Shown here piece after piece: positions 1 to 64,000 of a DNA stretch of 64,000 bases. The translations under genes were made by a program, and so were the position numbers. The notes under the pieces are model-generated. The model was not told where the DNA came from and did not search any database. It was given only the letters and a program-made list of their open reading frames with translations. The stretch covers positions 13,723 through 77,722 of IMG/VR virus record IMGVR_UViG_3300034069_001889; one strand, given 5' to 3'. Within the stretch, counting starts at the first letter, position 1, and the number at the start of each line of letters is the position of its first letter. Source of the DNA: a virus.

Positions 1-2
1 AG

Positions 3-272
3 CGCGAGGGGGCGAATTTCCAGATCCAGTCGGTCAACGCCGACTTCACCAAGGTGGCCATGGCGCGCTGCCGCCTTGCCTTCAAGGACCGGGGGTGGGA
101 CGCCCGCACGTACAATTCGGTTTACGACGAGATCGTCTACGACTTTGCCGAGCCCTACGCGGCGGAGGCGCACGAGCTTCAAAAGAAGATCATGCTGGAG
201 GCCGCAAACGAGATGTTGCATCAAGTGCCGATGGATGTGGAAGGCCACCTCGCCAAGGTTTGGACCAAGTGA
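3..272 (+). CDS. polA: Family A DNA polymerase, C-terminal end (5'-truncated by window edge)
   Basis: The frame is open from nt 3 and reads REGANFQIQSVNADFTKVAM...NSVYDEIV...KVWTK*. This matches the PolA N-x-x-IQ-x-x-x-AD-x-x-K-x-AM segment and motif C (V-H/Y-DE). Confidence 0.85.
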   Translation, partial: REGANFQIQSVNADFTKVAMARCRLAFKDRGWDARTYNSVYDEIVYDFAEPYAAEAHELQKKIMLEAANEMLHQVPMDVEGHLAKVWTK

Positions 273-330
273 GCGTGGCAGATAACGGGGGGTTTGCAGG
301 TATGAGTTAACTATAACAAGGAGTATTTAT

Positions 331-777
331 ATGTACGACGGCATGAAAGGGCGAAACACGCCTCAAGAACTTCAGAATATGAAGGTGGCCCTGATCCACG
401 GTATCGACGACGACAGAAAAGGTCTGTGCGTGATGGGTTGGTTCGAGGACGAGTTGACGGGTGAGAACATGGTTGGGAACATTCGCCTGTATGAGCCCCT
501 GTTCTGCCAGATCGATCTCCCTGCCCAACCCGACCAGAACGGACAACGTAGGCCCCAGGCCCTTCACGTCCACACCCCTCCGAACGGGGTGCCGGAGTAC
601 GGGGAATACAACTCCTTCTACAAGGTGGAGGTATTTGAGGGCATTTCGGCGTTTGCGGGGCAGTATATTTCGACTTTGCAGATAGCGCGTCAGTTCGTTC
701 CGCTCTATTCTCAACCTACCTGGAGGTTTGGCGGTTCGTCCGGTGGCGACGATTCCGCGAAAGCCTACAGACGTTAA
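331..777 (+). CDS. Hypothetical protein (148 aa)
   Basis: ATG preceded by an AAGGAG RBS and AT-rich spacer; co-oriented with neighbours; no family recognised. Confidence 0.75.
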   Translation: MYDGMKGRNTPQELQNMKVALIHGIDDDRKGLCVMGWFEDELTGENMVGNIRLYEPLFCQIDLPAQPDQNGQRRPQALHVHTPPNGVPEYGEYNSFYKVEVFEGISAFAGQYISTLQIARQFVPLYSQPTWRFGGSSGGDDSAKAYRR

Positions 778-800
778 TTCACACGAGGGGGAGTGGTTCA

Positions 801-1127
801 ATGATTGAGAAAATATCCCGCATGGAAAATCCAAGCGTGCAAACGATTGTCGAGGTCAACCCGGACGACCTCGTTAATTTAGCGCGCCGGCTTCACCTAG
901 CCGCAAACAACGCCTTCCCTGGTCAAGAGATTCTGCTTCAATTCACGTCGGGGATCGTTTTGAAATACGATCCCAAAATAACGTCTTCGAATTTCGCCTC
1001 GCGCTCACGAACGCTCACGGACATCTCTGAAAACGAACTAGAATGCTTAGTGGCCGCGGACGAGCAAGAGGCGTTTGCCGAGGTGGCGGAACCGGTGAAA
1101 AAGGATGGGTCCGGCCCGAGATCCTAG
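801..1127 (+). CDS. Hypothetical protein (108 aa)
   Basis: GAGGGGGAG RBS upstream; fills the gap between co-oriented genes. Confidence 0.7.
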   Translation: MIEKISRMENPSVQTIVEVNPDDLVNLARRLHLAANNAFPGQEILLQFTSGIVLKYDPKITSSNFASRSRTLTDISENELECLVAADEQEAFAEVAEPVKKDGSGPRS

Positions 1128-1140
1128 GTATAATTAGGGC

Positions 1141-1779
1141 ATGAAGAAGTTTTTTTTTAGCCTCTACCGTCGGTTTATGTTTTGGGTCATGTCCACGGCC
1201 TTTTACCACTGGCTCGTGATGGACGTGATCCCTTTCGTGCGCTTTACCACCTACTACACGAGCTTCAGGGGTTGGAAGTACCACCGGGGTTACCAAAAGC
1301 TTCAGACCGGCGACATCATCGTCGTGATCGACACAAAGAAGCTGACCTCGAAGATTATTCCGGGCAAGTGGACCCACGCGGGGCTCTGCGTCGACAAGGG
1401 CGAAGAGTGGGAGGTGTCCGAGATGACCCACCTCAACTACACCAAATCCATGTTCTTCGACATGTGCAAAGAAGCCGAGCGCGTGGCCATTTACCGCTGC
1501 CGCGATTGGGACTTGGCCTACGTGAGAGACGTGATCGTGCCGACCTGCAAAAGTTTTATCAACGCCGCCTACGACGTCAAATTTACGCTCGGTGTCGAGG
1601 CATTGTACTGCTCCGAGCTCGTCTACGAATCAGACACGGAGCACCGCCTTGAGGTGAGTCTCGCCGACTTGGCCGACCTCGGCCGTCCGTACATCAGTCC
1701 CACGGGACTAACTACGGCAAAAAACGTCGACCTCATCTGGGACTCGGCCAACGAGGTCAGTCCGTTCGTTGGGTACTGA
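1141..1779 (+). CDS. Permuted papain-like amidase (YiiX/YebB, NlpC/P60 C92 family)
   Basis: GDIIV...WTHAGL (His) precedes YCSELVY (Cys), the permuted His-before-Cys order of the C92 family; hydrophobic/aromatic N-terminus. Confidence 0.8.
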   Translation: MKKFFFSLYRRFMFWVMSTAFYHWLVMDVIPFVRFTTYYTSFRGWKYHRGYQKLQTGDIIVVIDTKKLTSKIIPGKWTHAGLCVDKGEEWEVSEMTHLNYTKSMFFDMCKEAERVAIYRCRDWDLAYVRDVIVPTCKSFINAAYDVKFTLGVEALYCSELVYESDTEHRLEVSLADLADLGRPYISPTGLTTAKNVDLIWDSANEVSPFVGY

Positions 1780-1780
1780 T

Positions 1781-2053
1781 ATGGACGGCCAGCCAAAAGG
1801 GTTGATGACGGTTGATGCAGCCATTGAGCAATTGACGATCTTGAGAGATCAGGGTCACGGCGATATTCCCGTCGTGCATATGTCCGAGGGTGACGGCGGG
1901 TTTTATTTTGAATTCAATAAGGTGTTCGAGATGCTCGGAATCCCGGATGAAACTGGTAAAGAGCACCCGGTCTGCGCGCTGACGTGCCCAATCGAAGAGA
2001 CCCAGAGCGTGGCGGTGCCTGGGTCTCACCTCAAATTGATTAAGCCAGATTGA
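1781..2053 (+). CDS. Hypothetical protein (~90 aa)
   Basis: ATG at 1781, immediately after the amidase stop; converges on the lysozyme gene. Confidence 0.65.
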   Translation: MDGQPKGLMTVDAAIEQLTILRDQGHGDIPVVHMSEGDGGFYFEFNKVFEMLGIPDETGKEHPVCALTCPIEETQSVAVPGSHLKLIKPD

Positions 2054-2693
2054 GCGTGATGTGGTTGTTGTCGGCGAGCCACTTGAACATGGCCGCGACA
2101 CCGACCTGCTCGTCCGTCGGCGCGTGCTTGTCGTACTTGCCGTCTTTGACATACTTGCCTTTACCGTCGTTCATGTTCGTGCACGCCCAGATGTAGGGGG
2201 AGTTGTCTTCCGGGTGGTAGAGCAAGTAGCCAAGGCCGTTGAACTTCTCGGCGTATTGGAGCACGAGACCTAAACTCCAATTTTTGATGTCCAGCAAACC
2301 CAGTAGATTGAGGGCGTCGAGTGCGCCGGCTTCGAACGTTTTGAAAGGTCCGCGGCCCTTCGGCACCAGCTTAGATTTGCGACCGGTCCCAATGATCTGC
2401 TCGCCGTTTCCGAGGTAGGCTTTGAAATTACACGTCGCCTCCATCATGTGGATGCAGCCGATGAGCTCCGAGGGAACGCCCGTTTGTTTTTCGAGGGCGT
2501 TGTAACGATCCAGCCCCTTTAGGATAATTTTAGCGTGCTCCGCGATCTGCGCCTCTTTGCCCGGGTCGTAGACCATTTTTTTAAACAAATCTTCGTACCA
2601 CGCGACGGTTCCGCGCTTGAGTGATGATGCCGGCTTGGGGGCGACCACCGGTTTTTTAGGCACTGGTTTCTTTGCTGCAACTTTCTTGGCCAT
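2040..2693 (-). CDS. Lysozyme-like endolysin (COG5526-type)
   Basis: Motifs IHMME, EKFNGLGY, SPYIW-x-x-TN, GKYVKDGKYD and GVAA are typical of this lysozyme family; Lys/Pro-rich N-terminal tail. Confidence 0.75.
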   Translation of the reverse strand: MAKKVAAKKPVPKKPVVAPKPASSLKRGTVAWYEDLFKKMVYDPGKEAQIAEHAKIILKGLDRYNALEKQTGVPSELIGCIHMMEATCNFKAYLGNGEQIIGTGRKSKLVPKGRGPFKTFEAGALDALNLLGLLDIKNWSLGLVLQYAEKFNGLGYLLYHPEDNSPYIWACTNMNDGKGKYVKDGKYDKHAPTDEQVGVAAMFKWLADNNHITLNLA

Positions 2694-2753
2694 TAAATCT
2701 CCCGCGGGTACTGTTTATTGAACGACCTGCATATATGCAGGTCGTTCCTTTTT

Positions 2754-4469
2754 CTACCACATGCCGATGAGTTTGTCCCCCGTCTCCTTTGCGAAGATGG
2801 TTGCGTGCGCAGCGTCGTCGGGCTCAGTTTTCTTGTGGTCGTAGCGAAGAATGCCGGTCGAGGACACTTCGGCAAAGATGTGTTCGATGTCGACCAGGTA
2901 AGTCTGGGACTGCTCCCAAGGCGGAAAGATGAACCGGCCTTTTTTGATGTCGGCAAAGAAATCCGACATGACCTCGGTCCGGTTGATCGTCACTTTGTGG
3001 GCGGTTGGATCGTAACGCATGCGTTCACGCTGCATACCGACGTATTGGTACTTGATGACCCGGTGGGCTCCGAAGGCGGCTTCGAGCTGATCGTTGGCCG
3101 CCCATCCAAAACCCCAGTCGGAGCCAATCAATTGGACGTTGAAAGCTTTGGCGAGGCGAATGATGTCGCCGATGCAGTTGGTGGGGAGTGCGTCGTCGCC
3201 AAGGTAACGGCGGTAAAAGAAGGGGTGGAATTTGCCGGGCCTAACGTAGGCACCAATGCAAACGACCGTGTAGGACGCCGTGCGGAGGCGGCCCTTCTCG
3301 TCGCGCTCGGAGCCGTCGGAGCCCGTGCCCCAGTCGACTCCCATGACGAGCTGCCAGTTGTGGGTGAGCTCGTCGGGGGCGGTACGCATGGGCCAGTCGG
3401 ACGACGTCGAGGCGATGATCTCGGTCCGAGTGACGGGCTTTGAGGCCGAGTCGTAGGAGATGCCCAAGACTTCGTTATAAAACTGACCTTTGGAATACGT
3501 GTCCATCTTCCACACGATCTCCTTCCACTTATCCCCAGATTGCATCCAAGGCACCATGATCTGATTCAAATGAAAGCCCATGGTGTCCCGGCGGTCGGAG
3601 AAAGCGACCCACAGGCCATCGGACGGATTGATGCGTTTCCCGCACTTGTTGCAGATGGGGTGCTCGCGGCCAATGCACCGCTCGTCGAGAAAGTTGAAAT
3701 GGACCGGGTCATGGCGTCTACAGCGGACCAGCCATTCGCATTGGGAGGACTCCAGCCACGTTTCTTCGATGAGGTTGTCGTTGGTTAAGGGTGTGCCGGC
3801 AAAGACCGCCGTAGGGTTGTTGGAGTGCGATGTGACCTCCATGATGACAGGAAGGTTGGCGGAGATCATGTTTTGGATCTCGTCGATCGCCAGGAGATCG
3901 GCCGAGAGTCCCCGGACGCGGTCGGCGTTGAGGAATGCGGATCGCAGAAACATCATGGACCCGTTCGTCATCCCCTTCTCGAACACTTGGCTTGAGACCT
4001 TGGTCGAGAGCAAGTACTTGCTGATGACGGGTGAGTCTTCCATCCAAGGCGTGAGCTTGCCGGCGGAGAATTGACGCGTCTGCAGGTAGGACGGGGAGAC
4101 GTAGACGGACTTGCGGTACGGGGTGACCGCTGATTCGACGATCAGATTGTTTGCGAGGAAGGTTGATTTCTCGCACTGCCGCGAGAACTTAAGCAACAGG
4201 CGCGGAAACTTGCCGTTGTAGATGGGCTGTAGATACTCACGGCCGTTAAAGTCGAATTTGGCGCCGTCGAGGTAGACGAGGTTATGAACCCAATCCGCCT
4301 TCTTCGCGACCACGTGTTGCTTGACGTAGTTTCCAAAAGGCAGCGACTTGACGCTGAAGTGGCGCTTCTTTTCGGCCTTTTCGTTGGTTTGCTCAGGAGT
4401 TTCCTGCTCGGCCTCTTCGGCGGCCGCAAGCTCGGCCTCCATGAGATCATTCGAATTTTTCTCACTCAT
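2754..4469 (-). CDS. terL: Terminase large subunit (GpA-like)
   Basis: REYLQPIY adenine-binding region, Walker A-like KFSRQCEKST, Walker B LLAIDEIQ, coupling motif AGTP, Cys/His zinc region, nuclease MGVDWG and PDDAAHA. Confidence 0.9.
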   Translation of the reverse strand: MSEKNSNDLMEAELAAAEEAEQETPEQTNEKAEKKRHFSVKSLPFGNYVKQHVVAKKADWVHNLVYLDGAKFDFNGREYLQPIYNGKFPRLLLKFSRQCEKSTFLANNLIVESAVTPYRKSVYVSPSYLQTRQFSAGKLTPWMEDSPVISKYLLSTKVSSQVFEKGMTNGSMMFLRSAFLNADRVRGLSADLLAIDEIQNMISANLPVIMEVTSHSNNPTAVFAGTPLTNDNLIEETWLESSQCEWLVRCRRHDPVHFNFLDERCIGREHPICNKCGKRINPSDGLWVAFSDRRDTMGFHLNQIMVPWMQSGDKWKEIVWKMDTYSKGQFYNEVLGISYDSASKPVTRTEIIASTSSDWPMRTAPDELTHNWQLVMGVDWGTGSDGSERDEKGRLRTASYTVVCIGAYVRPGKFHPFFYRRYLGDDALPTNCIGDIIRLAKAFNVQLIGSDWGFGWAANDQLEAAFGAHRVIKYQYVGMQRERMRYDPTAHKVTINRTEVMSDFFADIKKGRFIFPPWEQSQTYLVDIEHIFAEVSSTGILRYDHKKTEPDDAAHATIFAKETGDKLIGMW

Positions 4470-4531
4470 GGGTCGATGGTAGCGAAAATGACGCCATCAG
4501 CCTATTATTAGATTTTTAAAAGGATCGCTTA

Positions 4532-4768
4532 ATGACGATGTTCAAATTTCACGTCGCCCGTCGGATTACCGAACCCGTCCAGTGTTCCGCCTGCCAGAAC
4601 TTTTACCGCGCGGTGGTCGAGCTGTCCTACCCAAACCGTATGGCCGGGTCGGCCGTAGTCCTTTGCGCACTCTGCATCGAAAGCTTCAACGCCTCGTTGA
4701 CCGTCATGCCTGCAGACTGGGCGGAACCCGTTGAAGAAGTATTGACGCCGGATGAAGGTAAAAAGTAA
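4532..4768 (+). CDS. Small CxxC...CxxC zinc-finger protein (78 aa)
   Basis: CSAC and CALC pairs; followed directly by a hairpin. Confidence 0.6.
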   Translation: MTMFKFHVARRITEPVQCSACQNFYRAVVELSYPNRMAGSAVVLCALCIESFNASLTVMPADWAEPVEEVLTPDEGKK

Positions 4769-4769
4769 C

Positions 4770-4792
4770 AAGCGGGGCGCAGAGCCCCGCTT
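4770..4792. terminator. GC-rich hairpin between convergent genes (probable terminator)
   Basis: AAGCGGGGC-gcaga-GCCCCGCTT, a 9-bp perfect stem between the stops at 4768 (+) and 4802 (-); no long U-tract. Confidence 0.55.
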
Positions 4793-4801
4793 AACACATC
4801 A

Positions 4802-5068
4802 CTACCTAACAAACGTTTTATGAGCCTCTCTCAGCTCAGCAAGGCTAGCTTGCGCGCCGCCTGGCTTTGCAACATCACTCTTGAGCCGTTTGAGGGCACT
4901 CAGTGGTTTCTTACCCATCTTATCAAACAACTCGCCGCCTAAGCGTGTTGCTTCAGCGTGGCCGGCGCTTCCGCGCGCAAATCCAGCCCGGGTGGCGACA
5001 CCCCCGGCCGAACGGGCACCCATCCATTTTGCCGATACGGCAGTTTTTTCAAATCCGGCTGCAAACAC
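4802..5068 (-). CDS. Small basic Gly/Ala-rich protein with MFxxGFxKxA leader (MFAAGFEKTA)
   Basis: GTG start with GGAGG RBS; N-terminal motif shared with seven other ORFs. Confidence 0.8.
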   Translation of the reverse strand: MFAAGFEKTAVSAKWMGARSAGGVATRAGFARGSAGHAEATRLGGELFDKMGKKPLSALKRLKSDVAKPGGAQASLAELREAHKTFVR

Positions 5069-5101
5069 TGGGAAACCTCCAAAAACTCAATTTTAGTACA
5101 T

Positions 5102-6121
5102 CTAAAGTAATTTCGACTCCTCTTTCTTTTTATACTTCCGCTCGTGCTCGTTGATCATAATGAGCTTCGTTTGCCCCCGTCCCGGCCCGCACGGCTGCCA
5201 CCTGAGGTGAGTCCGCACGGTCGTGCCATCCACGCTATATTCCCGGTCTTTGCCGTAGTTCCAACTCACGTACCGGATCAGGTGACGCGTGTTGTTGAGA
5301 TCAAACCCATTCTTTCGCGCGTCTTTTTGCTCCCGGGCCGTTTGCTGATGCACGGGTTTCATGTGGGTCACGTCGGGATTGAGCGAGTGGAGATACATGG
5401 CGGCGTTGAGGATTGTACGCCACATAGGTTCTGTAAGCCTTCCTTCATCGGGCAACGGACGGCGGCCCAAATCAAATCCAGCCGTTCGAGAAAAATCGAT
5501 TTTATCCAGACCGGCACTTAAGCGCGTAGCAAAGTTGATTGGGGCGATGACAGAGCTTAGGTCGCCGAAGAGAGCCCCTTGAAGACCGGAGATTGGGATC
5601 GCGGCGGCTCTGAAAACAAGGTCGGCGGATTGCAAATTTTCGGAATCATTCGGCCGCGGCTTCAAAATACTGACGTACGCCCCGGTAATGGCTTCTCCGT
5701 CAACATCGGCCACAACCCCTGGCTTCCAAGCGAAGTACGCGTAAAATGGTTTGTCGGGCAACAGTTCAGGCCTAATTTCGACATCCATGCGACTTAAGGC
5801 ATTCATGAATTTGGTGTTGAACACGTAAATTAAATTATTGGAGTGACGTTCGCACGCCTCAACAATAACCGCGGACCGGCAAACGTTTGAGTCGTGAACC
5901 ATGAGACTGAAAATAGTTCGCTCTTGCGGATCTTTTAAACTGTTGCGCTCCCGATCCATAATTGGCTCGCATGCTTCAGCGTCGGCTCGTCCCTCGCGAT
6001 AAGCTTCTGTGCCTTCAAACATGGCACGTCCAATTTTGGCGAACAGCTTCGATGTGACGTTTTCGTGGTGAACGCTTTTACGGATACCCTGGTAATACTC
6101 TGGGAAAAAATGCAGTTTCAT
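5102..6121 (-). CDS. Hypothetical protein (339 aa)
   Basis: Long ORF; C-terminal V-R-x-H-x-R-W-Q-P-C-G...K-L-I-x-I segment of a kind common in phage hypothetical proteins. Confidence 0.8.
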   Translation of the reverse strand: MKLHFFPEYYQGIRKSVHHENVTSKLFAKIGRAMFEGTEAYREGRADAEACEPIMDRERNSLKDPQERTIFSLMVHDSNVCRSAVIVEACERHSNNLIYVFNTKFMNALSRMDVEIRPELLPDKPFYAYFAWKPGVVADVDGEAITGAYVSILKPRPNDSENLQSADLVFRAAAIPISGLQGALFGDLSSVIAPINFATRLSAGLDKIDFSRTAGFDLGRRPLPDEGRLTEPMWRTILNAAMYLHSLNPDVTHMKPVHQQTAREQKDARKNGFDLNNTRHLIRYVSWNYGKDREYSVDGTTVRTHLRWQPCGPGRGQTKLIMINEHERKYKKKEESKLL

Positions 6122-6170
6122 GATGATGGATCCCCTTCCTTTAGAGGACCCATACCACGAAGTCTAAAGA

Positions 6171-7067
6171 TTAGCCGGGCTTGCCGTCGACTTTTCCGTC
6201 GAGCTGAGCGGGTCGCATCTGATCCGCCTGTTCAGGGGACAAGGTCTTGATGTCCGAATCGACGTACTCGAATTCGGTCTGGACCAGCTTCGCAAAGTCG
6301 GTGACGTCGCCGGCGCCGTACTTCTCGAATTTCTCGCCCGCTTCGAAGCCGACCTTGGCCCAGCGCCGGGCTTCGGTGTCACCATCCGGGCTGTTCTGGC
6401 GCATGTAGTAGTCAAATTTGTAACTCGACGTCGCAAGCACGTTCTTCAAGAAATCGGAAAACTGCCGCTCGGTGGGGAGACCGCAGAGGTGCATGACCTC
6501 GGCGCGGGGTTTGGTCAGCGCGGCAAAAACACGGGAATAGACAAACCCGTCTTCCCGGATGCGGTTGAGGTAGTCACTCCAGGCCGCCCGGTCAAAGTCC
6601 TCGAATGCCGCGAAGTAGCGGCGGTAGAGATCGAGGGCCCGCTCGTTGATCGGCAAATGGTACTGCGCCGGCAACAAGACGATCATCTTTTCTTCTTCCA
6701 TGTGCGAGATGAGGCAGGCGTCGATTGAGATGCGCATGACCGGGTGGTTGAGAATTTTCCCCACCATTTCCCACGCTCTGGCGACATCTGTCTGACTTTT
6801 CGTTCCGCGGTAGCACCGCCAGCGGTGGAGATCGCCGAAGCCGTACTTGTCCCAAATGGGCGAATCTTCGATTTTGAAGATTCCGCGTCTCATGTTACGT
6901 TTGATCGCAGGCGGCAGGGTGAGCTGGCTAACCGAATCTTCGGCCGTCTCAATATCTTTGTCGGTGGGAATAGGCAATTGCACGTTTCCGTAAAAACGCG
7001 TGATGTCGTTGCGGGTCATGCCCTCAAGACAAAGCCACTCTAGGTGCTTTTGAAACGGCAAGCTCAT
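6171..7067 (-). CDS. Hypothetical helical protein (298 aa); small terminase subunit is possible but unsupported
   Basis: Long ORF in the operon upstream of terL; no motif recognised. Confidence 0.75.
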   Translation of the reverse strand: MSLPFQKHLEWLCLEGMTRNDITRFYGNVQLPIPTDKDIETAEDSVSQLTLPPAIKRNMRRGIFKIEDSPIWDKYGFGDLHRWRCYRGTKSQTDVARAWEMVGKILNHPVMRISIDACLISHMEEEKMIVLLPAQYHLPINERALDLYRRYFAAFEDFDRAAWSDYLNRIREDGFVYSRVFAALTKPRAEVMHLCGLPTERQFSDFLKNVLATSSYKFDYYMRQNSPDGDTEARRWAKVGFEAGEKFEKYGAGDVTDFAKLVQTEFEYVDSDIKTLSPEQADQMRPAQLDGKVDGKPG

Positions 7068-7126
7068 TAGATGAAAGCTTTACATAAGTTGCACGCCGTG
7101 TCGAGAGGCGCGCCAGAGCAGATGCG

Positions 7127-7378
7127 TTAACGCTTCTTCTTGGTCTTCTTTTTCTTTTTTCGACGTCGCACCAGATTCACATACGTCCGAACGATCGGCG
7201 CTTGCGCGGTTCCAGCGATGATACCGGGGCCGATGCTGCCGATGAATGGCCTGGGCACCTGGGGCGTACGTTCGGGTTTTTCAGCACCGTCCGAGGGCGC
7301 CGGGGTTGCGGGCGTGGCCGAAGAAGGGCCCGGAGCACTCAAGGCGTCTGCGGTTTTTTCAAAACCCCTCACAAACAT
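7127..7378 (-). CDS. Small protein with MFVRGFEKTA leader, Pro-rich middle and poly-Lys/Arg C-terminus
   Basis: Leader motif; ends RRRKKKKKTKKKR; 3-nt gap to the upstream family member. Confidence 0.8.
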   Translation of the reverse strand: MFVRGFEKTADALSAPGPSSATPATPAPSDGAEKPERTPQVPRPFIGSIGPGIIAGTAQAPIVRTYVNLVRRRKKKKKTKKKR

Positions 7379-7381
7379 TGT

Positions 7382-7594
7382 TTACGCCCGGCTTTTCTTT
7401 TTACGGTCTGGATGAGTCATCTGCGCGTACGCGTTCACACCAGCCCCCGTGGCGGCCGCCCCGCCGATGTAGCGCATGTCGTTGCGGTCGAAGTGATGGC
7501 CGACGGCGCCGAGGGTGCGACGAGCAATGCCACCTTCGCGGATCTGATCACGAATAAAACCAGCGGCAGTTTTTTCAAAGCCTTGAGAAAACAT
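7382..7594 (-). CDS. Small protein with MFSQGFEKTA leader
   Basis: Leader motif; Gly/Ala segment and basic tail; 3-nt gaps on both sides. Confidence 0.8.
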   Translation of the reverse strand: MFSQGFEKTAAGFIRDQIREGGIARRTLGAVGHHFDRNDMRYIGGAAATGAGVNAYAQMTHPDRKKKSRA

Positions 7595-7597
7595 CGG

Positions 7598-7963
7598 CTA
7601 TTTCTCTTTCTTGGAATGGTCGTGGTGGTAACAGGTTACCGGTGGCCACTGACTTTTCTTAGTTGTCTTCATTCTCTTCATAGCCTCTTGATAGCGCTGA
7701 TCGTATTTGTCTCGCCACCAGGCCGAAATGTGCTTCTGAGCGTGTTTATGCCCCTCAACGAGGCCCCGCTTGTCTTCGATGCCTTTATGCCAATCTGCGG
7801 TATCCGCCCTCGTTACCGGCAACCCGTCTTTTTCAGCCCCTAAATGAAAAGTATCGAGCTCGTAATCGAAAGCTTCCCTGGCTTCTCGCTTCTTTTGCTC
7901 GTCTTTTTCTTTTAAGTTGAAGGGCCAAAACGCGGCCGTCTTGTTAAACCCAGCCGTGAACAC
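7598..7963 (-). CDS. Small charged protein with MFTAGFNKTA leader
   Basis: GTG start 3 nt after the stop of the 685-aa gene; leader motif. Confidence 0.8.
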   Translation of the reverse strand: MFTAGFNKTAAFWPFNLKEKDEQKKREAREAFDYELDTFHLGAEKDGLPVTRADTADWHKGIEDKRGLVEGHKHAQKHISAWWRDKYDQRYQEAMKRMKTTKKSQWPPVTCYHHDHSKKEK

Positions 7964-7966
7964 GGA

Positions 7967-10024
7967 CTACCCCATCTTCGTGGTCGGCTTTTTCATCGAC
8001 CCTTCAATTTTCTTGAGCCCGCCGATCACCTCAAGAATTTTCGTCATGGCGCCGGCGGTGGCCGCCTGATTGATCTGTTTGAGGCCGAGTCTTGAGCTCA
8101 GCGTGAGTTCCGCCAGGAAGTCGGCGGCCTTGTCGAGCACCGGTACGTAGGACACGAACCGGGCCAAGTTGTCCGGATTGAGGAACTTCAACGCGAGGAG
8201 CGTATCGACCGTCGCCGTATCTTCAATCTCTGCGGCTTCTTTAATCAAAGTCTTGCGGAGCACTTCGCATGCCTTGGCAATTTTTACATGCGCCTCTTTC
8301 ACGCGCTCTTTCGTTCGTTCCGACGACTCAAGTTTGCTGGTGCCGTGAACCGAGCATTTACCGCGGCGCTTGGCCCGCTCCATGACTTTGGCAATTTTTT
8401 CATGGTCCGCGCCAAGGTTGTGAAGGAGGAGTTTTGTTTCGCGCGGGCTACACGCAAGCTTGGGCAGCCCGGCCCCCGAGAACTCATACACCGTTCCCGT
8501 AAACCGGACGTTGACGGGATCGACGTCCATACGCTGCATGGCGGTCTTTTCCATCCACTCGGTCGAGGTTGAGCAAACGTCCGACATGGCTTCGGTGGGG
8601 ATCCAGAGCATCTTGGACGGAATAATGAAGTAGTCTTTCCGCGGCGTCGTGAAGCCCAGCGATTCGAGCGATTTTTTGTCACGGAAGTGTTCGGACACGT
8701 AGCCGTGTTCGCCCTCGCGGCCAAAACTGCTGCCGTAGCCGCGACGCACCTGAAAGCTACGTCCGTGGTCATCGGTCACAGACAGGAGGTCAAAGTTTTC
8801 GATGCTCTTGATCACGACCGGGATCGTGGCGATCGCTTTGTTTTCAGCGCCGACGTAGATAAATGTTCCACGCTGACCTACGGCCGGGTTGCTCGGGCGC
8901 AGAATGCGCTTCAAGCGGCTCGACTGGGGCGCCGGGATGCCGGCCACGTCTTTCTGGTAAGAACTCTGAACTTCGGACAGAACAACTTTCCCGCTGATGC
9001 GGTTGCCACTAAAGTCAACGACGTCGGGAATGACGGCGGCCTCAAACTGAGAACCGGTGCGACTCTGAACCGTGTAGCACCCAAACGTGTCGACACTCAC
9101 CGCAGACTTTTCTTCGCGGTCAAAAAGCCAAACGTTGCCGCTGGTGACCGGCTTGACGACGAGGAACTTTTCGCCAACGCGGTCAATCTCACCCATCGCG
9201 TCTTTTGGTCTGTCGATGATCTTGGCCAGGTATTCTTCGCAACCTTGGCGGTTCAGGCGAAGTTGGTCTTGAAGATCATACGTCTTTTCGCCCATCGTCA
9301 GGAGCGAGTATTTGTCGTTACTCTCCCTCTGGATGTCGACCGCGGCCGCGGGAATGAGCTTTCGTACTTCGGCCGCGTAATCTTTTTGGTTTCGCTTGCC
9401 CTGCTTGGCCGCGAGCTTTTGGATAATTTCCTTGTGGCCGTGGCGCGCGAATTTTTGGAGAAGCATGGGCTCTTGCCGCAGCGTGTCCTTGAATTTCTCC
9501 AAATCCTCGGCGCTCATGGTGTCGGCGATTTGGTCGAGCATGTTGTATCCGGCGGACGCGTAGGCGTAGCGGTGACCCTGGGGGGCGTAGGTGCTCCCCC
9601 ACATGGCTTGATCGCTAAAGAATTGGCCGGGTTGATCCGCGGGCCGGGGGTCGAGCCCGTCGGAGAGCGAGCTCACGAAGAAAAGCTCTTTGAACGTGTC
9701 GAGCGTCAGGGGGTGGACGGCCTGCGTGTCTTTTTCCATCCACACGTCGAGCGGGTGCATTTGGAATTTTTCGATGACGAGCGGCACGAAGCACGATTTG
9801 CCGACGTCCGGCGACACGACGTGGACGGCTCCGATGGCAGTTCCGGTCTGGTCGTCTTTTTTCTTGAATTCGACCGTCAGCGGCAATTTAGAGATGTCTG
9901 GGAACTGTTCGCGCATAAGCGTCGTGATGACCTCGGCCCACTTCTCGACATTCTCTGGCAATTTCGTTCGCTGAACGTTCGGAAGCTGAGGCTCCACGGC
10001 AAACAGGTTCTCAAGACCAGCCAT
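7967..10024 (-). CDS. Large hypothetical protein (685 aa), probably virion-associated; multiple K-x-A motifs
   Basis: GGAG RBS; heads the run with three leader-bearing genes; contains KLAA, EKTAM, EKIAK, KIAK, KEAA. Confidence 0.85.
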   Translation of the reverse strand: MAGLENLFAVEPQLPNVQRTKLPENVEKWAEVITTLMREQFPDISKLPLTVEFKKKDDQTGTAIGAVHVVSPDVGKSCFVPLVIEKFQMHPLDVWMEKDTQAVHPLTLDTFKELFFVSSLSDGLDPRPADQPGQFFSDQAMWGSTYAPQGHRYAYASAGYNMLDQIADTMSAEDLEKFKDTLRQEPMLLQKFARHGHKEIIQKLAAKQGKRNQKDYAAEVRKLIPAAAVDIQRESNDKYSLLTMGEKTYDLQDQLRLNRQGCEEYLAKIIDRPKDAMGEIDRVGEKFLVVKPVTSGNVWLFDREEKSAVSVDTFGCYTVQSRTGSQFEAAVIPDVVDFSGNRISGKVVLSEVQSSYQKDVAGIPAPQSSRLKRILRPSNPAVGQRGTFIYVGAENKAIATIPVVIKSIENFDLLSVTDDHGRSFQVRRGYGSSFGREGEHGYVSEHFRDKKSLESLGFTTPRKDYFIIPSKMLWIPTEAMSDVCSTSTEWMEKTAMQRMDVDPVNVRFTGTVYEFSGAGLPKLACSPRETKLLLHNLGADHEKIAKVMERAKRRGKCSVHGTSKLESSERTKERVKEAHVKIAKACEVLRKTLIKEAAEIEDTATVDTLLALKFLNPDNLARFVSYVPVLDKAADFLAELTLSSRLGLKQINQAATAGAMTKILEVIGGLKKIEGSMKKPTTKMG

Positions 10025-10098
10025 TAAGTTGACTCCTTAAAAGTAGCGTAGACGTCGTTATTTTACCACGATGAGCCAGGTGGCCCATATCAAAGTGT

Positions 10099-10695
10099 TT
10101 AGCTTAAAGCCCCGGTGCCCGCCCCGGCCCCAGGTACGGGAACGGGGATGGCCGGCGAGCCCAAGATCACGACCGCGCCAGTCGCCGTGGCAAGACCTGC
10201 GGCGCAGCCCATACCGATGGCCTTGGCAAAGTTTGGCCACTGCGGTCCGTTGAAGCTGCAGGCGCCCGCGATCGCCGATCCCCACGCTTCGCCGACGACG
10301 GGTATGCTGCCCGGCACGACCGTGCCTGCGCCCACGAAAACAGGCGCGTGGGCGCTTGTGAGCGTGATCGTGGCGAGCTGCTGTACGAGGCACTGGGCGA
10401 TGGCGTCGCAGATGTCCTGGAGCTTCGGGCCGCCGTCGGTTTTGAAAAGACCTTTAGCGGTGGACGCGATGGTCATGGCCACGGTGTCCGGAACAACACC
10501 AGATAGGCCAGCCCCGGTTCCAACGCCCGCGCCAACGGTGGTACCGACGTCAATCGTCTGGAAGGTCTTGCCGGCCAAGTGCATGACGCTACCGGTGCCG
10601 ATGGCTTTGCAAAGATCGGGCAGACTGGGGCCCGAACACTCTTTCCCGCTAAGAATTCCCTGCAGAGTGCTTGCCCAGGCGTCGGCGTTGAGCAC
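10099..10695 (-). CDS. Gly/Ala/Thr-rich protein next to the spike (possible tail-tip component)
   Basis: Starts 2 nt after the spike stop; internal duplication of an ...AIG.G... segment. Function inferred from position only. Confidence 0.6.
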   Translation of the reverse strand: MLNADAWASTLQGILSGKECSGPSLPDLCKAIGTGSVMHLAGKTFQTIDVGTTVGAGVGTGAGLSGVVPDTVAMTIASTAKGLFKTDGGPKLQDICDAIAQCLVQQLATITLTSAHAPVFVGAGTVVPGSIPVVGEAWGSAIAGACSFNGPQWPNFAKAIGMGCAAGLATATGAVVILGSPAIPVPVPGAGAGTGALS

Positions 10696-10697
10696 GA

Positions 10698-11801
10698 TTA
10701 GCCAGCCGTCACAGTTTCGACACCCATTGAAGGGGCGCCCGTGATGTTGTCAACCAAAGGGCTCGACACAGTAGTAAGCACCTGCCCAGAACTGCCGTTG
10801 AGCATGATCTTGCTCGCGTCGATCTTGGCGTTACCGCCCGCCTTGACCGCGACGTCACCGGTGGCGTCCACGGAAGCGTCTCCACCCGCCGTGACGCTGA
10901 CCTTTCCTCCGGCCTGCACCGTGGCGTCACCCTGGGCGTTTAACTGCACGTCGCCCGTCACCTGGCCGGACAGTTTGCCTTGGGTCTGAAACTGCACGTC
11001 ACCGGTTGCGGCATCAATCTTCATGGAAAATTTACCCGGACCAATGTCGAGGTAGGTCGACCCGTCTTTTTTGATCGACATGCGAAACGATCGCGGCTTG
11101 AAGTCTAGGTTTTCATCGACCGCGCCCTGACGGATATCCAAGATTAGGTCGCTAGCGGGAAACCCTTCAATACTGCCGCCACCGGCTTCGTCATTTACAG
11201 CGGGTACGGTGCCAACATCGACAGAAACCGCGTTGCTTGGATTGTTTGACTCCCAAGCTTTAAAAGAAAGGTTTGTCGTTTCGTCATCGTTGTCGAGGTT
11301 CCAGTAAAGGTAGCCGCCCGCGGTTTCGAGCTCGCTATTCTGGCAAACCGCACTTATTAAATTTTCCGACGGTAGCCAAAAGGTTCGACAAAGTAGAGTG
11401 GACTGGACTTCGACCGTCCCACCCGTGCGAAGGATGATCCGGTTATTGGCGGTGGTTTTGAAGACACGGTCACCAGGCAGCAATTCGACTTGATTGTCTC
11501 TTTGCGTCTCGCCATCACTCATCTGCATGGTCGACGCGCCCAGCCAATACGAGTCGGGGCCTACGAATAAAATGACGCCGTAGCTTCCTTCGCGCGGGAT
11601 TGAAACGTCTTCGTCCCCGTCAAGGTGCCACTGACTGTGTAAGATCTTGACGCCGTACAGATCCAAATCGTCGGTGTTTTGGAGGCCGAACGTTTTGGCC
11701 CGAACGGTGCGAGCACTGGAGTCGACGTGCGTAATTCGTCCAATGCAGGCGAGCCCTGTTCGGTCCAGGCCGCCCTCATACTGTGACCACTCATTTGCCA
11801 T
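10698..11801 (-). CDS. Baseplate central spike (GpV/gp5/VgrG-like)
   Basis: N-terminal OB-fold-like [14 protein letters not shown]; C-terminal 8-residue beta-helix repeats ([54 protein letters not shown]). Start placed at ATG 11801. Confidence 0.75.
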
Positions 11802-11843
11802 TGCCAAAGGCTAGCATGTGGAGAAAAATTTTTACAGATATTC

Positions 11844-11853
11844 GATATAAGCT
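11844..11853 (+). promoter_or_regulatory. Candidate promoter motif GATATAAGCT upstream of ssb
   Basis: One of four G-R-TATA-D-G-Y-T motifs heading plus-strand units; followed by a 9-bp palindrome TTTGAGGAG/CTCCTCAAA (11855-11877). Confidence 0.45.
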
Positions 11854-11891
11854 ATTTGAGGAGGTTTTCTCCTCAAAACACAGGAGGACAC

Positions 11892-12320
11892 ATGTCAGGA
11901 GTAAACAAGGTCATTCTCGTCGGGCGCCTCGGGGCTGACCCCGAAGTGAAGCAAGTGCGGGACTCGCAGATGGCGCAGCTCAGCCTGGCAACCAGCGAAA
12001 AATACACCACGAAGGACGGGCAGAAACAGGAAAAGACCGAATGGCACCGCATCGTGGTCTGGGGCAAACAGGCCGAAGTGATTGGTAAGTACGCGACAAA
12101 GGGCAGCATGCTTTTCGTCGAAGGCAAGCTGCAGACCCGTTCGTGGGAAGACCAGCAGGGCCAGAAACGCTACACGACCGAAGTTCAATGTTCGGGCTTT
12201 CAATTCCTGTCGTCCAACAAAGAGGGCGGGGGCGGCCAGTCGAACAATTCCAGGTCCAACGTCGACCACGACTTTGGAAATTCACCCAACTTTAGCGCAG
12301 ACGAAGAGATTCCGTTCTAG
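11892..12320 (+). CDS. ssb: Single-stranded DNA-binding protein, bacterial type
   Basis: [18 protein letters not shown]...[11 protein letters not shown]...[10 protein letters not shown]; acidic C-terminal DEEIPF; AGGAGG RBS at 11882. Confidence 0.97.
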
Positions 12321-12348
12321 TAACGTTTAAACCCAAGGAGGGACTGTA

Positions 12349-12579
12349 ATGGCTAAAGACGACGACGCAGACACCGAAGTGACCGAGGAATTCGAGCACG
12401 AAGAAGTCGATGATACCGACCTCGATCAAGACGAAGAGCCCGAAGAGGAGGAGATCGAGTTTGAGGTGGAAGAAGAAGATGATGAATTTAATCCCAGAGA
12501 CGAAAATGACGACGGGATAGATTTCGAAGAAGAGGAAGAAGTCGAGGAGCAAGAGCTCCCCGTGGGCCAAGCTCACTAG
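12349..12579 (+). CDS. Extremely acidic small protein (42 of 76 residues D/E)
   Basis: AAGGAGG RBS; directly follows ssb and precedes a terminator. Confidence 0.8.
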   Translation: MAKDDDADTEVTEEFEHEEVDDTDLDQDEEPEEEEIEFEVEEEDDEFNPRDENDDGIDFEEEEEVEEQELPVGQAH

Positions 12580-12590
12580 TTCCTCGGAAG

Positions 12591-12626
12591 AAACCCGTCC
12601 CGCTTACCCGGAGGCGGGTTTTCTTT
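12591..12626 (+). terminator. Intrinsic terminator after the ssb/acidic protein unit
   Basis: AAACCCG...CGGGTTT stem followed by TTCTTT. Confidence 0.7.
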
Positions 12627-12650
12627 AAGCGCCAAATGTCTTAGATTCCG

Positions 12651-12660
12651 GGTATATGTT
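12651..12660 (+). promoter_or_regulatory. Candidate promoter motif GGTATATGTT directly upstream of the structured RNA
   Basis: Same motif class as 11844, 19963 and 31815; the implied +1 falls at about 12664-12667, the 5' strand of the closing helix. Confidence 0.5.
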
Positions 12661-12663
12661 TAC

Positions 12664-12976
12664 TGGTAGAGATTTACAGCTTCGTACGCGAAGACTGTTC
12701 ATCTTGCATTCTCTCGCACACAGACAGACGTTTGTTTCTTTGAACCGCTAAGTTCGCTTCGCGGTGTTCCGTCCAATTAAGCAAGCAGTTGTCGCTCAAG
12801 GCGCAGTCTCCTTTGGCGAAAAACGACTTGTCGTTTGTCTACAGTCTCTATGGTAATTCTCGCACGGTCGGCCTTGTTCACGTTGGTTCACCCCAGCCCA
12901 TAGGCTTTCTTGGGGGTTGCCCGTAAGACCATAGACTATCGTTTCAAAGAGAGACCTGGTTCGCGTCCAGCTACCA
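12664..12976 (+). ncRNA. Unclassified structured RNA candidate with tRNA-like closing domain
   Basis: Closing helix TGGTAG(12664-69)/CTACCA(12971-76); T-arm-like CTGG-TTCGCGT-CCAG (12956-70); UACG- and UUCG-capped hairpins; long-range helices 12710-15/12949-54, 12722-30/12832-40 (G-U on + strand) and 12848-54/12928-34; no credible ORF. Confidence 0.6.
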
Positions 12977-13019
12977 CACATGACGCGACCTGCGCCTTAT
13001 TGGGCCCGTGAGGCCCCCC

Positions 13020-13041
13020 GTGCCCGCGAGGGCACATTTTT
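13020..13041 (+). terminator. Intrinsic terminator downstream of the structured RNA
   Basis: GTGCCC-GCGA-GGGCAC (GNRA loop) followed by ATTTTT; a second GC hairpin GGGCC-cgtga-GGCCC lies just upstream. Confidence 0.7.
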
Positions 13042-13127
13042 ACGTCGGTGTTTTTATTTTACCTATTCCCTTTGGCCGCGACTGGTGTATAGCCATCCCA
13101 CAAACGCGCAAGCGAAAGGAAATTCAC

Positions 13128-13535
13128 ATGCTACAAAGTACCCAGGTCCTCAAACTCAAGAATGCCGTTCGGTCGACGCTTGGTTCGATGGCACTGAACG
13201 ATTTGCAACAAGTTGGCGTGCTCGACGACGTGTTGCTGCTTTTAAAAAAGCTAGAGCCGCAGGCGGGCGTCAAATCGACGCTGACTTCGTTGGGCGTAGA
13301 CCCGAGCGACAAACAAGAACAACCTGCCGAGAGCATTGCCGCGAGCACGGCGGGGAACATCAAGACATTACGCAAAAGATCTCCTAAGCGCAGCTACTCC
13401 GAAAAAGTCCGCAAGGAATTTGCGAGACTCTTGGCGGAAGAATCAAAATCCGTCCCTTCCGCCGCCCGTAAGCTCGGCATCAATGTTGCCACGGCGTACG
13501 GCTGGAAAAGCTTGATCTCAAAAACTGCCAATTAG
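13128..13535 (+). CDS. Helix-turn-helix DNA-binding protein (~135 aa)
   Basis: C-terminal YSEKVRKEFARLL...SVPSAARKLGINVATAYGWK (HTH_Tnp_1-like); AAAGGA RBS before ATG 13128; no transposase catalytic domain. Confidence 0.7.
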   Translation: MLQSTQVLKLKNAVRSTLGSMALNDLQQVGVLDDVLLLLKKLEPQAGVKSTLTSLGVDPSDKQEQPAESIAASTAGNIKTLRKRSPKRSYSEKVRKEFARLLAEESKSVPSAARKLGINVATAYGWKSLISKTAN

Positions 13536-13780
13536 TACTGAATGATCTGGGGCGGGGGAGGTGGCGGCTCCTTCGGCCCGGAGAATGCCTTGGCGGCAAG
13601 CACGGTCCCGCCGAGTGCCATGAACGGGTGCTTCTTGATCAAGCCCGACACCATGCCCGGTGATTTTTTTGCAACGTCCGCGCCTGCGGCCGCGGCGGGC
13701 GCGCCTTTAAACACCTGACCCGCCTTAGCCGTCATGTCGCCGAAGAACCCTGCCGTCTTCTCAAATCCACTACTAAACAT
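13532..13780 (-). CDS. Small protein with MFSSGFEKTA leader, amphipathic Gly/Ala core and poly-Pro tail
   Basis: ATG overlaps the RNAP stop (TGATG); leader motif. Confidence 0.8.
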   Translation of the reverse strand: MFSSGFEKTAGFFGDMTAKAGQVFKGAPAAAAGADVAKKSPGMVSGLIKKHPFMALGGTVLAAKAFSGPKEPPPPPPQIIQY

Positions 13781-16700
13781 CAGTATGTCTCTTTCTTTTT
13801 ACCGAACGACGCCCCGTGAGCGAACGCAGGGATCGGGTGATTGTCGGCCACGTCCGACGACCAGTTCTGCGCCGCGCCCTCGGTCAACGTATTCTTAATT
13901 TTACGATACCCGAGCTGAGCCATCCAATTTTTCTTAGTAAACGGAATCTCGGTGATCGCCTTGATCATTGGCTTGTGAAGCAACGGATCTTTGAGCACGT
14001 CGATCTCATTACGGAAGCCCGCCGCCTTGAGGTAAGGGATGTCCTTGTCCTGGATCTCGTGAAGGGCCGGCAGCTTGCCCACGTTGTTCTGAAGGTGATA
14101 ACCCGCAGAATCTTCGACGTGGACCTTTTTAGCGCGCTGCTCGTTGTAGTGCTTGGCCGTCGTGTAGGGCATGACGTCCCCCGGAAGCACGTTCATGTGC
14201 TTTGGAGCGTGGAGCACCTGCGTGTTGTTCGCAACGGAGCGAACCACGGTCTCAAAGACACGGCGGTGCATGTTCACGCCCTGGCCCGCGTACGTGTTTT
14301 GAAGCTCGTCCACGATGTAGTTCTGGGCGGCGTCGAGACCTTTGTACCTCGCCAAGTTCTGGGGCTTGGTGACCCCTTCGGTCATGTTGTCGCCAACTTT
14401 GACCCGGTCGCCGACTCTCACGTTCAGTTTCAGATCCGGGTGAGTGGTGTAGCGCTTGTCACCGACCTCGATAACGTGTCCGCCGGCGGGCGCTTTCGTA
14501 ATCTTGGACACCTTGCCCTCGTTGGTGGCCATCGTGGCTTCCCGTGCCAGGTGGGCCGGCTGATTGACGAGCTGGTTGACGCGGTTAAATCCGGACACCG
14601 TTGCCGCGCCGGCCACGCCGCCCGTGTGGAAGGTTCGCATCGTGAACTGGGTGACGGGTTCAGACATTGCCTGCCCCATCTTGGCCCCGATGTTGTCCCC
14701 GAGCGAAGGTTTAGCGCCGTGTTCGTCGATACCAAAACAACGGGCGCACGTGCCTTTGGGAGCAATGCATTCGAGCGGGGTGCGCACGTCAACGGTCTTA
14801 GCCCCCTTCTTACGCAGGCTCGACAGCACCTGTGGAGTCACCAGCGTGTTGCGAGCGTAGCCGTGCTGATCCCGCGACAGGTACCGATCATAGATATCTT
14901 GAGTTCGGTCGAGAGGGAGCTTCAGACCTTTTTTCGTTCCGCAATCATCAACGGTGATGATGTTGTCGACCGTTGCTGCCAAGATGTCTTTATTGAGCGC
15001 GCCGGGTTTCGACGTTTGGAGCGTCCGGTCCATCATGCCCTTGCGAACACCGTAAGACGCGATGAAATAGTCGGAGGTAGTCAGACCCTCGGCGTAGCTG
15101 TTCTTCACGGGGACGGGCACCTTGCGGTTTTTGGAATCCACGAGGATCCCGGGTGCCGTCACCATTTGCCGCAGCTGCAAATCGTTACCCTTGGCGCCGG
15201 ATTCCACCATGCGGTAAAAACTCGACCCAGAGTCCTTCAATTGCTTCTTGCCTGAAGTCTCGTAAGCCTGCGTGGCGGCCTTTTCGTAAATTTCGGAGAT
15301 CTTGGCGTCAAGTCCCACTCCGGCTTTTTCTTTCTTACGAAGGGCCGCGACCGCGCGATCGGCCATTGCGAACAAACGGTCCCGCTCTCTATTATCGACC
15401 TGCAAATCTTTGATGCTGGCCGAAAACCCGGTTTGGTACGAGTGCTGGTCGCCCAGGTTCTTGAGCTCCTGGACGAGGGTCGCAAATTTGTTCGGCTCTT
15501 TTTTAGCGAGGTCTTTGAAGAACTCACGCGCGCCGGCCTTGTTGAGCTGCTTGGTCACGTGAAAGCCGCTCGGCAAGAGCTTGTTGATCCGCGCGCGTCC
15601 CTCGGGGTTTTGAGAAAGAAGGTAGAGCCCGATGGCCGCTTCCTGCGAAGGAACGAGCATGAGTTCGCCGGTGCCGGGGTTCCAGAGGTTGTTCGACGGC
15701 AGCATCTTGTGCGATTCGGTCAGCGCTTCCTGGGAGATTGGCACGTGAATGTTGACCGCATCCCCGTCGATGTCGGCGTTGAAGCCTTTGAAGACGAGCG
15801 GAGGCACCTTGATCGCTAAACCGTCCGTGAGTTGTGGCTTGAAGGCCATGATCGAGAATTTGTGGAGCGACGGCGCCCGGTTCATCATGACCGTGCGTTT
15901 TTTCATCACGGCCTCAAGCTGCTGCCGGGCCCGGACGGTTTTCTTCTCCACCTCTTGGCGCGCGTCTACGGGGGCGTAGCCGGCTTTAACAAACTCGCTG
16001 ACGATGAATGGCTTGAAGATGCTCCACGCCATTTTTTCCGGGATGCCGATTTCATCCACGTGAAGATCCGGTCCGTTGGTGATCACGCCGCGGCCCACGA
16101 GATCTTGTTTCTTCGTGATTAATTTGTTGAGGAAGAAACCCTGCTTGGGCTGATTGTTCGAGATTTGCTGCAAGAAGCCTTCGGCCGGCTGGTCCTTACC
16201 CCGGGGGTAAAGAGCCTCCAGTCCCGAGATGACGCGCGTTTGTTTGTAAGTCTCCTGGCGGAGCTGGGCCTTTTCGCTATCGTCGAGGTATTTCATGACC
16301 GGGTACTTGTGCGCCTCGGCAAGGATACCAAGACCTTGGTAAAGGTAGTTGGACGGCGATACCGACCGCCCGATTCCAGGCAACTCCTCGATCGGGCGAA
16401 ACTTTGGCGGCACGACGGGCACGGTCGAGCGCGTGTAGGCGTCGGTGGGCTTGAGGTTAAGCTCTTTCAGTGCCGCGAGGTAGCGCACCTTACGGTTGAG
16501 CGAATCGATCTCCGTAGCTTTCGTGTCGGGCTTCGCGGCCCTCGACTTAAGCAAAGCGCTCGCATTTTTCATTTCCTGCTCGACGTCGATGCCTTTAAGC
16601 AAATGCGAAATGGCTTCCCCACCCGTGACGTACCCTGGCGACGTTTTATCGGTGATCTTACCGTCCTTGCCTAGAAACCGCTTTCCCGCGATCAAGTCGT

Positions 16701-19700
16701 TGTATTGAGGTTTGCTCAAGCCCGTGAGGTTGCGGATGGCGCCTTCGAAAATCGGGTTCGGGAGCCGTTCGGGAAGGTCAATGTGCGTGTACCCGCCGCC
16801 ATCGAGGCCACCCGTCTTGGCGCGGTCAAAGAACCCGCCTTTAATTTCTTGCATGTCTTTGCCCCGAACAAACTGCCAGTTATCGACGGCACCGTTTGAG
16901 AGTTTCAAGGTCTCTTTGTCGGTGAGGGGCGAGATTCCAAAATTCGAACCATTCTTCGTGACGTTGATGCCGGCGCCTTTGAGAAGGCCCAAAAACTTGT
17001 CGAACGCGAAGGTGGTCTTCGGGGGCGGCAGAGGCTTTCCGGTCGAAAGGTGATCCCAGAGCTCATCGTTGCGCTCGGATTTCATGTGCGCATCGTGCAG
17101 GTTCTTTTTGGCACCGTGGGAGAGCATCGAGTAAAAAGCGAGCGCGTCGACGCTCTTCGTTCCGGACTCACCACGACGGAGTGGCTGCATGTTGCGATCG
17201 TAACCAGAACCGGGCGTCCGCGCCGAGAAGCCGGACTTCCCCGTCTTGGCCAGACGGATGATGTGCGGAATCCCGACGCTCACTTCGCCAAGCTTGTTCC
17301 CTTTCGGGTCGTAGAGTGTCTCGGTGTCGGTCAGGCCCGCTTTTTTCAGATCAGCGATAATCTTGGTGTTGGTCGGCTCAGAGTCGAAATTTTTTACAAC
17401 GTAAGGTTTTCCCGTCTTATCCGCAATCTTCCCGGCGGCGGATTCATAGATCTGCCCAAGATTGATTCGGCTGATGACGCCGTGGGGGTTCAAGAACATA
17501 TCGGGCACCTGTCCGTCGGCGGTGCGGGGCGCTTCGCTATCGGGTATGACCTTCGAAATTACGCCCTTGTTCCCGTGTACGCCCGAAAGCTTATCAGACT
17601 CGCGCGCGGGCTCAATGGTCTTGACGTAGACGTGGTGGCCGTCCGAGTTTTTATTCACGTCCGTCACGATACCGGGATATTCGCCCGTGTACTTCACGGC
17701 CGCGTCAGCCCAAGGCACGGCCAGCGCCTTGTTGAGTTTTTGGAGCGTCTTGTTGGCAAGCGAGCCCGTGTTGTTGGCAAGGCCCGCGATCAAAATGTCG
17801 CCGGGCTTCACGCGGGCACCTTTTTTGATGACGCCGTTTTCGCCCAGCTGATTGCGCGCGTCCAAGGGAATCTTGCGGCCGTGGTAGGACTCCCACTTAC
17901 TGCCGTTAACAATAAACCGTCCGGCTTCGGGCTGAAAAGAGTGTTTGATCACTTGCTCGGCCGAAAGTTTCTTCGACGCCGACTCCGTGATGACGATCCC
18001 GTCTTCAAAGGTGTGGCCCGGGATTGGGAGGTAGGCGACCTTCAAATTTGTGCCCAGCGCCAAGGATCCGCCCTTGGTGAAGTTTGAATCCGCAATCAAC
18101 TGGCCGGCCTTGACCCGGTCGCCCACTTTCACGGTGGGCGTGTGGTGGATATACGTTTTTTGGTTGAGCGGGAAGTTGTTGTAGAGCGGAATCTTCTCGG
18201 AATCGATCTGGATGTAATCGGGACCGATGGCCTTGACCGTGCCGTTCTTACTCGCCGCTACGCTGAACTGCTTTCCGATCGCCTCCTGGAAGGTCTGCCC
18301 TTTGACGAGCTCCGTTTGCACGTGAGGCGCTTCGCGGTTGATCAGCGGCAGCGCCTGGCCGAGCTGTTTTGCCGCCATGGCCGTACGCGTGCCCTGGTTG
18401 TTCTTGAGGAACGGCACGAGATTGGAGGAGTGCGAGAAGAGGCCGATCGGGGTGGCCAGTACGCCGTCGACCTTGCCGCTGGGGACGACCATCACCTTGC
18501 CGCGATGCTGAACTTTGACACCGCTCGGGTTTTTGAACTTACCGTCGACGATCTCGTCAGGAAACGCCACTGCGCGGCCAAACATTTGGAGCGGAGTCAA
18601 ACGCTCGTGCTTTTTGGTTTTGGTGTTGTAAACCGACGCGTTGATTTCGCGCCCATTTTTCTGCACGCCCGCGGCCATGTGCAAAACCAAGCCCGTGGTG
18701 TCAGCCTCTGGCGTGTGCACGGGATCGACGAACCCAATGTGGGACGGGTGAACCTCGCGCAAATTGACCGGTACGGCGTGTTCTTGCGTAATACCACCCG
18801 TGCCCATGACCGTGAGCTTTGAAGCCCCGGCCAGCATGTTGATAGGATTGTATTGCTCGGGCGGGTTGACGCGGTCATCACCCTTAAAGAAAGCTTCGAC
18901 GGGCGACGTGAGCTTTCGAAAGTCGATCATCTTTTTGAGGTTTGCCCGACGTCCTAAATGCTTACCGATCAAATTTTTGAGCTGCTGCGTTTCTTTCTTG
19001 CTCGTAAGCTTGTCGTGCAGCATGTCTTCAACGGACCGCACTTCTTTAAACACTAGATTCTCGACGTCGTCAGGGTCGGCTTTGTGGTTGTGAACCTGGA
19101 GGATCTTTTTAGCTGTGTCCAGTACCAAGCCTTTGGAAAGCTCCGAGTGACTTGTCCCGAGGGTGATGCCCGTAATGCCCGGATCGACCTTCATCTTTGG
19201 CGCCGTTTGCTTGACCGCGTCCATTGCCGTCTGGCGGTTGTCCGTCGTCACGTTCGCAATCGACTTCGCAAGCTTGTGGTAGCCCGCGTCACGGTCATAC
19301 TTGCGGTTGGCCAGGAAAACATCTTCACCAATGGTTTTGATGATTTCTTGATCGCTGGCCCCGAGGGAGTGAAGTAGGGGCAGAATCCCGACCTTGGTTT
19401 TGTCGCCCATGACGACGTCGTAGCGATTTGTCTTGGAATCAAAATTGATGTCGAAGTTTTTCTGGCGCTCGCCCTGGGTTACGACCATGCCTTTGTAGGT
19501 ATCGCCCTTATCCGAGGCCGTGACGTACGTCCCGGGCTTGCGGATCATTTGGTTTGCAACCTGGTATTCGTTACCTGAGACGATATATGAGTGCCTAGGG
19601 GTCAATCTCGGGACCGTGGCAATCCGGATCTTTTCGATACGGTCGACGACCTTACCGTTTTCATCTTTGAGGACGAGCGAGGCCATAACGGGCACGCCCC

Positions 19701-19890
19701 AAGTGCCCCCGGCGAGCTTCACCTTTTTTTGGTCGGCGTAGTCATCTACCGCGGTGGTCTTGTCATCGAGCCAGATTTTAGGCGCGTCAATTCGGTGCCC
19801 GTTTTTCTCGACGGGAAAGAGCCTCTTGTACGCATCGACCACGGTAGAAGAGAGCTTCTGGAATTCGTCGGCACCTGAGAATGTACGCAT
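13780..19890 (-). CDS. rpoBC: Fused beta-beta' multi-subunit DNA-directed RNA polymerase (2036 aa)
   Basis: beta motifs DKLSGVHGNKGV and LNPHGVISRINLGQ; beta' motifs NRAPSLHKFSIMAF, NADIDGD, SGAKG, GLTTSDYF..YGVRKG, DDCGT, CIAPKGTCARC and GQAMSEPVTQFTMRTFHTGG; junction near 16950 with no stop. Confidence 0.95.
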   Translation of the reverse strand: MRTFSGADEFQKLSSTVVDAYKRLFPVEKNGHRIDAPKIWLDDKTTAVDDYADQKKVKLAGGTWGVPVMASLVLKDENGKVVDRIEKIRIATVPRLTPRHSYIVSGNEYQVANQMIRKPGTYVTASDKGDTYKGMVVTQGERQKNFDINFDSKTNRYDVVMGDKTKVGILPLLHSLGASDQEIIKTIGEDVFLANRKYDRDAGYHKLAKSIANVTTDNRQTAMDAVKQTAPKMKVDPGITGITLGTSHSELSKGLVLDTAKKILQVHNHKADPDDVENLVFKEVRSVEDMLHDKLTSKKETQQLKNLIGKHLGRRANLKKMIDFRKLTSPVEAFFKGDDRVNPPEQYNPINMLAGASKLTVMGTGGITQEHAVPVNLREVHPSHIGFVDPVHTPEADTTGLVLHMAAGVQKNGREINASVYNTKTKKHERLTPLQMFGRAVAFPDEIVDGKFKNPSGVKVQHRGKVMVVPSGKVDGVLATPIGLFSHSSNLVPFLKNNQGTRTAMAAKQLGQALPLINREAPHVQTELVKGQTFQEAIGKQFSVAASKNGTVKAIGPDYIQIDSEKIPLYNNFPLNQKTYIHHTPTVKVGDRVKAGQLIADSNFTKGGSLALGTNLKVAYLPIPGHTFEDGIVITESASKKLSAEQVIKHSFQPEAGRFIVNGSKWESYHGRKIPLDARNQLGENGVIKKGARVKPGDILIAGLANNTGSLANKTLQKLNKALAVPWADAAVKYTGEYPGIVTDVNKNSDGHHVYVKTIEPARESDKLSGVHGNKGVISKVIPDSEAPRTADGQVPDMFLNPHGVISRINLGQIYESAAGKIADKTGKPYVVKNFDSEPTNTKIIADLKKAGLTDTETLYDPKGNKLGEVSVGIPHIIRLAKTGKSGFSARTPGSGYDRNMQPLRRGESGTKSVDALAFYSMLSHGAKKNLHDAHMKSERNDELWDHLSTGKPLPPPKTTFAFDKFLGLLKGAGINVTKNGSNFGISPLTDKETLKLSNGAVDNWQFVRGKDMQEIKGGFFDRAKTGGLDGGGYTHIDLPERLPNPIFEGAIRNLTGLSKPQYNDLIAGKRFLGKDGKITDKTSPGYVTGGEAISHLLKGIDVEQEMKNASALLKSRAAKPDTKATEIDSLNRKVRYLAALKELNLKPTDAYTRSTVPVVPPKFRPIEELPGIGRSVSPSNYLYQGLGILAEAHKYPVMKYLDDSEKAQLRQETYKQTRVISGLEALYPRGKDQPAEGFLQQISNNQPKQGFFLNKLITKKQDLVGRGVITNGPDLHVDEIGIPEKMAWSIFKPFIVSEFVKAGYAPVDARQEVEKKTVRARQQLEAVMKKRTVMMNRAPSLHKFSIMAFKPQLTDGLAIKVPPLVFKGFNADIDGDAVNIHVPISQEALTESHKMLPSNNLWNPGTGELMLVPSQEAAIGLYLLSQNPEGRARINKLLPSGFHVTKQLNKAGAREFFKDLAKKEPNKFATLVQELKNLGDQHSYQTGFSASIKDLQVDNRERDRLFAMADRAVAALRKKEKAGVGLDAKISEIYEKAATQAYETSGKKQLKDSGSSFYRMVESGAKGNDLQLRQMVTAPGILVDSKNRKVPVPVKNSYAEGLTTSDYFIASYGVRKGMMDRTLQTSKPGALNKDILAATVDNIITVDDCGTKKGLKLPLDRTQDIYDRYLSRDQHGYARNTLVTPQVLSSLRKKGAKTVDVRTPLECIAPKGTCARCFGIDEHGAKPSLGDNIGAKMGQAMSEPVTQFTMRTFHTGGVAGAATVSGFNRVNQLVNQPAHLAREATMATNEGKVSKITKAPAGGHVIEVGDKRYTTHPDLKLNVRVGDRVKVGDNMTEGVTKPQNLARYKGLDAAQNYIVDELQNTYAGQGVNMHRRVFETVVRSVANNTQVLHAPKHMNVLPGDVMPYTTAKHYNEQRAKKVHVEDSAGYHLQNNVGKLPALHEIQDKDIPYLKAAGFRNEIDVLKDPLLHKPMIKAITEIPFTKKNWMAQLGYRKIKNTLTEGAAQNWSSDVADNHPIPAFAHGASFGKKKETY

Positions 19891-19962
19891 AGACCGCCCA
19901 TTTTACACTGTCGGAGCCCGGATCGGCAGTCCCAACCGCACGGCAAATAATAACACAGTGCA

Positions 19963-19972
19963 GATATAAGTA
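19963..19972 (+). promoter_or_regulatory. Candidate promoter motif GATATAAGTT
   Basis: Lies in the AT-rich divergent gap before the 205-aa gene; same motif class as 11844. Confidence 0.45.
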
Positions 19973-20027
19973 TTATATGAGGTCCGGAAACTGATTTCTG
20001 GATTTCTAACACCCGCAGGAGGGGAAC

Positions 20028-20645
20028 ATGCAATCATCAGACACATCACCATTCGAAAATCCCGAGGGCTCGAAGAGTCCGCCTGAGAATCCGTTCGCCA
20101 ACGTTTCGGCGTTCAACAGCGAGTCCAATCCGTTCGAGAGCGAAAAGAGCTTTGGCGCTCCGCCACCGCCTCAACTCAGCAAAGTCGAGCGATTCATGCA
20201 GCAGCACGAGGAACAACCTTCGTACGTCCCGACGCTTGTCGAGACGGCGACGGGTTACGAGATTCAGTTTCTGCTGCAGTCCAATGCGCAGATATACGGT
20301 ATGCCGTCAGTCTCCCAGCAAATTCCGCAAATCGTGGGGTTTGGCCAAAAGGTCGGCACGGCCGCGGTGGGCGTGGCTTCTCACGCGGGCCGCATCGTGG
20401 GCTACAGCTTCTTGACGGCGTTTCAGCTCGCGGTCACAAAGTTCTTCATGGAGTGGCTCGCCGGCATGACGAGGGCGACCATGCAGAGTGCTGCGGACCG
20501 TGGTCTACCCGTGCAGCGTATCGACACCGAGGGGATCTCGTATCACCCAAATGGTCAGGCGCCGCAAGGGTCGCAGCAAAATCAAAACAGTCAAAGCCGC
20601 AACTCCGCAGATTCCCCGTTCGGGGCGCCACCGCGGGTTTGGTGA
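20028..20645 (+). CDS. Hypothetical protein (205 aa) with disordered xPF-motif termini and a hydrophobic central helix
   Basis: AGGAGGGG RBS; followed by a terminator; SPF/NPF/NPF/SPF motifs. Confidence 0.8.
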   Translation: MQSSDTSPFENPEGSKSPPENPFANVSAFNSESNPFESEKSFGAPPPPQLSKVERFMQQHEEQPSYVPTLVETATGYEIQFLLQSNAQIYGMPSVSQQIPQIVGFGQKVGTAAVGVASHAGRIVGYSFLTAFQLAVTKFFMEWLAGMTRATMQSAADRGLPVQRIDTEGISYHPNGQAPQGSQQNQNSQSRNSADSPFGAPPRVW

Positions 20646-20648
20646 GAC

Positions 20649-20679
20649 AAAAAGAGGGGCGGTCACCGCCTCTTTTTTT
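20649..20679. terminator. Bidirectional intrinsic terminator
   Basis: AAAAAGAG-GGGCGG-tca-CCGCC-TCTTTTTT between convergent genes. Confidence 0.75.
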
Positions 20680-21022
20680 ACATCGATGGATATTGCGATT
20701 GCGGAAAGTCGGACTGGCCGTATTGATCGCTATCGTATGCGTTCTGACTTCGCTCTTGCAGCTTGCGGTGTACTTTTTTGACACCTTTGTAATAAAGCCC
20801 GGCGGCTACGGCCGATGGTAGACTTTGCGCCGCGGCCCCTCGCAACGCGTTCCGTCCCTCACCGGTCGACAGCAGTTGTTTGTATCGACCACGGTATTGC
20901 CCGAGCTCGCCTAAAGCTTTACGTGCCCCGCCGAACGTCAGGGCACTGCCCACGGTCTCGCCGGCCGCAGCTTTGAGACCATCACGCAATCCAGCAACTT
21001 TCACAAAACCTACAACGAACAT
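20678..21022 (-). CDS. Small basic Gly/Ala-rich protein with MFVVGFVKVA leader
   Basis: Leader motif variant; last gene of the portal-containing run. Confidence 0.8.
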   Translation of the reverse strand: MFVVGFVKVAGLRDGLKAAAGETVGSALTFGGARKALGELGQYRGRYKQLLSTGEGRNALRGAAAQSLPSAVAAGLYYKGVKKVHRKLQERSQNAYDSDQYGQSDFPQSQYPSM

Positions 21023-21222
21023 ATTTCATACTCCACGCGCACGTACGGGCGTTCGTTTACCTTTTGAGCTTCGCCCTCAAACTCGATTTCAGAGCGTTTG
21101 TCATACTTGCGCTCGATTATATTGATCGAGGGGTCGTTCAACAGTTCCTCGAAACTCTTGAGATCTCGACCATCGTCGAGATAAAAGGTCGACACCTTTC
21201 GCTCAGTACGGACGATATACAC
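21010..21222 (-). CDS. Hypothetical protein (~70 aa)
   Basis: Probable GTG start at 21222 with AGGGA RBS; overlaps both neighbours slightly. Confidence 0.6.
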   Translation of the reverse strand: MYIVRTERKVSTFYLDDGRDLKSFEELLNDPSINIIERKYDKRSEIEFEGEAQKVNERPYVRVEYEICSL

Positions 21223-21604
21223 TGTTGAATCCCTGGGCGAAGGCCCCGTCGTAAACCGCCTCTTCGGCGGCTTTTGGGTGAGGCATCGCCGCCATTGGCT
21301 CACGCGCAACGATGTTGCGGAGCATGTAGCGCATCTCCGCCTCATCCCGAACGTTTTCGTACTTTTGGAGGGAGGCCGCGCTCAGGCCCGTAATAGCCCC
21401 TCCGGCAAGACCGGCCACGGCCGCGCCCATCAGCGGGTTTCGCCCCCGAAGTGCTTGTAAAGCGCCTCCAAAGGGCGCGGCGATCAAAGTTCCGCGTGCG
21501 CTGCCTTTGAGCGCTGCAACGAGCGGCGAGCGCTTCAAACGCGCACTTTCTTCCGCAATCAGTACGGGAAGGGGCTTGTCCGTCTTGTAAGACTGCTCGG
21601 ACAT
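21203..21604 (-). CDS. Glycine-zipper membrane-type protein (133 aa)
   Basis: GAAVAGLAGGAITGL hydrophobic GxxxG repeats; ATG overlaps the portal stop. Confidence 0.7.
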   Translation of the reverse strand: MSEQSYKTDKPLPVLIAEESARLKRSPLVAALKGSARGTLIAAPFGGALQALRGRNPLMGAAVAGLAGGAITGLSAASLQKYENVRDEAEMRYMLRNIVAREPMAAMPHPKAAEEAVYDGAFAQGFNSVYRPY

Positions 21605-23559
21605 TAGACGCCTCCCTGACGACGCGGCGGCTTTTGCTCAGGCATCGGCGTCATGTTGATCGTCACGTTCTTCGGGGCCGTCTTGGCGGCTTTCGCTTGC
21701 GCCTCGGCTTTCACTTGAGCGACCTGCACTTTGGTCTGTTCTTTTTCAGCCACCTGCTGCTGTTGCTGTTGTTGCTGCTGCGCCTGCTGATCGTCGGCCG
21801 CGGCCTGTTCCTGCTGTTGCTGCTGCGCTTGCACGTCTTGACTAGTTGGAACAGCGGGGTGCCCGACCGCTAGGTTTTGGAGTGCGCGTTGCAGAAGATC
21901 TGAGAAGCCCTGGTCGAGAGCCTTGACGCGTTCGAGATAAGCCTCTTGCTCTTCTGGTGACGCTTGAGCGAGTCGTTCCGCAAGCGCCGTGATCGTGTCT
22001 GCCGTGACCTTGTCGACCGCCACTTGATTCTGAGCTTGGCCATTCGGGTCGTTTTGCTGGCGAACCGCGTAGCGCTGTTGAATTTCTTGCGCGCGCGCCT
22101 GACCTTCGGCCTGACGAGCCATTTCCGCCTGCTGAATCTTGCCGTAAAACTGCGACTCTTCTTCCAGTTTCTGACGGACGGTGCCGGGGTCGCGACCAAA
22201 TTCGCGCTGAATGTCTTCCCACGGGAGACGGTTGCTCGACGCCATACTGATCATGAGCTGCATCTTTTGCATGTCGTCGGCCATTTTGAAATCCGAGAAA
22301 CGGGCCGATTTTGGCGCCGCCTGGCCAAGATAAAGGCGCGCGCGTTCAATCAACCAGATATTCATCTGGAGAAGTTGAGTGCGCTGGTGGAGGAAGTCGT
22401 TCTCAAGCGTTCTGAGCGAAACGCTCGAACCGGACCACTGCATCGTTCCGCCGCTCACGAATTCCTGGGGAATTCCGCAGGCGCCGATGATCCACTTCGC
22501 GAGAAAGTCCATCTCGGGCGTGAGCATGAGCGCTTTGCCATCGCCACCAATACGTTGGTAGCCAACGGGGAAGGGCAGGATGGCCTTGTAGTTGGTATCG
22601 CGTCGCTTGTTCGCGAGCTCGCGCTCCATCTGCTTCTTCCAGCTCGAAAGATCCGTGTTCGTGTAGGGATCCATTTTGCCGTTGGCCGCGGGAAAGATGA
22701 TGTCGAAGGGCACGATGTGCTCTTGCATCACGGCTTCTTGAGCGCGGCGAAGCGTGTAGTAGTGAAACAGATCTTTGAGCGCCGTCGCGATGCGCGGCAA
22801 GCCCCAACCCATGTCTTTCCCGGCCAGCGTCGGATTTTTTAAATGGAAAAGGTTGTCGTGGGCCAATTTGATTTTGCGCTTGAGCTTGATTGCCTCGATG
22901 TAGATCTGGGGCGTGTCCTCGATGATGTCGGGATCGCCCTGCATGATCTGTTTCTTCAAACGATCCGGGATGCTGTACATGTACGTGTGACGAGCCGTCG
23001 TCTCGTTGTACTTGATATCGATGTACTCCGGATTGATTCGAATCAGCCGCATGCTTTCGACCGATTTGAACGGAATGTCGATCATCTTCATGGCGCCGTG
23101 GTTGCCGCAGCTCCGGCACTTACCCTTCACGACTAGGTTGTCGATCTTTTTCATCACCTGCTTCCAGGGCGAACGGTGCTTACACGCCGAACACTCCAAA
23201 AGACGCGCGAACGGGTAATGCAACGTCACGAACGCGTTCCCGTAGCTCGTGAGATCGAGGTTACACTCCATATTGAAGGTTTTGATCTGGAGCGTGTTGT
23301 TGAGGAGCGTGCTCCAAAACTTCACGAGTTGGGGATCGTGATCCTCTAAAACCAAATCGGTCACGGGGTAGCGGGCAATTTTACCGAGCGCCGGTCCGAG
23401 GAAGGAGTTGTTCGTGCAATAGAAGTAGACCCACTTGAACAATTCCTTGATCGTCGGCGGGACGTACTGCTGCGAAACGTCAAAGAAGGGCGAGGGGTAG
23501 CTGGTGCGGAGCCCCTGATCTTTGCCCATTCTCAAACTAGCGTCGACTTGGCCGTTCAT
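21604..23559 (-). CDS. Putative portal protein (651 aa) with zinc-finger insertion and Gln-rich tail
   Basis: Size and helical/beta pattern are consistent with a portal (YPSPFFD..., ARYPVTDL, HIVPFDIIFP, PVGYQRIGGD); CSAC/CRSC insertion. The portal call is an inference. Confidence 0.55.
   Translation of the reverse strand: MNGQVDASLRMGKDQGLRTSYPSPFFDVSQQYVPPTIKELFKWVYFYCTNNSFLGPALGKIARYPVTDLVLEDHDPQLVKFWSTLLNNTLQIKTFNMECNLDLTSYGNAFVTLHYPFARLLECSACKHRSPWKQVMKKIDNLVVKGKCRSCGNHGAMKMIDIPFKSVESMRLIRINPEYIDIKYNETTARHTYMYSIPDRLKKQIMQGDPDIIEDTPQIYIEAIKLKRKIKLAHDNLFHLKNPTLAGKDMGWGLPRIATALKDLFHYYTLRRAQEAVMQEHIVPFDIIFPAANGKMDPYTNTDLSSWKKQMERELANKRRDTNYKAILPFPVGYQRIGGDGKALMLTPEMDFLAKWIIGACGIPQEFVSGGTMQWSGSSVSLRTLENDFLHQRTQLLQMNIWLIERARLYLGQAAPKSARFSDFKMADDMQKMQLMISMASSNRLPWEDIQREFGRDPGTVRQKLEEESQFYGKIQQAEMARQAEGQARAQEIQQRYAVRQQNDPNGQAQNQVAVDKVTADTITALAERLAQASPEEQEAYLERVKALDQGFSDLLQRALQNLAVGHPAVPTSQDVQAQQQQQEQAAADDQQAQQQQQQQQQVAEKEQTKVQVAQVKAEAQAKAAKTAPKNVTINMTPMPEQKPPRRQGGV
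21755..21836 (-). repeat. Low-complexity CAG/CAA (poly-Gln) tracts in the portal C-terminus
   Basis: Encodes QAQQQQQEQAAADDQQAQQQQQQQQQ. Confidence 0.85.
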
Positions 23560-24381
23560 TTAAGGCACATCCCCAAAAGGTGAAAATAGTGCCTTCAGGG
23601 TCGCTGGCCACGTCGATAGATCAAGCCAGCGCGTTTTAGGCACATCAATGGTCTCATTATAGCCTATGGCCGGGATGGCGAGAATATATTGGTGACCTTG
23701 GAGGAGTGGCAAAGCAACTCTTCCGTAAACATCCGAATAAACCTCGATAATACTATCGCCGACGCCCGATCCATCGGGGTAGGCCAGCTTGGCGCGTGTA
23801 GAGACACCTTCGATGGGCCGACCATTGGGCGTGATAAACCGTGCCTCCACCACGCACAAATCGGCGCCAATGATCTGGGGCGAAAAAGAAGCCGACGGTA
23901 AAGACTCAACGCCCGAAGTGACGGAAGTGACTCGGTAGGTGTCGAGTATGTCGCCCGTCTCGTCACTGAAATTGATGGTGTCCTCTTGAGGGTCTAGCGT
24001 TCCGGACACCGACCCAACTAAGCTAAACTCCAAGCGTGGCACCACGATTTTTGGCGCCAATCCTAAATTAGCGAGCCCCGGTGACTTGAAAAATTTGATG
24101 CGCCCTCGTCCACCGGTCAGTCGCAGCGCCACCGATGCGCCGTCCGTTGATGCGGAGGCCTTTAGCCCGCGCACTTGCGCGTTGATGTCGTCTGCGAAAT
24201 CTTCGGCCGACGTGCCCGTGAAGGTAACGGTCTGAATGTCGGGGGACACGACGGCCAAGCGAAGGGCGTCGCCCACCTGCAGGGCATTTGGGAAATCAAC
24301 GACGAGACCCGGCACCGACCGGTACACGTTGTAGGTGTCCACGTCCGAGTCGTCGTAAGGGAGCCAAGATAAGTTGATCAC
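23560..24381 (-). CDS. Virion structural-type protein (273 aa), beta-rich
   Basis: N-terminal YNVYRS; C-terminal domain similar to that of 32450..33373. Confidence 0.7.
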   Translation of the reverse strand: MINLSWLPYDDSDVDTYNVYRSVPGLVVDFPNALQVGDALRLAVVSPDIQTVTFTGTSAEDFADDINAQVRGLKASASTDGASVALRLTGGRGRIKFFKSPGLANLGLAPKIVVPRLEFSLVGSVSGTLDPQEDTINFSDETGDILDTYRVTSVTSGVESLPSASFSPQIIGADLCVVEARFITPNGRPIEGVSTRAKLAYPDGSGVGDSIIEVYSDVYGRVALPLLQGHQYILAIPAIGYNETIDVPKTRWLDLSTWPATLKALFSPFGDVP

Positions 24382-24539
24382 CGCGCTAGCCCTTTACCAA
24401 TGCGGGTGTTTCTAAGACCCACCCTTGAAATGCCTTTGATCGGGGGAACCTTGTTGAGCGTACGATTCATTTCATAGAACCACGCCGGTGCCGCCACCTT
24501 CATGAAACCTTTTGAGAACTTATGATCTGATGAGTTCAC
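24378..24539 (-). CDS. 53-aa basic protein with FSKGFMKVA leader motif (below ORF-track cut-off)
   Basis: Reads MNSSDHKFSKGFMKVAAPAWFYEMNRTLNKVPPIKGISRVGLRNTRIGKGLAR; GTG at 24539 with GGGGG upstream; its TGA overlaps the next gene's GTG (GTGA). Confidence 0.7.
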   Translation of the reverse strand: MNSSDHKFSKGFMKVAAPAWFYEMNRTLNKVPPIKGISRVGLRNTRIGKGLAR

Positions 24540-24738
24540 TGAGCTTTACCCCCGCGCTTTCTGTCATCATGGCGATGGTCGCAATAAAGCCGTGGGCGCC
24601 CGGATAGTTCTGAGCCTTTTGGTCGGCCGGCTGACTATTCAAGGTCGGAATGATCTCGTTTTTAAACTCATCCGGAATATCGGACGGATTTGAAAAAACG
24701 ACGATCGACCCGGTTGTAATTGCCCCCATGAGCGCCAT
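24520..24738 (-). CDS. Hypothetical protein (72 aa)
   Basis: GAGGA RBS; in operon order. Confidence 0.65.
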   Translation of the reverse strand: MALMGAITTGSIVVFSNPSDIPDEFKNEIIPTLNSQPADQKAQNYPGAHGFIATIAMMTESAGVKLSELIRS

Positions 24739-24746
24739 GACAGTCC

Positions 24747-25757
24747 TCAGTACGTCGAAATTGAGATGTTGCTGGAGTACGTCTGACCTTGGTACGCGAT
24801 GTCGACTTTCATCACGTACGTACGGCTCTTGGCTATGATCCCCGACGCACTCGGCCGTGAAAAGTGGATAACGCCTTGCCCGCTCGGCTGGCCCAGCGGC
24901 CCCAGCGCAAAGATGAGTGTCCCGGAGGAGTCGTATAGAGACACCGAAGCCTGGTCGGGCTGCAGCACAACAGTTCCGTTCTCAGACAGCCACACGGCCA
25001 TGTCTATCGTATCGTTTTTCGGGTCCACTGCAAAGGACCCGCTTGCTTGCCAAGAGGTGAGGTCCCATTTCAAAATGTCCGTGATGCCGGCGAGATCGGC
25101 CTTGGTCGCCAGGGCGTCGAGGTTTGGAATCTGGACTTCTATTTTCTGGGTCAACGTTCGCGTGGCGTAGCCCCAGATCTGGGCCGCAGTGATGCCGTTG
25201 GCTTGAAGTGCCGCCACCGCATCAACGAGCGCAGAGGTTTTTGCAGAAACGGAGTTCAGCACGTCGGCCGGTGCGCGCGTGCTCACTTTAGTATCCAACA
25301 AGTCCAGCCGGCTGATTCGATCAGGCGTGAGGCCCGAAAGAGCGTCCGGAACGGATGGTGCGTTACTGACCTTGGTGGCGATCTGGGAGAGGGCCGCGCC
25401 AGTCGTACCGGCCTGCAGGTGCGCGCTCAAGGGGGTGTCCCAAACGTCGGTTCCACCACCTCCTCCCGATGAGGGCAGCGTGCCCACGTCGAAGTTTTCC
25501 ATGACGAGTGTGTACGCATCGAGCACGTTATAGAGATTGCTGGTGTAAACGCGGTACACCACGTAGAACTGCCCTTCGTTTAACGGGACGTAGGAAACAA
25601 CGTACGACCCGATCGTGTTCCCGGGACTCATACGCAAGCTGTCGACGTGCGTGTTGGTAGCGTCGTAGATGTCCGCGAGCGGATACTTGCCGGCCAACCC
25701 ATCGTTGAGTTGAAGTACCAAGAGCATAGGTTTTCCGACCGGGTTCAGTGCTTTCAT
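24747..25757 (-). CDS. Virion structural-type protein (336 aa): Ig-like ends with helical middle
   Basis: VWD.....H...GTTGAAL and IWGYATRTLT repeats typical of phage virion proteins. Confidence 0.7.
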   Translation of the reverse strand: MKALNPVGKPMLLVLQLNDGLAGKYPLADIYDATNTHVDSLRMSPGNTIGSYVVSYVPLNEGQFYVVYRVYTSNLYNVLDAYTLVMENFDVGTLPSSGGGGGTDVWDTPLSAHLQAGTTGAALSQIATKVSNAPSVPDALSGLTPDRISRLDLLDTKVSTRAPADVLNSVSAKTSALVDAVAALQANGITAAQIWGYATRTLTQKIEVQIPNLDALATKADLAGITDILKWDLTSWQASGSFAVDPKNDTIDMAVWLSENGTVVLQPDQASVSLYDSSGTLIFALGPLGQPSGQGVIHFSRPSASGIIAKSRTYVMKVDIAYQGQTYSSNISISTY

Positions 25758-25764
25758 GATCGTC

Positions 25765-26607
25765 CTAATAGGTGAGTGTGCTGACGATCCACTGCCTCAC
25801 GGTGTAGTTCGCCGCCACAGGAATATCGAGGAAGTCGTACTCGGTGTCGTCGATGAACTTCTGACGCAAGACCGTCCCGCCCGTGCTGACGAAAGCCGCC
25901 AAGTAGGGCCCGTACTCAACCCAGAAATTGTTTAGCTCGGTTTGTAATGCCACGGACTTTGTCGGATTGACGGAGGCGCTCGCCGTCATGATCCGGTCCG
26001 CGCCCGTGCGGATAGAATCGATGATCCACTGGCGGGCGATCGAGCGCTCTTCAAGCTGCTGTTGGTGCTGGTACGTGTTGTGTGAGTCAAATGCCACGTC
26101 TTCAATTTTGTACCAATCATGGATTTGATCATCGACCGCGTAGTATCCAAGCATTCGAATCCGGCGGGTCATGAAATTGAGGCTGTCGGCCTCAAATGTA
26201 AACGTGATCTGCGCCATTTTGGTCTGGCCAAGATAGTAAGTCGAGACCATCGGCCGACCGGCCCTGGTAAACGTGACATCGCGCTTATTAAGATTGATTC
26301 CCGCCTGAAGGTGAAGCGTGAAGTCTAGCTTGGACGGGTCGAAGTGGATATATTCATTGGCGACGTAGTCCATGATGCGCAGTTTGCGCGTCGAGTAATA
26401 ATCTTCTTTTGCATCTTGAAGATCTTCGTACTCCTGCCAGAGCGCGTTTTTTAAAGAGTTCAGGTCATCTAAACTCATGGTCGTCTGACCGGCCGGCGCA
26501 AAGTCACCCGCGCGGAGAGCGGTCAGATACATCGGCCAGTCTTGTGGAATGTAGGGATCCTGTTTGTCGGCCGACAGGTCTCGATTGAAGATGACCGCGA
26601 AGTTCAT
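25765..26607 (-). CDS. Hypothetical protein (280 aa)
   Basis: Long ORF tightly packed in the operon. Confidence 0.75.
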   Translation of the reverse strand: MNFAVIFNRDLSADKQDPYIPQDWPMYLTALRAGDFAPAGQTTMSLDDLNSLKNALWQEYEDLQDAKEDYYSTRKLRIMDYVANEYIHFDPSKLDFTLHLQAGINLNKRDVTFTRAGRPMVSTYYLGQTKMAQITFTFEADSLNFMTRRIRMLGYYAVDDQIHDWYKIEDVAFDSHNTYQHQQQLEERSIARQWIIDSIRTGADRIMTASASVNPTKSVALQTELNNFWVEYGPYLAAFVSTGGTVLRQKFIDDTEYDFLDIPVAANYTVRQWIVSTLTY

Positions 26608-26608
26608 C

Positions 26609-28015
26609 CTATTCCTCAGTCCATTCGATCCAAGCGTTGCATTTGGAGCCGTTGGCGCTGTTGCTGTTCATGTTGATAGCCGCGACTTCGGACGTACCAC
26701 GCAAGGTCACGGGTTGGGAATTCGTGCCCGGTTCCCACAGAAACGAGCGGACGTTGGTGGCCGGCGCCGTGTTGTTGTTTAAAGTTCCTTGAATCGTTTC
26801 CGCGGTAAACGCCACACGTTCCGAACGCAGCACGCCGACCAAAGTACCGAGCGACGATGGGTTTGATGTGTACGCACGAATGACGGCGGTGGCCGCCGGG
26901 TTGGCTGAATCAAGAGGTACGGCTGTTCCGTAGGTTCCCGTGGCAGGCCCGTTGGCAGTAGATCGTTTCAAGAATAAAAGATCTTGGTACGTGCTTGTGC
27001 TCTGCGTGCACGAAAAGCTCAGGGCGCGTACTTTCACGACTTTTGTGGCCGAGCCGCTGATTGAAAATACGTCCGTCGGCGAATTTGCTGTGGCTAGCGT
27101 GGTGACGGCGGCCGAGTAGGTTGCGGCACCACCGGAGGCTTCGACCTGAATTGCTCCGGCGGGGCTCACCTTTGCTTTACGCCAGGGGAACGTGCCGTCA
27201 GATAGCTGCACCGAATTTTTTGCCGTGTCGCCAACCCCGATCAACGCGGCGCTGAGCGCCGGAGAAGCGGTGGTCGCGGCCGTGCCATTAAAAGATCCGA
27301 TGACAACGCCAAACGTACCAATTTGAGGGGAGGGGTAAGTAATAGCCCCCACCTGAACGTTGTCGAGCTCATAATAAACGCGCGACGCCTTATAGTACAT
27401 GGCGTAGCGATGCAACTTCCCGTCGGTAGGTCTATTTAACGGGAGCGTTTGCGTGCGAACGCCACCTGAATAGACTGCCCCTTGAAGTGCGCCGGTAACC
27501 TGATCAAGCTCGTAAACAGCACCGTCCGTGATCGGGGTGGCCGCAGTAGGGGTGGCCGCGTAGTTGCCGTAACCCCAAATCCGTTTGTTGCCGGCCAACG
27601 CGGCAGTATCGAGCTGAATCAACGACGCAAACTGCAAGTACGCACTGCTGCCCGGCGCAAAAGTCGCCTTGGTTCTCATGTAACTCGACGCATTTGCCGT
27701 GGCGCCTGGCGCAAAAACTGAACTTCCCGCCTGAACCACGGGAGCCGTTGTTCCGCCTAGAATCCAGATGTCGTTTGTATTCAACGTTTCAAATGTGTCG
27801 TGAAGAAGCGTCGTCGGATCGATCTGAACCTTTGTCACAGCGTCCGGCCGCCAAGATGCACTCATCCCGGCAGAATCATCCAAAATGAGTTTGACTTGCA
27901 GCGGGTTGGTGGAACTAGGCGAAGTTCCGTTGAGCGTTAAGTCTGACTGACCGATGTAAGCTGCTTGGGCAACTGCACCCCAGAAAAAACAGGTTAGAAT
28001 TAGAAAATGTACCAT
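26609..28015 (-). CDS. Beta-sandwich/lectin-like protein (468 aa) with apparent Sec signal peptide
   Basis: MVHFLILTCFFWGAVAQA-A N-terminus; concanavalin-like DGKLHRYAMYYKASRVYYELDNVQVG segment. Confidence 0.7.
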   Translation of the reverse strand: MVHFLILTCFFWGAVAQAAYIGQSDLTLNGTSPSSTNPLQVKLILDDSAGMSASWRPDAVTKVQIDPTTLLHDTFETLNTNDIWILGGTTAPVVQAGSSVFAPGATANASSYMRTKATFAPGSSAYLQFASLIQLDTAALAGNKRIWGYGNYAATPTAATPITDGAVYELDQVTGALQGAVYSGGVRTQTLPLNRPTDGKLHRYAMYYKASRVYYELDNVQVGAITYPSPQIGTFGVVIGSFNGTAATTASPALSAALIGVGDTAKNSVQLSDGTFPWRKAKVSPAGAIQVEASGGAATYSAAVTTLATANSPTDVFSISGSATKVVKVRALSFSCTQSTSTYQDLLFLKRSTANGPATGTYGTAVPLDSANPAATAVIRAYTSNPSSLGTLVGVLRSERVAFTAETIQGTLNNNTAPATNVRSFLWEPGTNSQPVTLRGTSEVAAINMNSNSANGSKCNAWIEWTEE

Positions 28016-28404
28016 GTCCCTCCTGACGGCATAAGTTCCGCAGCGTTGTTCGCTTTTAAGCTCAGTGTTGTGGCACCATCCATTTTATCCGAAGACGAGA
28101 CCGTCACGGTTCCAGTGCCAATGTTTTTAATTTTTAAGGGACGATTGCGCGACGTTGTCGCAATGGCAAATAAAGTTAGCGTCAACGTCGTGACCGTTGT
28201 GGCCGGCTTCATTAAAATAACGTCCTGGTCTACGTCAGTTACAGTTGTGGACGCAGTGTAGCTTTGAATGGTGGGAGCGTACTTGTCGCAAATCCAACCG
28301 GTGCCCGTCCAAAGAATCGAATCTCCGGCTTTGGCACCATTTTGGGCGAGCTTCCTCAGCAGGATGGAGGCATCCTGCAAGAATTTGCCAGCTAATTGGG
28401 ACAA
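28000..28404 (-). CDS. Short fibre/appendage protein (134 aa)
   Basis: N-terminus MSQLAGKFLQD..I..RKL; C-terminal T-L-T-L...LKIKNIGTGTVTV domain common in phage fibres. Confidence 0.65.
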   Translation of the reverse strand: MSQLAGKFLQDASILLRKLAQNGAKAGDSILWTGTGWICDKYAPTIQSYTASTTVTDVDQDVILMKPATTVTTLTLTLFAIATTSRNRPLKIKNIGTGTVTVSSSDKMDGATTLSLKANNAAELMPSGGTWYIF

Positions 28405-28417
28405 GTATGCTCCTTAC

Positions 28418-29470
28418 TTAGAACGCCATGTAAGAAACGACCACCTGATCACCGGCCGCGAGTGCCGAGACGCCGGCCGAAGCCAATCCGCCCGTAAACG
28501 CGACGCGAGTCTTCGAAGACACGCCGCCCGTGTAGTTGACCGTGTAGTCTACAGTCTCTGCCTGAGTGGGCCCGCCGACAACCGTAAATTGAATGGAGCT
28601 GTCCGCAGCGACGTCGGGCAAATCAAGGTACTGATTGCTTACGTCGGTGGCCTGAAGCGTGAAAAGAGATTTCTTCGAGCGCTTGCCTGAGACGGCGCCG
28701 GTCGAAGGATCGCGGCGGGTCGTCTGGTCTTTTTCCAGGGTGGCTTGGTCGACTTTGACACGCAGCTGACCGGCCAGGTTGCCGGGGTTCGTCGACTCAA
28801 GGCCGCCGTTTGATGCGAGATCGACGCTCCAAGTATTGCCAGACTTGATGAGCATGTCGCCCGCAAGCTGCGAGAGCGTGCTAGGATATCTGGCAAAGAC
28901 GAGGTTGGTAGTGCCGAGGGTGATGGGGTCCGGAGTCGTGAGAAGCGCTTCATAGCCCTGGTACACCGTACCTTGGGTGATCATGAAGTAGAGTCCCTCG
29001 GTCACCTGCGCCGAGCTTGCGGCGTCGGGAGCGCGGGCGAGGGTGTAGTTACCGCCGGACACCGAGGCAACGTAGATACCGTTTTGGGTCGCGTTGGTCT
29101 GACCGGTCAAACCAATCCGCATCTGATCGACAACGGTCACGCCGTCAATTACGAGCGGGGTGGTGCCGGTCAAAGCCAGGTTTGAGTCTGCCAGGGCTGA
29201 GGCAGCGTCTTTGGCGTCACCTTTACCAAGAACGTAGTTCTGAACGTACTCGACCGTGGCGACCTGCTTCAGGGCGGACGGGACGGGCAGAACGGTGCTC
29301 ATCTCCGGGATGAGCTGGAACTCGAACTTGTCTGCCGAAGTGCCTTTGGCGACGTTTACGTCCGCGGTGTTGGCCGCATTACGGAAACGCAGCATCTCGT
29401 TGTTGTCTAGACGAAGCTTGGCTCCCGAGACGGCGTTATCTTGAATAAACTTGCGCTGGATCTGTGACAT
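28418..29470 (-). CDS. Fibre/appendage protein (350 aa)
   Basis: Neck motif VATVEYVQ; RIGLTGQTNATQNGIYV..LARAPDA module widespread in phage fibres. Confidence 0.7.
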   Translation of the reverse strand: MSQIQRKFIQDNAVSGAKLRLDNNEMLRFRNAANTADVNVAKGTSADKFEFQLIPEMSTVLPVPSALKQVATVEYVQNYVLGKGDAKDAASALADSNLALTGTTPLVIDGVTVVDQMRIGLTGQTNATQNGIYVASVSGGNYTLARAPDAASSAQVTEGLYFMITQGTVYQGYEALLTTPDPITLGTTNLVFARYPSTLSQLAGDMLIKSGNTWSVDLASNGGLESTNPGNLAGQLRVKVDQATLEKDQTTRRDPSTGAVSGKRSKKSLFTLQATDVSNQYLDLPDVAADSSIQFTVVGGPTQAETVDYTVNYTGGVSSKTRVAFTGGLASAGVSALAAGDQVVVSYMAF

Positions 29471-29485
29471 TGTTTCCCCTACACC

Positions 29486-29746
29486 CTATAAGTAGTACGT
29501 TATTCTTAATTTTACTCCGGGGCTCAGTAGTGTCTCAAGCCCCATCGCGTTCCAAAGCAACCGACCCGCGTCGTTGAGGACGTAGTCCACGTTAGGGGAT
29601 TGAGCTCCGCATCCCACCACGTCGAGCGCGACGAGCGTCGTCGGCGACGGGACCAAAGGCAAAAATATAAACCCAGCCGCGACGTCGGCCTGGGAGAGAG
29701 TGACCTCATTGATCACTACTTGATATTTCCGTGCGGCTACGGCCAT
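29486..29746 (-). CDS. Small beta-rich protein (86 aa), similar to the C-terminal domain of 28418..29470
   Basis: TLSQADVAAGFIFLP..P...LDVVG.GAQ..NVDY aligns with TLQATDVSNQYLDLP..A..QFTVVGGPTQ..TVDY. Confidence 0.7.
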   Translation of the reverse strand: MAVAARKYQVVINEVTLSQADVAAGFIFLPLVPSPTTLVALDVVGCGAQSPNVDYVLNDAGRLLWNAMGLETLLSPGVKLRITYYL

Positions 29747-29772
29747 GCCAAAACCCTCATCCTAACTTCTGG

Positions 29773-29781
29773 ATTTTATCA
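29773..29781 (-). promoter_or_regulatory. Extended -10 promoter candidate TGATAAAAT
   Basis: Intergenic, upstream of 29746; matches TGnTAnAAT. Confidence 0.55.
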
Positions 29782-29814
29782 CTGATCTGAAAGATCGCCC
29801 AGCATCCTGGGCCG

Positions 29815-30618
29815 CTACCCGTTATTTGCTAGTGCGTCCATGGCATACAAATCGGCCGAAAAGATCTTCAACGCTTGTATAAACGCAAAATCTTCGCGCA
29901 TCTGAATGGTCGTTGCGTAGAGCTTGATGGCGTTGAGCTCAGTCGCAATGGAGGCCGTAACCTCGGGGTCGGTTGCCACACCCGTTTCTTCTCGATTCAT
30001 CGCGGCCAAGTTTGGCTCGGCCATCCGTAAATATTTAGATGGTGTGACCGTGTACATGCCGTCGGTGTGGCAGCACGCGGCAATATACGCTTTGACCTCG
30101 TTTGCAAACTCGTCGGGACGGATCACGTCGAGCATCGCAACCGTCGAGGCACACTCGGGAGGGCTCAGCGGTTCGAGTACGCCAAAATTGGGGATCCGGT
30201 CATTAAACGCGCCTCCGACCTTCTCAAACACGTTCCATTCCCGGTGAACGGTGTCAGAGGTGAGGATGACCCTCAAGGCCAAAATTTTGTTGCGCACCAG
30301 CGGCGGCACGTTCGTATCGAGCAGGCCGGTCGCGTGAAATTTCTCTAGCGCCTGGCCGGCCCGCTCCCCGGTCCAGGCTGAGTATTTCTGATCGAGAGCC
30401 GTAAATAAAGTCTCAGGCTTCCAGGCCAGGGCCGCCGGACCTAGAGATTTGAGTTCTTGAAGTAGGACCAAGGGCGAGGTCAAAGATTCGTAAATGGCCG
30501 GCTGGGCCATTTTTAGGCTGCGAAGGACGGTGCCGTTCACCGAGTTAGAAAAACGCGCGAACGAACCATCTTGGGGCTTACGTGCTTTTTTCTTTTGATC
30601 CTTCGCAGTCTCTTTCAC
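29815..30618 (-). CDS. Hypothetical protein (267 aa)
   Basis: Start overlaps the stop of the 363-aa gene; helical. Confidence 0.75.
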   Translation of the reverse strand: MKETAKDQKKKARKPQDGSFARFSNSVNGTVLRSLKMAQPAIYESLTSPLVLLQELKSLGPAALAWKPETLFTALDQKYSAWTGERAGQALEKFHATGLLDTNVPPLVRNKILALRVILTSDTVHREWNVFEKVGGAFNDRIPNFGVLEPLSPPECASTVAMLDVIRPDEFANEVKAYIAACCHTDGMYTVTPSKYLRMAEPNLAAMNREETGVATDPEVTASIATELNAIKLYATTIQMREDFAFIQALKIFSADLYAMDALANNG

Positions 30619-31706
30619 AACTTCCCTTTGGCGATCTGCGCGATCACCAGTTTGGCATCGAGCGGCAGTGACTCAAAAATGGACTGCCCGTGTTTTTGCA
30701 GCGATCCGGCCAACGTCTCTCCGAAGTAGCTCTTCACCTTATCGTACTTCTCGGAGGCGACTTTGCTCAGTTCAGGGCCGGTCATCGTCAGTCCGGACTG
30801 CTCATCTTCGAACACGAACCCGGCGTTTTTCTCAATCTGGGTATCGTAGGTCGCCTGGTACGGGTCAAGCAGATAGCGGCCGTAGACCTTCGGCATCTCG
30901 TTTTCGCCGTCCCATTTCTCAAGAAGCGCGGCGAACTGATCCGGCGTGGCCTTGTCTTGGACCGACGCAATCTTATTCAGATTGGTCAGGGCCTCCGGGC
31001 GGTGCTGCGCGAATTCACGCCGCAAAGTGAGCTGGCGTTCGACCTGGTCTCCGTAGACCGTCCCGGCCACCTTTCGGAGCTGTAAAAGCTCCCCGTCCGG
31101 CAGAGTCACGCTCAACGCCTCCGCTCGACCTAAGACGTTGGCGGCGTAGTTGTGTCGGTCGGCGGGCTCGAAGTCTTTGAAAAATTCTCCAAAGTACCGG
31201 CTCGCGGTCTTTACGTGGTCTTCACTGAAGAGAGGGTATCGACCCGGGAGAGCGTAAACTCCATCACGCGGCTTGGCCTCAATGGTCCGCGGAGACGCAA
31301 TCTTTTTGTGATCCGCGTCTTCCACGTACAAATTCGAGATCGGTTTTTCACTGGCTCCGAACTGTTCGACCGCTGAATTGGTTTTGAGTCCGAACTCCTG
31401 GCACGCGGCCTTGATGTGGCTCGCCGTGATGCGCGCGGCCTGGTAGGGCAGCTTGTGGGCATTTTTTTCAAAATACGCGGCCGACAACCAAGTGTCCGCC
31501 GGCGTATGGACGGGGAAGCGCCGCAGCCGAGACCCTTCTTTGGTCAGTGCGTGCAGTGCAAAAGACGTGTTCTCAAGTTTTGAAGCCTCTTCCCGGAGGG
31601 CGATCGAAGCTGTTTTCACAAACTCCGGTATTCCTCCGGCGAGTCCCCGCAACTGCGAAAGTCCGAGGTCGTCGTTAAAGTCCAAAGTCTGCGTTGCCAA
31701 GCTCAT
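30615..31706 (-). CDS. Hypothetical protein (~363 aa) punctuated by K-x-A-[S/G] motifs; probable head-internal or scaffold protein
   Basis: ATG 31706 with GGAGGA RBS; KTAS x2, KIAS x2, KVAS, KVAG, KNAG. Function is inferred. Confidence 0.8.
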   Translation of the reverse strand: MSLATQTLDFNDDLGLSQLRGLAGGIPEFVKTASIALREEASKLENTSFALHALTKEGSRLRRFPVHTPADTWLSAAYFEKNAHKLPYQAARITASHIKAACQEFGLKTNSAVEQFGASEKPISNLYVEDADHKKIASPRTIEAKPRDGVYALPGRYPLFSEDHVKTASRYFGEFFKDFEPADRHNYAANVLGRAEALSVTLPDGELLQLRKVAGTVYGDQVERQLTLRREFAQHRPEALTNLNKIASVQDKATPDQFAALLEKWDGENEMPKVYGRYLLDPYQATYDTQIEKNAGFVFEDEQSGLTMTGPELSKVASEKYDKVKSYFGETLAGSLQKHGQSIFESLPLDAKLVIAQIAKGKL

Positions 31707-31725
31707 ATTAATCCTCCACAGGCCA

Positions 31726-31734
31726 ATCATACCA
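31726..31734 (-). promoter_or_regulatory. Extended -10 promoter candidate TGGTATGAT
   Basis: About 20 nt upstream of the ATG at 31706. Confidence 0.55.
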
Positions 31735-31814
31735 TGCGACGAAACACTGCGGCACGAGCAGATTAGTAGGTCAAGGGGGAGGTGGTGCGGGGCGGCAAAT
31801 TCTGGGATTACAGG

Positions 31815-31824
31815 GGTATAGGTT
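31815..31824 (+). promoter_or_regulatory. Candidate promoter motif GGTATAGGTT
   Basis: Divergent gap before 31878; same motif class as 12651. Confidence 0.4.
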
Positions 31825-31877
31825 CTTTGTGGTCGCTAACTATCACAGCTAAAAACCTTTCGAAAGGATCAAAGATC

Positions 31878-32372
31878 ATGTCTAACGTAAATCAAGAAGC
31901 ATCAAAAACCGCCCCCACGCACGAACCCGTTCTCTCTCCGCCCGACAAGTTCTTCGTCGAACTCGCACTGCTGGCGAAGGCCGGCGGCTGGTCGAAGGAG
32001 CGTCTCAAGCACATCGAGGACATTGCCGTAGCCAACTGGCTGGCGGTTGAGAAGACTGCTCAGATCGAATCGCAACAAAATCTCCAGACGCTTGGCGTGT
32101 TCATGACCAACACCAAGCAATCGCTGCAATCGCTCAACGACAGCGCGGTCAAGGGTCCGTACGCACGCGGCTACATGGGTCGCTACGGCATCATCCGCGA
32201 GCGCGTCGAGCAGTGGTTCTGGAATTTCGGTCTGACGATCATCTTCGGCCTCATCCTCGCCAAGATCCTTCCGAACAACAAGATCACGGCAACCGCCAAC
32301 GCCAACAACCCGTTTGCTTCGACCGAGCCCGTGGAACAACCCACGCGCCGTCGTCCGCAAGCCGCAGCCTAA
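31878..32372 (+). CDS. Hypothetical membrane protein (~164 aa)
   Basis: AAAGGA RBS; C-terminal TM-like WFWNFGLTIIFGLILAKIL; followed by a terminator. Confidence 0.75.
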   Translation: MSNVNQEASKTAPTHEPVLSPPDKFFVELALLAKAGGWSKERLKHIEDIAVANWLAVEKTAQIESQQNLQTLGVFMTNTKQSLQSLNDSAVKGPYARGYMGRYGIIRERVEQWFWNFGLTIIFGLILAKILPNNKITATANANNPFASTEPVEQPTRRRPQAAA

Positions 32373-32408
32373 CTAACACAGGTAGCGACCACAACTGCAG
32401 AATGGATC

Positions 32409-32443
32409 AAGCGCGACCCACCGACGGGTCGCGCTTTTTCTTT
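32409..32443 (+). terminator. Intrinsic terminator
   Basis: AAGCGCGACCC-accgac-GGGTCGCGCTT followed by TTTCTTT (11-bp stem). Confidence 0.85.
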
Positions 32444-32449
32444 ACCTAT

Positions 32450-33373
32450 TTAGAAGCTGTAGTTATTAACGAGGGGCGGCAGGAGATCCAGAATGTTGGC
32501 AGAGGCGGCGTCCGGGATCTCGACTTGATGCCGAATCCCGGCGCAAGGAATCTCGATGATGCAGATCAGCCCCCGGAGAAGGGCTATTTCGAAAGCTCCG
32601 GTTGAATCGAGAAATGTGAAGAGAGAATCCGCCGCGATGACCCGCCCGTTTGACTCGGCCGGAAACCGGATCGGGCGGGCCGTGACTTGGATGGGCTTTC
32701 CCGGCCGCGACCCGCTCAAGCCTACGAATTGTCCGGAGACCACGCATTTGTCGGCCACGGTCACGTCGACCGGCGCGAGCACCACGAAATCATCGTAGGC
32801 AAAGTTGTCAAAGGCCGTTCCGCTCAAGGCGTACACGAACGATCCCACGCGACTCAGATCTGCGCCTGAAAATCTAATGGTGTAGAAACCGAATCCTAGA
32901 TCAAACCAAGACTCGTCGGTCAGCTCTTTCGCGGCAAACGCGGTTTGACCATCCTTTTTGATTAAGCAGTTCACGCTTCCGGGACTGATGCCGCCTGCCG
33001 CCACCCCGTCTTTTTCGAGGTAAACCGTTCGCTCGCAAGGATTGTCTTGAAAGTAACTCTGCGTCTCCGTGCTCATTGACGGGTCGACCAGATTGAATTG
33101 GTCGAATGGAGCGTTGTCGAAGTCGGATCCGCTGACGCGGTAAAGAAACGAGCCCACGACGTCGGTGACCGAAGCATCAAAGATGACGGTGTAAAGACCA
33201 TTGCCTAGCTCGATCCAGTTTGCCGCAATTGTCGGAAAAGGCTGGAAGCTGGTCTGGCCTGATTTTTTTATCTCGACCGATGCCGCATCCGCGGCTACGC
33301 CTAAGACGGGTTGGTCTAGTTTACTTAAATAAACCGTGCGCTCGATCGGGGTGGATTTCACGTAGCTCGACAT
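32450..33373 (-). CDS. Structural-type protein (307 aa) with two tandem Ig-like repeats
   Basis: ERTVYL...IKK.GQT.F...W..LG.G.YT..F...VGSF.Y..SG..FDN occurs twice. Confidence 0.75.
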   Translation of the reverse strand: MSSYVKSTPIERTVYLSKLDQPVLGVAADAASVEIKKSGQTSFQPFPTIAANWIELGNGLYTVIFDASVTDVVGSFLYRVSGSDFDNAPFDQFNLVDPSMSTETQSYFQDNPCERTVYLEKDGVAAGGISPGSVNCLIKKDGQTAFAAKELTDESWFDLGFGFYTIRFSGADLSRVGSFVYALSGTAFDNFAYDDFVVLAPVDVTVADKCVVSGQFVGLSGSRPGKPIQVTARPIRFPAESNGRVIAADSLFTFLDSTGAFEIALLRGLICIIEIPCAGIRHQVEIPDAASANILDLLPPLVNNYSF

Positions 33374-33377
33374 ATTC

Positions 33378-33710
33378 TTACCCTTGCTGCATCACAATCC
33401 AGTTGATGCTGTAGTTAGCCGTATCCGTCGGAGCGTTCCAACTTAACGTAAAACCGTTGATCGTTAACGCGGTCACGCTCACCGGCTGGTACTGAGGAAA
33501 CGGATCCGTAGTGTTTTGCCAGGTGCACACGACCGCGTAGTTCGTTGATGGCAGCGCCGTGGCGAATGTCACCGCTAGGGACGATACAGATGCTCCAACT
33601 GAGCTGCGGTTAGACCTAAAGTCAGGGCCAGAGCTTCCGCCTCCGGAAGAGCTGCCGCCGACCTTAAATCTATTTTTTACCGTATCCCACTGAACAAGAA
33701 CGAGTGCCAT
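33378..33710 (-). CDS. Small fibre-tip protein (H-type lectin/gp53-like domain)
   Basis: VTFATALPSTNYAVV...TINGFTLSW...NWIVM; same module as the C-terminus of 48585..51830. Confidence 0.65.
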   Translation of the reverse strand: MALVLVQWDTVKNRFKVGGSSSGGGSSGPDFRSNRSSVGASVSSLAVTFATALPSTNYAVVCTWQNTTDPFPQYQPVSVTALTINGFTLSWNAPTDTANYSINWIVMQQG

Positions 33711-33722
33711 CGAGCCCTCCTC

Positions 33723-36176
33723 TTAGAGCTCAATCTCATGCATTGCATCCAGGACGTAGGCATTGGCACCGATTGCGTAGCCAACGCGCTCCACTTGATC
33801 TCCCGTTTGGAAATTGCCCAAGTCTTGTGTGATGTTGCCCGCGACATCACGCGCCACGAACACCTTCTTGCCCACGATCAACGTCGACGACACCGTAATG
33901 ATCGCATTCGTGCGAATGTTGATTTTCATGGCTGCGCCGGCGGCGGCGTCCGCAGCCACGACACCGATGCGCGAATCAGGGAGGTTGGAGTCCGTAGCAA
34001 TTGCTAGGGCAACCACGCCATTTGCGCCAAGAGACACAACTTGCCCCTTGGTCAGGGTTACAGACGTAGGATTAGTGGCGGAGATCGTGTAGTCCGTAGC
34101 CACATTACCATTTGCATCCAACTGAACGCCATCGCCCGTTTTAACTGATAAGGCCTGACCGGCGCCGCCCGTCAATCCGGAGCCGGCGACACTCGCCGCA
34201 AGTTCACTTTGTGTAATTCCTGCGGCTTTGACTTTCAGGCCATTGGTGCCCTTAGTCAGTGTCTGGCCGTCAAGAACCAAACTCAGGTTGTTGTTATCAA
34301 GGTGCAAACCTTGTTCATCTGTTTTGACCAGGTGATCGTTGACGTAGGTCTGAGCATAATTCTGTGCCTGGAATTTGGCCGTCTCCGCCGCGTTATCTGC
34401 GTAAGCATTGGCAGCCGTCGAGGCGGTTTGAATGGCCGCGTTCCGATCGGAGACTTCCTGAGCAATGGCTTGGTTGACGCGAGTGGTTGTGAAGTTGTTT
34501 GCGTCATTGGTAGCATTGGCTTGCGCGCTGACAATCGCCGCCTGAATAGCGGTGTCATATTGCTCACGGATCGTTGCTTCGGCAGCCAGATTGGCGACGA
34601 GTTTTGAAATCGCGCCTTCAACTGACTCGCCCGCGGTAATGGTTCCGGCCACGGCTGCAAAGGACGGGCTGAGATCAATCCCGGTCGCAAGCGACCAGTC
34701 CATATCGCCGACTTTGACGACGTCCGTGCCAAAGGCGTAAATGGCCGCGCCTTCTTGGGCGGCCGGCGAATCCGGCAAATCGTTTAGGACGAGAAACGTA
34801 TCGCCCTCGGCCAGGGGCTTGACGTTCTGGGTCGTAACTTTAAGCGTACCGCCGTCATCGATGACGACGAACATTTTGCTCGATGCGCCGTTTTTTGAAA
34901 AGATGAAGTCGCCGGCGAAGAAATCGCTCAGCGTCATGGCCGGCGCGTCGTCGTCCGAAAGTGGAAGAAGTGTTGAGAGCGCGGTGCCGTCCGCCGCGTT
35001 GGCTAAGTTCGTGTCACCCGAAGCGGCCCGGACCTGCGGGCGCCAACTGAGCTTCATCGCAAACGCGTTGATCGCGTTTTGGAGAGCGGCATTCGCGACA
35101 TCAACGTAATTCTTGGTCGTCGCGTCTTGAGCGGCAGTGGGATCGGAGACGTTCTTTACGCGGTGCGAACCAAGATCAAAGTCTCCGGTTGCCGCAACCG
35201 AGCCGTCTTTCTTTAAAAACGGAGTGGTGTCGACTGACGGAATCCCGGCGATTTGACTGTCGGTGTATTCTTTAGAATGAGCTAGCGTGTTGGCATCACC
35301 ATCCTGGTAATCCGACCGCAATTCCTGCAGCGAATTATTAATTGCTTGCTGGTCATCGGCGCTCCGTTGATCAACGTAGGAACGTAGCTCCTGATCCGCA
35401 GCTTGGTAATCCGTCGTGATCGAATTAGCCGCATCAAGGGCTTGCTGCGCCGTCGCGGCAATCGATTGATCCGCGGCCTCGTACGCAGACGTGATCGCCA
35501 AAGCCGTGTTTTGAATCGAGTTCTCGGCGTTCGAAGCAACCTGTTGGTCCGCGGATTGATAATCGGACGTCAGCTGGTTGATCGCGTCCGTCAAGGCTTG
35601 TTGAGCCTGCGCGAGCGTGGCTGCGTCGGCGGCCCCGTAGGCGGTCGTGATCGCGGTCTGGGCGTCGCTTACGGCCTGTTGCGCCGCTTGTTGTACGGCT
35701 TGATCGGCGGCTTCGTACGCCGACGTTAGCGACGCGGTGGCGGCGTCGAGGGCTTGCTGCGCCTGTGCTACTGCGGCGTTGTCGCCATCAGTAATCGCGT
35801 CGTGGAGAGAGGACACTGCCGCATCGAGAGCATTTTGCGCATTGGTCGCAATCTGCTGATCCGCGGCCTGGTACGCCGACGTAACACGCGCCTCACTGTC
35901 TGCAAGAGCCTGATTGGACGCCCCGTCGGCCGTCTGAAAGAGTTCCTCAACGAAGTTTTTGGTCGCCGCATCTTGCGCGCTCGTCGGATCGCCGATGTTT
36001 GAAAGCTTACGGTTCCCAAAATCAAACGCCGCAGCGGCGCCCGAGCCCACCTGAGCGATCGCGAGCTGATCGGCTCCGATGCGGACGGTTTGAAAATCAA
36101 ACGCCTCCGCCGAAGAATCTACGCGCTTATTGGCGCCCTTCGCGGTGTTCCACGTGACTACCTGAAATGATGCCAT
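33723..36176 (-). CDS. Long fibre protein (817 aa) with 26-residue coiled-coil repeats
   Basis: Two ..DPT.AQDA.TK.(F/Y)V neck motifs, about eight 26-aa Y..AD repeats and a C-terminal capsid-cement-like module. Confidence 0.8.
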   Translation of the reverse strand: MASFQVVTWNTAKGANKRVDSSAEAFDFQTVRIGADQLAIAQVGSGAAAAFDFGNRKLSNIGDPTSAQDAATKNFVEELFQTADGASNQALADSEARVTSAYQAADQQIATNAQNALDAAVSSLHDAITDGDNAAVAQAQQALDAATASLTSAYEAADQAVQQAAQQAVSDAQTAITTAYGAADAATLAQAQQALTDAINQLTSDYQSADQQVASNAENSIQNTALAITSAYEAADQSIAATAQQALDAANSITTDYQAADQELRSYVDQRSADDQQAINNSLQELRSDYQDGDANTLAHSKEYTDSQIAGIPSVDTTPFLKKDGSVAATGDFDLGSHRVKNVSDPTAAQDATTKNYVDVANAALQNAINAFAMKLSWRPQVRAASGDTNLANAADGTALSTLLPLSDDDAPAMTLSDFFAGDFIFSKNGASSKMFVVIDDGGTLKVTTQNVKPLAEGDTFLVLNDLPDSPAAQEGAAIYAFGTDVVKVGDMDWSLATGIDLSPSFAAVAGTITAGESVEGAISKLVANLAAEATIREQYDTAIQAAIVSAQANATNDANNFTTTRVNQAIAQEVSDRNAAIQTASTAANAYADNAAETAKFQAQNYAQTYVNDHLVKTDEQGLHLDNNNLSLVLDGQTLTKGTNGLKVKAAGITQSELAASVAGSGLTGGAGQALSVKTGDGVQLDANGNVATDYTISATNPTSVTLTKGQVVSLGANGVVALAIATDSNLPDSRIGVVAADAAAGAAMKINIRTNAIITVSSTLIVGKKVFVARDVAGNITQDLGNFQTGDQVERVGYAIGANAYVLDAMHEIEL

Positions 36177-36177
36177 C

Positions 36178-36459
36178 CTATTCCCCTAATTTCTCGAAAG
36201 TAAAATAAACGCGTAATTTGGCGGACAACCCGTGCTGACCCGCTAGCTCATCAACTTTTTTCAAAAACTCTAACTTCTCGGCCCGGAGTTCGGATTGAAG
36301 ATCCGACGCTTGCTCCAATTTCATCAGCAAGTTCGTATCGGTCTCAAAAAGCTGAATGTCACCCGCCAATTGTTCCGGAAGGGTCGACATCGCCTGAACC
36401 TTCGGTTTCGGGGCGGACTTCTTGCTAGCGCGTTTCGCGCGGGGGCTTTTTCTCAGCAT
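36178..36459 (-). CDS. Hypothetical protein (93 aa)
   Basis: AGGAG RBS; basic N-terminus and coiled coil. Confidence 0.65.
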   Translation of the reverse strand: MLRKSPRAKRASKKSAPKPKVQAMSTLPEQLAGDIQLFETDTNLLMKLEQASDLQSELRAEKLEFLKKVDELAGQHGLSAKLRVYFTFEKLGE

Positions 36460-36477
36460 TTCGAGTCTCCTGTTTGT

Positions 36478-37323
36478 TTAGGGCAGAGATAAAACTTCAA
36501 TTTCAAGCATGAGGTCGGCAACCACGCCGCCCATGTCGGCACTTGGAACGGCCCAACCGATTCGAATCACGGCCGACGAGAGTGCCTGCGGAGGACTGGT
36601 GGTCAAATAGCCTCCCGGACCCTCATTCAAGAAAACGGCCTGACCCGCAAGAGCGCCCAGACCCGAGCATGCCGTCTTGACTAACCCTTCGGTTTGAACC
36701 GGACCAAAATCACCGGCGGTGATGTCGGAGAGCGTAACACCCGCAACTTTTGTGCGCGAGGAATCAGATGCGTTCCCGAGAATCAGCAGATCTTGATCGT
36801 TCCAAATTGCAACTCTAAGTTTCGGCAAAGACTCCGAGGCGTCACTTTGATATTGGTACGACTGAGCTTCGCCACCACCGCCACTCGACATGCTTTGAAC
36901 TTGAGAGACGGCAATTTTAAGATCGGTTGCCGCGCCCGCGGTCGCATTGAACTCGGCAAAACCAACCTGAAGTTTCTGGGCGTTCGGGTTTGTCGGCGGG
37001 CTGAGAACGAGCGAGCCCGGGACAAGTCCCAGATAAATCGGATCTCCCGGACGGGCGTTCAGGCCCGCGAGAGCGCCTTCGACCGCGCCGGCTTGAACGA
37101 AGAGACCCTGGGCTCCGCTTTGGACCGTGTCGTACGCAACGCCAACGATCCGGAGGGGATTGGTGTCCGTCGGGTCGGCCAGCACAATTTGACCATCCGC
37201 ATTCCACGCGGTGACGCGGAATTGAGGAATAGGGCCCGGATTGCCGTTCACGCCAAGGTACGAGCGAGCTTCCAAAATGGCTCGCTGCACGGATCCCGGA
37301 GACGATGATTTATAAACGCTCAC
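36478..37323 (-). CDS. Protein with two tandem capsid-cement/DUF2190-like modules (281 aa)
   Basis: Repeat ..V..WN.....LA.......VGV.......G..G.VQ..G.V......G...G..I.L....G.L..SPP....V.VG.A occurs twice. Confidence 0.65.
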   Translation of the reverse strand: MSVYKSSSPGSVQRAILEARSYLGVNGNPGPIPQFRVTAWNADGQIVLADPTDTNPLRIVGVAYDTVQSGAQGLFVQAGAVEGALAGLNARPGDPIYLGLVPGSLVLSPPTNPNAQKLQVGFAEFNATAGAATDLKIAVSQVQSMSSGGGGEAQSYQYQSDASESLPKLRVAIWNDQDLLILGNASDSSRTKVAGVTLSDITAGDFGPVQTEGLVKTACSGLGALAGQAVFLNEGPGGYLTTSPPQALSSAVIRIGWAVPSADMGGVVADLMLEIEVLSLP

Positions 37324-37522
37324 CGGTCTTAATTCCTCTCCTCAGAAAAGGCGTGATGAATTGGACGCCGGAACCACGACCACCAAGAATTGCCCGTGAC
37401 TGGATACAAAGATGTGGAGCATTCTATCCCGTAATAGAGGTATGTTGGATAGACAAACACGGATTCTCCTTCATGCACGCGGAATCCTATTTTATCTCAA
37501 ATTAGCCAATAAGGAGAGTGTT

Positions 37523-37531
37523 TGATAGAAT
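37523..37531 (+). promoter_or_regulatory. Extended -10 promoter candidate TGATAGAAT
   Basis: Upstream of 37578. Confidence 0.5.
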
Positions 37532-37577
37532 TCCGTCAAGTTGCACGAGAGGTGTACCAAGTCTCTAGGGGGCGCCG

Positions 37578-38195
37578 TTGGTCGGGCTGAGCGATCTAGT
37601 TGATACGAAAGAACTGTGGTCAAATTCGATTGAGATCGGCCTGCTTATTGGGGGTCTAGTCTTCGCGAGTTTTTCAAAGAAGATCAAAGGGTGGTTGGAA
37701 AAACAGACGAACATTAAGTTTGAGAGGTCAATCAATACTCTGACGACGATCAGAGACTCGCTCGCCGAACTCCGTGGTTTTTATGACGCCGACCGTGTCA
37801 TGCTCTACCAGCTTCACAACGGCCAGTACTATTTTTCGGGCGAAGGCGCGGATAAACTTTCTTTAACGCACTTCGTTTTAAAAATGGGCGTGGCCGTTCC
37901 GGACCGAGTGGGCACGAAGCTTCAAAACATCCCGATCACCTACTGGCCCGAAATGTTTCGGCGCATGACGGCGGAAGGTTACTTCTTCGAGCGTTGGGCA
38001 AACATTATCGACCCGGCTTTGGCGACCCAGCTCACCCTCAGCGGCGTCGAGGCCATCATCATGGGCCCGATCAAAGACGGCCGCGGCTACTGGCGCGGGG
38101 TCCTTCTCATCTCGTTCATGAAAGAGGTGGACGAAAAGGACGTTAAGTTGGCCCAGGAGTACGGCCGCAAGCTCGGCGACCTCTTGCACTCTTAA
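37578..38195 (+). CDS. Single-TM protein with GAF-like soluble domain (T4 holin T-like architecture)
   Basis: TM IGLLIGGLVFASF; then LAELRGFYDADRVMLYQLHNG...IIMGPIKD...GVLLISF, a GAF-type pattern; adjacent to the lysis-like genes. Confidence 0.55.
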   Translation: MVGLSDLVDTKELWSNSIEIGLLIGGLVFASFSKKIKGWLEKQTNIKFERSINTLTTIRDSLAELRGFYDADRVMLYQLHNGQYYFSGEGADKLSLTHFVLKMGVAVPDRVGTKLQNIPITYWPEMFRRMTAEGYFFERWANIIDPALATQLTLSGVEAIIMGPIKDGRGYWRGVLLISFMKEVDEKDVKLAQEYGRKLGDLLHS

Positions 38196-38571
38196 ACTGT
38201 TTCACTTGGACGTCCTGCGCCATATTTCTCATCTGGCTGATGTTGTCAAAAAAAGCGCCCAACTGCTGCTCCATCTCAAACGAGCACGACTTCCGGTAGT
38301 TCCGGCACAGCGTTTCGACCGCCGTTTTCAAATTCATGAAGGACGAAGCTTTGGAGCAGATCATGCCGAAGCGCTCTTCGTCCCAAGTTTCGACCGGAAT
38401 GTCGCGCGGAGTTTGAGAGATGAATTTGTTGCAGTGCGCCCCGTCCGCGCCAAGGTCCGCGCAGAACTCGCTGTCTTTAATGGGGACCGGAGTCGTCCCG
38501 CAACTACTTATTGAGATTGATGAGGCGATCAATATCAGCGCGAGCTTGTTCCAAGGCTTTTTGGTGGGCAT
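38143..38571 (-). CDS. Lipoprotein, probable o-spanin (Rz1-like)
   Basis: MPTKKPWNKLALILIASSISISSC lipobox; additional Cys residues; start lies inside the 3' end of the upstream gene. Confidence 0.6.
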   Translation of the reverse strand: MPTKKPWNKLALILIASSISISSCGTTPVPIKDSEFCADLGADGAHCNKFISQTPRDIPVETWDEERFGMICSKASSFMNLKTAVETLCRNYRKSCSFEMEQQLGAFFDNISQMRNMAQDVQVKQFKSARGRRACGRTPGPT

Positions 38572-38875
38572 CCGGATCCTCCGACTGTTGCGCCGCTTTG
38601 AGTTTGGCGATCGATTCCTCGTACGCCCTTTGCTGCTTTGCGTTTTGAAACGCGATGATCTTAGTATTCACGTAAGGCTTGGTCGAGCCAAGAAACTCTT
38701 TACCGATGTAGCCGACGAGAAGACTGAAAATCTGCGAAATAATCGGAAGCTTCAGGAACGGGTACTGGACCTGCGCTGCGGCAACCGCCCCGCGAACCCC
38801 GATCCCCATGATCAGTGTGGTCTGGATGATGTCTGTCGCATCCAGAATCGGGTTTGAGGGCCTGTTACTTTTCAC
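38504..38875 (-). CDS. Probable i-spanin (Rz-like)
   Basis: Hydrophobic N-terminal half followed by a charged coiled coil; overlaps the lipoprotein gene by 68 nt. Confidence 0.5.
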   Translation of the reverse strand: MKSNRPSNPILDATDIIQTTLIMGIGVRGAVAAAQVQYPFLKLPIISQIFSLLVGYIGKEFLGSTKPYVNTKIIAFQNAKQQRAYEESIAKLKAAQQSEDPDAHQKALEQARADIDRLINLNK

Positions 38876-39386
38876 AAGCCACCCTCATACCTTTTTCATC
38901 CTTCGGGCCCGGGGGAGGCCCGCCCAGGCTGCTCTCGATCACTTCAATAAACGCGATCCACTTCGGGCCCAAGCCCGGGATGACTTTGATCGTGTCGAGG
39001 AGTTCGTGAAAGATCAAAGCGCCCGATCCGGCTGACATGTAGGCCATGGCTTCGGCAATGGACGGCAGGTGACCGTCGGAGCCAAGCGCCAACAAACCCG
39101 CGATGAGTCCAAAGATCGGGGAGGCCCAGGCCTTGGCCCGGCCAAACTTCTCCCAGATCAGCTTGTTGAGAAACGTCACCTTCATGGAGGACACGACCAA
39201 AGTCGTGATGAGGGCAATGCGGCTAAACCAGGAGATTCCGCCGAAGTGGCGGATGGCCGAAAAGATGTCTGACAAAAAATCGTAAAACGTCATGGTGACG
39301 TCGTCGACGAGTTCCGTCTGAGCCAAGGCCAGCATGGGAATACAAATCAGCACGGCCGCAATGGCCCAAGAGACAAGCTTCTTCAC
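38865..39386 (-). CDS. Multi-pass membrane protein, holin candidate (173 aa)
   Basis: GTG with AAGGAGGG RBS; signal-like N-terminus and three further hydrophobic segments; first gene of the spanin-like run. Confidence 0.5.
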   Translation of the reverse strand: MKKLVSWAIAAVLICIPMLALAQTELVDDVTMTFYDFLSDIFSAIRHFGGISWFSRIALITTLVVSSMKVTFLNKLIWEKFGRAKAWASPIFGLIAGLLALGSDGHLPSIAEAMAYMSAGSGALIFHELLDTIKVIPGLGPKWIAFIEVIESSLGGPPPGPKDEKGMRVACEK

Positions 39387-39407
39387 GGGTAAACCCTCCT
39401 TCTGCTC

Positions 39408-39416
39408 ATTCTAGCA
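39408..39416 (-). promoter_or_regulatory. Extended -10 promoter candidate TGCTAGAAT
   Basis: About 21 nt upstream of the GTG at 39386. Confidence 0.55.
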
Positions 39417-39442
39417 AACGGAGGACAACTTGGGGAGGCGAA

Positions 39443-39967
39443 CTAGTCGAGGGAGGTCGAGAGCGGTAACTTCAAGTACGTCTCAACTTTATTGACCAGG
39501 CCCAAGATGCGGGCGTCAGTCAGGTACTTTTGATCGCGCAGATCTTCGGGGATGGCTTTGAGGCCCTTGATGAGCTCGTAAAGCGAACCGCTGGTGAGAG
39601 CCGGTTGGATCGGGGCCAGGGCCGTCAGAAGATCCCCGGCTTTATTGTCTTGGGTAACACCCATGAGAATGTTTTCGGTCGCGAAGTCCTTCATGAGTTC
39701 GCTTCCAAAATTGACGGCGGCGTCAACGGCCTGCTTGACCTTGGTCTTGACATCAGACGCAGTAAGATCGGCTTTGAGCTGCTCGTCTTCGACGACAGCG
39801 CCATTTTCAAGCGAGCAGGCACGTGAATCCATTCCGTCCGGAATCTCGACGTGAGCCGACAGCACCGGGTCGCCCCAGGCGCCTCCATAGCTTCCCTGAG
39901 CCGGGTTTTCGGCTTCGTAAACACTGAGAAGGTTGCCGCTGCTGATGTCAAAAATTCCGATCTTCAC
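39443..39967 (-). CDS. Hypothetical protein (~174 aa)
   Basis: Probable GTG start at 39967 with AGGAGA RBS. Confidence 0.7.
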   Translation of the reverse strand: MKIGIFDISSGNLLSVYEAENPAQGSYGGAWGDPVLSAHVEIPDGMDSRACSLENGAVVEDEQLKADLTASDVKTKVKQAVDAAVNFGSELMKDFATENILMGVTQDNKAGDLLTALAPIQPALTSGSLYELIKGLKAIPEDLRDQKYLTDARILGLVNKVETYLKLPLSTSLD

Positions 39968-40027
39968 TGCATCTCCTGGGAAAAACGGGGCGCCCGCCGA
40001 GGTCACCCCAATTTTTAATAATTTAAC

Positions 40028-40462
40028 TTAGAGTGCGAACGGGGTAGCACTCGAACCAGAAACGTCTGCCATCGACTTCGGCTGATCGCCGTTCTGAGCC
40101 GGAGCGACGGTCGAGTTGTCGTTGCCAGGCACAGTACCATTAGCGGCCGAGGTAGACGAGGCTTTCGAGCCAAAGAGTTGTCCCAGTGATCCGAGGACAT
40201 TGTCGACGGCGCCAGCCACTTTCGAGCCAAGGCTCGCCACGTCGCTAACCGAGGAGGACACCTGGGTGAGAGCATCACCGCTTTTGAGGGTGAGCAGTGC
40301 CTTCGGAACAAAGGCCATAGCGTCGCCGATGTCCGAAAAGCGGAGGTCCTTCAATTCATCGACCAGGCCATTCTTGATCGAGGCTTGCACAATTTTACCA
40401 AACACAATACCGGCCAAAACAACCTTGCAGGTTTCCTTGATGCCGAGTCGTTGATCTGCCAT
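40028..40462 (-). CDS. Hypothetical protein (144 aa)
   Basis: AAGGAGAG RBS; promoter candidate upstream. Confidence 0.7.
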   Translation of the reverse strand: MADQRLGIKETCKVVLAGIVFGKIVQASIKNGLVDELKDLRFSDIGDAMAFVPKALLTLKSGDALTQVSSSVSDVASLGSKVAGAVDNVLGSLGQLFGSKASSTSAANGTVPGNDNSTVAPAQNGDQPKSMADVSGSSATPFAL

Positions 40463-40506
40463 TTACTTCTCTCCTTGGGGTGGGGTTATCCGTTTTGTAC
40501 AGACAA

Positions 40507-40515
40507 ATTATATCA
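40507..40515 (-). promoter_or_regulatory. Perfect extended -10 promoter TGATATAAT
   Basis: Intergenic; exact TGnTATAAT consensus. Confidence 0.65.
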
Positions 40516-40548
40516 TAACTCGGGGCCCAGAGCCCTTGCACGAAATCT

Positions 40549-41667
40549 TTAAAAGTCCGCGTCAGCCGCCCACAGGAATGACGTACTGCCGCCCGGCGCG
40601 GTCTGCGGCGCGACGAATCCCCATAAACCGGTTTCGGAAGGGATGACGCCCGTGGCAGGTGAGTTCGTGACGTTTGAGGTGGCCGAGCCGCCGCTGTTGT
40701 AATTCGTGAGTTTGCCAGGGTTACCGGCCAAATCCCAAGTCGAGAACGTTGACCCAGTTGTTCGTTTCGCGACTGCAAACTTTAAGCTGAAACCGTAGTT
40801 TTGCACGCCCGTAACTCCCGGCACAAAAAAAGCTCCGCCGGTTTGAGCCGTCGTGCTTGCGGTTCCCGGTACGACGTCCAAGGGTTGGGATTTTTCAAAA
40901 TACCGCTGACACAGCACGAGCTCGCCAGCAGGAGTTAAACCCGTGCGCGGGTACATGCTCTGCACCTCGACTGCGGAAAGTGTTCCTGCGCGCAGCTGGA
41001 CTTGCGCAAAACGCAGAGTGTTGTTTGCGGTGGCTAGAAATGCCATCTGCGTAGCGGGTGCCAAGAAGTTGCCCACCTGCCACGCGTTGAGCGTCGCCGT
41101 TTGGAAGGTCGTGCCGCAAAATCCACCGATCGTGATGTCGAGCGTAGCCGTGTTGTCGACCGGCATCGTGAAGTTTGGCGCGGCGATACTGACCGTGTAA
41201 TACGCCCAGCCGGCGGTGGCCGTCACGGACGTAACAAATGAATTGCTCGTCCCGTAGCGAATCGAAATTGGCACGGCGCCGGCCAAGGACGAGAACATCC
41301 AAAAGCCGAGCGTCAGCGGATCGCCCTGGAGCGGAGCGAAGATGGTGCCTTCGATCACGTGCTCAAAACACGTGACGTAATCAGCCGCCGCTAAAGTCGC
41401 CACGGCCGTGTTGTTGATAACCTCCATGCTGTACTGCGCGGGGGTCGGCAACGACGTGGGTAAAGACGTGGACCGATTGATCGTCAGCTGTTTGGCGGTC
41501 GTCGCCGATACCACGGTGGCGTGGCGATCGGCCAGGCGGCCTTGCGCTGGCACCGTGGTCGTCGAGGCACGCGCTACGGTTTGCCCACGCTGCCAGAAGT
41601 CCATGTTGCCGTTGATGATCGGATTGTAAAAGTACGGGTCGCGGCCGTCGAAGTTCAGGATCTGCAT
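40549..41667 (-). CDS. Tail-associated carbohydrate-binding-type protein A (372 aa)
   Basis: IINGNMDFWQRG...ADR...FAQVQL..G...ELVLCQRYFEK...WAADADF; paralogue of the next gene. Confidence 0.75.
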   Translation of the reverse strand: MQILNFDGRDPYFYNPIINGNMDFWQRGQTVARASTTTVPAQGRLADRHATVVSATTAKQLTINRSTSLPTSLPTPAQYSMEVINNTAVATLAAADYVTCFEHVIEGTIFAPLQGDPLTLGFWMFSSLAGAVPISIRYGTSNSFVTSVTATAGWAYYTVSIAAPNFTMPVDNTATLDITIGGFCGTTFQTATLNAWQVGNFLAPATQMAFLATANNTLRFAQVQLRAGTLSAVEVQSMYPRTGLTPAGELVLCQRYFEKSQPLDVVPGTASTTAQTGGAFFVPGVTGVQNYGFSLKFAVAKRTTGSTFSTWDLAGNPGKLTNYNSGGSATSNVTNSPATGVIPSETGLWGFVAPQTAPGGSTSFLWAADADF

Positions 41668-41676
41668 TCGTATCTC

Positions 41677-42762
41677 CTAGTATTCCGCGTCCGCGGTCCA
41701 GTAGTACTGATAGTTTTGGCCGGAAGCCAAACTGCCGCCGCAAGAAAAACACACGGTCGACAAGTAATAAGTGGCGGCCGGAGCGGTTCCAGTACCAATC
41801 GCAACTCCGAAGGCATTGATCACCCCAGACTGCGCGGCGTAAATGATAATTGTCGGCAAAACCCTTTTGAAAACTTTGAAATAATTTGTTCCGCCGCTCT
41901 GAAATGCCGACGTGTTGACCGCGAACTCATACTTCGAACCGTTAATGATCGGCGCTCCGGTCAGAGTTTCGACATCATACAGGCGCTCGAAGTATCGCTG
42001 GCAAGCGTGGAGTTCAAGTGCGAGGTTTGGCGAAGATCGACGAAATACGGGCGGCGCGGTGTACGAGCCGAGCATGACCTGCACCTGGGCGATGCGTGCC
42101 GTAAGTCCATTGGTCAAATTTAGGTTGGCCGAGGTTGGCGTAGCAAAGTAGTTGCCGCTTTGCCATGCACCCACGGTCGAGGTTTGGTACGTGCTACCCG
42201 CGGCAGACCCAATTGCAAAGTTGAGCCCCGCGCCCGTATCAAACAACCATGTACCTTGCGAATCGAGAACCACCGGAACGAAAATCTGAGTCCAGACGTT
42301 GGCCGCCCCCGTCACGAACGTGGTGACGTAAGAGCGCGAGCCATCCGCATTTCGAAACGAAATAGGGAGGGTAAGTCCGGCCGTCGAACACTTGAACCAA
42401 AACGAAAGGGTGATCGTCTGGCTATGCAGAAGCTGATAATCCAAGCCTTCAATGGTGTAAGACCACGGCGACAGCACATCTGCGGCGGCGTAGGCCGCCG
42501 AGGCGGCGTTGATGGTCAGCAGCGACGACCAGATTGAAGACGCACCCGATTGGGCGAGCGTTGGTACGTCGGCCGCCCGCTGGATCTGGAAAGATTTAGT
42601 GGTCGCGCCAAGGGTGATGAACTTAAAGCGATCTGCCGTATACAGGGCCGTCGGCGTAGCCGTGTTGACGACCGAGACGTTGTTTACAACCCTCTGCCAG
42701 AAATCAAAATTGCCGTTGATGACGAAGTTTCGGTCGAGCCGATCAATTCTTGGGGCACCCAT
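41677..42762 (-). CDS. Tail-associated carbohydrate-binding-type protein B (361 aa)
   Basis: VINGNFDFWQR...ADRF...IAQVQV..G...ELHACQRYFER...WTADAEY. Confidence 0.75.
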   Translation of the reverse strand: MGAPRIDRLDRNFVINGNFDFWQRVVNNVSVVNTATPTALYTADRFKFITLGATTKSFQIQRAADVPTLAQSGASSIWSSLLTINAASAAYAAADVLSPWSYTIEGLDYQLLHSQTITLSFWFKCSTAGLTLPISFRNADGSRSYVTTFVTGAANVWTQIFVPVVLDSQGTWLFDTGAGLNFAIGSAAGSTYQTSTVGAWQSGNYFATPTSANLNLTNGLTARIAQVQVMLGSYTAPPVFRRSSPNLALELHACQRYFERLYDVETLTGAPIINGSKYEFAVNTSAFQSGGTNYFKVFKRVLPTIIIYAAQSGVINAFGVAIGTGTAPAATYYLSTVCFSCGGSLASGQNYQYYWTADAEY

Positions 42763-44091
42763 TTAAGACCTCTTGATTCTTTCGGCATTGATGTAAGCCG
42801 TCATAATTGAGTTTGCGCCGTTGGAGGCTGTCGCATAATTACAGGAGTAGATGGTCGCGACGCCGCTGGTGACTTGAATGATCAACTCGAAAGGCCACGG
42901 AACGACTTGGTTTGTGCTTACTCCCATGTAGCCAACAGGCGGGCCGGCATTTAGGATTTTTACGTTCGGCAATGTCGAGACCAGAGCTGGACGGGTTGAC
43001 GTACCCGTGCCATTGGCGGCAAACAACCCCCAAAAACAATCTAAGTAGGTGGGTCCGCTTCCATTGTTCATGAACCAGGCCGGAGCTTTCACTCGCCAAG
43101 TTCCCACGCCGAGCGAAAGATTCGCTCCGTTGTAAACATTCCAAAGACCGTTGGCTCCCGTTGTGTTGGTGGACGTCGCAGATAGAGTAGTAAACTCAGC
43201 GTCCAGCGCTTGAGACAAAGAGGATGCAGCAAGCACACTATCCCCAAACGACCGCCGATCCATCTCGGTGGCATTGGCAGAAAGGTAGTTACCAACCGGG
43301 TTACCAAACGCCTGCGCCGCGTCCACGGCCAGCGCCTGAAGCCCTCCCTGCAGACGTTCGAGCTCACTGAACACCTGCACCGAGCCGGGCGACACCTGAT
43401 AGCCCATCTCGACCAAGATCGCATCGGCTTGACCGACCGGCGGCGAGTTGAAGGCAATCGCCGCTCCGTATCCGTTCCCAGCATCAATCTCTTGATAGTT
43501 GCCGTCAGCATTTGTCGAGGCCGCAGCGTTTCCGACGTTGCGGAGCTGCAGCTGACCGTTGCGGTAGACTTTGATGTCTCCAATCTGGTCGCTCGTCGTG
43601 AGACCGGTGCCAACTTTGTAAGTGAACCCAAGGTTGAGAGAGGTCTGCCCGGAGGCGAGGGAATACGTACGACGAACGAAACGACCGTCACCGATCACGA
43701 TCGGATTTGCGGCGATCAGGTCAACTTCACCAAAAACAATGGTTCCGGCCGGAATGCCGGTAGCTAGCGCGCCGAGAAACTGAATGGTCGTGCCGAACAC
43801 CTTGTAAGAGTCGAACGGCAAGAGTCGACCGCCGGTGACCGAGATGTACAGCCTGAGCGACGCGGGATTCGCGTTGATGCCGGCTCCTGCAAGTACTGTC
43901 GGGGCCGGGTTTGCGAAGCCCGGCATCTCTAGCGTGGGGGTCACGAGGTTTAAAAGTGAGAAGCTTCCCTCGCCACCCGTAAACTTGTGCGCAAACTGAA
44001 TGCGTTGCGGAAGACTCGGTCCGTCAATGCTCTGAGCAATCTTCTGCTTCCGGTAGCTCAGCGTTTCTTTGCCAACGATTGCGTTACTCAT
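42763..44091 (-). CDS. Tail/fibre-associated protein (442 aa)
   Basis: Translationally coupled within the fibre operon; beta-rich. Confidence 0.7.
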   Translation of the reverse strand: MSNAIVGKETLSYRKQKIAQSIDGPSLPQRIQFAHKFTGGEGSFSLLNLVTPTLEMPGFANPAPTVLAGAGINANPASLRLYISVTGGRLLPFDSYKVFGTTIQFLGALATGIPAGTIVFGEVDLIAANPIVIGDGRFVRRTYSLASGQTSLNLGFTYKVGTGLTTSDQIGDIKVYRNGQLQLRNVGNAAASTNADGNYQEIDAGNGYGAAIAFNSPPVGQADAILVEMGYQVSPGSVQVFSELERLQGGLQALAVDAAQAFGNPVGNYLSANATEMDRRSFGDSVLAASSLSQALDAEFTTLSATSTNTTGANGLWNVYNGANLSLGVGTWRVKAPAWFMNNGSGPTYLDCFWGLFAANGTGTSTRPALVSTLPNVKILNAGPPVGYMGVSTNQVVPWPFELIIQVTSGVATIYSCNYATASNGANSIMTAYINAERIKRS

Positions 44092-44852
44092 TAGAGATCC
44101 TCAAGGGGCGTATTGGTCCAACCGACGATCGGAGCAGACGCGTGAGTTGAAAATGAACCCGTGGTAAACGTAAACACTGTTGTGATCCCGGCAAACGCCC
44201 CGGTGTTGGTGCCATTGTACGCATACGCAAAACGAAGTTGATTAGCGCTATGAGGAATCAAAAGTCCTTGATTCAATTCATTGTTGCCCGGGTACAGTCC
44301 TTGCCATAAACCAACCGATGAATACGCGCTGAGCGTATTGATTGCGGTATTCGGACTAGCCGGTTTTTGGCTTAGATCAAGTGCAATATTGGTAGGCACG
44401 TTTAAAAACATGGGAGTGTTGCTCCCTGTTCCAGCCGAACTCCATGCAATATCCCACTCCATCAGCCACTCAGTCCCGCTACGCTTCCATTTGGCGACAT
44501 TATTGATGATCGTGCCGTAGGTGGGGTTGGTGGCAGCGCTAACAATAGCACCGGCAGCATTGGAGGAAAAGGGAACCCATAACGATTCGGGCTTCCCGCG
44601 GATGGTCACGAAGTTACCAAACGCCGTACCGGACGAATAGAATGCGCCAACGAGCTTCCACCCGGCCGTGCCAGGGCCGACCGAGTTCACGTTTTGTGAG
44701 ACTACTAAACCAGCACTTGTGAAGTAAATCATGTAGAGCGAATTGGCGACGAGCCCACTGACCGCGACCGTGTACGTCTGACCGTTGAGAACGGCCGTGA
44801 TGGTCCCGCCGGACTGAGTGAGGCTATTAACCTGGAGCTGTCTTGCTGCCAT
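44091..44852 (-). CDS. Fibre-tip/receptor-binding-type protein C (253 aa)
   Basis: YMIY...NSVGPGT..WKLVGAF...FVTIRG; ends TPLEDL; paralogue of 44853..45674. Confidence 0.7.
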   Translation of the reverse strand: MAARQLQVNSLTQSGGTITAVLNGQTYTVAVSGLVANSLYMIYFTSAGLVVSQNVNSVGPGTAGWKLVGAFYSSGTAFGNFVTIRGKPESLWVPFSSNAAGAIVSAATNPTYGTIINNVAKWKRSGTEWLMEWDIAWSSAGTGSNTPMFLNVPTNIALDLSQKPASPNTAINTLSAYSSVGLWQGLYPGNNELNQGLLIPHSANQLRFAYAYNGTNTGAFAGITTVFTFTTGSFSTHASAPIVGWTNTPLEDL

Positions 44853-45674
44853 TTATAAATCCTCCAGAGGTGTGGTCGACCATCCAAGGATGGGTATCAT
44901 GGCGTCGATCGAATGCCGCTGTACCGCGCTTTGACCAAAATAGAAGTTTGACGACGAGAAGGTAAAGATTCCGCCGGCCTGATTCAGCTTGTTGAAATTT
45001 ACGGCAATTCTAAACCGGGTCGCATCGTAAGGGTAAATCTCTCCGGCACCGAAGCTAGTACCGTCAGAAACAGTCACGGCACCAAGCCCGCCGGTAAAAA
45101 TTGGCGCGTTGTTCTGATATACCGTCGTAGTAAAGGTGGCTTTATTCGGATCAAACTGAAAAGCAGGTAGCGCCCACTGGTAGTCACCTGAACCCGGGTT
45201 TGTGCCAGTAGTGACCGTGCCAGCGTAGTTCCAGACATAGTGCATGTGATCGCCATCCTGGGCGACGCGTAAGGTCTCTGTAACGCCCGTAGTGGGACGT
45301 AACGGTGCCGAGCCTGTTGCGGTAATGGTGGGAACCGGTGCCGACGTTAGCTGGCTTTTAGGTACTCCTCGGATCGTTACAAATGCGCCGAACGCGTTGG
45401 TGAACGCCAAAAACGCGCCCACCAACTTCCACGCACTGGTTCCCGGACCAACGGAATTCGCGTTCGTCGAGGTCACGAGCGAAACGACGTTGTTGGTCAC
45501 AACCGCGTAGATCATGTACGTCGAGGCCGCGACGATGTTGGCCGGCGTCACGCTCAAGGACGTGGTCGTCCGGTATTGCTGGCCACCGATCGTCAGGAGC
45601 GATGGCGCAAGGGTGATCACTCCATTCGCTTGCGTCAGCGCGCCAATTTTATCATCAAACAGCCTGAATCCCAT
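44853..45674 (-). CDS. Fibre-tip/receptor-binding-type protein D (273 aa)
   Basis: Same motifs and same TPLEDL C-terminus as 44091..44852. Confidence 0.7.
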   Translation of the reverse strand: MGFRLFDDKIGALTQANGVITLAPSLLTIGGQQYRTTTSLSVTPANIVAASTYMIYAVVTNNVVSLVTSTNANSVGPGTSAWKLVGAFLAFTNAFGAFVTIRGVPKSQLTSAPVPTITATGSAPLRPTTGVTETLRVAQDGDHMHYVWNYAGTVTTGTNPGSGDYQWALPAFQFDPNKATFTTTVYQNNAPIFTGGLGAVTVSDGTSFGAGEIYPYDATRFRIAVNFNKLNQAGGIFTFSSSNFYFGQSAVQRHSIDAMIPILGWSTTPLEDL

Positions 45675-46097
45675 TTATACCGCCGTAAGCTTGAAGGTAA
45701 CTTGGTTCACAAATCCCGTGGGCGCTATTCCATTTATAGTTCCCGCCACCGCCGCGGCGATGCCGAGTGTCTGGCCCTGGGTTACAGAAATAGGAATACC
45801 GCCACCGGCAGCGCCTCCCGCCGTCGACGAGTTGGTCAGAAATCCTGCGCCAGCCCCCGCGAGTAAAGCGTAACATCCTGAGTTTGCAGAGGCGGGCGTC
45901 CACACGACGGAAATCTCACACAAAGCATTGAAGGGCACGGTCAGAAGACCGGTCGAGACGTTGTAGAGCGGAGACGCGAGGTCTCTAATTTTGGTGTCGT
46001 ACTTTAAAACAGCGTTAAGCGCGACACTCTGGCTCGTGGTAAGTCCATACGTCACAAACACGACCGTGGCCGGGATTTGTTTAACTATCGTTCCCAT
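45675..46097 (-). CDS. C1q/TNF-like beta-sandwich protein (140 aa)
   Basis: LKYDTKIRD....YNVSTGLLTVP...V.QGQTL pattern. Confidence 0.6.
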   Translation of the reverse strand: MGTIVKQIPATVVFVTYGLTTSQSVALNAVLKYDTKIRDLASPLYNVSTGLLTVPFNALCEISVVWTPASANSGCYALLAGAGAGFLTNSSTAGGAAGGGIPISVTQGQTLGIAAAVAGTINGIAPTGFVNQVTFKLTAV

Positions 46098-48280
46098 TAG
46101 GGCACCGTCTTAATAATAATATTGTCGTTATTGTCGAGGGCGATTTCTCGCATCGTTCCATCAGGACGGCGAAGCTTGATGCCTACGCCGGCCGAAGAAA
46201 AGTCAAAGTTTGTGTCCGTTGACCCGAGGCCATTTGCCGCGAACACGGCCGAGAGTTTGTCCGTGTTGTAGCCGTTTTTGAGCGGAGTTTGCTCAAAGAT
46301 CAATCTGATCGTCTTGCCCGGCGCGAGGAACGTCCCTGGCGCAAACACCACGGTATTGCCGTTCACGGCAAACTTAGGAAAGCGGTAAACGGTGTCGTTG
46401 TCCGTGTCGTAGACTTTTAAAGTTCGAGGACTGACGTTGAAGTTGGTGATTGCGAAAACCTGCTGATCTGCGGAGCCGTTGACATCGAACGCCTGAAACT
46501 CCTCGGTGTCCGCCGGCATGGACAGCGTGTCTTCTTCGTAGAAAACACCGTACCCGGCGAGTGAGGCCGCCGCCGTTCCGCTCGTGATCCGCACGCGCAG
46601 ATCGTAGGGCGTACCGGAAAGGGAGTAGACCAACGCAAAATTCGAGAACGTCGTTTTATCCCAGGTCGTTCCGTTGAAGTAAGCGTAGCCCGGCGAGCCC
46701 GGCCCACCGCGCCACACGAGGCCACCATTGTTCTGGGCCAAGTTTGCCAAAAAGGTGGCGTCGACTTTCAAAGCTACGTAGTAGCTGCCGGCCAGAAGCG
46801 GCTGCGTGAACTTAAAGTTCACGGTCTGGTCCGCCGTGTTGCTGATGCTCGAAACCGCGACGGGCGTTGATTCGGCGATTAAAGTCGTGAGGTCCGACGT
46901 GTAGACTTGCGCCACAACTTGTCCGGCGCCGTTGTTGATTCTGGAAAGTAACGCGCTAAAGTTCGTGACGCGTGCCTTTGCCGTAACTGAAAAGGGTACG
47001 GCAATTCTCTGGGAGGTCGGCCCGAAGTTGGTGCCTCCGTTTTGTCCGGACTGCGACGAAATCGTATTGACTGACGTCGGCTCCGGGAAGACCACGACAC
47101 CACGAAACTTACTCGAAGCACCGACGCGCGTCATCGCGGCCGTGGACCAATTTAATCCACCGTCGCGCGAAAGCTCATACGTTGCGGCCGTGTCTACCGC
47201 GCTCCAGAGCACCTGCAATTCAGCAGACAGGCTGTCGGAAAGACTCGCCAAAAATGTAGCGTCGTAGTTTTGCGTGGACAACAGGCGCTGTCCAACCGTC
47301 GGCAGGGAGTAGACACTATTTGCCGTGTCATAAGTTCCCGTCGAACTCGCGTCGATTTTCTTATCCGCATCGACCGAAATGATATTCGGGGTCATGCAAT
47401 TGAAAAAAGACGATTCCAGACGATCTTGAAGTTCGAGTTGGAACGCGTTCGCGTCCCCGGTGCCCCCGCCACCACCGCCCCCGGCGCCAAAGCGGTGGAT
47501 GCGCGAAACGCCGCCAACCATATTCTCGACGATGGCCGAAGCCGACCCGATGGTTTTAAAAGCAGTCGCGGCGGTAGCTTCGACGTCGACCCAACCAATC
47601 GGCAGGCCTGACTTAATGAAGACGGTGCCGGCGTTCGGAAGCCCCGCCAGGCTCGTGGCCGCGGCCGAGAAAATGACTTGGATGGATCCGCTCGCCAGAA
47701 GGTTGTACCCCACGCGGCGGTACTGACCCACGGTCGTGGTGGGCGCGGTCGTGCCCACGAACGTAGCCCCGGTCGTGGCTCCGGTTTGGAGGTCGTGGGT
47801 CGAAAGACTCACCGACGCAATCAAATTCGAAACTGGCGGAGCTTGCGTGTCCGTCCCGTCCGAATTCGTTACGACATTCGGCGCGATCTTGATTTTCGAA
47901 TCCGTGCCGGTGTTCGCCGTCAACTTGAGCGGCTGATTCTCGTACGAAATGCTCGACAAACTCCAACGTCCGGCCGCGGTCGTGTCGTCCGTGAGGCTGA
48001 TCGTGATCATAGTATCTTGGTTGAGACTATGGAGACGGGCCCCGGTCGAGTCTTGAATAGTGACGACGCCGGTCGAGCGGTTTACGAAGAGAAATTGAGT
48101 GCCACCCGTTCCGTTCGACCCGCCGTCACACTTTGTTGCATCGGGTAAAGTAAACGCGTGGGTGTTGGTGCCAGAAATGAACTGAACGGTTTGCGAGTTC
48201 GGGGCGAGCGTCGTTGTTCCGCCCGACGCAGTAGTACGTACAAAGCGCTGGACAAGAGCGCCACGTCGAAAATATGCCAA
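46097..48280 (-). CDS. Multi-domain tail/fibre protein (727 aa)
   Basis: N-terminal FTLPDA...FLFVNRSTG module, Gly5 hinge and several beta-sandwich domains. Confidence 0.75.
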   Translation of the reverse strand: MAYFRRGALVQRFVRTTASGGTTTLAPNSQTVQFISGTNTHAFTLPDATKCDGGSNGTGGTQFLFVNRSTGVVTIQDSTGARLHSLNQDTMITISLTDDTTAAGRWSLSSISYENQPLKLTANTGTDSKIKIAPNVVTNSDGTDTQAPPVSNLIASVSLSTHDLQTGATTGATFVGTTAPTTTVGQYRRVGYNLLASGSIQVIFSAAATSLAGLPNAGTVFIKSGLPIGWVDVEATAATAFKTIGSASAIVENMVGGVSRIHRFGAGGGGGGGTGDANAFQLELQDRLESSFFNCMTPNIISVDADKKIDASSTGTYDTANSVYSLPTVGQRLLSTQNYDATFLASLSDSLSAELQVLWSAVDTAATYELSRDGGLNWSTAAMTRVGASSKFRGVVVFPEPTSVNTISSQSGQNGGTNFGPTSQRIAVPFSVTAKARVTNFSALLSRINNGAGQVVAQVYTSDLTTLIAESTPVAVSSISNTADQTVNFKFTQPLLAGSYYVALKVDATFLANLAQNNGGLVWRGGPGSPGYAYFNGTTWDKTTFSNFALVYSLSGTPYDLRVRITSGTAAASLAGYGVFYEEDTLSMPADTEEFQAFDVNGSADQQVFAITNFNVSPRTLKVYDTDNDTVYRFPKFAVNGNTVVFAPGTFLAPGKTIRLIFEQTPLKNGYNTDKLSAVFAANGLGSTDTNFDFSSAGVGIKLRRPDGTMREIALDNNDNIIIKTVP

Positions 48281-48329
48281 ATTGTCTCCCTACGCCAATG
48301 AAGGCCGCCCCGAAGAGCCTAGTGATGTG

Positions 48330-48338
48330 ATTCTACCA
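48330..48338 (-). promoter_or_regulatory. Extended -10 promoter candidate TGGTAGAAT
   Basis: Intergenic, 50 nt upstream of 48280. Confidence 0.55.
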
Positions 48339-48361
48339 AAGCTAAAGAGCCACGCCCACGG

Positions 48362-48568
48362 CTATTCGTCTTCGTCGCAGCCGATGCATTCGATTTTCTC
48401 GCCAACATTTTCAAGAAGAGCGATCGCCGCTTTCAGACGCCTGATGTTGCACCCGAGTCGCTGAAGGGCTTTCCAATCGGCGTAATGGGTCATGTAGTAG
48501 AAAATACCGTCATCTTCGACCTTGTGCTTCATATAAACAAGGTCGGCCTGATCTGATTCTTTACTCAA
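48362..48568 (-). CDS. Small hypothetical protein (68 aa)
   Basis: Fills the gap between two large tail genes; weak RBS. Confidence 0.5.
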   Translation of the reverse strand: MSKESDQADLVYMKHKVEDDGIFYYMTHYADWKALQRLGCNIRRLKAAIALLENVGEKIECIGCDEDE

Positions 48569-48584
48569 CTTTTATTGCCCCCGG

Positions 48585-51500
48585 TTAAGCTTGGTCCCTC
48601 AGCACGTAGTCTAACAGGTAGTTATTTGTATCGAGACCAGAATTCCACCGAACGGTGAAGCCATTCTTGGTCTTTTGAGAAATCAAGGGCGACTGGAGCA
48701 TGGGATCCGCGTCCGTCGTGTTCTCAAATACGGGGACCACTCTGTAGGCAGCCGTGGTCCGGGCCGTGCCGAAATTCACGGTAACCGACGTCGTACCAGA
48801 CGCAAGCGGCACAAGCCCCGACGCGCTGGCCGTCTGGTAGCCAGATTGAGCCGCGTCAAGTTTACCAATGGCCGTGACGATGCTGTCCGACTCTTGGATA
48901 AAATTAGTGCTGTTGTAGCCGTGATCGGAGGCGTCGGGAGCGCTGCTGCCCGATCCAAGCCACTGGATGAGCTCGGAGGAGATCGTGCCGCCCAGGTCTG
49001 AGCTTTCCCCGCTGCTGTTGAAGCTGTAGGGGGAAAAGTTCGAGAACAGCCGTCCGCCGATGTTCCAGAAAAGCGGGAACTGACGCTTACCAGCCCGGTC
49101 GAGCACGCCATCGCCAAAATTCACGATGGACGTGGTTAGCGTCGTGTCCGTATCTTCGTCGGGAATGAGCGTGAGGAGGGCCGCTCCATCCGGAATGACA
49201 ATGCCGGCGGGTCCGGTTGCGGGAATCGTGTAAACGCCATCTCGGTTAAAGAAGCGAATGGTGATGGCACTCAAAACGAGTGTATCGGTCCCGGCTTTAG
49301 CCCAGGAGACCGAGCCCGCGGCCCCGAACAAATGATTCAGGTCGTAAAGGCGTTTGATGACGCTTTTTTCGCCGACGAGGTAGTCGGATACGGCCAGCAC
49401 GTCGTCTGAGGCCCGCCAGAACGCGAGGTAAACGTCACTGTCCTGGCAGAACACTTGCTCGCGGAGCGTACTCTTGAGGCCGGCCGTGGAGCGCGCCCAC
49501 GAGCCTGCGGCCGAAGGGTTAGCCCAGAAATGGTAGAGCTCGCCGCGGGGGCCGAAGTACACGCTCACGTCGTTAAACGTCGACGAGTAGGTCGGGGTAG
49601 GCTGAGTTACGACCGGCGGAGGCTGCGTTACAATATAGCGCTTCCCGTAGCCAACCGAGAACGGGCACGCGTCGTACGGAGGGATAGCAAACGTAGAACC
49701 ATCGGTGCTGGTGTACGTGCGTACATTTGGCCCACTCGACCCTTGGAACGCCACGTTTGGCTTTTGCTGAAACACAACAACGTAGGTAAGCCCGCCGGTC
49801 AGAGCAACTTCTTGATCGAGGCCATACCCGGTTTCGGCATAGCCACTCTGATAATTCTGAATCGTGGCGTCCGGAATGGTGCCTTGCGACAGCACCGTTG
49901 TTCCAGGTGCTCCGTTCGCGCTTGCGGTCATAATCCTAAACGGAATGCCTTCGGACGGACCGTACTTGAAGCATTTAAACGAAATATTGTAAATGCTTAC
50001 GTCTTGAGATGGGGTAAACGGAATCGAAACGTAGAGGTTGTTCGGGTACTGCAAAGCCGAGCCCGCAATGGGGCCCGTGACTCGGTAAACTTCCGTCAGC
50101 ACCGTGGTCACGGTCGGCTGAGTGGTCGGTGCGGGATCAGGATTTTGTGGTGCAGTCGGGACCGCGGCTACGATCGGATCAAGAGTCCCGATGGAATAAA
50201 GCGTCTCAAGATTATAGCTGATCTTGTTGATGGGACCATTCAAGTAGAGGTAATCCGCGTATAGGCGGTTCATTCCGTCGACGGTCGCCGAGAAGTCCAA
50301 GATCATCTCGTCGTCGAGAAGGTAGGCCTTGTACCCAAACTTTGTTTTGAAGCGCGCGTTGTAAACGCCCATGCCGTACTGGCCCGAGCCTTTGTCGTGG
50401 CGCCAAAACGCAAACAATTCCTTATTGTCGGTCCGAACGAGCTGAACGCGGTCAGCCCCTGTATTGCCCATTAAGAGGCCAGTTGCGCGGTTATAAACTT
50501 CCGTTTGGAGTTCAACCACCGACCCGACTTGCGTGGGCGCAGCGCTGGGCAATGCCGAAGCTGCGTCGTAGGTGTAAAGGTAGGCGCGCGCAAGGTCCGC
50601 ATTTTCAAACGCCAGGAATATAACGTTGTCGTCGTCGTCCTTCGCGAAGGTCGGACGGGCCAGGTTTGACGAGAGGTTGATCCACTGGATGTAGGGTGTG
50701 ATCACCGATCCGTCGGACGCCAAGCGCACGTAACCAATTTCTCGGGCCGTGCCCGAGAGCTCGCGCGTGACCGCCACGTGAATCGTGTAGTCATTCGGCC
50801 GGCCGGAAACAACGAGCGCCACCTCGTGCATGGGCTTAAGAGACGTGTAGACTTGCGTTTCGTTGACCACGACCAAGTTGGCCACGGTCACTCGCTTGGT
50901 AAATAAGCTCGACCCGCGGACGTAAGCCACGTCGATGCTACCGTCAAAGTTTGGTGCCGCCGAGTACGAATCCACGGTCGTGGCTACGTCAAACGTCGGG
51001 CCCGCCGTGTTGTCGTCACCCATAATCTGCATGCGCAGGGTCTGACCGTCGAGCCACGTGACGAGCGTTTGCCCGCTCGCTTCAAACCGTTTGTTTTGAA
51101 TCGAGCTCATCGTGCCCGAACCAAAAGCCTGGGAAGCGTCGACATAAGTCGTGTCGCTGTCCGTAAACGTCGGGCCCACGATTGCTTTGACCTGACCGAT
51201 ACGGTGGCGGCTGTCCACAGGCTTACGGAAAGCCAGCACGTCGATGCGGTCAAATGCCTGCTGCACGGTCACGGGAGCCGCAATTTTTTGCAAAACGGTC
51301 GGCGCAACGCGCGTAACGTCGAGGCCATCCGGTCCGGTCAACGTTCCCGGCTGAACCGTAAATGTATTTGCATCTTTCGTGACGTCGGTGCCGCTCGAAA
51401 CTCCGGTCAGGCCAGAATTCTTGGCAAACTGCGCCTGCTCCGCCACCCGCTCTTTGATCTGAAGTCGGGGAAGGGACCGCCAGGACGTGCCGTCCCACTC

Positions 51501-51830
51501 GGCCACGAGCACGACCATATTGTTAACGTCTTGCGGACGTTTGATGAAAACGGGCGTGATGAGCTCGCCGGCCACTTCGATGGGCGAAGAAATCGAGACC
51601 GCAACGAAGTAGGGGGCCTGCATGTTCGCAGGCAAGTTCGCAGATAGGGGTACGTCAATGTCAACGATCTGGCCATTTTGGACGATGACGACGGGCTGGA
51701 TCGAGACGACACCGCCCGACTGCGTGACTTGTCCCCCGCTCATCACGCCATTGCGGCCGACGAGCAAAGCATCTTTGTCATTGAATGTCTTTGATCTGTA
51801 GGGCGCCGCGAAGCGGATGAACTTCTTCAC
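48585..51830 (-). CDS. Large tail/baseplate appendage protein (1081 aa)
   Basis: Propeller-like middle, Pro/Thr-flanked inserted beta-sandwich, C-terminal H-type-lectin-like module. Confidence 0.8.
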   Translation of the reverse strand: MKKFIRFAAPYRSKTFNDKDALLVGRNGVMSGGQVTQSGGVVSIQPVVIVQNGQIVDIDVPLSANLPANMQAPYFVAVSISSPIEVAGELITPVFIKRPQDVNNMVVLVAEWDGTSWRSLPRLQIKERVAEQAQFAKNSGLTGVSSGTDVTKDANTFTVQPGTLTGPDGLDVTRVAPTVLQKIAAPVTVQQAFDRIDVLAFRKPVDSRHRIGQVKAIVGPTFTDSDTTYVDASQAFGSGTMSSIQNKRFEASGQTLVTWLDGQTLRMQIMGDDNTAGPTFDVATTVDSYSAAPNFDGSIDVAYVRGSSLFTKRVTVANLVVVNETQVYTSLKPMHEVALVVSGRPNDYTIHVAVTRELSGTAREIGYVRLASDGSVITPYIQWINLSSNLARPTFAKDDDDNVIFLAFENADLARAYLYTYDAASALPSAAPTQVGSVVELQTEVYNRATGLLMGNTGADRVQLVRTDNKELFAFWRHDKGSGQYGMGVYNARFKTKFGYKAYLLDDEMILDFSATVDGMNRLYADYLYLNGPINKISYNLETLYSIGTLDPIVAAVPTAPQNPDPAPTTQPTVTTVLTEVYRVTGPIAGSALQYPNNLYVSIPFTPSQDVSIYNISFKCFKYGPSEGIPFRIMTASANGAPGTTVLSQGTIPDATIQNYQSGYAETGYGLDQEVALTGGLTYVVVFQQKPNVAFQGSSGPNVRTYTSTDGSTFAIPPYDACPFSVGYGKRYIVTQPPPVVTQPTPTYSSTFNDVSVYFGPRGELYHFWANPSAAGSWARSTAGLKSTLREQVFCQDSDVYLAFWRASDDVLAVSDYLVGEKSVIKRLYDLNHLFGAAGSVSWAKAGTDTLVLSAITIRFFNRDGVYTIPATGPAGIVIPDGAALLTLIPDEDTDTTLTTSIVNFGDGVLDRAGKRQFPLFWNIGGRLFSNFSPYSFNSSGESSDLGGTISSELIQWLGSGSSAPDASDHGYNSTNFIQESDSIVTAIGKLDAAQSGYQTASASGLVPLASGTTSVTVNFGTARTTAAYRVVPVFENTTDADPMLQSPLISQKTKNGFTVRWNSGLDTNNYLLDYVLRDQA

Positions 51831-51833
51831 TAA

Positions 51834-53177
51834 TTACCTCTCAACCACCACGAACAAAAAGCCCGTGGTTTGCGCGTTGCCATCGAAATCTTCGTAGAAG
51901 ATACCGTTCGTGGCATTTTTGATGCTGATCGTCGTGTCGTCGAAACGAACGATGACCGAGCGCCTGAGGCCCGGGGGAGTGTAAGTGATGGTTTGAGATC
52001 CCGAGCTGATTGCAACCGCACCTTGAGTCGTCTTCGCGATTGAAAGCGGCTCCAAGGGCGCGGTAAAATCATTCTTTTGAGATGCGTAGACGTGAACGCG
52101 GCGGGGAAAAACCCCGAGTGCGTGCTGAATGGTCTGGTTGAAATCACCACTCACGAGTGAAACGCTCGTGAAACCAGCGTAGCGGGCTTGATAGGCGTAG
52201 GACACAAGTGAGGTCACGTTGGTCCCGTCGAACACCGCGCGGCCGATGTAAACGCGGCCCACGAGTCTCTGGAACGTCTTTGAAGGCGGCGTACTGGTGA
52301 AGCCGAGTGAGGGCGCCACGGTATCGATGAACTGCGCCGAGATGCCGGTCGAAGACGAAGCAAACTCACCGACGATGCGAACTTCGTTGTTCCCGAGCTC
52401 GTCGGGATTCTCGGCGGCGGTCTGAGCCACCACCCAGCGACCGACGTTCAAGTTTCCGGCCGGAGCCGTCACCTCAAGAATGTGGCCAACTTTGACGCCC
52501 GATGCGATGAGGTTGGTGCTCGAAGCCGAGAACTTCGACAATTTGTTGCTCGACGTCATCAGTCCGGTGGTGCCAGCACTGTCCGGCACTTGATAGTACT
52601 GCCGACCCGTCGGATTGCGATCGAGGTAGAGGTAGTACGTGCCGGCGGCGCCGGCGACCGTGACTGCATCCTGAATGGACGTGACCGACCGGTAGCCGTT
52701 GATGTTCGAGACGACCGGGGTGGTGCCCCCGTTGAGCGTCACGACCGCACCGGAGAAAGTCAGCGGGTTGCTCGGACCATTTACGAGGCAGTTGTGGGGC
52801 GTGTCGTCCTGAGCCCAAGCTTGGGAATCTGCCAGGGCGGACAAGCCTTGACGAGCGGTCAAGACCTCAAGATCCCCGGCTTCAAGACGATCATCGAGAG
52901 TGAAAAAATTACCGCCGTCGCCCGATCCGTAAATTTTCGACGAGCGCGCGGCCGCTACTTCCGGAACGTCTTTGAGCGATCCGTCGTCATTGAGCGAACT
53001 CGACAGGCGGTCGGCCAGGGTTTCCGACCCACCCCGGGCATCGATAATCTCCTGGCCAACGGACGACATCTCATCGTCGATCTTCTGGAAGTTTGCGTTG
53101 ACCGGCTCATTCCAGCGATTGAAATACTCGCCGAGCGCCGGAAGGATTAGTTGAAGATAGTTCGTTTTCTTAGCCAT
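51834..53177 (-). CDS. Tail fibre-proximal protein (447 aa)
   Basis: YLQLILPALGEYFNRWNEPVNANFQKID and EIIDARGG..TLADRL segments typical of fibre N-termini. Confidence 0.7.
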   Translation of the reverse strand: MAKKTNYLQLILPALGEYFNRWNEPVNANFQKIDDEMSSVGQEIIDARGGSETLADRLSSSLNDDGSLKDVPEVAAARSSKIYGSGDGGNFFTLDDRLEAGDLEVLTARQGLSALADSQAWAQDDTPHNCLVNGPSNPLTFSGAVVTLNGGTTPVVSNINGYRSVTSIQDAVTVAGAAGTYYLYLDRNPTGRQYYQVPDSAGTTGLMTSSNKLSKFSASSTNLIASGVKVGHILEVTAPAGNLNVGRWVVAQTAAENPDELGNNEVRIVGEFASSSTGISAQFIDTVAPSLGFTSTPPSKTFQRLVGRVYIGRAVFDGTNVTSLVSYAYQARYAGFTSVSLVSGDFNQTIQHALGVFPRRVHVYASQKNDFTAPLEPLSIAKTTQGAVAISSGSQTITYTPPGLRRSVIVRFDDTTISIKNATNGIFYEDFDGNAQTTGFLFVVVER

Positions 53178-53180
53178 CTG

Positions 53181-53996
53181 TTACTCCGTGAAAATGGTGT
53201 ACCTGATCGTGATCGACACGTCGTTCGCCACTTCAAAGGGTACAGATTTGAATGTGCGGATGGTCATCAGCACTTCATCCGGGTTGTTTTGATCCGGAGC
53301 ATTGACCGGCGGTCTGACCAAGCCGTTGTTGGCCGTGGGGTCGATGATCACCAAACCCACCTCGTTGACGCGGGGCTGGCTGGGGTTTGCAAAAGACGTC
53401 AGTGGAACGTCGACGGCATTAAATGTCGTCGTGAACTGGCACTCATTAACGGTGCCCGAGAAGGCGATGTTAATGCCGGTGTTTGACGACGTCGCCGGGA
53501 GCGAGATATTGATTTTGCTCCCCGTCACAACCTCAGTCACGACCGTTCCGGGCGCGATGCCCGTTCCGGTCACCGTCATGCCAATGACGATGCCGACCGT
53601 GGACGAAAGAGCCGTGAGAGTGGCCTGGCCCTGAACCGTGTTACCAACGTAGGTAAAGCCCAATGGCGAATACAGGGTTGGTACGCGTGCGTCGATATCA
53701 CGGCGCGAGATCTCGTGGAAAAGACCGGTGGCTGATTTGACCGGGACTTTGGGCACGGTCGAGTCAGAAGGAATCGTTCCTTGGTCCCCGATGGCCATAC
53801 GGGTGATCACACGCGGCTTGGTCGCGGGGTCGATGATCGATAGGGTCCGAATGATTTCAGCGTTGCCCTGGAAAAGGACGATGTTTCTCAACCGCTGATA
53901 ATCAAACAACTGTCCTTTTTTGTAGGCCAGAATCTCCACCAAACCTTCGAGCAGGCTTGCGTGACTCCTTGGGCCCCGGTTGGGCGTGTGATTCAT
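53181..53996 (-). CDS. Baseplate/tail-collar fibre-attachment protein (~271 aa)
   Basis: ITRMAIGDQG...FTTTFN...VNEVGLV...F.SVP pattern of tail-collar proteins; ATG 53996 with AAGGA RBS. Confidence 0.6.
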   Translation of the reverse strand: MNHTPNRGPRSHASLLEGLVEILAYKKGQLFDYQRLRNIVLFQGNAEIIRTLSIIDPATKPRVITRMAIGDQGTIPSDSTVPKVPVKSATGLFHEISRRDIDARVPTLYSPLGFTYVGNTVQGQATLTALSSTVGIVIGMTVTGTGIAPGTVVTEVVTGSKINISLPATSSNTGINIAFSGTVNECQFTTTFNAVDVPLTSFANPSQPRVNEVGLVIIDPTANNGLVRPPVNAPDQNNPDEVLMTIRTFKSVPFEVANDVSITIRYTIFTE

Positions 53997-54006
53997 GGTC
54001 TTTATT

Positions 54007-55653
54007 TTATCCTTCCAGTACGAACATGTCGATAAGAGAACCTTCTGAGCGGACTTCAACGGCAACACGGTCGCCCGTCGACCATCCTTCGTCTAGACGT
54101 AGGTAAGTGTAGTCGTCGAGCTCGGCTTGGTTCAACTGATCTTGAGACACTTCGGTATTGGGATTGTAGTCGACGTTGGGCGTCACGTTAAAGGACGTGT
54201 GGAGGCCCATGGCCGGTTGACCGTTGGGGTAGCCCGGTCGCGTGTTCCCGGTCGGACCGTCATCTAAGAGAGTCAGCTTTTCCCGAAAAACCCCGACGAG
54301 CACTTGGAAGAGGTAGCTGCGAGATCTGGGTTGAAGCGTAGAGAGAAAGGTGCGGACGTTCGAAAGCTTGATGTCGGGGCTGATGAAGGTCGCCACGTCG
54401 ATCTGGGGCAAATAGGCATTGGCTTCAAGGAGGCGCAGCGCCTTGGTCTCGTCCGTCTCCGGCGAGTTCCCTCGGCTCGCTTTCTCGGTCAGAAAAGGCT
54501 GAACGCCGTAGCGACCGACTTCCTTGTTTACGAAACCTGGATAATTCACTTTATCAAAAACGCGGATGCCGCTGACCAGAGGTTCGAACCGTGTCACGCG
54601 TTGGCCAAAGCCAACGATCGACGTCAGATCGTCGGGGATGGCGAAGGTTTCCGTCGACTGGTCGTCGTAAGTCAGGGTGATTGAGGTCTCGTTCAAGCCC
54701 GTCACCGCCCCGTTGGCGGACGCCGTGGGTAGCCCGAAGAGCAAGTATAACGACCGCTTAATGTTTTCAGGCCTAGGCCCGGTCCAGAAGGCGTACCACA
54801 GACCTTTCACGGCTTTGAGGTAGCTCGCCGTGTTGTTGTCGTAGATGTCGAGGAGGCAGCCGTAGTTGTTGTACGGCGTCTCGTTGTTTACGAACGTGTC
54901 CGGGGCCCACATGAGCGCCGGCGGCTCTTTGGCAAAAGAAATGACGCCCGAGTTGAACTCGATGTCGTAGTCCACGCCCGCTTGCAGATTGACCGAGATA
55001 TTCTCCGGCGTCACCGCGTCCTGAAGTTGCGGAATTGCGGTGATGGTTTTGTCGGCCAAGGCGAAATCGTACGGAAAACGGGGGAACGCGCGCGGAAGAT
55101 CTTGAACCGGATCAAAGCCAAGAATGATCTCGGACGCGTCCTTTGAGGAATCTGACGTGGGCAAGAACTCAATGGAGCTGGCGTCGCCGGTGGTTGGCGA
55201 CCGTAATTCCAGCAATTGATTCGACTGGACCGCGAACGCGATCGTATCTCCAAAGATGGAATTGATACGCTGAACGATTTCGCTGAGTTTTGTTTTGGAC
55301 GCGTCCACGCCGCGCAGATCCAGTTCGCGGGCGGGGCCATCATCGACCCGGAGCGCAATCAGGTATCGATTTTCTAGGTTGATGCCAAGACTTAAGTCCT
55401 GTCCCGACCTGTAAACGGCCGCCTGATTGATCGCGGTGGTGTCGTCAAAGACGAAGCTCTGCCACCGACGGATATTGTAGAGCGGCAGGTAGTCGATGTT
55501 GACCGCCATCTTCCGCTCGAACATCTGCATGTAGACGTCGCCGTAAGTCTGCTCGTACGCCTTCCACGTCTCGGCAAAACGCAGGCGGTCAGCTTCGGGA
55601 AGAAGCCCCCACACGTCGTCGAGATAGTTAAAGATGTACTCAGAATTACTCAC
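54007..55653 (-). CDS. Baseplate wedge protein (548 aa)
   Basis: Located just after the J-like gene; YLKAVKGLWYAFWTGPRPENIKRSLYLLFGLP resembles wedge (gpI-like) proteins. Confidence 0.55.
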   Translation of the reverse strand: MSNSEYIFNYLDDVWGLLPEADRLRFAETWKAYEQTYGDVYMQMFERKMAVNIDYLPLYNIRRWQSFVFDDTTAINQAAVYRSGQDLSLGINLENRYLIALRVDDGPARELDLRGVDASKTKLSEIVQRINSIFGDTIAFAVQSNQLLELRSPTTGDASSIEFLPTSDSSKDASEIILGFDPVQDLPRAFPRFPYDFALADKTITAIPQLQDAVTPENISVNLQAGVDYDIEFNSGVISFAKEPPALMWAPDTFVNNETPYNNYGCLLDIYDNNTASYLKAVKGLWYAFWTGPRPENIKRSLYLLFGLPTASANGAVTGLNETSITLTYDDQSTETFAIPDDLTSIVGFGQRVTRFEPLVSGIRVFDKVNYPGFVNKEVGRYGVQPFLTEKASRGNSPETDETKALRLLEANAYLPQIDVATFISPDIKLSNVRTFLSTLQPRSRSYLFQVLVGVFREKLTLLDDGPTGNTRPGYPNGQPAMGLHTSFNVTPNVDYNPNTEVSQDQLNQAELDDYTYLRLDEGWSTGDRVAVEVRSEGSLIDMFVLEG

Positions 55654-55656
55654 AAC

Positions 55657-56199
55657 CTAGTGAACCTTGCTGCCGTAGTAAGTCGCTCCGGCCAGGGCGC
55701 CAAGCGCTCCGACGTTCGTCAAGCTTTTCCGCATGCCGGCCTTATCACCTTCTTTGTGCTCTTTGTACGCGTTGTGAGCGTCGACACCGGCAAGGGCGCC
55801 GAGACCACCGTACTCAAGACCTAAGTGAAGCTTGCGAACGTTTGCCGGATTCTTTAAGCCCTTGAGCGCCGCCTGACCTCCCTCCCGGAGCGTCTCGGCC
55901 ATCCCACTCGCGGTCTTCCCGAGGATGTTGGTGGCCGGAACCGGGCTGCCCATGGCTTTTGAAATGGCTTTTTGATTGTAGCGCGCAATAGCACTATCAA
56001 CGCCGCCCGGCTTTACCGTACCGAGTAGGCGGTCGCGACCCTCGTGCAAAATACGCTTCTTATAATCCGCATCAGTCATGCGGCCGGCCATACCTCGCGC
56101 GGCGGCAGTTGCTTTGCCAATTGATTGAGGCAGGTGTAGCGTCGGCATGGTGTAAGGAACGGGCGCTCTGGCAATTTTAATGAAACCTTGGGTGAACAT
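55657..56199 (-). CDS. Basic Gly/Ala-rich protein (180 aa) with MFTQGFIKIA leader
   Basis: GAGGAG RBS; leader motif; internal LGKTAS; C-terminal glycine zippers. Confidence 0.8.
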   Translation of the reverse strand: MFTQGFIKIARAPVPYTMPTLHLPQSIGKATAAARGMAGRMTDADYKKRILHEGRDRLLGTVKPGGVDSAIARYNQKAISKAMGSPVPATNILGKTASGMAETLREGGQAALKGLKNPANVRKLHLGLEYGGLGALAGVDAHNAYKEHKEGDKAGMRKSLTNVGALGALAGATYYGSKVH

Positions 56200-56208
56200 G
56201 TTCTCTCC

Positions 56209-58713
56209 TCAGATGTCGTTGACCGTGATCTGACCGGGGTAAAAGTGAAGGATTCGCTTCGTCGTGTAATTTTCGGTATCGCGGTCCAAGACCACGTCTG
56301 GGAACTGCAGGATGTCTTGATTTTGCAAAATGGTCGTCGTCCCGTCCGGGTTGACCACCGTCGCGCTCATGTCGAATGGAATTTGAACGGACTCAACACC
56401 CTGGTTCTCAAGCAATTGAGACACGTCCGAGGCAATCACTCCGTCGAGACCGCTTTTCTGATTCACGAAATCTTGGACGAGTTTGGACAGCACGTCGTTG
56501 GTCGGCGTGGTCAAATTTTTAGGATCGCGCCGGACACTCAAATTCATGTCGACAAAAGCCGGCACGAAGTTCTTCGGCAGCACGTCCGCCCCCGTCACGC
56601 GCTCGCTATCGTCTCGGGAGAGATTGTGAATGTCGACGATCTCGGGCACCCAGCGGTAGGTCACCCGGTAGCTGCGTGATAAAGCGTCTTCTCCGAAAAG
56701 AATGACCGCGTTGTCGAACACGGAGAATCGGTCGCGGGGCGCGAGAATTTTAAATTCATATTCCCCGCCCGCACCAATGCCGTACCCGCCCGAACCAAAC
56801 CCACCAAATCCATACCCTCGCGGAGGCAAGAGGGGATCCGCGATTGTTTCACCGGATTCGGGATCAATCTCCTGGACCGACACGATGTCAATCAGCGGAG
56901 TATTGGCCAAAGTCATGTCGGTCCGGCCGGGACGAATGCCGCGGTTAAGCCCATCCGCCAAGAGCGTTTGCGCGCCCACGTCGATTGAAATGGGGTTGTA
57001 CTGATAATCAATCACCACGACTTGGTTGCTGACTACCGAGTATTGAACCTGATCAAACGCCTGCGTCGGTGTGAAGCCTTGCAGAGACAAGCGCTGCGTG
57101 CTGATCACGTCGAGCACGTTGAACGACTGCGGCAGATCGCCGATCACGGTCCCCTCGGTCTCGCCGGCAATTGCGGTGACGGTGACTGTATCGCCGACGC
57201 GAACCTTACAAGGTGCGTAAGCATCGAGGAACTTGTCGGCCACGCTCGATTCGAAATAATAAGCGTTGCCGTCCAAAACAACCCGGCCGTCCGTCGCGCC
57301 GTTGATCATGGTCTGGCCGCTCAAGATGGTCGGCAGCTCTCGTCCCTGAAATGGCTTTTGGTAGATAAGCCCACCGTCATAGTCGACGGCGTAATCCACG
57401 GTCTCTTGATAAACCTCCGCCGCAACACCCGTGACGGTCTGCGGGAAGCTGGACGTCCCAAAAAGCGCCGTACCACCTTGAGCAAAGGCTCCGGTGTCGA
57501 GGAGAGTGATCTGCGACTGCCCGCCGACGATCTGCGACGTGATCTGGATTCGGTTACCCGACGCTGGCTTTGCCACCGTGAAGCCCACGGCCGCGTTGAT
57601 CGAGTTGATGATCTCAAATCGCTGGGTTGCGAATGGCGTGGCGCCCGAGATCTTGATTCGAGTCGCGGGCAAGCTATCAATTTGGATGTTGATGAATTCT
57701 TTTCCGACCAAATTGAGGCCCGTGCTCGGCGGGATTTGTAAGGACAAGAGAGCCGCCGAAGTTTCGACCACGTCCTCGCGAACGCGCACCGACCCCGTCA
57801 CCAGCTGCGGCGTACCCAGGTCGGAGGGAATGATCGCGTCGTCGACCGCCTTCGCCATTTCGATGTGCGCCTGGCGGTCGATGTTGCGAGTCAAATCAAA
57901 ATCCAGGCCCGCGAAATCTTGAGACGCCGTCGTGAGCGAAGGCGTTTTGAGGTAAACGTCCGTTCGTCCGCCCACGTGAACATTGTACTCAATGTCCCGC
58001 TGCATCTCGGGGTCGCCCATGCCGATCGAAGAAATCTGGCGAATGAACGGGAATTTCTCGCGCAGAATGGCGTTGATGCCCTTGGTCGTCTCTAGGTCGC
58101 GAACGCCAATTGAGTTTTGCGCGCGGGACAAGAGCTGCGTATTTGTTTCTCGCGGAAGTCCGCCGACGGCGGCACTGAGATTGGTGACCCGGATCGAATC
58201 CGTGTCGTTCACAAACCCAGTCAGCGCGCCAGCATCAAGGTTGTAATCATCCCCCTCGCTTTGAGCTCGGGCGGCGACGTCGACGTAGTAAAACGTACCC
58301 TCGGTCTGAAGCGCCATCTCCTGGGCGGTGATGAGGATGTCTTCGGAGTTGAAGTACGAGAGCGAGCCGGCCGTGAACTCTGCGGAAAAAGCCGGATATT
58401 CTTTATCAAGCGGATCCGCGTAGTAAATACGGACGGTCGTGGTCGCGAAACTACCCTCGTCACGCGTTACAAAAAGATTGGCCACCAGATCGTCAACGTC
58501 AGATTCCGTATACGAATCCGGGTCCGGCTGCGCCAAGATCCGGCGAATACTTTGCGAGACCAGGATTTGGTCGAGCGTGTTACTGAGCGGCTGGAGCATG
58601 AGCTCCTGCGGCTTGATGAACATTTCGTGAAACGCCGTGCCCGGCCTGGTGTCAAAGTCCGGATCGGCCTCTTGGATGCGGGCACGAATAAATTCAACTA
58701 CTGGCAATTCCAT
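56209..58713 (-). CDS. Baseplate J-like wedge protein (834 aa)
   Basis: DTRPGTAFHEMFIKP...A.AQSEGDDYNL...VTNLSAAVGGLPRETNTQLLSRAQ, a BppJ/gp6-type pattern. Confidence 0.8.
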   Translation of the reverse strand: MELPVVEFIRARIQEADPDFDTRPGTAFHEMFIKPQELMLQPLSNTLDQILVSQSIRRILAQPDPDSYTESDVDDLVANLFVTRDEGSFATTTVRIYYADPLDKEYPAFSAEFTAGSLSYFNSEDILITAQEMALQTEGTFYYVDVAARAQSEGDDYNLDAGALTGFVNDTDSIRVTNLSAAVGGLPRETNTQLLSRAQNSIGVRDLETTKGINAILREKFPFIRQISSIGMGDPEMQRDIEYNVHVGGRTDVYLKTPSLTTASQDFAGLDFDLTRNIDRQAHIEMAKAVDDAIIPSDLGTPQLVTGSVRVREDVVETSAALLSLQIPPSTGLNLVGKEFINIQIDSLPATRIKISGATPFATQRFEIINSINAAVGFTVAKPASGNRIQITSQIVGGQSQITLLDTGAFAQGGTALFGTSSFPQTVTGVAAEVYQETVDYAVDYDGGLIYQKPFQGRELPTILSGQTMINGATDGRVVLDGNAYYFESSVADKFLDAYAPCKVRVGDTVTVTAIAGETEGTVIGDLPQSFNVLDVISTQRLSLQGFTPTQAFDQVQYSVVSNQVVVIDYQYNPISIDVGAQTLLADGLNRGIRPGRTDMTLANTPLIDIVSVQEIDPESGETIADPLLPPRGYGFGGFGSGGYGIGAGGEYEFKILAPRDRFSVFDNAVILFGEDALSRSYRVTYRWVPEIVDIHNLSRDDSERVTGADVLPKNFVPAFVDMNLSVRRDPKNLTTPTNDVLSKLVQDFVNQKSGLDGVIASDVSQLLENQGVESVQIPFDMSATVVNPDGTTTILQNQDILQFPDVVLDRDTENYTTKRILHFYPGQITVNDI

Positions 58714-59126
58714 TACACCACCACGCTCGTCGTCTGACCGGCTTCGCTCGTAAGTTTCAATCGAACGGCCGTGTCCGCAGTGACCGGATCCGAGATCACC
58801 TCAAGCACCTTGAGGCTTGCAAGCTTTTCGGTGGCCCCGACGTCCGTGTTGACCTGGTTCGTTATGATTTCTTGAGCAATCTTATTAATTCTCTGGATGA
58901 CCTCAAGCTTGATCTCGGACGGGTCCGAGTAATTCATTTGCCCAATTAGCCCCCGCAGACCAGCCCCCTCTAGGGGCGTAAACACGTCTTGACCCTGATT
59001 CTTCAAGATGGCGATGACTACGATCTGGACCAAAAGCTGAATGCCCCGGACCGGCCGCGGTGTCTTAGGGATGCCTACTGTGGCAAGTCCCGTGTACGGG
59101 TCGAAAGAAACAAGCGGGAAATCCAT
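58713..59126 (-). CDS. gp25/GPW-like baseplate wedge protein (~137 aa)
   Basis: LVQIVVIAILKNQGQDVFTPLEGAGLRGLIG...LKVLEV...VRLKLTS.AG; directly upstream of the J-like gene; start at ATG 59126. Confidence 0.7.
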   Translation of the reverse strand: MDFPLVSFDPYTGLATVGIPKTPRPVRGIQLLVQIVVIAILKNQGQDVFTPLEGAGLRGLIGQMNYSDPSEIKLEVIQRINKIAQEIITNQVNTDVGATEKLASLKVLEVISDPVTADTAVRLKLTSEAGQTTSVVV

Positions 59127-59151
59127 TGCCTTGCATTGTAACCCAGCGAAC

Positions 59152-61062
59152 TTATGATTGTAAGCCAGCTTGGGCGCGATTGGTGTTAAAACCAGCAATC
59201 GCGTTTGAGACGTCGGCGTCCGCCTTTGAAGCGGGCGTGGTGGCATTCGTCGAATCAAGTTGTTGGGCCGCTTCGACCGCCGGCAAGATTGATGATTTAA
59301 TCTGCTTTAGCTTGGCCACGAGCTCGTCTTGCGCCGCATCAACCGTGGATGCGTACGATCGGTTGGCCTCGATCTCTTTGGCTTTTTTGTCGCGCTCGAC
59401 ATTGTCCCGCAAGTTCTCGATCTTGCTCACCTGTGCGTCGGTCGCGTTTGGCTGGGCCTTCACGAGCGACAACACCTGGTTCATGCCCACGACCGCCGAT
59501 CCTGCGTAAGTGGCCGTATCCGGAGTGACGTTGAACAGCTCCCGAATCTTTCCATCCGAGATCAATCCCGCCACGCGGTCGAGGCCGTATTTATTGGCAA
59601 TACCGTAAGCCTGCCCGATGATTTGCCGAGCCGGACCTTGAAGACTTGATGTCGTGCTCAAGAATTGGCTGATCGCGCTGCGAAGCCTCGTCGAATGAGT
59701 GGCGGACGTCGTGAAGTAGGCGCCCACCGCCCGAAATTCGGCGGTGATCTGTACTTTGGTTTGTTGTGTGGCCGTGATCGTGTTGACCCGGAGCATGAGC
59801 CTGGTAATCGCGCGGACGCCCGTCTCGACGTCTTCTCGGCCTTGCGTACAGTTAAACGTACCGCCCGTGTAAGATAAGTTACCCATATTTTCGATCGCGG
59901 TCTTCGAGCGCAGGTAGGAGCTAACCGAATTCGAGGTCTTGTCGAGAGTTTCGAGACCTTTCTTAGGGTTGAGCCGCATCCACTCGATAATCGCCTGGAG
60001 CTTGATGCCCCAGCCCGTGGCCTGCGAAGTCAGCTTAGTTCCGTAGCCCGCCCCGGCCGGATTCAAATCCGGATAGCGGTCGATGTCGGGGTAAAGCTGT
60101 GACTTCATGCTCGCGAGAAGGTCGTCGAGTTGCGAAATCCCCGCGTTGATGTGGTCGATGGCAACTTGATCGATGTTGTCGTTTCGCTTGAAGCTTGCGA
60201 TCCAACCATCAAGAGCGTCCGCGTAGGTGTTAAGGAGCAGATTGATGTTGGTCACCGACTTGACGTAGCTTAGAAGCGTTGTGCCGAGTTTGAGCGTCAG
60301 ACCGGGTATTACCAAAGCTGCGGCCAACGCATCTTTGTTGGTTTGCCTCTTGATGGTGGCGCTTGCGTAATCCTTGACGGCTTGAATTGAGCTAACGTTG
60401 ACGCCGCGGTCGGGCAGGATGAGTGCCTGGGCCGATTGAAGGTCTGTCATGGCGGACGTAAATTCCAGTGTCTGATACCGGTGCCGCACCTGAAGAACAC
60501 GAACCACGTCTTTGAATTTACGGTCAGCGTTGGTCATGAGCGTGTAGGCTTGGATCAATTGCTTAATGTAGCCATCCAGGAACGGAGAGCTGTTCAAGAT
60601 GATGGCGCACGCATTATGGATGGCCACGAGCTGGGCCTGGATGTCTTTGAGCAAAGCATCCTTGGCGTCGAGCTCCTTGAGGATGTTCCTCGCCGTGTTC
60701 CGCGCCAATTCCATGGCAACCTCGACCTCGAACGTCGAAATAGTCGCCCAGGCTTGAAAGAAGTTCTGCACCGCATTTTGGATTGGCGACAGATTAACCT
60801 TTGAAAGTGCCTGACTGACGAGGCTCTGGACCACAGGAGTTGCCATCTGGTTGAGCGTATCGGTGCCCATCTGAACCAGGGGATTTGTCGCAAGTTTCGC
60901 GCGAACGTTGTCGAGCGAGGTCGTTTGAATAGAGTTTTTGGCAATTCCTAACGGATCAGTTTTCTCCGAAAGCTTGGCGGAAGAAAAAAGCTTGGCCGCG
61001 TCGGACGACGACTTGGCGAGGTACTCCTCCAGTGCTTTGACCGAATCCGAGAGACTTGCCAT
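59152..61062 (-). CDS. Large helical hypothetical protein (636 aa)
   Basis: ATG overlaps the sigma stop; predominantly amphipathic helices. Confidence 0.8.
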   Translation of the reverse strand: MASLSDSVKALEEYLAKSSSDAAKLFSSAKLSEKTDPLGIAKNSIQTTSLDNVRAKLATNPLVQMGTDTLNQMATPVVQSLVSQALSKVNLSPIQNAVQNFFQAWATISTFEVEVAMELARNTARNILKELDAKDALLKDIQAQLVAIHNACAIILNSSPFLDGYIKQLIQAYTLMTNADRKFKDVVRVLQVRHRYQTLEFTSAMTDLQSAQALILPDRGVNVSSIQAVKDYASATIKRQTNKDALAAALVIPGLTLKLGTTLLSYVKSVTNINLLLNTYADALDGWIASFKRNDNIDQVAIDHINAGISQLDDLLASMKSQLYPDIDRYPDLNPAGAGYGTKLTSQATGWGIKLQAIIEWMRLNPKKGLETLDKTSNSVSSYLRSKTAIENMGNLSYTGGTFNCTQGREDVETGVRAITRLMLRVNTITATQQTKVQITAEFRAVGAYFTTSATHSTRLRSAISQFLSTTSSLQGPARQIIGQAYGIANKYGLDRVAGLISDGKIRELFNVTPDTATYAGSAVVGMNQVLSLVKAQPNATDAQVSKIENLRDNVERDKKAKEIEANRSYASTVDAAQDELVAKLKQIKSSILPAVEAAQQLDSTNATTPASKADADVSNAIAGFNTNRAQAGLQS

Positions 61063-61955
61063 TAATCTTCGTCCTCGCCGTCCACGTGGTCACTAATGTG
61101 CTCGCCAATATTGATCTTCTTTTGATAATTTTCGGCCGCGCGCGCAAGCGTCTTACGAATCGAACGAACTTGGGCGAGGGGTAGTCCGGTTGCTTTTGCT
61201 ATTGCCGGAATATCCGGTCGGCCCGTGCTTTTGACGAGGGCTTTCTTACCGTACATGCCCGCCGTGTAATCGAGGACGGCTTGCTGCGGACGCGTCAGCG
61301 TGGGTCGAATGTCGTGAAGCATCGTCATCGCGGCGTTTGATTGATTGATCGCATTTCCGCGCCCCAAGAAGTTCTCATTTGAATAAAGATCCTTTTTGAC
61401 CTCGCGCTGAAGCTTCTCGACTTCAGACAGCGGCAGCGTGATCTCGTCCGCAATCTCGGCTGTCGTTGGATCTCGGCCGAGCATTTCACGCAGGTGGTAA
61501 AGAGCGTTTTGATACGTCTGATACTTCACCGCCCGGCCTTCGGGGATGTAACCAATGTTCTGATATTTGAGGTTCAGACGTTTACCGGCCTGCCGGACCG
61601 TGTTCATGGCGTGGTACCGAAACGTTCCCTTGCTCGGATCGTAGCGGCGAATGGACTCCAAAAAGTTCTGAGCCGCATAAGCCATGTGCGCCGCCTGCGG
61701 CAGGGGTGAGCGGTGACTGTTGGTGCTCATGGCCGAGATGATGGCCGGCTTGAACGACGTGTAGAGCGGCATGAAGGTCTCTTGACTCGGATTCTTTTTA
61801 AATTCCTTGAGAAGCTCAAGCTCCTTTTCACGCTTGATCTTCATGGCGTCGTCAGCGACCTTGACCATGTTCGGTCCAAACTCCAACACATCGAGCTCGG
61901 CCTCGGTCAGCATGTCACTTGAATCCAGCTCGAAGTCCCAATCTTGATTATCCAC
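61062..61955 (-). CDS. Sigma-70-family RNA polymerase sigma factor (FliA/SigF-like)
   Basis: Region 2-like FLESIRRYDPSKGTFRYHA; region 3 LGRDPTTAEIADEITLPLSEV; region 4-like LTRPQQAVLDY...IAKATGLPLAQVRSI; GTG 61955 with GGAGAGG RBS. Confidence 0.85.
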   Translation of the reverse strand: MDNQDWDFELDSSDMLTEAELDVLEFGPNMVKVADDAMKIKREKELELLKEFKKNPSQETFMPLYTSFKPAIISAMSTNSHRSPLPQAAHMAYAAQNFLESIRRYDPSKGTFRYHAMNTVRQAGKRLNLKYQNIGYIPEGRAVKYQTYQNALYHLREMLGRDPTTAEIADEITLPLSEVEKLQREVKKDLYSNENFLGRGNAINQSNAAMTMLHDIRPTLTRPQQAVLDYTAGMYGKKALVKSTGRPDIPAIAKATGLPLAQVRSIRKTLARAAENYQKKINIGEHISDHVDGEDED

Positions 61956-64000
61956 GCACACCTCTCCGCGTCCGAAGTTGCGCGATGTAGGCGTCAATCA
62001 CATCGCGCCGGATCTTTAGAATAGTCTCATCCGAGTACCCTTTGCCATCGAAACGTCCGGGCAGCCCGGTACGCTTCTTGTCGGTGATGGCGGTAAACTT
62101 CGCGTACTCGTCCGGCACCTGCGACTTGGCCGTGGCCCCCGCCGTGCGCGTTACCTCAGCGCCGACAAAATCAAAAGCCGCGTCTAAGGAAACGACGGGC
62201 CTGCGAACATATTTTCGCACGTAAGCATCACGCGCCTCTTGGGTTTTCATGTTCAGGTAATCTTGGCGCAAGAACATCGCCGCGCCGCGATTGGTGACCA
62301 ACACTTGCCTCGTTTGCGTGGGCTTGGTGCTCTTTGGTCCGACGCCCGTCACCGCGTCACATCCAAGCAATGCTTGATAAAATGTCGACAGGGTTGGGAA
62401 CACAGTCGGATTGATGACCTTCTTGTTTCTGTACGCCACCTCGGTCTCGTCAATGACGCCCTGCCCAGCGTTGCGACCGGCCACTTTGCCGGTGGGCGGA
62501 CCTAAGAATTTGGTTTCCTGATTGTAATAGGTCTTGGCGGTTTCGGAATACCCGAAGAGGGTGTCGTCAAACCAAGAAGGAAGTGGCGGCTCGCCGGCGC
62601 CACCGTTCATAATATCAATCTCGTCGAAATCACGGCCGTAGGCTAGCTCCATGACGCTTGAGAAGCCTTGATTGGTCATCTGGTGAGTCACGGACTGCAC
62701 CTTAGCGATGAACGACTGCCCAGCCTCGCTGTCGTCAATGAAGAGAGCGTTAAAGCCCGGCACGAGAAAGGGATTGAACATGATCGACGCCGAGACCTGG
62801 CGGGCCGCGTAGCGTTTTTTGAAAAACAGATACGCACCAATTTCCCGAATGAAATCGTTGCGCGTCTTCGGATTGACTTGAATACCCGGGATCTCGCGCC
62901 CACTTGCGTCGACCTTAATGCTGCCGCCCCGCACCAGAGCCGTGTACGCGGGCATGAGCAAATCCGTGTCGTAATAAATTCCTTTGAGCGACTCCTCGTT
63001 CGTCAGAAAGTCCGCCTCTCGCAGCGTAGGCGCATACGAGACCCCAACGCTTTTATCTTTTGCTTTCGCGCCGTAAAAAATATCGCCGTAGGTGCGACCG
63101 TCTTTTGATTTCAGAATCTGCGATGGCCCGAGCATGCTCGCGAGGTCTGCCGTCGTCGCCTGGCGGTTATTGCCCGTCGCGTGACCCATGAAATCGGCGA
63201 ACGCGCGCGGGTAATATTGAATCGGGTACGTTGCTTCCAGCGTCTCTTTGCTCGCGGTAACGGGAAAGGAAGCTCGAAAGCCATAGCGCGTCGGCGCGGC
63301 ACGGAAATCTTCGTCAAACTCAAACCCAAGCTGCTGATTGGGGAAAATGACGTTGCACTTAGGAGGCGGAAGTAAGTACGTGTCGGGGATGAAGATGAAC
63401 TGGGCGATCGATTTGCCCTTTTGGGACCCGACCTGCGCATTGACCAGCGAGGGGAATGGCACGGTCACCGACTCGTGAAACACCAACGTCATGAGTTGCA
63501 TGAGCATCTGACGCAAGCTCATCATCCCGCCCTGTGCGCCTGTGTACGTCGATAAGAACTCTTCGACTTTAAGATCTTTTAAGAAACTGCCGAGACGGCT
63601 GCTGCTCTGAACGAAAATTCGATCGATGATGCGTAGGCGTTCGTAAGCAGCGCGGTAGAATTCATTGACCGAGGCGAGTCGCCGCACGACCTCCGCAATC
63701 CCTTTGACAATATCCGGACCCCCGTTTTTGTCCTTGAAGCGGGTGAGGTAATCGATCATGAGGGAGTTTGAATTTGCGGCCGTAGACACAGTTTGCCCGG
63801 CTGCGGCCTTACTCTGCTGATCGGGCGTCGGCTCCCCAAACAGCACCGATGGAGCTGCTTTGCCAACGAGGAAGTTTGGATTCATCAGAAAAGCTTTGGC
63901 GTCGTCCCAATAGCTTGAATAATCAAACGCCGTGATTCGGAACGCCCGGCCGTCGTGACGCTTGATCATGCTCCGACCCATGACCTCACCTTCGAAAGCC
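61948..64000 (-). CDS. Baseplate hub/tail protein (5'-truncated by window edge)
   Basis: The frame stays open past 63981 to the edge (AFEGEVMGRSMIKR...ITAFDYSSYWD); FEGEV and PPPKCNVIFP are typical of hub proteins; position in the baseplate operon. Confidence 0.6.
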   Translation of the reverse strand, partial: AFEGEVMGRSMIKRHDGRAFRITAFDYSSYWDDAKAFLMNPNFLVGKAAPSVLFGEPTPDQQSKAAAGQTVSTAANSNSLMIDYLTRFKDKNGGPDIVKGIAEVVRRLASVNEFYRAAYERLRIIDRIFVQSSSRLGSFLKDLKVEEFLSTYTGAQGGMMSLRQMLMQLMTLVFHESVTVPFPSLVNAQVGSQKGKSIAQFIFIPDTYLLPPPKCNVIFPNQQLGFEFDEDFRAAPTRYGFRASFPVTASKETLEATYPIQYYPRAFADFMGHATGNNRQATTADLASMLGPSQILKSKDGRTYGDIFYGAKAKDKSVGVSYAPTLREADFLTNEESLKGIYYDTDLLMPAYTALVRGGSIKVDASGREIPGIQVNPKTRNDFIREIGAYLFFKKRYAARQVSASIMFNPFLVPGFNALFIDDSEAGQSFIAKVQSVTHQMTNQGFSSVMELAYGRDFDEIDIMNGGAGEPPLPSWFDDTLFGYSETAKTYYNQETKFLGPPTGKVAGRNAGQGVIDETEVAYRNKKVINPTVFPTLSTFYQALLGCDAVTGVGPKSTKPTQTRQVLVTNRGAAMFLRQDYLNMKTQEARDAYVRKYVRRPVVSLDAAFDFVGAEVTRTAGATAKSQVPDEYAKFTAITDKKRTGLPGRFDGKGYSDETILKIRRDVIDAYIAQLRTRRGVRG

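Follow-up and report, generated by a model that had tools for sequence, protein, structure and literature searches.

In phage T4, a capsid-targeting sequence (CTS) on the internal proteins IPI-III and Alt is removed by the prohead protease gp21, as outlined in PMC3012670 and in the account of Mullaney & Black 1996 cited in PMC10052503. In phages phiKZ and SPN3US, N-terminal propeptides of head proteins are cut after A-x-E by gp175/gp245, and the virions carry RNA polymerase (RNAP) together with ejection proteins (PMC10052503, PMC5694885). Encapsulin cargo is loaded by peptides that are usually C-terminal, uncleaved and directly shell-binding, which sets them apart from the leader as we read it here. 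The maturation and release sites of herpesvirus assemblin consist of Ala followed by Ser. Salmonella phage Arash is a cultured but distant relative of the phage analysed here. RNAP beta/beta' subunits are the most abundant of the 116 proteins in its virion proteome, and gp220, 221, 222, 223 and 242 were detected in purified virions at the protein level, as were RNAP subunits and sigma (PMC10585845).

We analysed a stretch of 64,000 nucleotides (the window) from a phage record of 115,893 bp, of which it covers bases 13723-77722; CheckV puts the completeness of the record at 74%. Eight minus-strand genes in the window are headed by the peptide (M)F-x-x-G-F-x-K-x-A (Table 1). All eight sites listed in a preliminary description of this DNA were found again at their positions and on the minus strand, and its observation that the codons of the tags differ synonymously was borne out. 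Seven of the eight ORFs begin with (M/V)F..GF.K.A. In the remaining one, which encodes 53 aa, the motif is displaced, and because three relatives have orthologues in which it is likewise shifted, by 3-7 residues, we regard it as a real gene. A scan of the whole record in six frames with F..GF.K.[AS], the pattern that the preliminary description had proposed, gave 12 matches, where composition predicts 0.17 and 100 shuffles of the record had a mean of 0.04; all 12 were N-terminal and on the minus strand. One more tagged gene is truncated at the contig end of the record. The 116-kb record holds at least 12. Several tagged genes sit amid tail and baseplate genes. Of the core genes to which the tagged genes had been proposed to be coupled, the RNAP gene overlaps a tagged gene by ATGA and the baseplate wedge gene directly precedes one. 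The name 'portal run' was not confirmed: the 685-aa protein has no Pfam or PHROG match, and its similarity to gp218, a virion protein of Arash, is colinear but only weak. In a relative with 59% RNAP identity, a tagged gene likewise lies directly 3' of the RNAP gene, and cargo related to that of the 82-aa protein was found in three relatives.

Table 1 Tagged genes and related features; coordinates refer to the window unless marked otherwise.
Feature	Coordinates	Strand	Length (aa)	Leader or motif	Remarks
Tagged gene	4802..5068	-	88	(M)FAAGFEKTA	GTG start; basic cargo, pI 11.0; no Pfam/PHROG family
Tagged gene	7127..7378	-	83	MFVRGFEKTA	Pro-rich linker, Lys/Arg tail; last gene of the tandem trio (7598..7963, 7382..7594, 7127..7378) with 3-nt gaps
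Tagged gene	7382..7594	-	70	MFSQGFEKTA	
Tagged gene	7598..7963	-	121	(M)FTAGFNKTA	GTG start; charged helical cargo; no Pfam match
Structural protein	7967..10024	-	685	7 hydrophobic-x-K-x-A sites (1.2 expected)	immediately 5' of the tagged trio
Tagged gene	13532..13780	-	82	MFSSGFEKTA	start overlaps the RNAP stop (ATGA)
Fused beta/beta' RNA polymerase	13780..19890	-	2036	no tag, no motif excess	late strand
Tagged gene	20678..21022	-	114	MFVVGFVKVA	orthologues in three relatives
Tagged gene	24378..24539	-	53	FSKGFMKVA	GTG start; motif displaced by 7 residues
P0001	30615..31730	-	371	7 K-x-A-[S/G] sites (0.45 expected)	
Tagged gene	55657..56199	-	180	MFTQGFIKIA	directly after a gp6-like baseplate wedge gene; orthologue in contig G001
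Candidate prohead protease	genome 6219-8045		608		just outside the window; head module; predicted gp21/assemblin fold

Across six genomes, 59 tagged proteins fall into 40 cargo clusters, and conservation ends after the Ala/Ser at tag residue 10. In agreement with the preliminary description, no two tagged proteins of this genome are alike past the tag (blastp, 1e-3), and the cargo is basic and Gly/Ala-rich (n=58; median pI 10.2, pI >9 in 93%, G+A 27%), compared with pI >9 in 27% and G+A of 16% among the other proteins of the genome. Many cargos contain Gly-zipper-like hydrophobic stretches; a SWIM finger and an ATP-dependent DNA ligase, the latter confirmed by Pfam, are also among the cargo. 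Pfam and PHROG searches returned no family for the eight tagged proteins of the window. The term effector, which had been applied to the cargo, was too strong for most of these proteins; most have the look of internal or ejection proteins that are small, basic and rich in Gly and Ala.

Tagged genes also occur in five related IMG/VR contigs, of which two are near-identical. Their number per contig ranges from at least 5 to about 22, almost every one lies on the structural-gene strand, and a reversed-pattern control gave no match. More distant lineages carry the variant leaders FW.GFEKRA and MD.NF..GFEK.A, GF.DELEKLA, and A[YF]..LG-hydrophobic-K.A. None of the cultured members has the compact tag; in the Arash genome the F..GF tag is absent, GF.K.A matches are at control level and the tagged ligase has no homologue. 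When metagenomes were scanned for the DNA of the exact tag, contig G001 and one 3.7-kb contig alone gave real matches; the remaining single matches were at the estimated chance level, and in four identical contigs the peptide lies at the C-terminus of an ORF that is unrelated. A literature search with the string GFEKTA found no match. A translation-enhancing 'downstream box' was ruled out, since codons vary and the peptide is kept across genomes of 38-56% GC; the tag position, 1-7 residues from the start, also contradicts it.

The last five residues of the tag (Phe-x-Lys-x-Ala) fit a more general pattern, hydrophobic-x-K-x-A plus a small residue, which recurs near the start of the major capsid protein and within the head protease, and which head-core-like proteins contain many times over. 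Among 120 capsid homologues, K26 is invariant, T27 is present in 109 and A28 in 117; this K-x-A site lies at the equivalent place in Arash gp226 (30% identity), and the putative capsid propeptide contains an invariant F-N-x-L-F followed by G-x-x-K-T-A. From a 287-aa protein to the capsid protein, the first site lies 16-32 aa from the N-terminus in every protein of the head module except a 152-aa ORF. The motif is enriched 10-30 fold in the protease and four scaffold/core-like proteins, and its sites are retained in orthologues at 40% identity and across lineages down to 30%. In the 685-aa structural protein the first site is at residue 26-30. Most K-x-A-[S/G] sites of P0001 are conserved in orthologues of 40-43% identity, and this protein is a candidate for a multiply cut head-core protein. 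Orthology between P0001 and Arash gp242 was unsupported by BLASTP (E 0.13). Arash shows the same hydrophobic-x-K-x-A pattern in its head proteins, and gp220, 221, 222, 223 and 242 are the ones crowded with the K-x-A motif.

These distributions bear on the proposal that the motif is unrelated to head assembly and represents the recognition sequence of some other modifying enzyme (RiPP-like), a membrane or secretion signal, or the relic of one duplicated family. The composition of the cargo is alike across tagged proteins, so that some of them may be diverged paralogues. However, the cargo spans clearly different folds, such as the ligase and the SWIM finger, the tagged genes occupy at least eight separate places and have no neighbouring enzyme in common, and the head proteins and the head protease are the only proteins that share the motif. 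A signal peptide was ruled out, as the leader is without the hydrophobic core typical of one. We consider a role outside the head very improbable.

The head module contains a candidate for the corresponding protease. The N-domain of the 608-aa protein gave a weak match to the PHROG family 'head maturation protease', and the protein matches annotated prohead proteases of actinophages. Its model aligned with T4 gp21 (5jbl) with a Z of 12.3 (VIA), an rmsd of 2.6 Å over 145 residues and a Foldseek probability of 0.99, and herpesvirus proteases ranked second in the fold search (Z 6-7.8); a PDB sequence search with the protease-domain profile returned noise only. His101/102 and Ser153 are conserved, and L28-x-K30-x-A32 is invariant among 39 homologues. 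Judged by this predicted structure, the head module encodes a protease of the T4 gp21 fold, and hydrophobic-x-K-x-A plus a small residue is probably the site that this phage's own gp21/assemblin-fold enzyme recognises and cleaves.

The tagged ligase allowed the boundary of the leader to be located. In 44 of 53 close homologues, a leader of 8-15 aa ends in hydrophobic-x-K-x-[AS], with the leader Ala 26-31 aa before the catalytic Lys. The other nine are leaderless, and six of them start 26-28 aa before the catalytic Lys, which corresponds to the leader boundary. An AF2 model of the tagged ligase has a pLDDT of ~90 in the core and 57 in the tag block. This ligase is not closely related to the one of locus L074, which is untagged.

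The residue that follows Ala differs between tags and internal sites: Ser is found there in none of 59 tags of the five closest genomes and is the commonest residue at internal sites; Ser after Ala does occur in more distant tags. This difference, the presence of a short terminal peptide on unrelated cargo and the persistence of multi-site proteins in Arash virions would all suit an uncleaved docking peptide that attaches to the scaffold or to the inside of the HK97-fold shell, the repeated K-x-A-S of core proteins then being multivalent anchors and not cut sites. Such a peptide would be encapsulin-like, in that a short conserved terminal sequence would send unrelated cargo into an HK97-fold shell. 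We judge it improbable, because the motif lies 26-32 aa from the N-terminus in the capsid protein and the protease, the classical positions of maturation cuts, because leaderless ligases start at the leader boundary and because a protease of predicted gp21 fold is encoded.

Cleavage could also be the sole function of the leader. The tags and the internal sites have only hydrophobic-x-K-x-A in common, and lineage L073 has, at the position of a tagged protein, an orthologue whose leader of 19 aa is unrelated yet also ends in M-I-K-E-A. The leader might accordingly be a protease-removable propeptide that silences potentially harmful products, whether Gly-zipper or basic peptides or enzymes, before they reach the prohead interior, as the Gly-zipper-like stretches of many cargos would suggest, while other properties of the proteins bring them into the head. 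We regard this as unlikely. F-x-x-G is as invariant as the Lys over 40 cargo clusters unrelated to one another and over genomes with a GC content of 38-56%, which a bare cleavage site would not require, and a prohead-confined protease reaches only proteins that are already inside.

The reading put forward at the outset, a T4-like combination of tag and cargo in which a head protease cuts after K-x-A, is the best supported, its support being comparative throughout. In our view, (M)F-x-x-G-F-x-K-x-A is probably a portable N-terminal leader that resembles the T4 CTS and is removed by the head protease. Leader-bearing proteins, made late, would enter the prohead during assembly, and the protease would take off the leader at or beside K-x-A. 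The mature proteins, most of them small, very basic and Gly/Ala-rich, and in relatives also the DNA ligase, would remain in the head with the DNA and would probably be ejected into the host along with a virion RNA polymerase. For the tagged proteins, we infer cleavage, the scissile bond, packaging and ejection alike. The RNAP is untagged although presumably packaged, so that there must be at least one other route into the head.

The leader resembles the T4 CTS as a ~10-residue N-terminal peptide on otherwise unrelated, mostly basic proteins, in its apparent ending with a head-protease site, in the modelled gp21 fold of the protease (Z 12.3) and in a cargo set that is hypervariable between relatives. 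In contrast, its sequence (F..GF.K.A) is unrelated to that of T4, which makes it an analogue and not a sequence relative. The putative site reads hydrophobic-x-K-x-A instead of L/I-x-E, and the tagged genes number 12-22 per genome instead of a handful and are scattered over head, tail and RNAP operons. The phage itself is not T4-like: its capsid protein is 308 aa long and its RNAP is a beta/beta' fusion.

With phiKZ and SPN3US, this phage shares a large size, a multisubunit-type RNAP among the late genes, many head proteins with what appear from their sequences to be N-terminal propeptides, several motif copies within core proteins and a protease that bears its own sites. Its genome is smaller, however, at ~116-175 kb, and one compact leader is shared, whereas the propeptides of phiKZ and SPN3US are long and mutually unrelated. 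P1 is Glu there and apparently Ala here; no Glu of the (S/A/G)-x-E type cut by gp175/gp245 was found at the conserved position, and Lys and Ala are invariant. The model places the protease in the same superfold as herpesvirus assemblin, with which it also has in common the apparent small P1 Ala, followed by Ser, Gly or Ala at internal sites. P3 Lys and the P5 hydrophobic residue are, in contrast, specific to this clade, and no leader shared across multiple cargos is known from herpesviruses.

If the CTS-like reading is correct, an N-terminal F..GF.K.A, together with the lineage variants ending in K-x-A, would list the head-packed and probably injected proteins, 12-22 per genome, across a large uncultured clade of RNA-polymerase-carrying phages. 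It would also define a new substrate specificity in the gp21/assemblin superfamily (P1 Ala, P3 Lys, P5 hydrophobic) and provide a second, unrelated short packaging tag with which foreign proteins could be loaded into capsids. The tagged set turns over fast between relatives, as would be expected of proteins for host interaction and counter-defence. A broader proposal joins three statements: that the K-x-A code marks a new specificity class of gp21/assemblin-fold head proteases in this clade (~400 capsid homologues), that the leader is a compacted copy of the N-terminal propeptide of the capsid protein and uses the same receptor, and that the tag lists the whole injected set of each phage, including packaged DNA ligase and NUDIX-ligase fusions. 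Taken together, these three statements are possible but rather doubtful. As for gene calling in the tandem trio, longest-ORF calling at the 83-aa gene chooses a 213-aa plus-strand shadow ORF (7202-7843) instead.

A six-frame scan of the window, which spans bases 13723-77722 of the phage record, showed F..GF.K.A N-terminally in seven minus-strand ORFs and slightly further in in an eighth, in agreement with the preliminary description, which had placed eight tagged ORFs on this strand. Four more tagged genes, and one interrupted by the contig end, lie beyond the window in the same record. A search with F..GF.K.[AS], proposed earlier for this genome and related phages, gave 12 matches in the whole 115,893-bp record (GC 55%), against 0.17 expected from six-frame composition and a mean of 0.04 in 100 shuffles. 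All 12 were N-terminal and on the minus strand, with none in plus-strand genes. Since one tagged gene is cut by the contig end and CheckV completeness is 74%, the true number of tagged genes should exceed 12. The tagged genes are spread over at least eight separate places; as had been claimed, no pair of their products in this genome is alike after the tag, and none matched a Pfam or PHROG family. A 213-aa shadow ORF overlies three tandem tagged genes, and longest-ORF gene calling takes it and loses all three.

Features of the phage record (window positions unless marked genome, meaning the whole record; the last column gives observed vs expected counts of [FLIVM]-x-K-[TVIS]-A)
Feature	Position	Strand	Basis or remark	Sites
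Tagged ORF starts, GTG	5068, 7963	-	six-frame scan	
Tagged ORF starts, ATG	7378, 7594, 13780, 21022, 56199	-	six-frame scan	
Eighth tagged ORF start, GTG	24539	-	six-frame scan; motif seven residues in	
Truncated tagged gene, MFKAGFEKVA...	genome 1-32	-	left of window; ends at contig edge	
Three tandem tagged genes	7127-7963	-		
Shadow ORF	7202-7843	+		
217-aa protein	2040-2693	-	directly after terminase	
Large terminase	2754-4469		PHROG match	
Fused beta/beta' RNA polymerase, 2036 aa	13780-19890		PHROG match	
Baseplate hub/lysozyme-like protein	within window		PHROG match	
gp6-like baseplate wedge protein	within window		PHROG match	
Tail fibre proteins	within window		PHROG matches	
Sigma-like protein	within window		PHROG match	
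Major capsid protein, 308 aa	genome 2437-3363		phrog_2522	
608-aa protease	genome 6219-8045		weak PHROG match to 'head maturation protease'	5 vs 0.32
202-aa neighbour				3 vs 0.07
295-aa neighbour				2 vs 0.15
287-aa neighbour				3 vs 0.17
371-aa protein	30615-31730			4 vs 0.15

The tag was also present in related phages. A 175-kb IMG/VR contig (G001), whose RNA polymerase (RNAP) shares 59% identity, bears some 22 tagged ORFs, every one on the same strand as the RNAP; one of them begins directly after the RNAP stop, an arrangement also present in the window. A DNA-pattern scan of IMG/VR recovered four further tagged contigs, two of them near-identical. Their 11, 11, 12 and 5 matches lie almost exclusively on a single strand, and the reversed pattern, run as a control, had no match. 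More distant members (protease identity 43-49%) carry the variant leaders FW.GFEKRA, MD.NF..GFEK.A and GF.DELEKL[AS], and a 187-kb RNAP-bearing phage carries A[YF]..LG-hydrophobic-K.A. The logo of 59 tagged proteins read M-F-[TVLS]-x-G-F-[E]-K-[TVI]-[A/S], with no conservation past its end. The cargo behind these tags formed 40 clusters and proved basic and Gly/Ala-rich as first described: median pI was 10.2, pI exceeded 9 in 93% (27% of the genome's other proteins), and Gly plus Ala made up 27% (16% in the others). A few cargos are true domains: one is an ATP-dependent DNA ligase (PF01068, 34 bits), another is a SWIM zinc finger, and there was also a weak ParB-like match. Some tagged-ligase homologues (P0136, P0167 and P0169) are fused to a NUDIX hydrolase domain (PF00293) and bear the same kind of leader. 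The sequence ...MFSNGFEKTAK in metagenome contigs L084, L086, L097 and L098 was rejected as a chance look-alike, being the C-terminal end of an unrelated longer ORF; one identical stretch is common to all four. A WYL-domain ORF at locus L073 (17512-18006) has a tag-like sequence mid-protein.

The G001 tagged ligase has 230 homologues, and leaders were counted in those listed, 53 close and 39 more distant LigD-like proteins. Among the close homologues, 44 carry an 8-15-residue leader ending hydrophobic-x-K-x-[AS], whose Ala precedes the catalytic Lys by 26-31 residues (mode 27), and six of the nine leaderless ones start 26-28 residues before that Lys, indicating that Met occupies the place of the leader's Ala. 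Thirteen LigD-like proteins begin at the conserved core, and at least 17 have leaders ending K-x-A just before it. A confident model of the tagged ligase (pLDDT 90) gave the tag block a pLDDT of 57. It follows that the leader is an optional addition and that its end falls at K-x-A.

The tag's final five residues match a broader motif, hydrophobic-x-K-x-A, after which S, G or A usually stands. In this genome the motif is concentrated in the head module, immediately left of the window. The counts in the table are for a narrower form, [FLIVM]-x-K-[TVIS]-A, and the 371-aa protein also has seven K.A[SG] sites against 0.45 expected. From the 287-aa protein through the capsid protein, all head-module proteins except a 152-aa ORF have their first site 16-32 residues in from the N-terminal end. 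The sites persist where the sequence around them is not conserved; most of those in the 371-aa protein are kept in orthologues at 40-43% identity, L28, K30 and A32 of the protease are invariant (39 homologues), and the capsid protein has an invariant K26, while of its 120 homologues 109 keep T27 and 117 keep A28. The head module of the distantly related Salmonella phage Arash repeats this pattern, with 9 sites in gp220, 8 in gp223, 6 in gp225, 8 in gp242 and 6 in the protease gp222, and its gp226 (30% identity) has L-V-K-E-A at the position matching the capsid site. The motif-rich head proteins of Arash were found in purified virions (PMC10585845). Ser followed the Ala in 0 of 59 closest tags, yet was frequent after internal sites.

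Of PDB structures, T4 gp21 (5jbl) best matched an AlphaFold2 model of protease residues 1-250 (pLDDT 74, 39 sequences), with a Foldseek probability of 0.99. VIA-align superposed 145 of 165 residues on 5jbl (Z 12.3, rmsd 2.6 Å), and herpesvirus proteases came next (Z 6-7.8). The candidate catalytic residues His102 and Ser153 were invariant in 39 homologues. With gp21 the best match and herpesvirus proteases next, the genome encodes a head protease of the gp21/assemblin fold. Copies of the motif occur at the N-terminus of the protease itself, in the linker and near the C-terminus, the same placement as in the self-processing head proteases of T4 and SPN3US (PMC10052503). A search for a partner enzyme of the tag other than the head protease found none, given that the tagged genes are dispersed over eight or more places and only head proteins share the motif. 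Several homologues of the head protease (P0059, P0082, P0114, P0118 and P0119) are about 1000 aa long and contain intein/homing-endonuclease domains (PF14528, PF13403, PF05203), a sign that in some phages this gene has been invaded by inteins.

Unrelated T4 proteins are guided to the prohead core by a short N-terminal sequence, which is afterwards cut off at the motif of the head protease; at this motif the capsid protein, core proteins and protease itself are also trimmed (PMC3012670). Our results fit this model, in which the leader would probably load unrelated proteins into the prohead and then be cut at the head-protease motif. The T4-like reading of tag plus cargo already suggested for this DNA is thus the best fit to the gp21-fold protease, the K-x-A sites in head proteins and the ligase boundary. 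Two points weigh against it: the RNAP bears no tag, and the Ser that often follows internal sites is missing behind the Ala of the 59 closest tags. Purified Arash virions also contain a sigma factor and, as the proteins of highest abundance, the RNAP subunits (PMC10585845). Compared with T4 and phiKZ/SPN3US, the leader sequence, the number of tagged genes and the setting in a clade of RNAP-carrying phages are new, as is the putative specificity (P1 Ala, P3 Lys, P5 hydrophobic), which is nearer to herpesvirus assemblin Ala|Ser sites than to x-x-Glu. In the capsid protein, F10, N11, F14, G23 and K26 are invariant or near-invariant (120 homologues) and A28 nearly so, and the succession F-N-x-L-F ... 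G-x-x-K-T-A reads like an extended form of the leader F-x-x-G-F-x-K-x-A. We speculate that the leader might mimic a capsid propeptide (F10-N-x-L-F14 upstream of K26-T-A28).

Among cultured phages, Arash and three Vibrio phages come closest; their terminase, capsid protein and protease are 30-37% identical. The clade is large and uncultured: the protease domain has 166 homologues and the capsid protein 401, on contigs of up to 185 kb; in those listed, no Pfam domains were found except intein insertions in some proteases. The 217-aa protein matched no family and has a Lys/Pro/Ala-rich, histone-H1-like N-terminal tail. The RNAP, a single chain here, is split into 1481 and 560 aa in the 187-kb relative L099 (4906-9351 and 13089-14771), and in Arash beta and beta' are separate proteins (gp206/gp216). 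In several lineages, the RNAP is adjoined by the ligase and small leader-bearing genes.

Follow-up and report, generated by a model that had tools for sequence, protein, structure and literature searches.

A predicted family of structured non-coding RNAs in uncultured large phages with a fused RNA polymerase

Introduction

In the genome of an uncultured phage, we have found what is most probably the gene for a stable, independently transcribed and structured non-coding RNA of ~375 nt (probability about 0.7). It lies on the plus strand at positions ~12665-13041 of the analysed stretch of DNA, a 64,000-nucleotide part of a 115,893-bp (~116-kb) phage record in IMG/VR, to which we refer as the window in the following. 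It would be the founding member of a small family in large phages with a fused RNA polymerase. Judging from sequence comparison, this family of phage-borne structured RNAs appears to be both real and new, and to lie outside the catalogued RNA families.

Non-coding RNAs that are both large and structured are rare. GOLLD and ROOL, the few examples known from phages, form unexpected RNA-only assemblies. The element described here adds a compact family of ~375-420 nt from a poorly known lineage, that of uncultured ~160-185-kb phages with a single-chain beta-beta' RNA polymerase, and offers a working promoter consensus (the -10-only box GGTATAAG) as well as terminators for these phages. If its partner proves to be a polymerase, a nuclease or the RNA itself, this would reveal how these phages employ RNA in addition to proteins in early and middle infection.

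A preliminary description, made from the letters of the window alone, had proposed a structured RNA of tRNA-like topology at this place. In the following, we describe the locus, its homologues and their common architecture, weigh the alternative explanations, and compare the element with known RNAs.

Results

A putative transcription unit next to ssb

Upstream of the element and on the same strand lie ssb (11892-12320; Pfam SSB, 1.4e-35) and, 3' of it, an ORF of 76 aa (12349-12579) that consists almost entirely of Asp and Glu, has no Pfam family and could encode a DNA mimic or a partner of SSB. Small ORFs of 54-55 aa are likewise found 3' of ssb in the relatives L082, L084 and L087. The unit formed by ssb and the acidic ORF ends with an intrinsic terminator on the plus strand (12599-12618, to 12626 with its T-run), in which a CCCGC...GCGGG stem precedes the T-run. 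The element, in turn, ends with a GC-rich hairpin and an intrinsic terminator (13002-13041, plus strand), whose stem GTGCCC-GCGA-GGGCAC (13020-13035) is followed by five T up to position 13041. This confirms the terminator that the preliminary description had placed at 13020, and a hairpin of differing sequence followed by a terminator with its T-run also closes every homologue. The two terminators, at 12599-12618 and 13020-13035, thus bracket the stretch as a unit of its own. Downstream follow an HTH gene (13128-13535; HTH_Tnp_1) and, on the minus strand, the gene for a fused beta-beta' RNA polymerase of 2036 aa (13780-19890), with the Pfam domains Rpb2_3 and Rpb2_6 of beta and Rpb1_2, Rpb1_4 and Rpb1_5 of beta'.

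At the 5' edge of the unit lies a -10-like promoter box, GGTATATG (12651-12658, plus strand; GGTATAAG in the homologues), without a -35 element. GGTATA(A/T)G opens all five known copies and stays unchanged while the flanks diverge, in line with the earlier description of a promoter-like motif at this position; no sigma-70-type promoter is predicted at 12651-12658. The same box stands ahead of the ssb block and of other units, both in the window and in its relatives. Matches to the loose pattern are no more frequent in the window than expected (four over the two strands, compared with ~7 estimated from base composition), and the weight of the box therefore derives from conservation and position, which suggest that the box is active as a promoter. 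In the form of a -10-only box, G(G/A/T)TATA(A/T)G, it occurs at positions 11844, 12651 and 19963 of the window and in all relatives examined; in all of these phages, the boxed units run opposite to the structural operons. We regard this pattern as a candidate promoter consensus of the phage lineage.

A separate, non-coding gene

As had been noted before, the gap contains no credible ORF. Between 12651 and 13041 there are only short ones, scattered over differing frames and strands (one, on the minus strand, has 61 aa), and none is common to the five copies. The alignment gaps, of 2, 13, 14 and 17 nt, are not multiples of three and break the reading frame, and a six-frame peptide comparison of the five copies returned only short matches, distributed over all frames and both strands, and no shared ATG-started ORF. 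As these comparisons show, what is kept in the four relatives is a nucleotide sequence and not a protein.

Homologues had been expected between ssb and the HTH gene. The first half of this expectation holds, as the element is always found at the end of the gene block on the ssb strand (five of five copies), but an HTH gene follows only in the window and in L082, and it is HTH_Tnp_1 in the former and HTH_3 in the latter. In L084, L103 and L105, converging gene ends lie downstream, and no gene comes next on the strand of the element. The upstream neighbours differ as well: the acidic ORF in the window, mutually unrelated ORFs of 141-142 aa in L082 and L105, and a tRNA gene beside a PTH2-like gene in L084. 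Since the flanking genes vary among the phages, the element is a gene in its own right rather than a leader, a module that moves among changing neighbours. The tRNA gene of L084 (13554-13629, minus strand), which lies directly upstream of the element and beside the ORF resembling PTH2 (peptidyl-tRNA hydrolase), has the anticodon CUA (amber-suppressor type; tRNA-Pyl according to ARAGORN), and the two genes together may hint at stop-codon reassignment or suppression.

Homologues in related phages

With the fused polymerase as query, we obtained dozens of homologues with 51-67% identity, mostly on contigs of up to 186 kb from Logan, ENA and JGI; more than 100 homologues of ~2000 aa are found in public assemblies. 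They fit the Caudovirales lineage with multi-subunit RNA polymerases described in PMC7481178, where non-coding RNAs are unmentioned. In a tree of the polymerases, the phage of the window falls into a clade with P0002-P0006, P0008 and P0010. Many of the polymerase homologues (P0008, P0019, P0022, P0026 and P0039-P0041) carry intein or LAGLIDADG insertions and are 2376-2945 aa long, and in one relative a TnpB (OrfB_IS605) gene lies near the polymerase (L106:307-1338).

Four relatives, whose polymerases are 61-67% identical to that of the window phage, possess a homologous unit of 390-420 nt, in each case on the minus strand of the respective locus: L082 (15349-15767; nhmmer E-value 1.9e-11 against the window, over 405 nt), L084 (13077-13490; 2.5e-11 against L082), L105 (24203-24591; 3.6e-17 against L084) and L103 (17181-17573; 2e-4 against L082). 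In an all-against-all comparison, they form one cluster with the window copy. DNA contigs aligned over the region show no variants in the covered parts of the element.

Other searches returned no further copies. Within IMG/VR, none of 80 loci found with SSB as anchor carried the element, the HTH gene, a 685-aa gene and a 369-aa gene as anchors led to no relatives, and exact-pattern scans with two patterns gave no match; neither did BLAST against GenBank phages. In the 185,579-species genome set (GTDB), a pattern scan found no copy of the element, and a scan based on the RNA polymerase found only cellular rpoC genes. Three matches from a pattern scan of JGI metagenomes were recognized by alignment as chance matches inside a protein-coding gene.

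In seven more distant relatives (L087, L102, L092, L093, L089, L091 and L094), the same place is occupied by units that measure 330-390 nt and likewise have the promoter box, a 5' hairpin and a terminator. They may be divergent members, and we left them out of the family as they do not align confidently to the core five. Two of them, ~350-nt promoter-to-terminator units from a sister clade (L087:17856-18205 and L102:16862-17231, both on the minus strand), match each other (nhmmer E-value 1.6e-24), and their hairpins differ by compensatory changes; they possibly represent either another RNA family or a diverged branch within the family described here.

Folding and strand

The plus strand of the element folds at -138.6 kcal/mol, compared with -116.6 +/- 5.8 kcal/mol for dinucleotide shuffles (z -3.79; one of 100 shuffles folds as well), and the minus strand also folds well (z -3.31). 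Over the five copies, the z-scores against shuffles are -3.79, -3.71, -3.90, -4.72 and -3.67. Together with the four homologues, these values bear out the earlier proposal of a discrete structured RNA. Single 9-bp complements (G-U allowed) are frequent by chance, at 6-9 per shuffled sequence, and individual helices therefore gain weight only from their conservation in homologues. In the helices without mismatches, G-U pairs occur but A-C pairs do not; this, together with the promoter box and the terminators on the plus strand, assigns the RNA to that strand, which the preliminary description had likewise favored.

The comparison is based on only five sequences, whose helices were aligned by hand; formal covariation statistics are weak, and alignments made with MAFFT take no account of structure. 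A covariance model built from the rod of L082 alone (R1) recovered the window copy with an E-value of 0.0012 and, with filters off, L084 with 0.34, and missed L103; such a single-sequence model is weak, and matches to the reverse strand and to hairpins contaminated the alignments that it produced.

A common architecture

The five copies show a common predicted architecture, which comprises a 5' hairpin, a 5' domain, a rod of ~156 nt, the A2/A4 helix, a 3' H-type pseudoknot and the terminator. All motifs quoted in the preliminary description are found where it had placed them (GGTATATG at 12651-12658, TCTCTC at 12710-12715, GAGAGA at 12949-12954, CTGG/CCAG at 12956-12959/12967-12970), and several of them turn out to belong to other structures than proposed. 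All features in this section lie on the plus strand.

The 5'-terminal hairpin (12669-12705), ACAGCUUCG-UACG-CGAAG-a-CUGU extended by GAGAU/AUCUU, is part of the minimum-free-energy fold. Hairpins of 9-14 bp and unrelated sequence occupy the same place in L082, L084, L105 and L103, 10-20 nt past the box. The hairpin is thus conserved, but as a 9-14-bp 5'-terminal hairpin and not as the D-arm for which it had been taken. In the 5' domain, the previously listed hairpin ACCGC-uAAG-UUCG-CUUc-GCGGU (12744-12765) likewise has its counterpart at this position in each of the other copies, with a stem sequence that changes from copy to copy (of GCUC/GAGC type in the other four). The UNCG loops, which had been read as a sign of selection on RNA structure, are not conserved.

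The central rod (12803-12958) is closed by GUCUC-CUUUGGCGA (12806-12819) and UCGUUUCAAAG-a-GAGAC (12939-12955). It measures 156 nt in the window and in L082 and 159 nt in L084, has equivalents in L103 and L105, and holds a conserved block, CCUUUGGCGAAA...GACUUGUCGUUUGUCUA, as well as a GGGGG run (12912-12916). The closing duplex is worth -16 to -30 kcal/mol and is beaten by none of 300 shuffles in four of the five copies; within its helix UUUGGCGA/UCGCCAAA, a G-C pair is replaced by A-U in L084. The preliminary description had paired GAGAGA with TCTCTC to form an anticodon stem. This pairing is not supported, as GAGAGA pairs far better with GUCUC at 12806-12810, in the closure of the rod, whereas the duplex on the TCTCTC side reaches only -9 to -11 kcal/mol and is non-significant in four of the five copies. 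More weakly, a 5' segment may compete with the 5' strand of the rod for its 3' strand.

A long-range helix is shown by the comparison and predicted to connect the large internal loop in the rod with the 5' domain. Its first strand, A2 (AGACAGACG, 12722-12730), pairs with A4 (CGUUUGUCU(A), 12832-12841) over 9-11 bp in all five copies, and in AGACAGACG/CGUUUGUCU a C-G pair becomes U-A in L103 and a G-U pair becomes A-U in three copies. The preliminary description had already recognized AGACAGACG and CGTTTGTCT (12832-12840) as complementary, and the homologues retain this helix. Within A4, the 3' half, GUCUA, has an alternative partner in A6 (UAGAC, 12932-12936); this pairing, too, is kept in five of five copies, and in L084 (GUUUU/AAAAC) it carries two double changes. 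Part of A4 is claimed by both A2 and A6: as the two helices have four bases in common, at most one of them can be complete, and they either form together in part, as a pseudoknotted junction, or alternate.

The 3' H-type pseudoknot (12956-12988) has the same arrangement in all five copies. Its stem 1, CUGG/CCAG (12956-12959/12967-12970), is CCGG/CCGG in L103 (U-A to C-G). Its stem 2, UCGCGU/ACGCGA (12961-12966/12983-12988), joins the bases immediately preceding CCAG to a strand that lies 6-12 nt farther downstream. The homologues have CACGCG/CGCGUG, AACGCA/UGCGUU, UACACG/CGUGUA and CGAC/GUCG instead; at three positions, both partners differ among L082, L084 and L103, and the stem in the window consists of six wholly different base pairs. 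Stem 1 had been described as a T-arm. The stem itself is conserved, but its part in a pseudoknot and the length of its loop, 7 nt in the window against 20 in L082, 18 in L084, 15 in L105 and 13 in L103 (13-22 nt over the four homologues), show that it is not a T-arm.

Comparison with catalogued RNA families

The Rfam search that had been suggested as a check matched no known family. At the gathering score, Rfam 15 gave no match across the 64-kb window, and at E<=10 only sroE (E 0.83), on the terminator. With cmscan, we covered the window and seven relatives' loci, of which three were run at E<=10 and four at the gathering score only; GOLLD, ROOL, OLE, HEARO and other large Rfam RNAs had no match on the element. 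RNase P RNA gave no Rfam match at E<=10, and neither did 6S RNA match. The large loop of the rod is one-sided, whereas 6S RNA has a two-sided central bubble in imitation of an open promoter. By eye, we found no complement to the AAAG(A/G)UCGG-like stretch of the P4 type, which the conserved CR-I and CR-V sequences form in RNase P RNA, and a riboswitch or leader with a constant downstream gene is not indicated, as the downstream genes differ or are absent.

With ARAGORN, no tRNA or tmRNA gene was found in the window. The ends of the element can pair there, as the preliminary description had proposed (TGGTAG/CTACCA), but a counterpart exists only in L082 (GUAGGA/UCCUAC) and not in L084, L105 or L103. 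As an acceptor stem, this pairing would have no G-U at position 3 and no CCA, and the RNA continues for ~65 nt beyond it into the terminator. A tmRNA tag frame with a resume codon is equally missing: the five copies share no ORF, and ARAGORN reports no tag. The earlier remark that there is neither a G3-U70 pair nor a clear tag is thus correct.

L103, by contrast, has a genuine tmRNA gene (25538-25926, minus strand; Rfam RF00023, 100.5 bits; ARAGORN tag ASFESPMLAAA*), which adjoins an ORF with an RRM domain and the end of the locus. It is separate from the copy of the element, which lies 8 kb away. Since L103 has both, the element is not the tmRNA of this phage.

Discussion

Alternative explanations

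How else could these observations be explained? The preliminary description had envisaged a new class of tRNA or tmRNA mimics, in which the paired ends form an acceptor stem beside a T-arm and large domains are inserted between them. The window copy indeed allows this, as TGGTAG/CTACCA adjoins the CTGG-7 nt-CCAG hairpin; L082 has the equivalent end pairing, and the size is close to that of tmRNA. Yet only the length survives comparison, and not the layout: the CTGG/CCAG loop grows to 13-22 nt in the four homologues and its stem belongs to a pseudoknot, the end pairing is absent in three copies, there is no G3:U70 pair, CCA end or tag frame, and ARAGORN and Rfam find nothing on the element, although they find the tmRNA of L103 and the tRNA of L084. 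We therefore reject this class and give it next to no credence. A cis-acting leader, attenuator or riboswitch controlling the HTH gene would explain why such a gene lies within ~90 nt downstream in the window and in L082, and why the element combines a terminator with mutually exclusive pairings, as expression platforms do. However, the two HTH genes belong to different families and have TATA-type boxes of their own (in L082 at 15314), the other three copies are followed by no gene on their strand, and a leader of 375 nt that begins with a 5' hairpin and ends in two terminal hairpins would be unusual. We consider such a role very improbable.

The place in a replication-gene block next to ssb, the ability of both strands to fold, the conserved G-run and an AT-rich stretch past the terminator could also point to an element that acts at the level of DNA (an origin of replication, for instance, or a site for packaging or binding) or to a primer or origin transcript, rather than to a free functional RNA. 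This is quite unlikely, given that the helices, the pseudoknot included, are kept through changed sequence and tolerate G-U but show no A-C pairs, as fits an RNA from the plus strand; moreover, strong terminators end the transcript, unlike in read-through primer RNAs, and the cumulative GC skew has no turn at the site. Finally, short ORFs such as that of 61 aa and the frequency of long complements by chance might suggest a decayed or unrecognized protein-coding gene, or mere coincidence of similarity and folding. Peptide matches in every frame and the lack of an ORF common to the five copies contradict the former; nhmmer E-values down to 1e-17 at a syntenic place, and five of five copies that fold better than shuffles, contradict the latter. 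Both are hardly conceivable.

Possible functions

A gene for a stable structured RNA is thus the reading that we prefer. The polymerase or sigma factor that reads the GGTATAAG boxes would transcribe this gene along with the replication-gene block, and the product would function in trans through its fold, most likely by binding a protein as a scaffold or decoy, and not as an antisense RNA. When up to three mismatches are allowed, the 64-kb window has no other site complementary to the conserved loop of 17 nt; in the 116-kb contig, the 9-mer AGACARACG is confined to A2 and the strand opposite A4. The lack of a complementary phage site and the use of conserved bases in internal helices argue against antisense action.

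Among the functional options, a stable, trans-acting and protein-binding RNA that is made alongside the replication genes appears possible, with a likelihood somewhat short of even. Roles in self-assembly or as a conformational switch, as a transcript associated with an origin, or as an antisense RNA against host RNAs are less likely. The two conserved partners of A4, namely A2 and, for its 3' half, A6, suggest a pseudoknotted junction or a two-fold switch. It is unlikely, though conceivable, that the element represents a new class of ornate phage RNAs, in which duplicated complementary strands would drive such a switch or a strand-swapped, RNA-only multimer, as in ROOL and GOLLD, or that it serves as a decoy for the host or phage RNA polymerase.

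Relation to known RNAs

Both GOLLD and ROOL, found in phages and prophages, are large ornate RNAs (Weinberg et al., 2017, PMC5737381), for which cryo-EM structures are reported in PMC12286853. Like these, the element is large, highly structured and phage-borne and forms its own transcription unit; they often lie beside tRNA genes, and the L084 copy directly adjoins one. It differs from them in being about half their size, in having no Rfam match and in residing in different phages. With tmRNA (RF00023), it shares a similar length, a pseudoknot and an occurrence in phages of a clade that carries tmRNA genes, as L103 does, but it has neither a conserved tRNA-like domain nor a tag frame, and it does not match the tmRNA model.

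The rod of ~156 nt, with its irregular helices and large conserved internal loop, is reminiscent of 6S RNA and other rod-shaped RNAs that sequester proteins, and the context, too, bears some likeness to that of 6S RNA, in that the phage brings its own polymerase and sigma factor. In contrast to 6S RNA, however, the loop is one-sided (~16 nt against 0-3 nt), further domains and a pseudoknot are present, and no 6S model matches; by analogy alone, the element might bind the polymerase, but this is pure conjecture. Lastly, the pRNA of phi29 shows no likeness in sequence or structure, is half the size of the element and is encoded at the genome end instead of in a replication block. Nevertheless, both are structured RNAs encoded by a phage and equipped with an early-type promoter, and both would work as folded particles rather than as antisense RNAs.

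Follow-up and report, generated by a model that had tools for sequence, protein, structure and literature searches.

Identification of a single-chain RNA polymerase in an uncultured phage

The window, a stretch of 64,000 nucleotides from IMG/VR virus record IMGVR_UViG_3300034069_001889, carries a gene that domain searches and alignments have shown to encode a predicted intact single-chain RNA polymerase core of bacterial type. The best explanation of the evidence is that this core is self-sufficient with a phage sigma factor, is packed into the virion and transcribes independently of the host, and it is probably correct. The gene and its parts are:

13780..19890, minus strand: fused β–β′ RNA polymerase gene P0001 (open reading frame list, translation, Pfam and PDB matches)
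16954..19890, minus strand: β module, aa 1–979 (family HMM against Salmonella RpoB)
13783..16938, minus strand: β′ module, aa 985–2036 (alignment to Salmonella β′)
16942..16959, minus strand: junction turn 'TKNGSN', aa 978–983, from the last β strand to the first β′ strand
13532..13780, minus strand: 82-aa open reading frame with N-terminus MFSSGFEKTA, its ATG overlapping the polymerase stop codon (TGATG)

The polymerase frame encodes 2036 aa from an ATG start, with no internal stops in the reading frame list or translation. Two β domains, Rpb2_3 and Rpb2_6, were matched at aa 345–903 and three β′ domains, Rpb1_2, Rpb1_4 and Rpb1_5, at aa 1260–1897, all above curated Pfam cut-offs, with Rpb2_6 (PF00562), the double-psi barrel region, at aa 572–903 (E 2e-45). 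A PDB search with the fused protein returned bacterial β′ chains (E 1e-103). The first-pass annotation had proposed a single-chain β–β′ polymerase in a phage, and Pfam placed both domain sets within the one 2036-aa frame; the phage origin is supported by terminase, portal, capsid and baseplate genes on this virus contig.

Both modules are complete and arranged head to tail. By family HMM the β module spans Salmonella β 51–1339 without residues 234–419, 934–1048 and 1130–1186, and the β′ module spans Salmonella β′ 28–1297 without 66–149 (zinc ribbon) and 949–1133 (SI3), most of 516–569 also being missing. The description of the protein as compact relative to bacterial β plus β′ holds, at 2036 aa versus 2749 aa for the Salmonella subunits, and the small size is due to the absence of lineage-specific insertions and of the β′ N-terminal zinc ribbon.

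Structure of the β–β′ junction

The TKNGSN stretch had been read as a short linker near position 16950. Its position was correct (16942–16959), but a role as flexible linker was not supported: the residues of the turn are variable, while the junction around it is conserved and aligns without indels across 18 homologues. In an AlphaFold2 (AF2) model of aa 830–1425 (overall pLDDT 84.6, pTM 0.78) the junction consists of two strands and a tight turn, with pLDDT of 87–96, and a Foldseek search with this model returned bacterial β′ chains (TM 0.64 over about 490 columns). The β C-terminus, at about E. coli residue 1339, was shown in the predicted structure to lead through a conserved tight turn into β′ at about residue 28.

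Catalytic, zinc and sigma-docking elements

The elements located by alignment are:

15760..15780, minus strand: catalytic loop NADIDGD, aa 1371–1377
17560..17577, minus strand: β active-site motif HGNKGV, aa 772–777
14731..14949, minus strand: second β′ zinc site (Zn2), C1650, C1708, C1715 and C1718
14617..15069, minus strand: bridge helix (aa 1608–1635) and trigger-loop N-terminal arm (aa 1743–1758), conserved

In 18 aligned full-length homologues, 43–66% identical to the window protein, the GNKG motif (G773-N774-K775-G776), the three catalytic aspartates (D1373, D1375 and D1377, invariant in the fused family), the bridge helix, the trigger loop and the Zn2 cysteines are all invariant. This argues strongly against an inactive relic or purely structural particle protein, a reading that the change of NADFDGD to NADIDGD and the loss of the zinc ribbon might suggest and that is very improbable. 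The isoleucine is found likewise in the closest relatives, and among intact relatives this position varies freely between F, V, I, Y and H. Moreover, inteins interrupt active-site motifs in some relatives, a location typical of essential enzymes, which also counts against a relic.

Bacterial β′ contains two zinc sites (C70/72/85/88 and C814/888/895/898), of which the N-terminal ribbon was not found in the alignment to Salmonella. In place of the segment corresponding to β′ 66–149 stand about 27 residues without cysteine, and the four Zn2 cysteines are the only cysteines of the whole fused protein. SI3 is likewise absent from the trigger-loop region when aligned to Salmonella RpoC. The sigma-docking elements, the clamp coiled-coil and the flap tip, are retained in the alignment to Salmonella RpoB and RpoC, the clamp and the β′ half of the barrel being backed also by AF2 and Foldseek, and the C-terminal β′ region H is conserved and retained. 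The rifampicin pocket has substitutions equivalent to H526G, Q513N and S531T, from which insensitivity to the drug is predicted.

Extent and phylogenetic placement of the family

The fused protein belongs to a large family, with more than 100 full-length metagenomic homologues and 76 IMG/VR loci at 32–60% identity. About 70 of the 76 loci hold a single open frame over the whole enzyme, and the remainder have one 1865-aa frame or run off the contig end. The family is internally deep (32–67% identity). Judged from these sequences, the family makes up a large clade whose members are uncultured phages with genomes of about 160–210 kb, and the β–β′ join is ancestral in it. No paper describing the fused-polymerase family was found, and this Arash-like lineage has no name in the literature. 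Public records label the fused protein only "beta subunit" or hypothetical.

In a tree made by quick search under a single-matrix model, with four bacterial references and the Helicobacter and Wolbachia fusions left out, a branch with SH-aLRT 86 set off the 53 fused rows, which were sister to Salmonella phage Arash plus Vibrio phage D69 (SH-aLRT 81). Yersinia phage vB_Yru_GN1 and Cobetia phage Carin-5 formed the next outgroup on a very long branch (1.68), and the four bacterial references stood apart on a long branch with support of 100. A phylogeny had been called for to detect a recent capture of a bacterial rpoB–rpoC fusion, and it placed the fused clade far from these four references. Such a capture would fit the bacterial β′ chains found as best PDB matches and an architecture that is bacterial rather than archaeal. 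It is nevertheless largely refuted and most improbable, given the tree placement and an identity to bacterial subunits of about 24–30%, together with the depth of the family. Furthermore, a survey of 185,579 species genomes revealed no chromosomal or prophage copy, the sole close match being a 4.6-kb contig in an Actinomycetota MAG.

Comparison with known phage polymerases

The closest cultured counterpart is Arash (OQ632216), whose 1525-aa gp206 contains Rpb2 and Rpb1 domains and the same join of β to the β′ N-terminus. According to the Arash paper (PMC10585845), its RNA polymerase comprises gp206 and gp216 with sigma gp10, and gp206 is annotated there plainly as 'beta subunit'; Vibrio phages D69, D148 and D181 are comparable. 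In Arash and the Vibrio phages β′ is cut after about aa 1427–1443 to give two chains, whereas the window phage has one. Nine small genes fill the cut in Arash; in the Vibrio phages it holds small ORFs or a homing endonuclease. Capsid, portal and terminase genes and the order portal, small ORF, polymerase are common to the window phage and the Arash/Vibrio phages, although the polymerase directly follows the portal in Arash and follows small ORFs and an opposite-strand orphan here. A second sigma (gp196) and, next to the C-terminal β′ gene, an SNF2 helicase are further features of Arash that were not found in the window phage. Arash and D69 provide cultured cousins for testing.

The mReC phages (Weinheimer and Aylward 2020, PMC7481178) are also uncultured tailed phages with bacterial-like β and β′ apart from the cellular enzymes. 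The earlier statement that they include fused forms was not upheld, since 'fused' in that paper refers to crAssphage only. The rows seen of its Supplementary Data 2 list two different proteins per enzyme, β of 920–1563 aa and β′ of 902–1303 aa, mostly about 900–1050, with the exception of one row whose columns look transposed. As described there, mReC phages have separate genes, often two sets per genome, with a Gp23-type major capsid protein (PF07068) and a Terminase_6-type TerL (PF03237). In contrast, β and β′ are fused in one gene in the window phage, its 308-aa capsid protein resembles that of Arash and is a homologue of the 307-aa gp226, and its TerL is of the GpA type (Pfam PF05876, GpA_ATPase).

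Phages vB_Yru_GN1 (YerA41 was matched similarly) and Carin-5 encode compact bacterial-type β of about 1090 aa and β′ of about 925 aa, with the sigma gene adjoining the polymerase genes in Carin-5; they differ from the window phage in having β and β′ in separate genes. The phiKZ/AR9 jumbo phages likewise encode relatives of cellular polymerases without α or ω, one set of which is in the virion (PMC7598289, PMC7824862), but these are highly divergent enzymes of 4–5 chains without a sigma factor, whereas the window enzyme is one chain, much closer to the bacterial subunits by PDB match, with a sigma-70-family partner. The crAss-like gp66, YonO and P23-45 gp96 are also single chains with both double-psi barrels, those of crAss and P23-45 being virion-delivered. 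They are minimal and extremely divergent, without Pfam Rpb1/Rpb2 matches and without sigma, unlike the window enzyme, which keeps nearly the entire bacterial core. If virion delivery is correct, the window enzyme would add a new type to the transcription machineries that virions deliver, next to the different solutions of N4, crAss, P23-45 and phiKZ.

Partner subunits and assembly

The presumed initiation partner is encoded away from the polymerase:

61062..61997, minus strand: sigma-70-family factor, 311 aa (Pfam, homology, AF2)

The 311-aa protein matched Sigma70_r3 with 31.3 bits (cut-off 25.3) and is homologous to the Arash virion protein gp10 (E 2e-23). All 13 homologues match sigma region 3; by sequence, the matches to regions 2 and 4 are weak. 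In its AF2 model three helical domains are joined with a low-confidence 3.2-like linker, and the best PDB matches of the model are all sigma factors (SigA, SigS, SigB and sigma28, over 235–320 columns). The predicted structure has the order sigma2, sigma3, sigma4. Each of the 12 records searched has one sigma-70-family ORF, which leaves temporal control unexplained.

The lack of an α or ω gene in the window had been noted previously, and HMM searches (threshold E ≤ 1) extended it to the whole 115.9-kb record (74% complete) and 11 large relatives, 10 of these 12 records being at least 90% complete. This absence is a result of HMM searches, and a divergent analogue, or use of host α and ω, is possible. 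The α dimer is thought necessary as the assembly platform of bacterial RNA polymerase. We infer that the fused enzyme may assemble without it: the covalent β–β′ join would take over the scaffold role of the α dimer, so that fused enzyme and phage sigma would form a self-sufficient holoenzyme. If so, this would be the simplest known sigma-dependent polymerase of cellular type, with a near-whole core in one chain.

Alternatively, the fused chain could recruit a host α dimer, and perhaps ω, the fusion merely securing a 1:1 stoichiometry of β and β′. Retention of β′ region H is consistent with this, and the missing phage subunits fit borrowing as well as dispensing. In the rpoBC fusions of Helicobacter and Wolbachia, the β C-terminus is joined to the β′ N-terminus in one polypeptide, yet these host enzymes are of full size and continue to assemble with α and ω, and the naturally fused Helicobacter enzyme still uses α. 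However, an enzyme delivered by the particle would need host α packaged along with it. Since the relatives occur in widely differing environments, and presumably in different hosts, the α interface would have to be highly conserved. Host α is also not among the Arash particle proteins listed in the available part of the paper, where host proteins were no specific target (PMC10585845). Recruitment of host α is considered less likely than a self-sufficient enzyme.

Genomic context and delivery

The neighbouring genes are:

21604..23559, minus strand: portal gene (tblastn to Arash portal gp204, E 2e-70)
20028..20645, plus strand: orphan gene, 205 aa, flanked by the portal operon and the polymerase gene

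Portal and polymerase genes share a strand within the virion-gene block, the polymerase following 1.7 kb downstream, and at least 35 of 76 relatives have a portal homologue in the 3 kb preceding their polymerase. Synteny with Arash extends over portal, capsid, terminase, baseplate and sigma, the sigma gene being among baseplate genes in both phages. The orphan had no Pfam or PHROG match and no usable Atlas match, and is unlike the gene at the same position in relative G001.

Mass spectrometry of Arash virions detected gp206, gp216 and sigma gp10, with gp206 topping the spectral counts among particle proteins (PMC10585845). Since both homologues, enzyme and sigma, were detected in Arash particles, the phage particle likely carries the fused enzyme here as well, by analogy with a single phage studied by mass spectrometry whose enzyme is about 30–31% identical to that of the window. 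On this view the enzyme would be a late product, expressed along with the virion genes and packaged as in Arash. Entering the cell with the DNA, it would then transcribe phage genes without the host polymerase.

A polymerase made in the cell from host-read promoters for middle or late transcription, as with T7 RNAP or the phiKZ non-virion enzyme, offers a different account. The Arash authors themselves concede that proteins abundant during infection may be carried over into particle preparations (PMC10585845). A sigma-70-like TATAAT stands 87 nt before the polymerase start codon, and extended −10-like TGNTAKAAT elements are found ahead of structural genes. The placement of both polymerase and sigma genes among virion genes and the top spectral count of the Arash enzyme argue against this account, which is considered less likely than virion delivery.

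Promoter-like elements

Two elements were located between the polymerase gene and the orphan:

19942..19970, plus strand: GGCAAATAA-N14-TATAAG, pointing away from the polymerase gene and 58 nt ahead of the orphan
19972..19977, minus strand: TATAAT hexamer that may serve the polymerase gene as its −10 element

The GGCAAAAAT-N14-TATAAG element stands just upstream of the polymerase gene in the window phage and in relatives and is a candidate target promoter of the phage enzyme, although nothing ties it to the phage sigma, and host polymerase could read it because its −10 half resembles ordinary sigma-70 promoters. The most specific form of the proposal is a machine of two polypeptides, β–β′ and sigma without α, ω or zinc ribbon, that would be head-packed, injected and rifampicin-insensitive and would read GGCAAAAAT-N14-TATAAG as a clade-specific promoter for host-independent early transcription; it is put forward tentatively, as a possibility short of an even chance. 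If true, two proteins and a candidate promoter would make a tractable system for assembly and initiation. The whole record holds two convincing copies of the element, and, allowing up to two mismatches, 9 of 72 relatives have it in the 250 bp preceding the polymerase gene, compared with an expectation of 0.37.

A single reading frame encodes a compact bacterial-type RNA polymerase

The polymerase is a real, intact single-chain RNA polymerase of bacterial type. Taken from the ORF list and translated, its frame (13780–19890, minus strand) runs for 2036 aa without a stop codon, and lies within a linear source record of 115,893 bp, 74% complete by CheckV, of which the window comprises positions 13723–77722. 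Pfam assigns aa 345–903 to Rpb2 domains 3 and 6 and aa 1260–1897 to Rpb1 domains 2, 4 and 5, and the closest solved structures are bacterial beta' chains (E 1e-103). The first-pass annotation had described the ORF correctly (2036 aa, beta followed by beta', TKNGSN near 16950), with the strand left out; TKNGSN corresponds to aa 978–983 (window 16942–16959). The anatomy of the protein was mapped with a profile built from 18 full-length homologues, aligned to RpoB and RpoC of Salmonella.

Approximate correspondence of the polymerase to Salmonella RpoB (beta) and RpoC (beta'), from the profile alignment
aa 19–196: beta 51–233
aa 251–747: beta 420–933
aa 751–831: beta 1049–1129
aa 835–979: beta 1187–1339
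aa 992–1029: beta' 28–65 (weak)
aa 1057–1420: beta' 150–515
aa 1419–1758: beta' 570–948
aa 1756–1916: beta' 1134–1297

The compactness remarked on at first reading is borne out, with 2036 aa compared to 2749 aa for Salmonella beta and beta' together, and arises because beta 234–419, 934–1048 and 1130–1186 and beta' 66–149, about 516–569 and 949–1133 (Salmonella numbering) are absent. We take these segments to be SI1, SI2, beta-i11, the N-terminal zinc ribbon and SI3 of E. coli RNAP. The beta GNKG motif, RAPSLH, NADIDGD, bridge helix, trigger-loop arm, clamp coiled-coil and flap-tip helix are all kept, and the only four cysteines are precisely those of the second beta' zinc site. The HMM alignment to Salmonella RpoC did not extend over the last 120 residues, which carry motifs resembling beta' region H (…TLTEGAAQ…, …HPIPAF.HG…). 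Within the family the catalytic loop reads NAD[F/V/I/Y/H]DGD, with isoleucine at the variable position also in the closest relatives. In the alignment, the rifampicin pocket carries substitutions at the classic E. coli positions (Q513N, D516E, H526G, R529K and S531T), from which the enzyme is predicted to be rifampicin-insensitive.

The beta-beta' junction

TKNGSN had initially been read as a linker. No indels occur at the junction across 18 homologues, conserved residues flank it on both sides (…LKGAGI.V.K.G….L.P.TD…), and an AlphaFold2 model of aa 830–1425, built from a 34-sequence alignment (mean pLDDT 84.6, pTM 0.78), placed the junction blocks (pLDDT 87–96) in two adjacent strands with a two-residue turn between them. 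These features argue that the fusion, as modelled, is a structured join of natural neighbours rather than a floppy linker, with TKNGSN forming part of a structured turn. By Foldseek, about 490 of the 596 modelled residues match bacterial beta' chains (TM 0.64), and those outside the alignment are the beta C-terminal segment.

Distribution of the fused enzyme

A search of 5.8 billion proteins returned more than 100 full-length homologues of about 2000–2040 aa (42–67% identity), many with inteins, on contigs reaching 186 kb, and a scan of IMG/VR gave 76 loci (32–60% identity) on contigs of up to 210 kb. At about 70 of these 76 loci the whole enzyme lies in one open frame, the exceptions being one frame of 1865 aa and others that run off the contig end. 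An assembly artefact, by which the single frame would be a product of contig construction, was ruled out because that frame is conserved in relatives. Literature searches turned up no paper on fused phage beta-beta' enzymes of this kind, and the phages that carry them form a large, essentially undescribed lineage with cultured cousins.

Copies of the polymerase, including prophage copies that would indicate hosts, were sought in 185,579 species-representative bacterial genomes. Apart from distant rpoB-like matches, these returned a single close copy, 55% identical over aa 1123–2036, on one 4.6-kb contig (L092, RGER01000115.1, 4619 bp) of an Actinomycetota MAG. This is probably a mis-binned phage contig, and at most a weak hint of the host.

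In many relatives the fused polymerase is interrupted by inteins of 350–530 aa (Pfam LAGLIDADG_3, Intein_splicing), up to two per protein; the window polymerase has none. They were found at loci L021, L036, L052, L053, L059–L066, L069, L071, L073, L077, L079, L084 and L085 and in homologous proteins P0008, P0017, P0019, P0022, P0026, P0029, P0041 and P0100. Insertions fall at four hot spots, equivalent to polymerase aa ~393–396 (…HTPE… motif), ~617, ~1371–1380 (NADxDGD loop) and ~1753, the last being the FHTGG motif of the trigger loop.

Phylogeny and cultured cousins

Phylogeny placed the polymerase with phage enzymes, far from the four bacteria sampled. The tree was computed from concatenated beta and beta' (61 rows, 1950 columns) by a quick search under a simple substitution model (LG+G4), with four bacterial references and with natural bacterial fusions left out. 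A single branch (SH-aLRT 86) separates the 53 fused proteins from the rest of the tree, and their sister group is the enzymes of Salmonella phage Arash and Vibrio phage D69 (SH-aLRT 81). The two-gene enzymes of phages GN1 (Yersinia) and Carin-5 (Cobetia) branch next, and Salmonella, Acinetobacter, Enterococcus and Staphylococcus are set apart with full support. Beta and the N-terminal half of beta' are already joined in Arash gp206 (1525 aa), and therefore the beta-beta' join predates the divergence of the fused group from Arash and D69. In Arash and the Vibrio phages beta' is broken after aa 1427–1443, where small genes or a homing endonuclease are inserted, so the break looks secondary and resembles gene splitting by mobile-element insertion.

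Between the parts of beta' lie two small ORFs in D69 (L001) and, in Arash (L002/L010), about 4.8 kb that holds nine small genes. The polymerase match in Vibrio phages D148 and D181 covers an annotated homing endonuclease, which may lie at the cut. Deposited records call the polymerase parts of these cousins 'hypothetical' or 'beta subunit'.

Of the initial reading, the single-chain phage polymerase stood as an intact ORF, whereas the statement that the uncultured mReC phages include fused forms was unsupported: in the parts of the source covered, 'fused' is used for crAssphage only, and each mReC row covered in Supplementary Data 2 lists two proteins per enzyme, often with two sets per contig (PMC7481178). 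Membership of the phage in mReC was rejected, given these two-gene polymerases and the Gp23-type capsids of that group (PMC7481178). With Arash the window phage shares its capsid (E 1e-34), portal (E 2e-70) and terminase (E 4e-64), as well as baseplate J, a gp8-like protein, sigma, helicases and RNA ligase.

Several mReC contigs carry a set 'a' (beta about 1365 aa, beta' about 1005 aa) together with a set 'b' (beta about 1010 aa, beta' about 905 aa) in the portion of Supplementary Data 2 covered, which, as in phiKZ-like phages, would give each genome two polymerases; no discussion of the two sets occurs in the main-text sections covered (PMC7481178).

Sigma factor, alpha and omega

Models of alpha (PF01000, PF01193) and omega (PF01192) gave no match at E ≤ 1 in the source record, the rest of which the first pass had proposed to search, or in 11 large relatives (10 at least 90% complete, two with terminal repeats); the same searches matched 14 of 14 control genomes. 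Exactly one ORF with Sigma70 region 3 is present in each of 12 of 12 records, here at 61062–61997. It is a homologue of the Arash sigma gp10 (E 2e-23) and, in the same arrangement as there, lies between the gp8-like gene and baseplate J. The gene was located only through gp10 and Pfam region 3, and Pfam sigma regions 2 and 4 had no match in the source record. Alignment of 13 homologues revealed region 2-like, region 3 and region 4-like HTH blocks, and an AF2 model showed three helical domains of good confidence and a disordered 3.2-like linker; the best PDB matches of the model were all sigma-70-family factors over nearly the full length. The polymerase probably acts with the phage's own sigma and without phage-encoded alpha or omega. 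The outgroup phage Carin-5 (L099, 1439–8264) has a gene for a sigma factor immediately upstream of its beta and beta' genes, and therefore bacterial-type polymerases of phages beyond the phiKZ group seem more widely to come with a sigma of their own. No homologues of the Arash SNF2 helicase gp217 or second sigma gp196 were found in the source record.

Genomic context and probable virion delivery

The polymerase lies in a minus-strand block with sigma and the following genes.

Genes of the minus-strand block
2754–4469, minus: terminase
10698–11807, minus: baseplate hub-like gene
21604–23559, minus: portal
36478–37323, minus: cement-like protein
56209–58713, minus: baseplate J

A portal homologue occurs within 3 kb upstream of the polymerase in at least 35 of the 76 relatives. 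Flanking ORFs across the 76 loci were compared by blastp for a conserved small subunit adjoining the polymerase, and only the portal was conserved; PHROG and Pfam annotation of neighbouring genes was mostly empty. In the mass spectrometry of Arash particles, as covered, gp206 has the top spectral count, and gp216, sigma gp10 and an SNF2 helicase are also present (PMC10585845). By homology and synteny with Arash, the window polymerase would be packaged, and is probably delivered, in the virion.

An 82-aa ORF (13532–13780, minus strand), starting MFSSGFEKTA and ending in a proline run, shares its first base with the end of the polymerase stop codon (TGATG), an overlap that suggests the two may be translationally coupled. 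Just downstream of this operon, a 175-aa ORF on the opposite strand (13008–13535, plus) carries a transposase-type HTH (PF01527, 29.8 bits).

Promoter-like elements

No long repeated promoter motif was found in the incomplete source record, with no 8-mer present in as many as five upstream regions and no family of 14- or 16-mers. CTGTAAA, with 5 of its 9 copies lying upstream of genes, was enriched, marginally so after multiple testing. In the complete 175-kb relative G001, GGCAAAAAT-N14-TATAAG occurs in 9 copies at ≤2 mismatches versus about 1.4 in shuffles, nearly all intergenic and aimed at genes. The source record has three matches versus 0.2 expected, two of them convincing.

Convincing copies of GGCAAAAAT-N14-TATAAG
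Window 19942–19970, plus: 58 nt before orphan gene 20028–20645
Record 83975 (outside the window), plus-strand block: 27 nt before the first gene of the helicase block

The polymerase gene is immediately preceded by a 137-bp gap that holds the first copy, which is directed away from the polymerase gene and towards an orphan gene for which no relatives were found. The same element occupies this position in 9 of 72 relatives versus 0.37 expected, including subclades only 43–44% identical, and the divergent genes that follow it share no homology among themselves. On the polymerase strand, TATAAT lies 87 nt before the start codon. Extended -10-like elements (TGNTAKAAT) precede structural genes in four cases versus 1.2 expected from shuffling, all intergenic, 27–55 nt from the start codon and oriented with the downstream structural gene.

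Extended -10-like TGNTAKAAT elements
37523–37531, plus
39408–39416, minus
40507–40515, minus
48330–48338, minus
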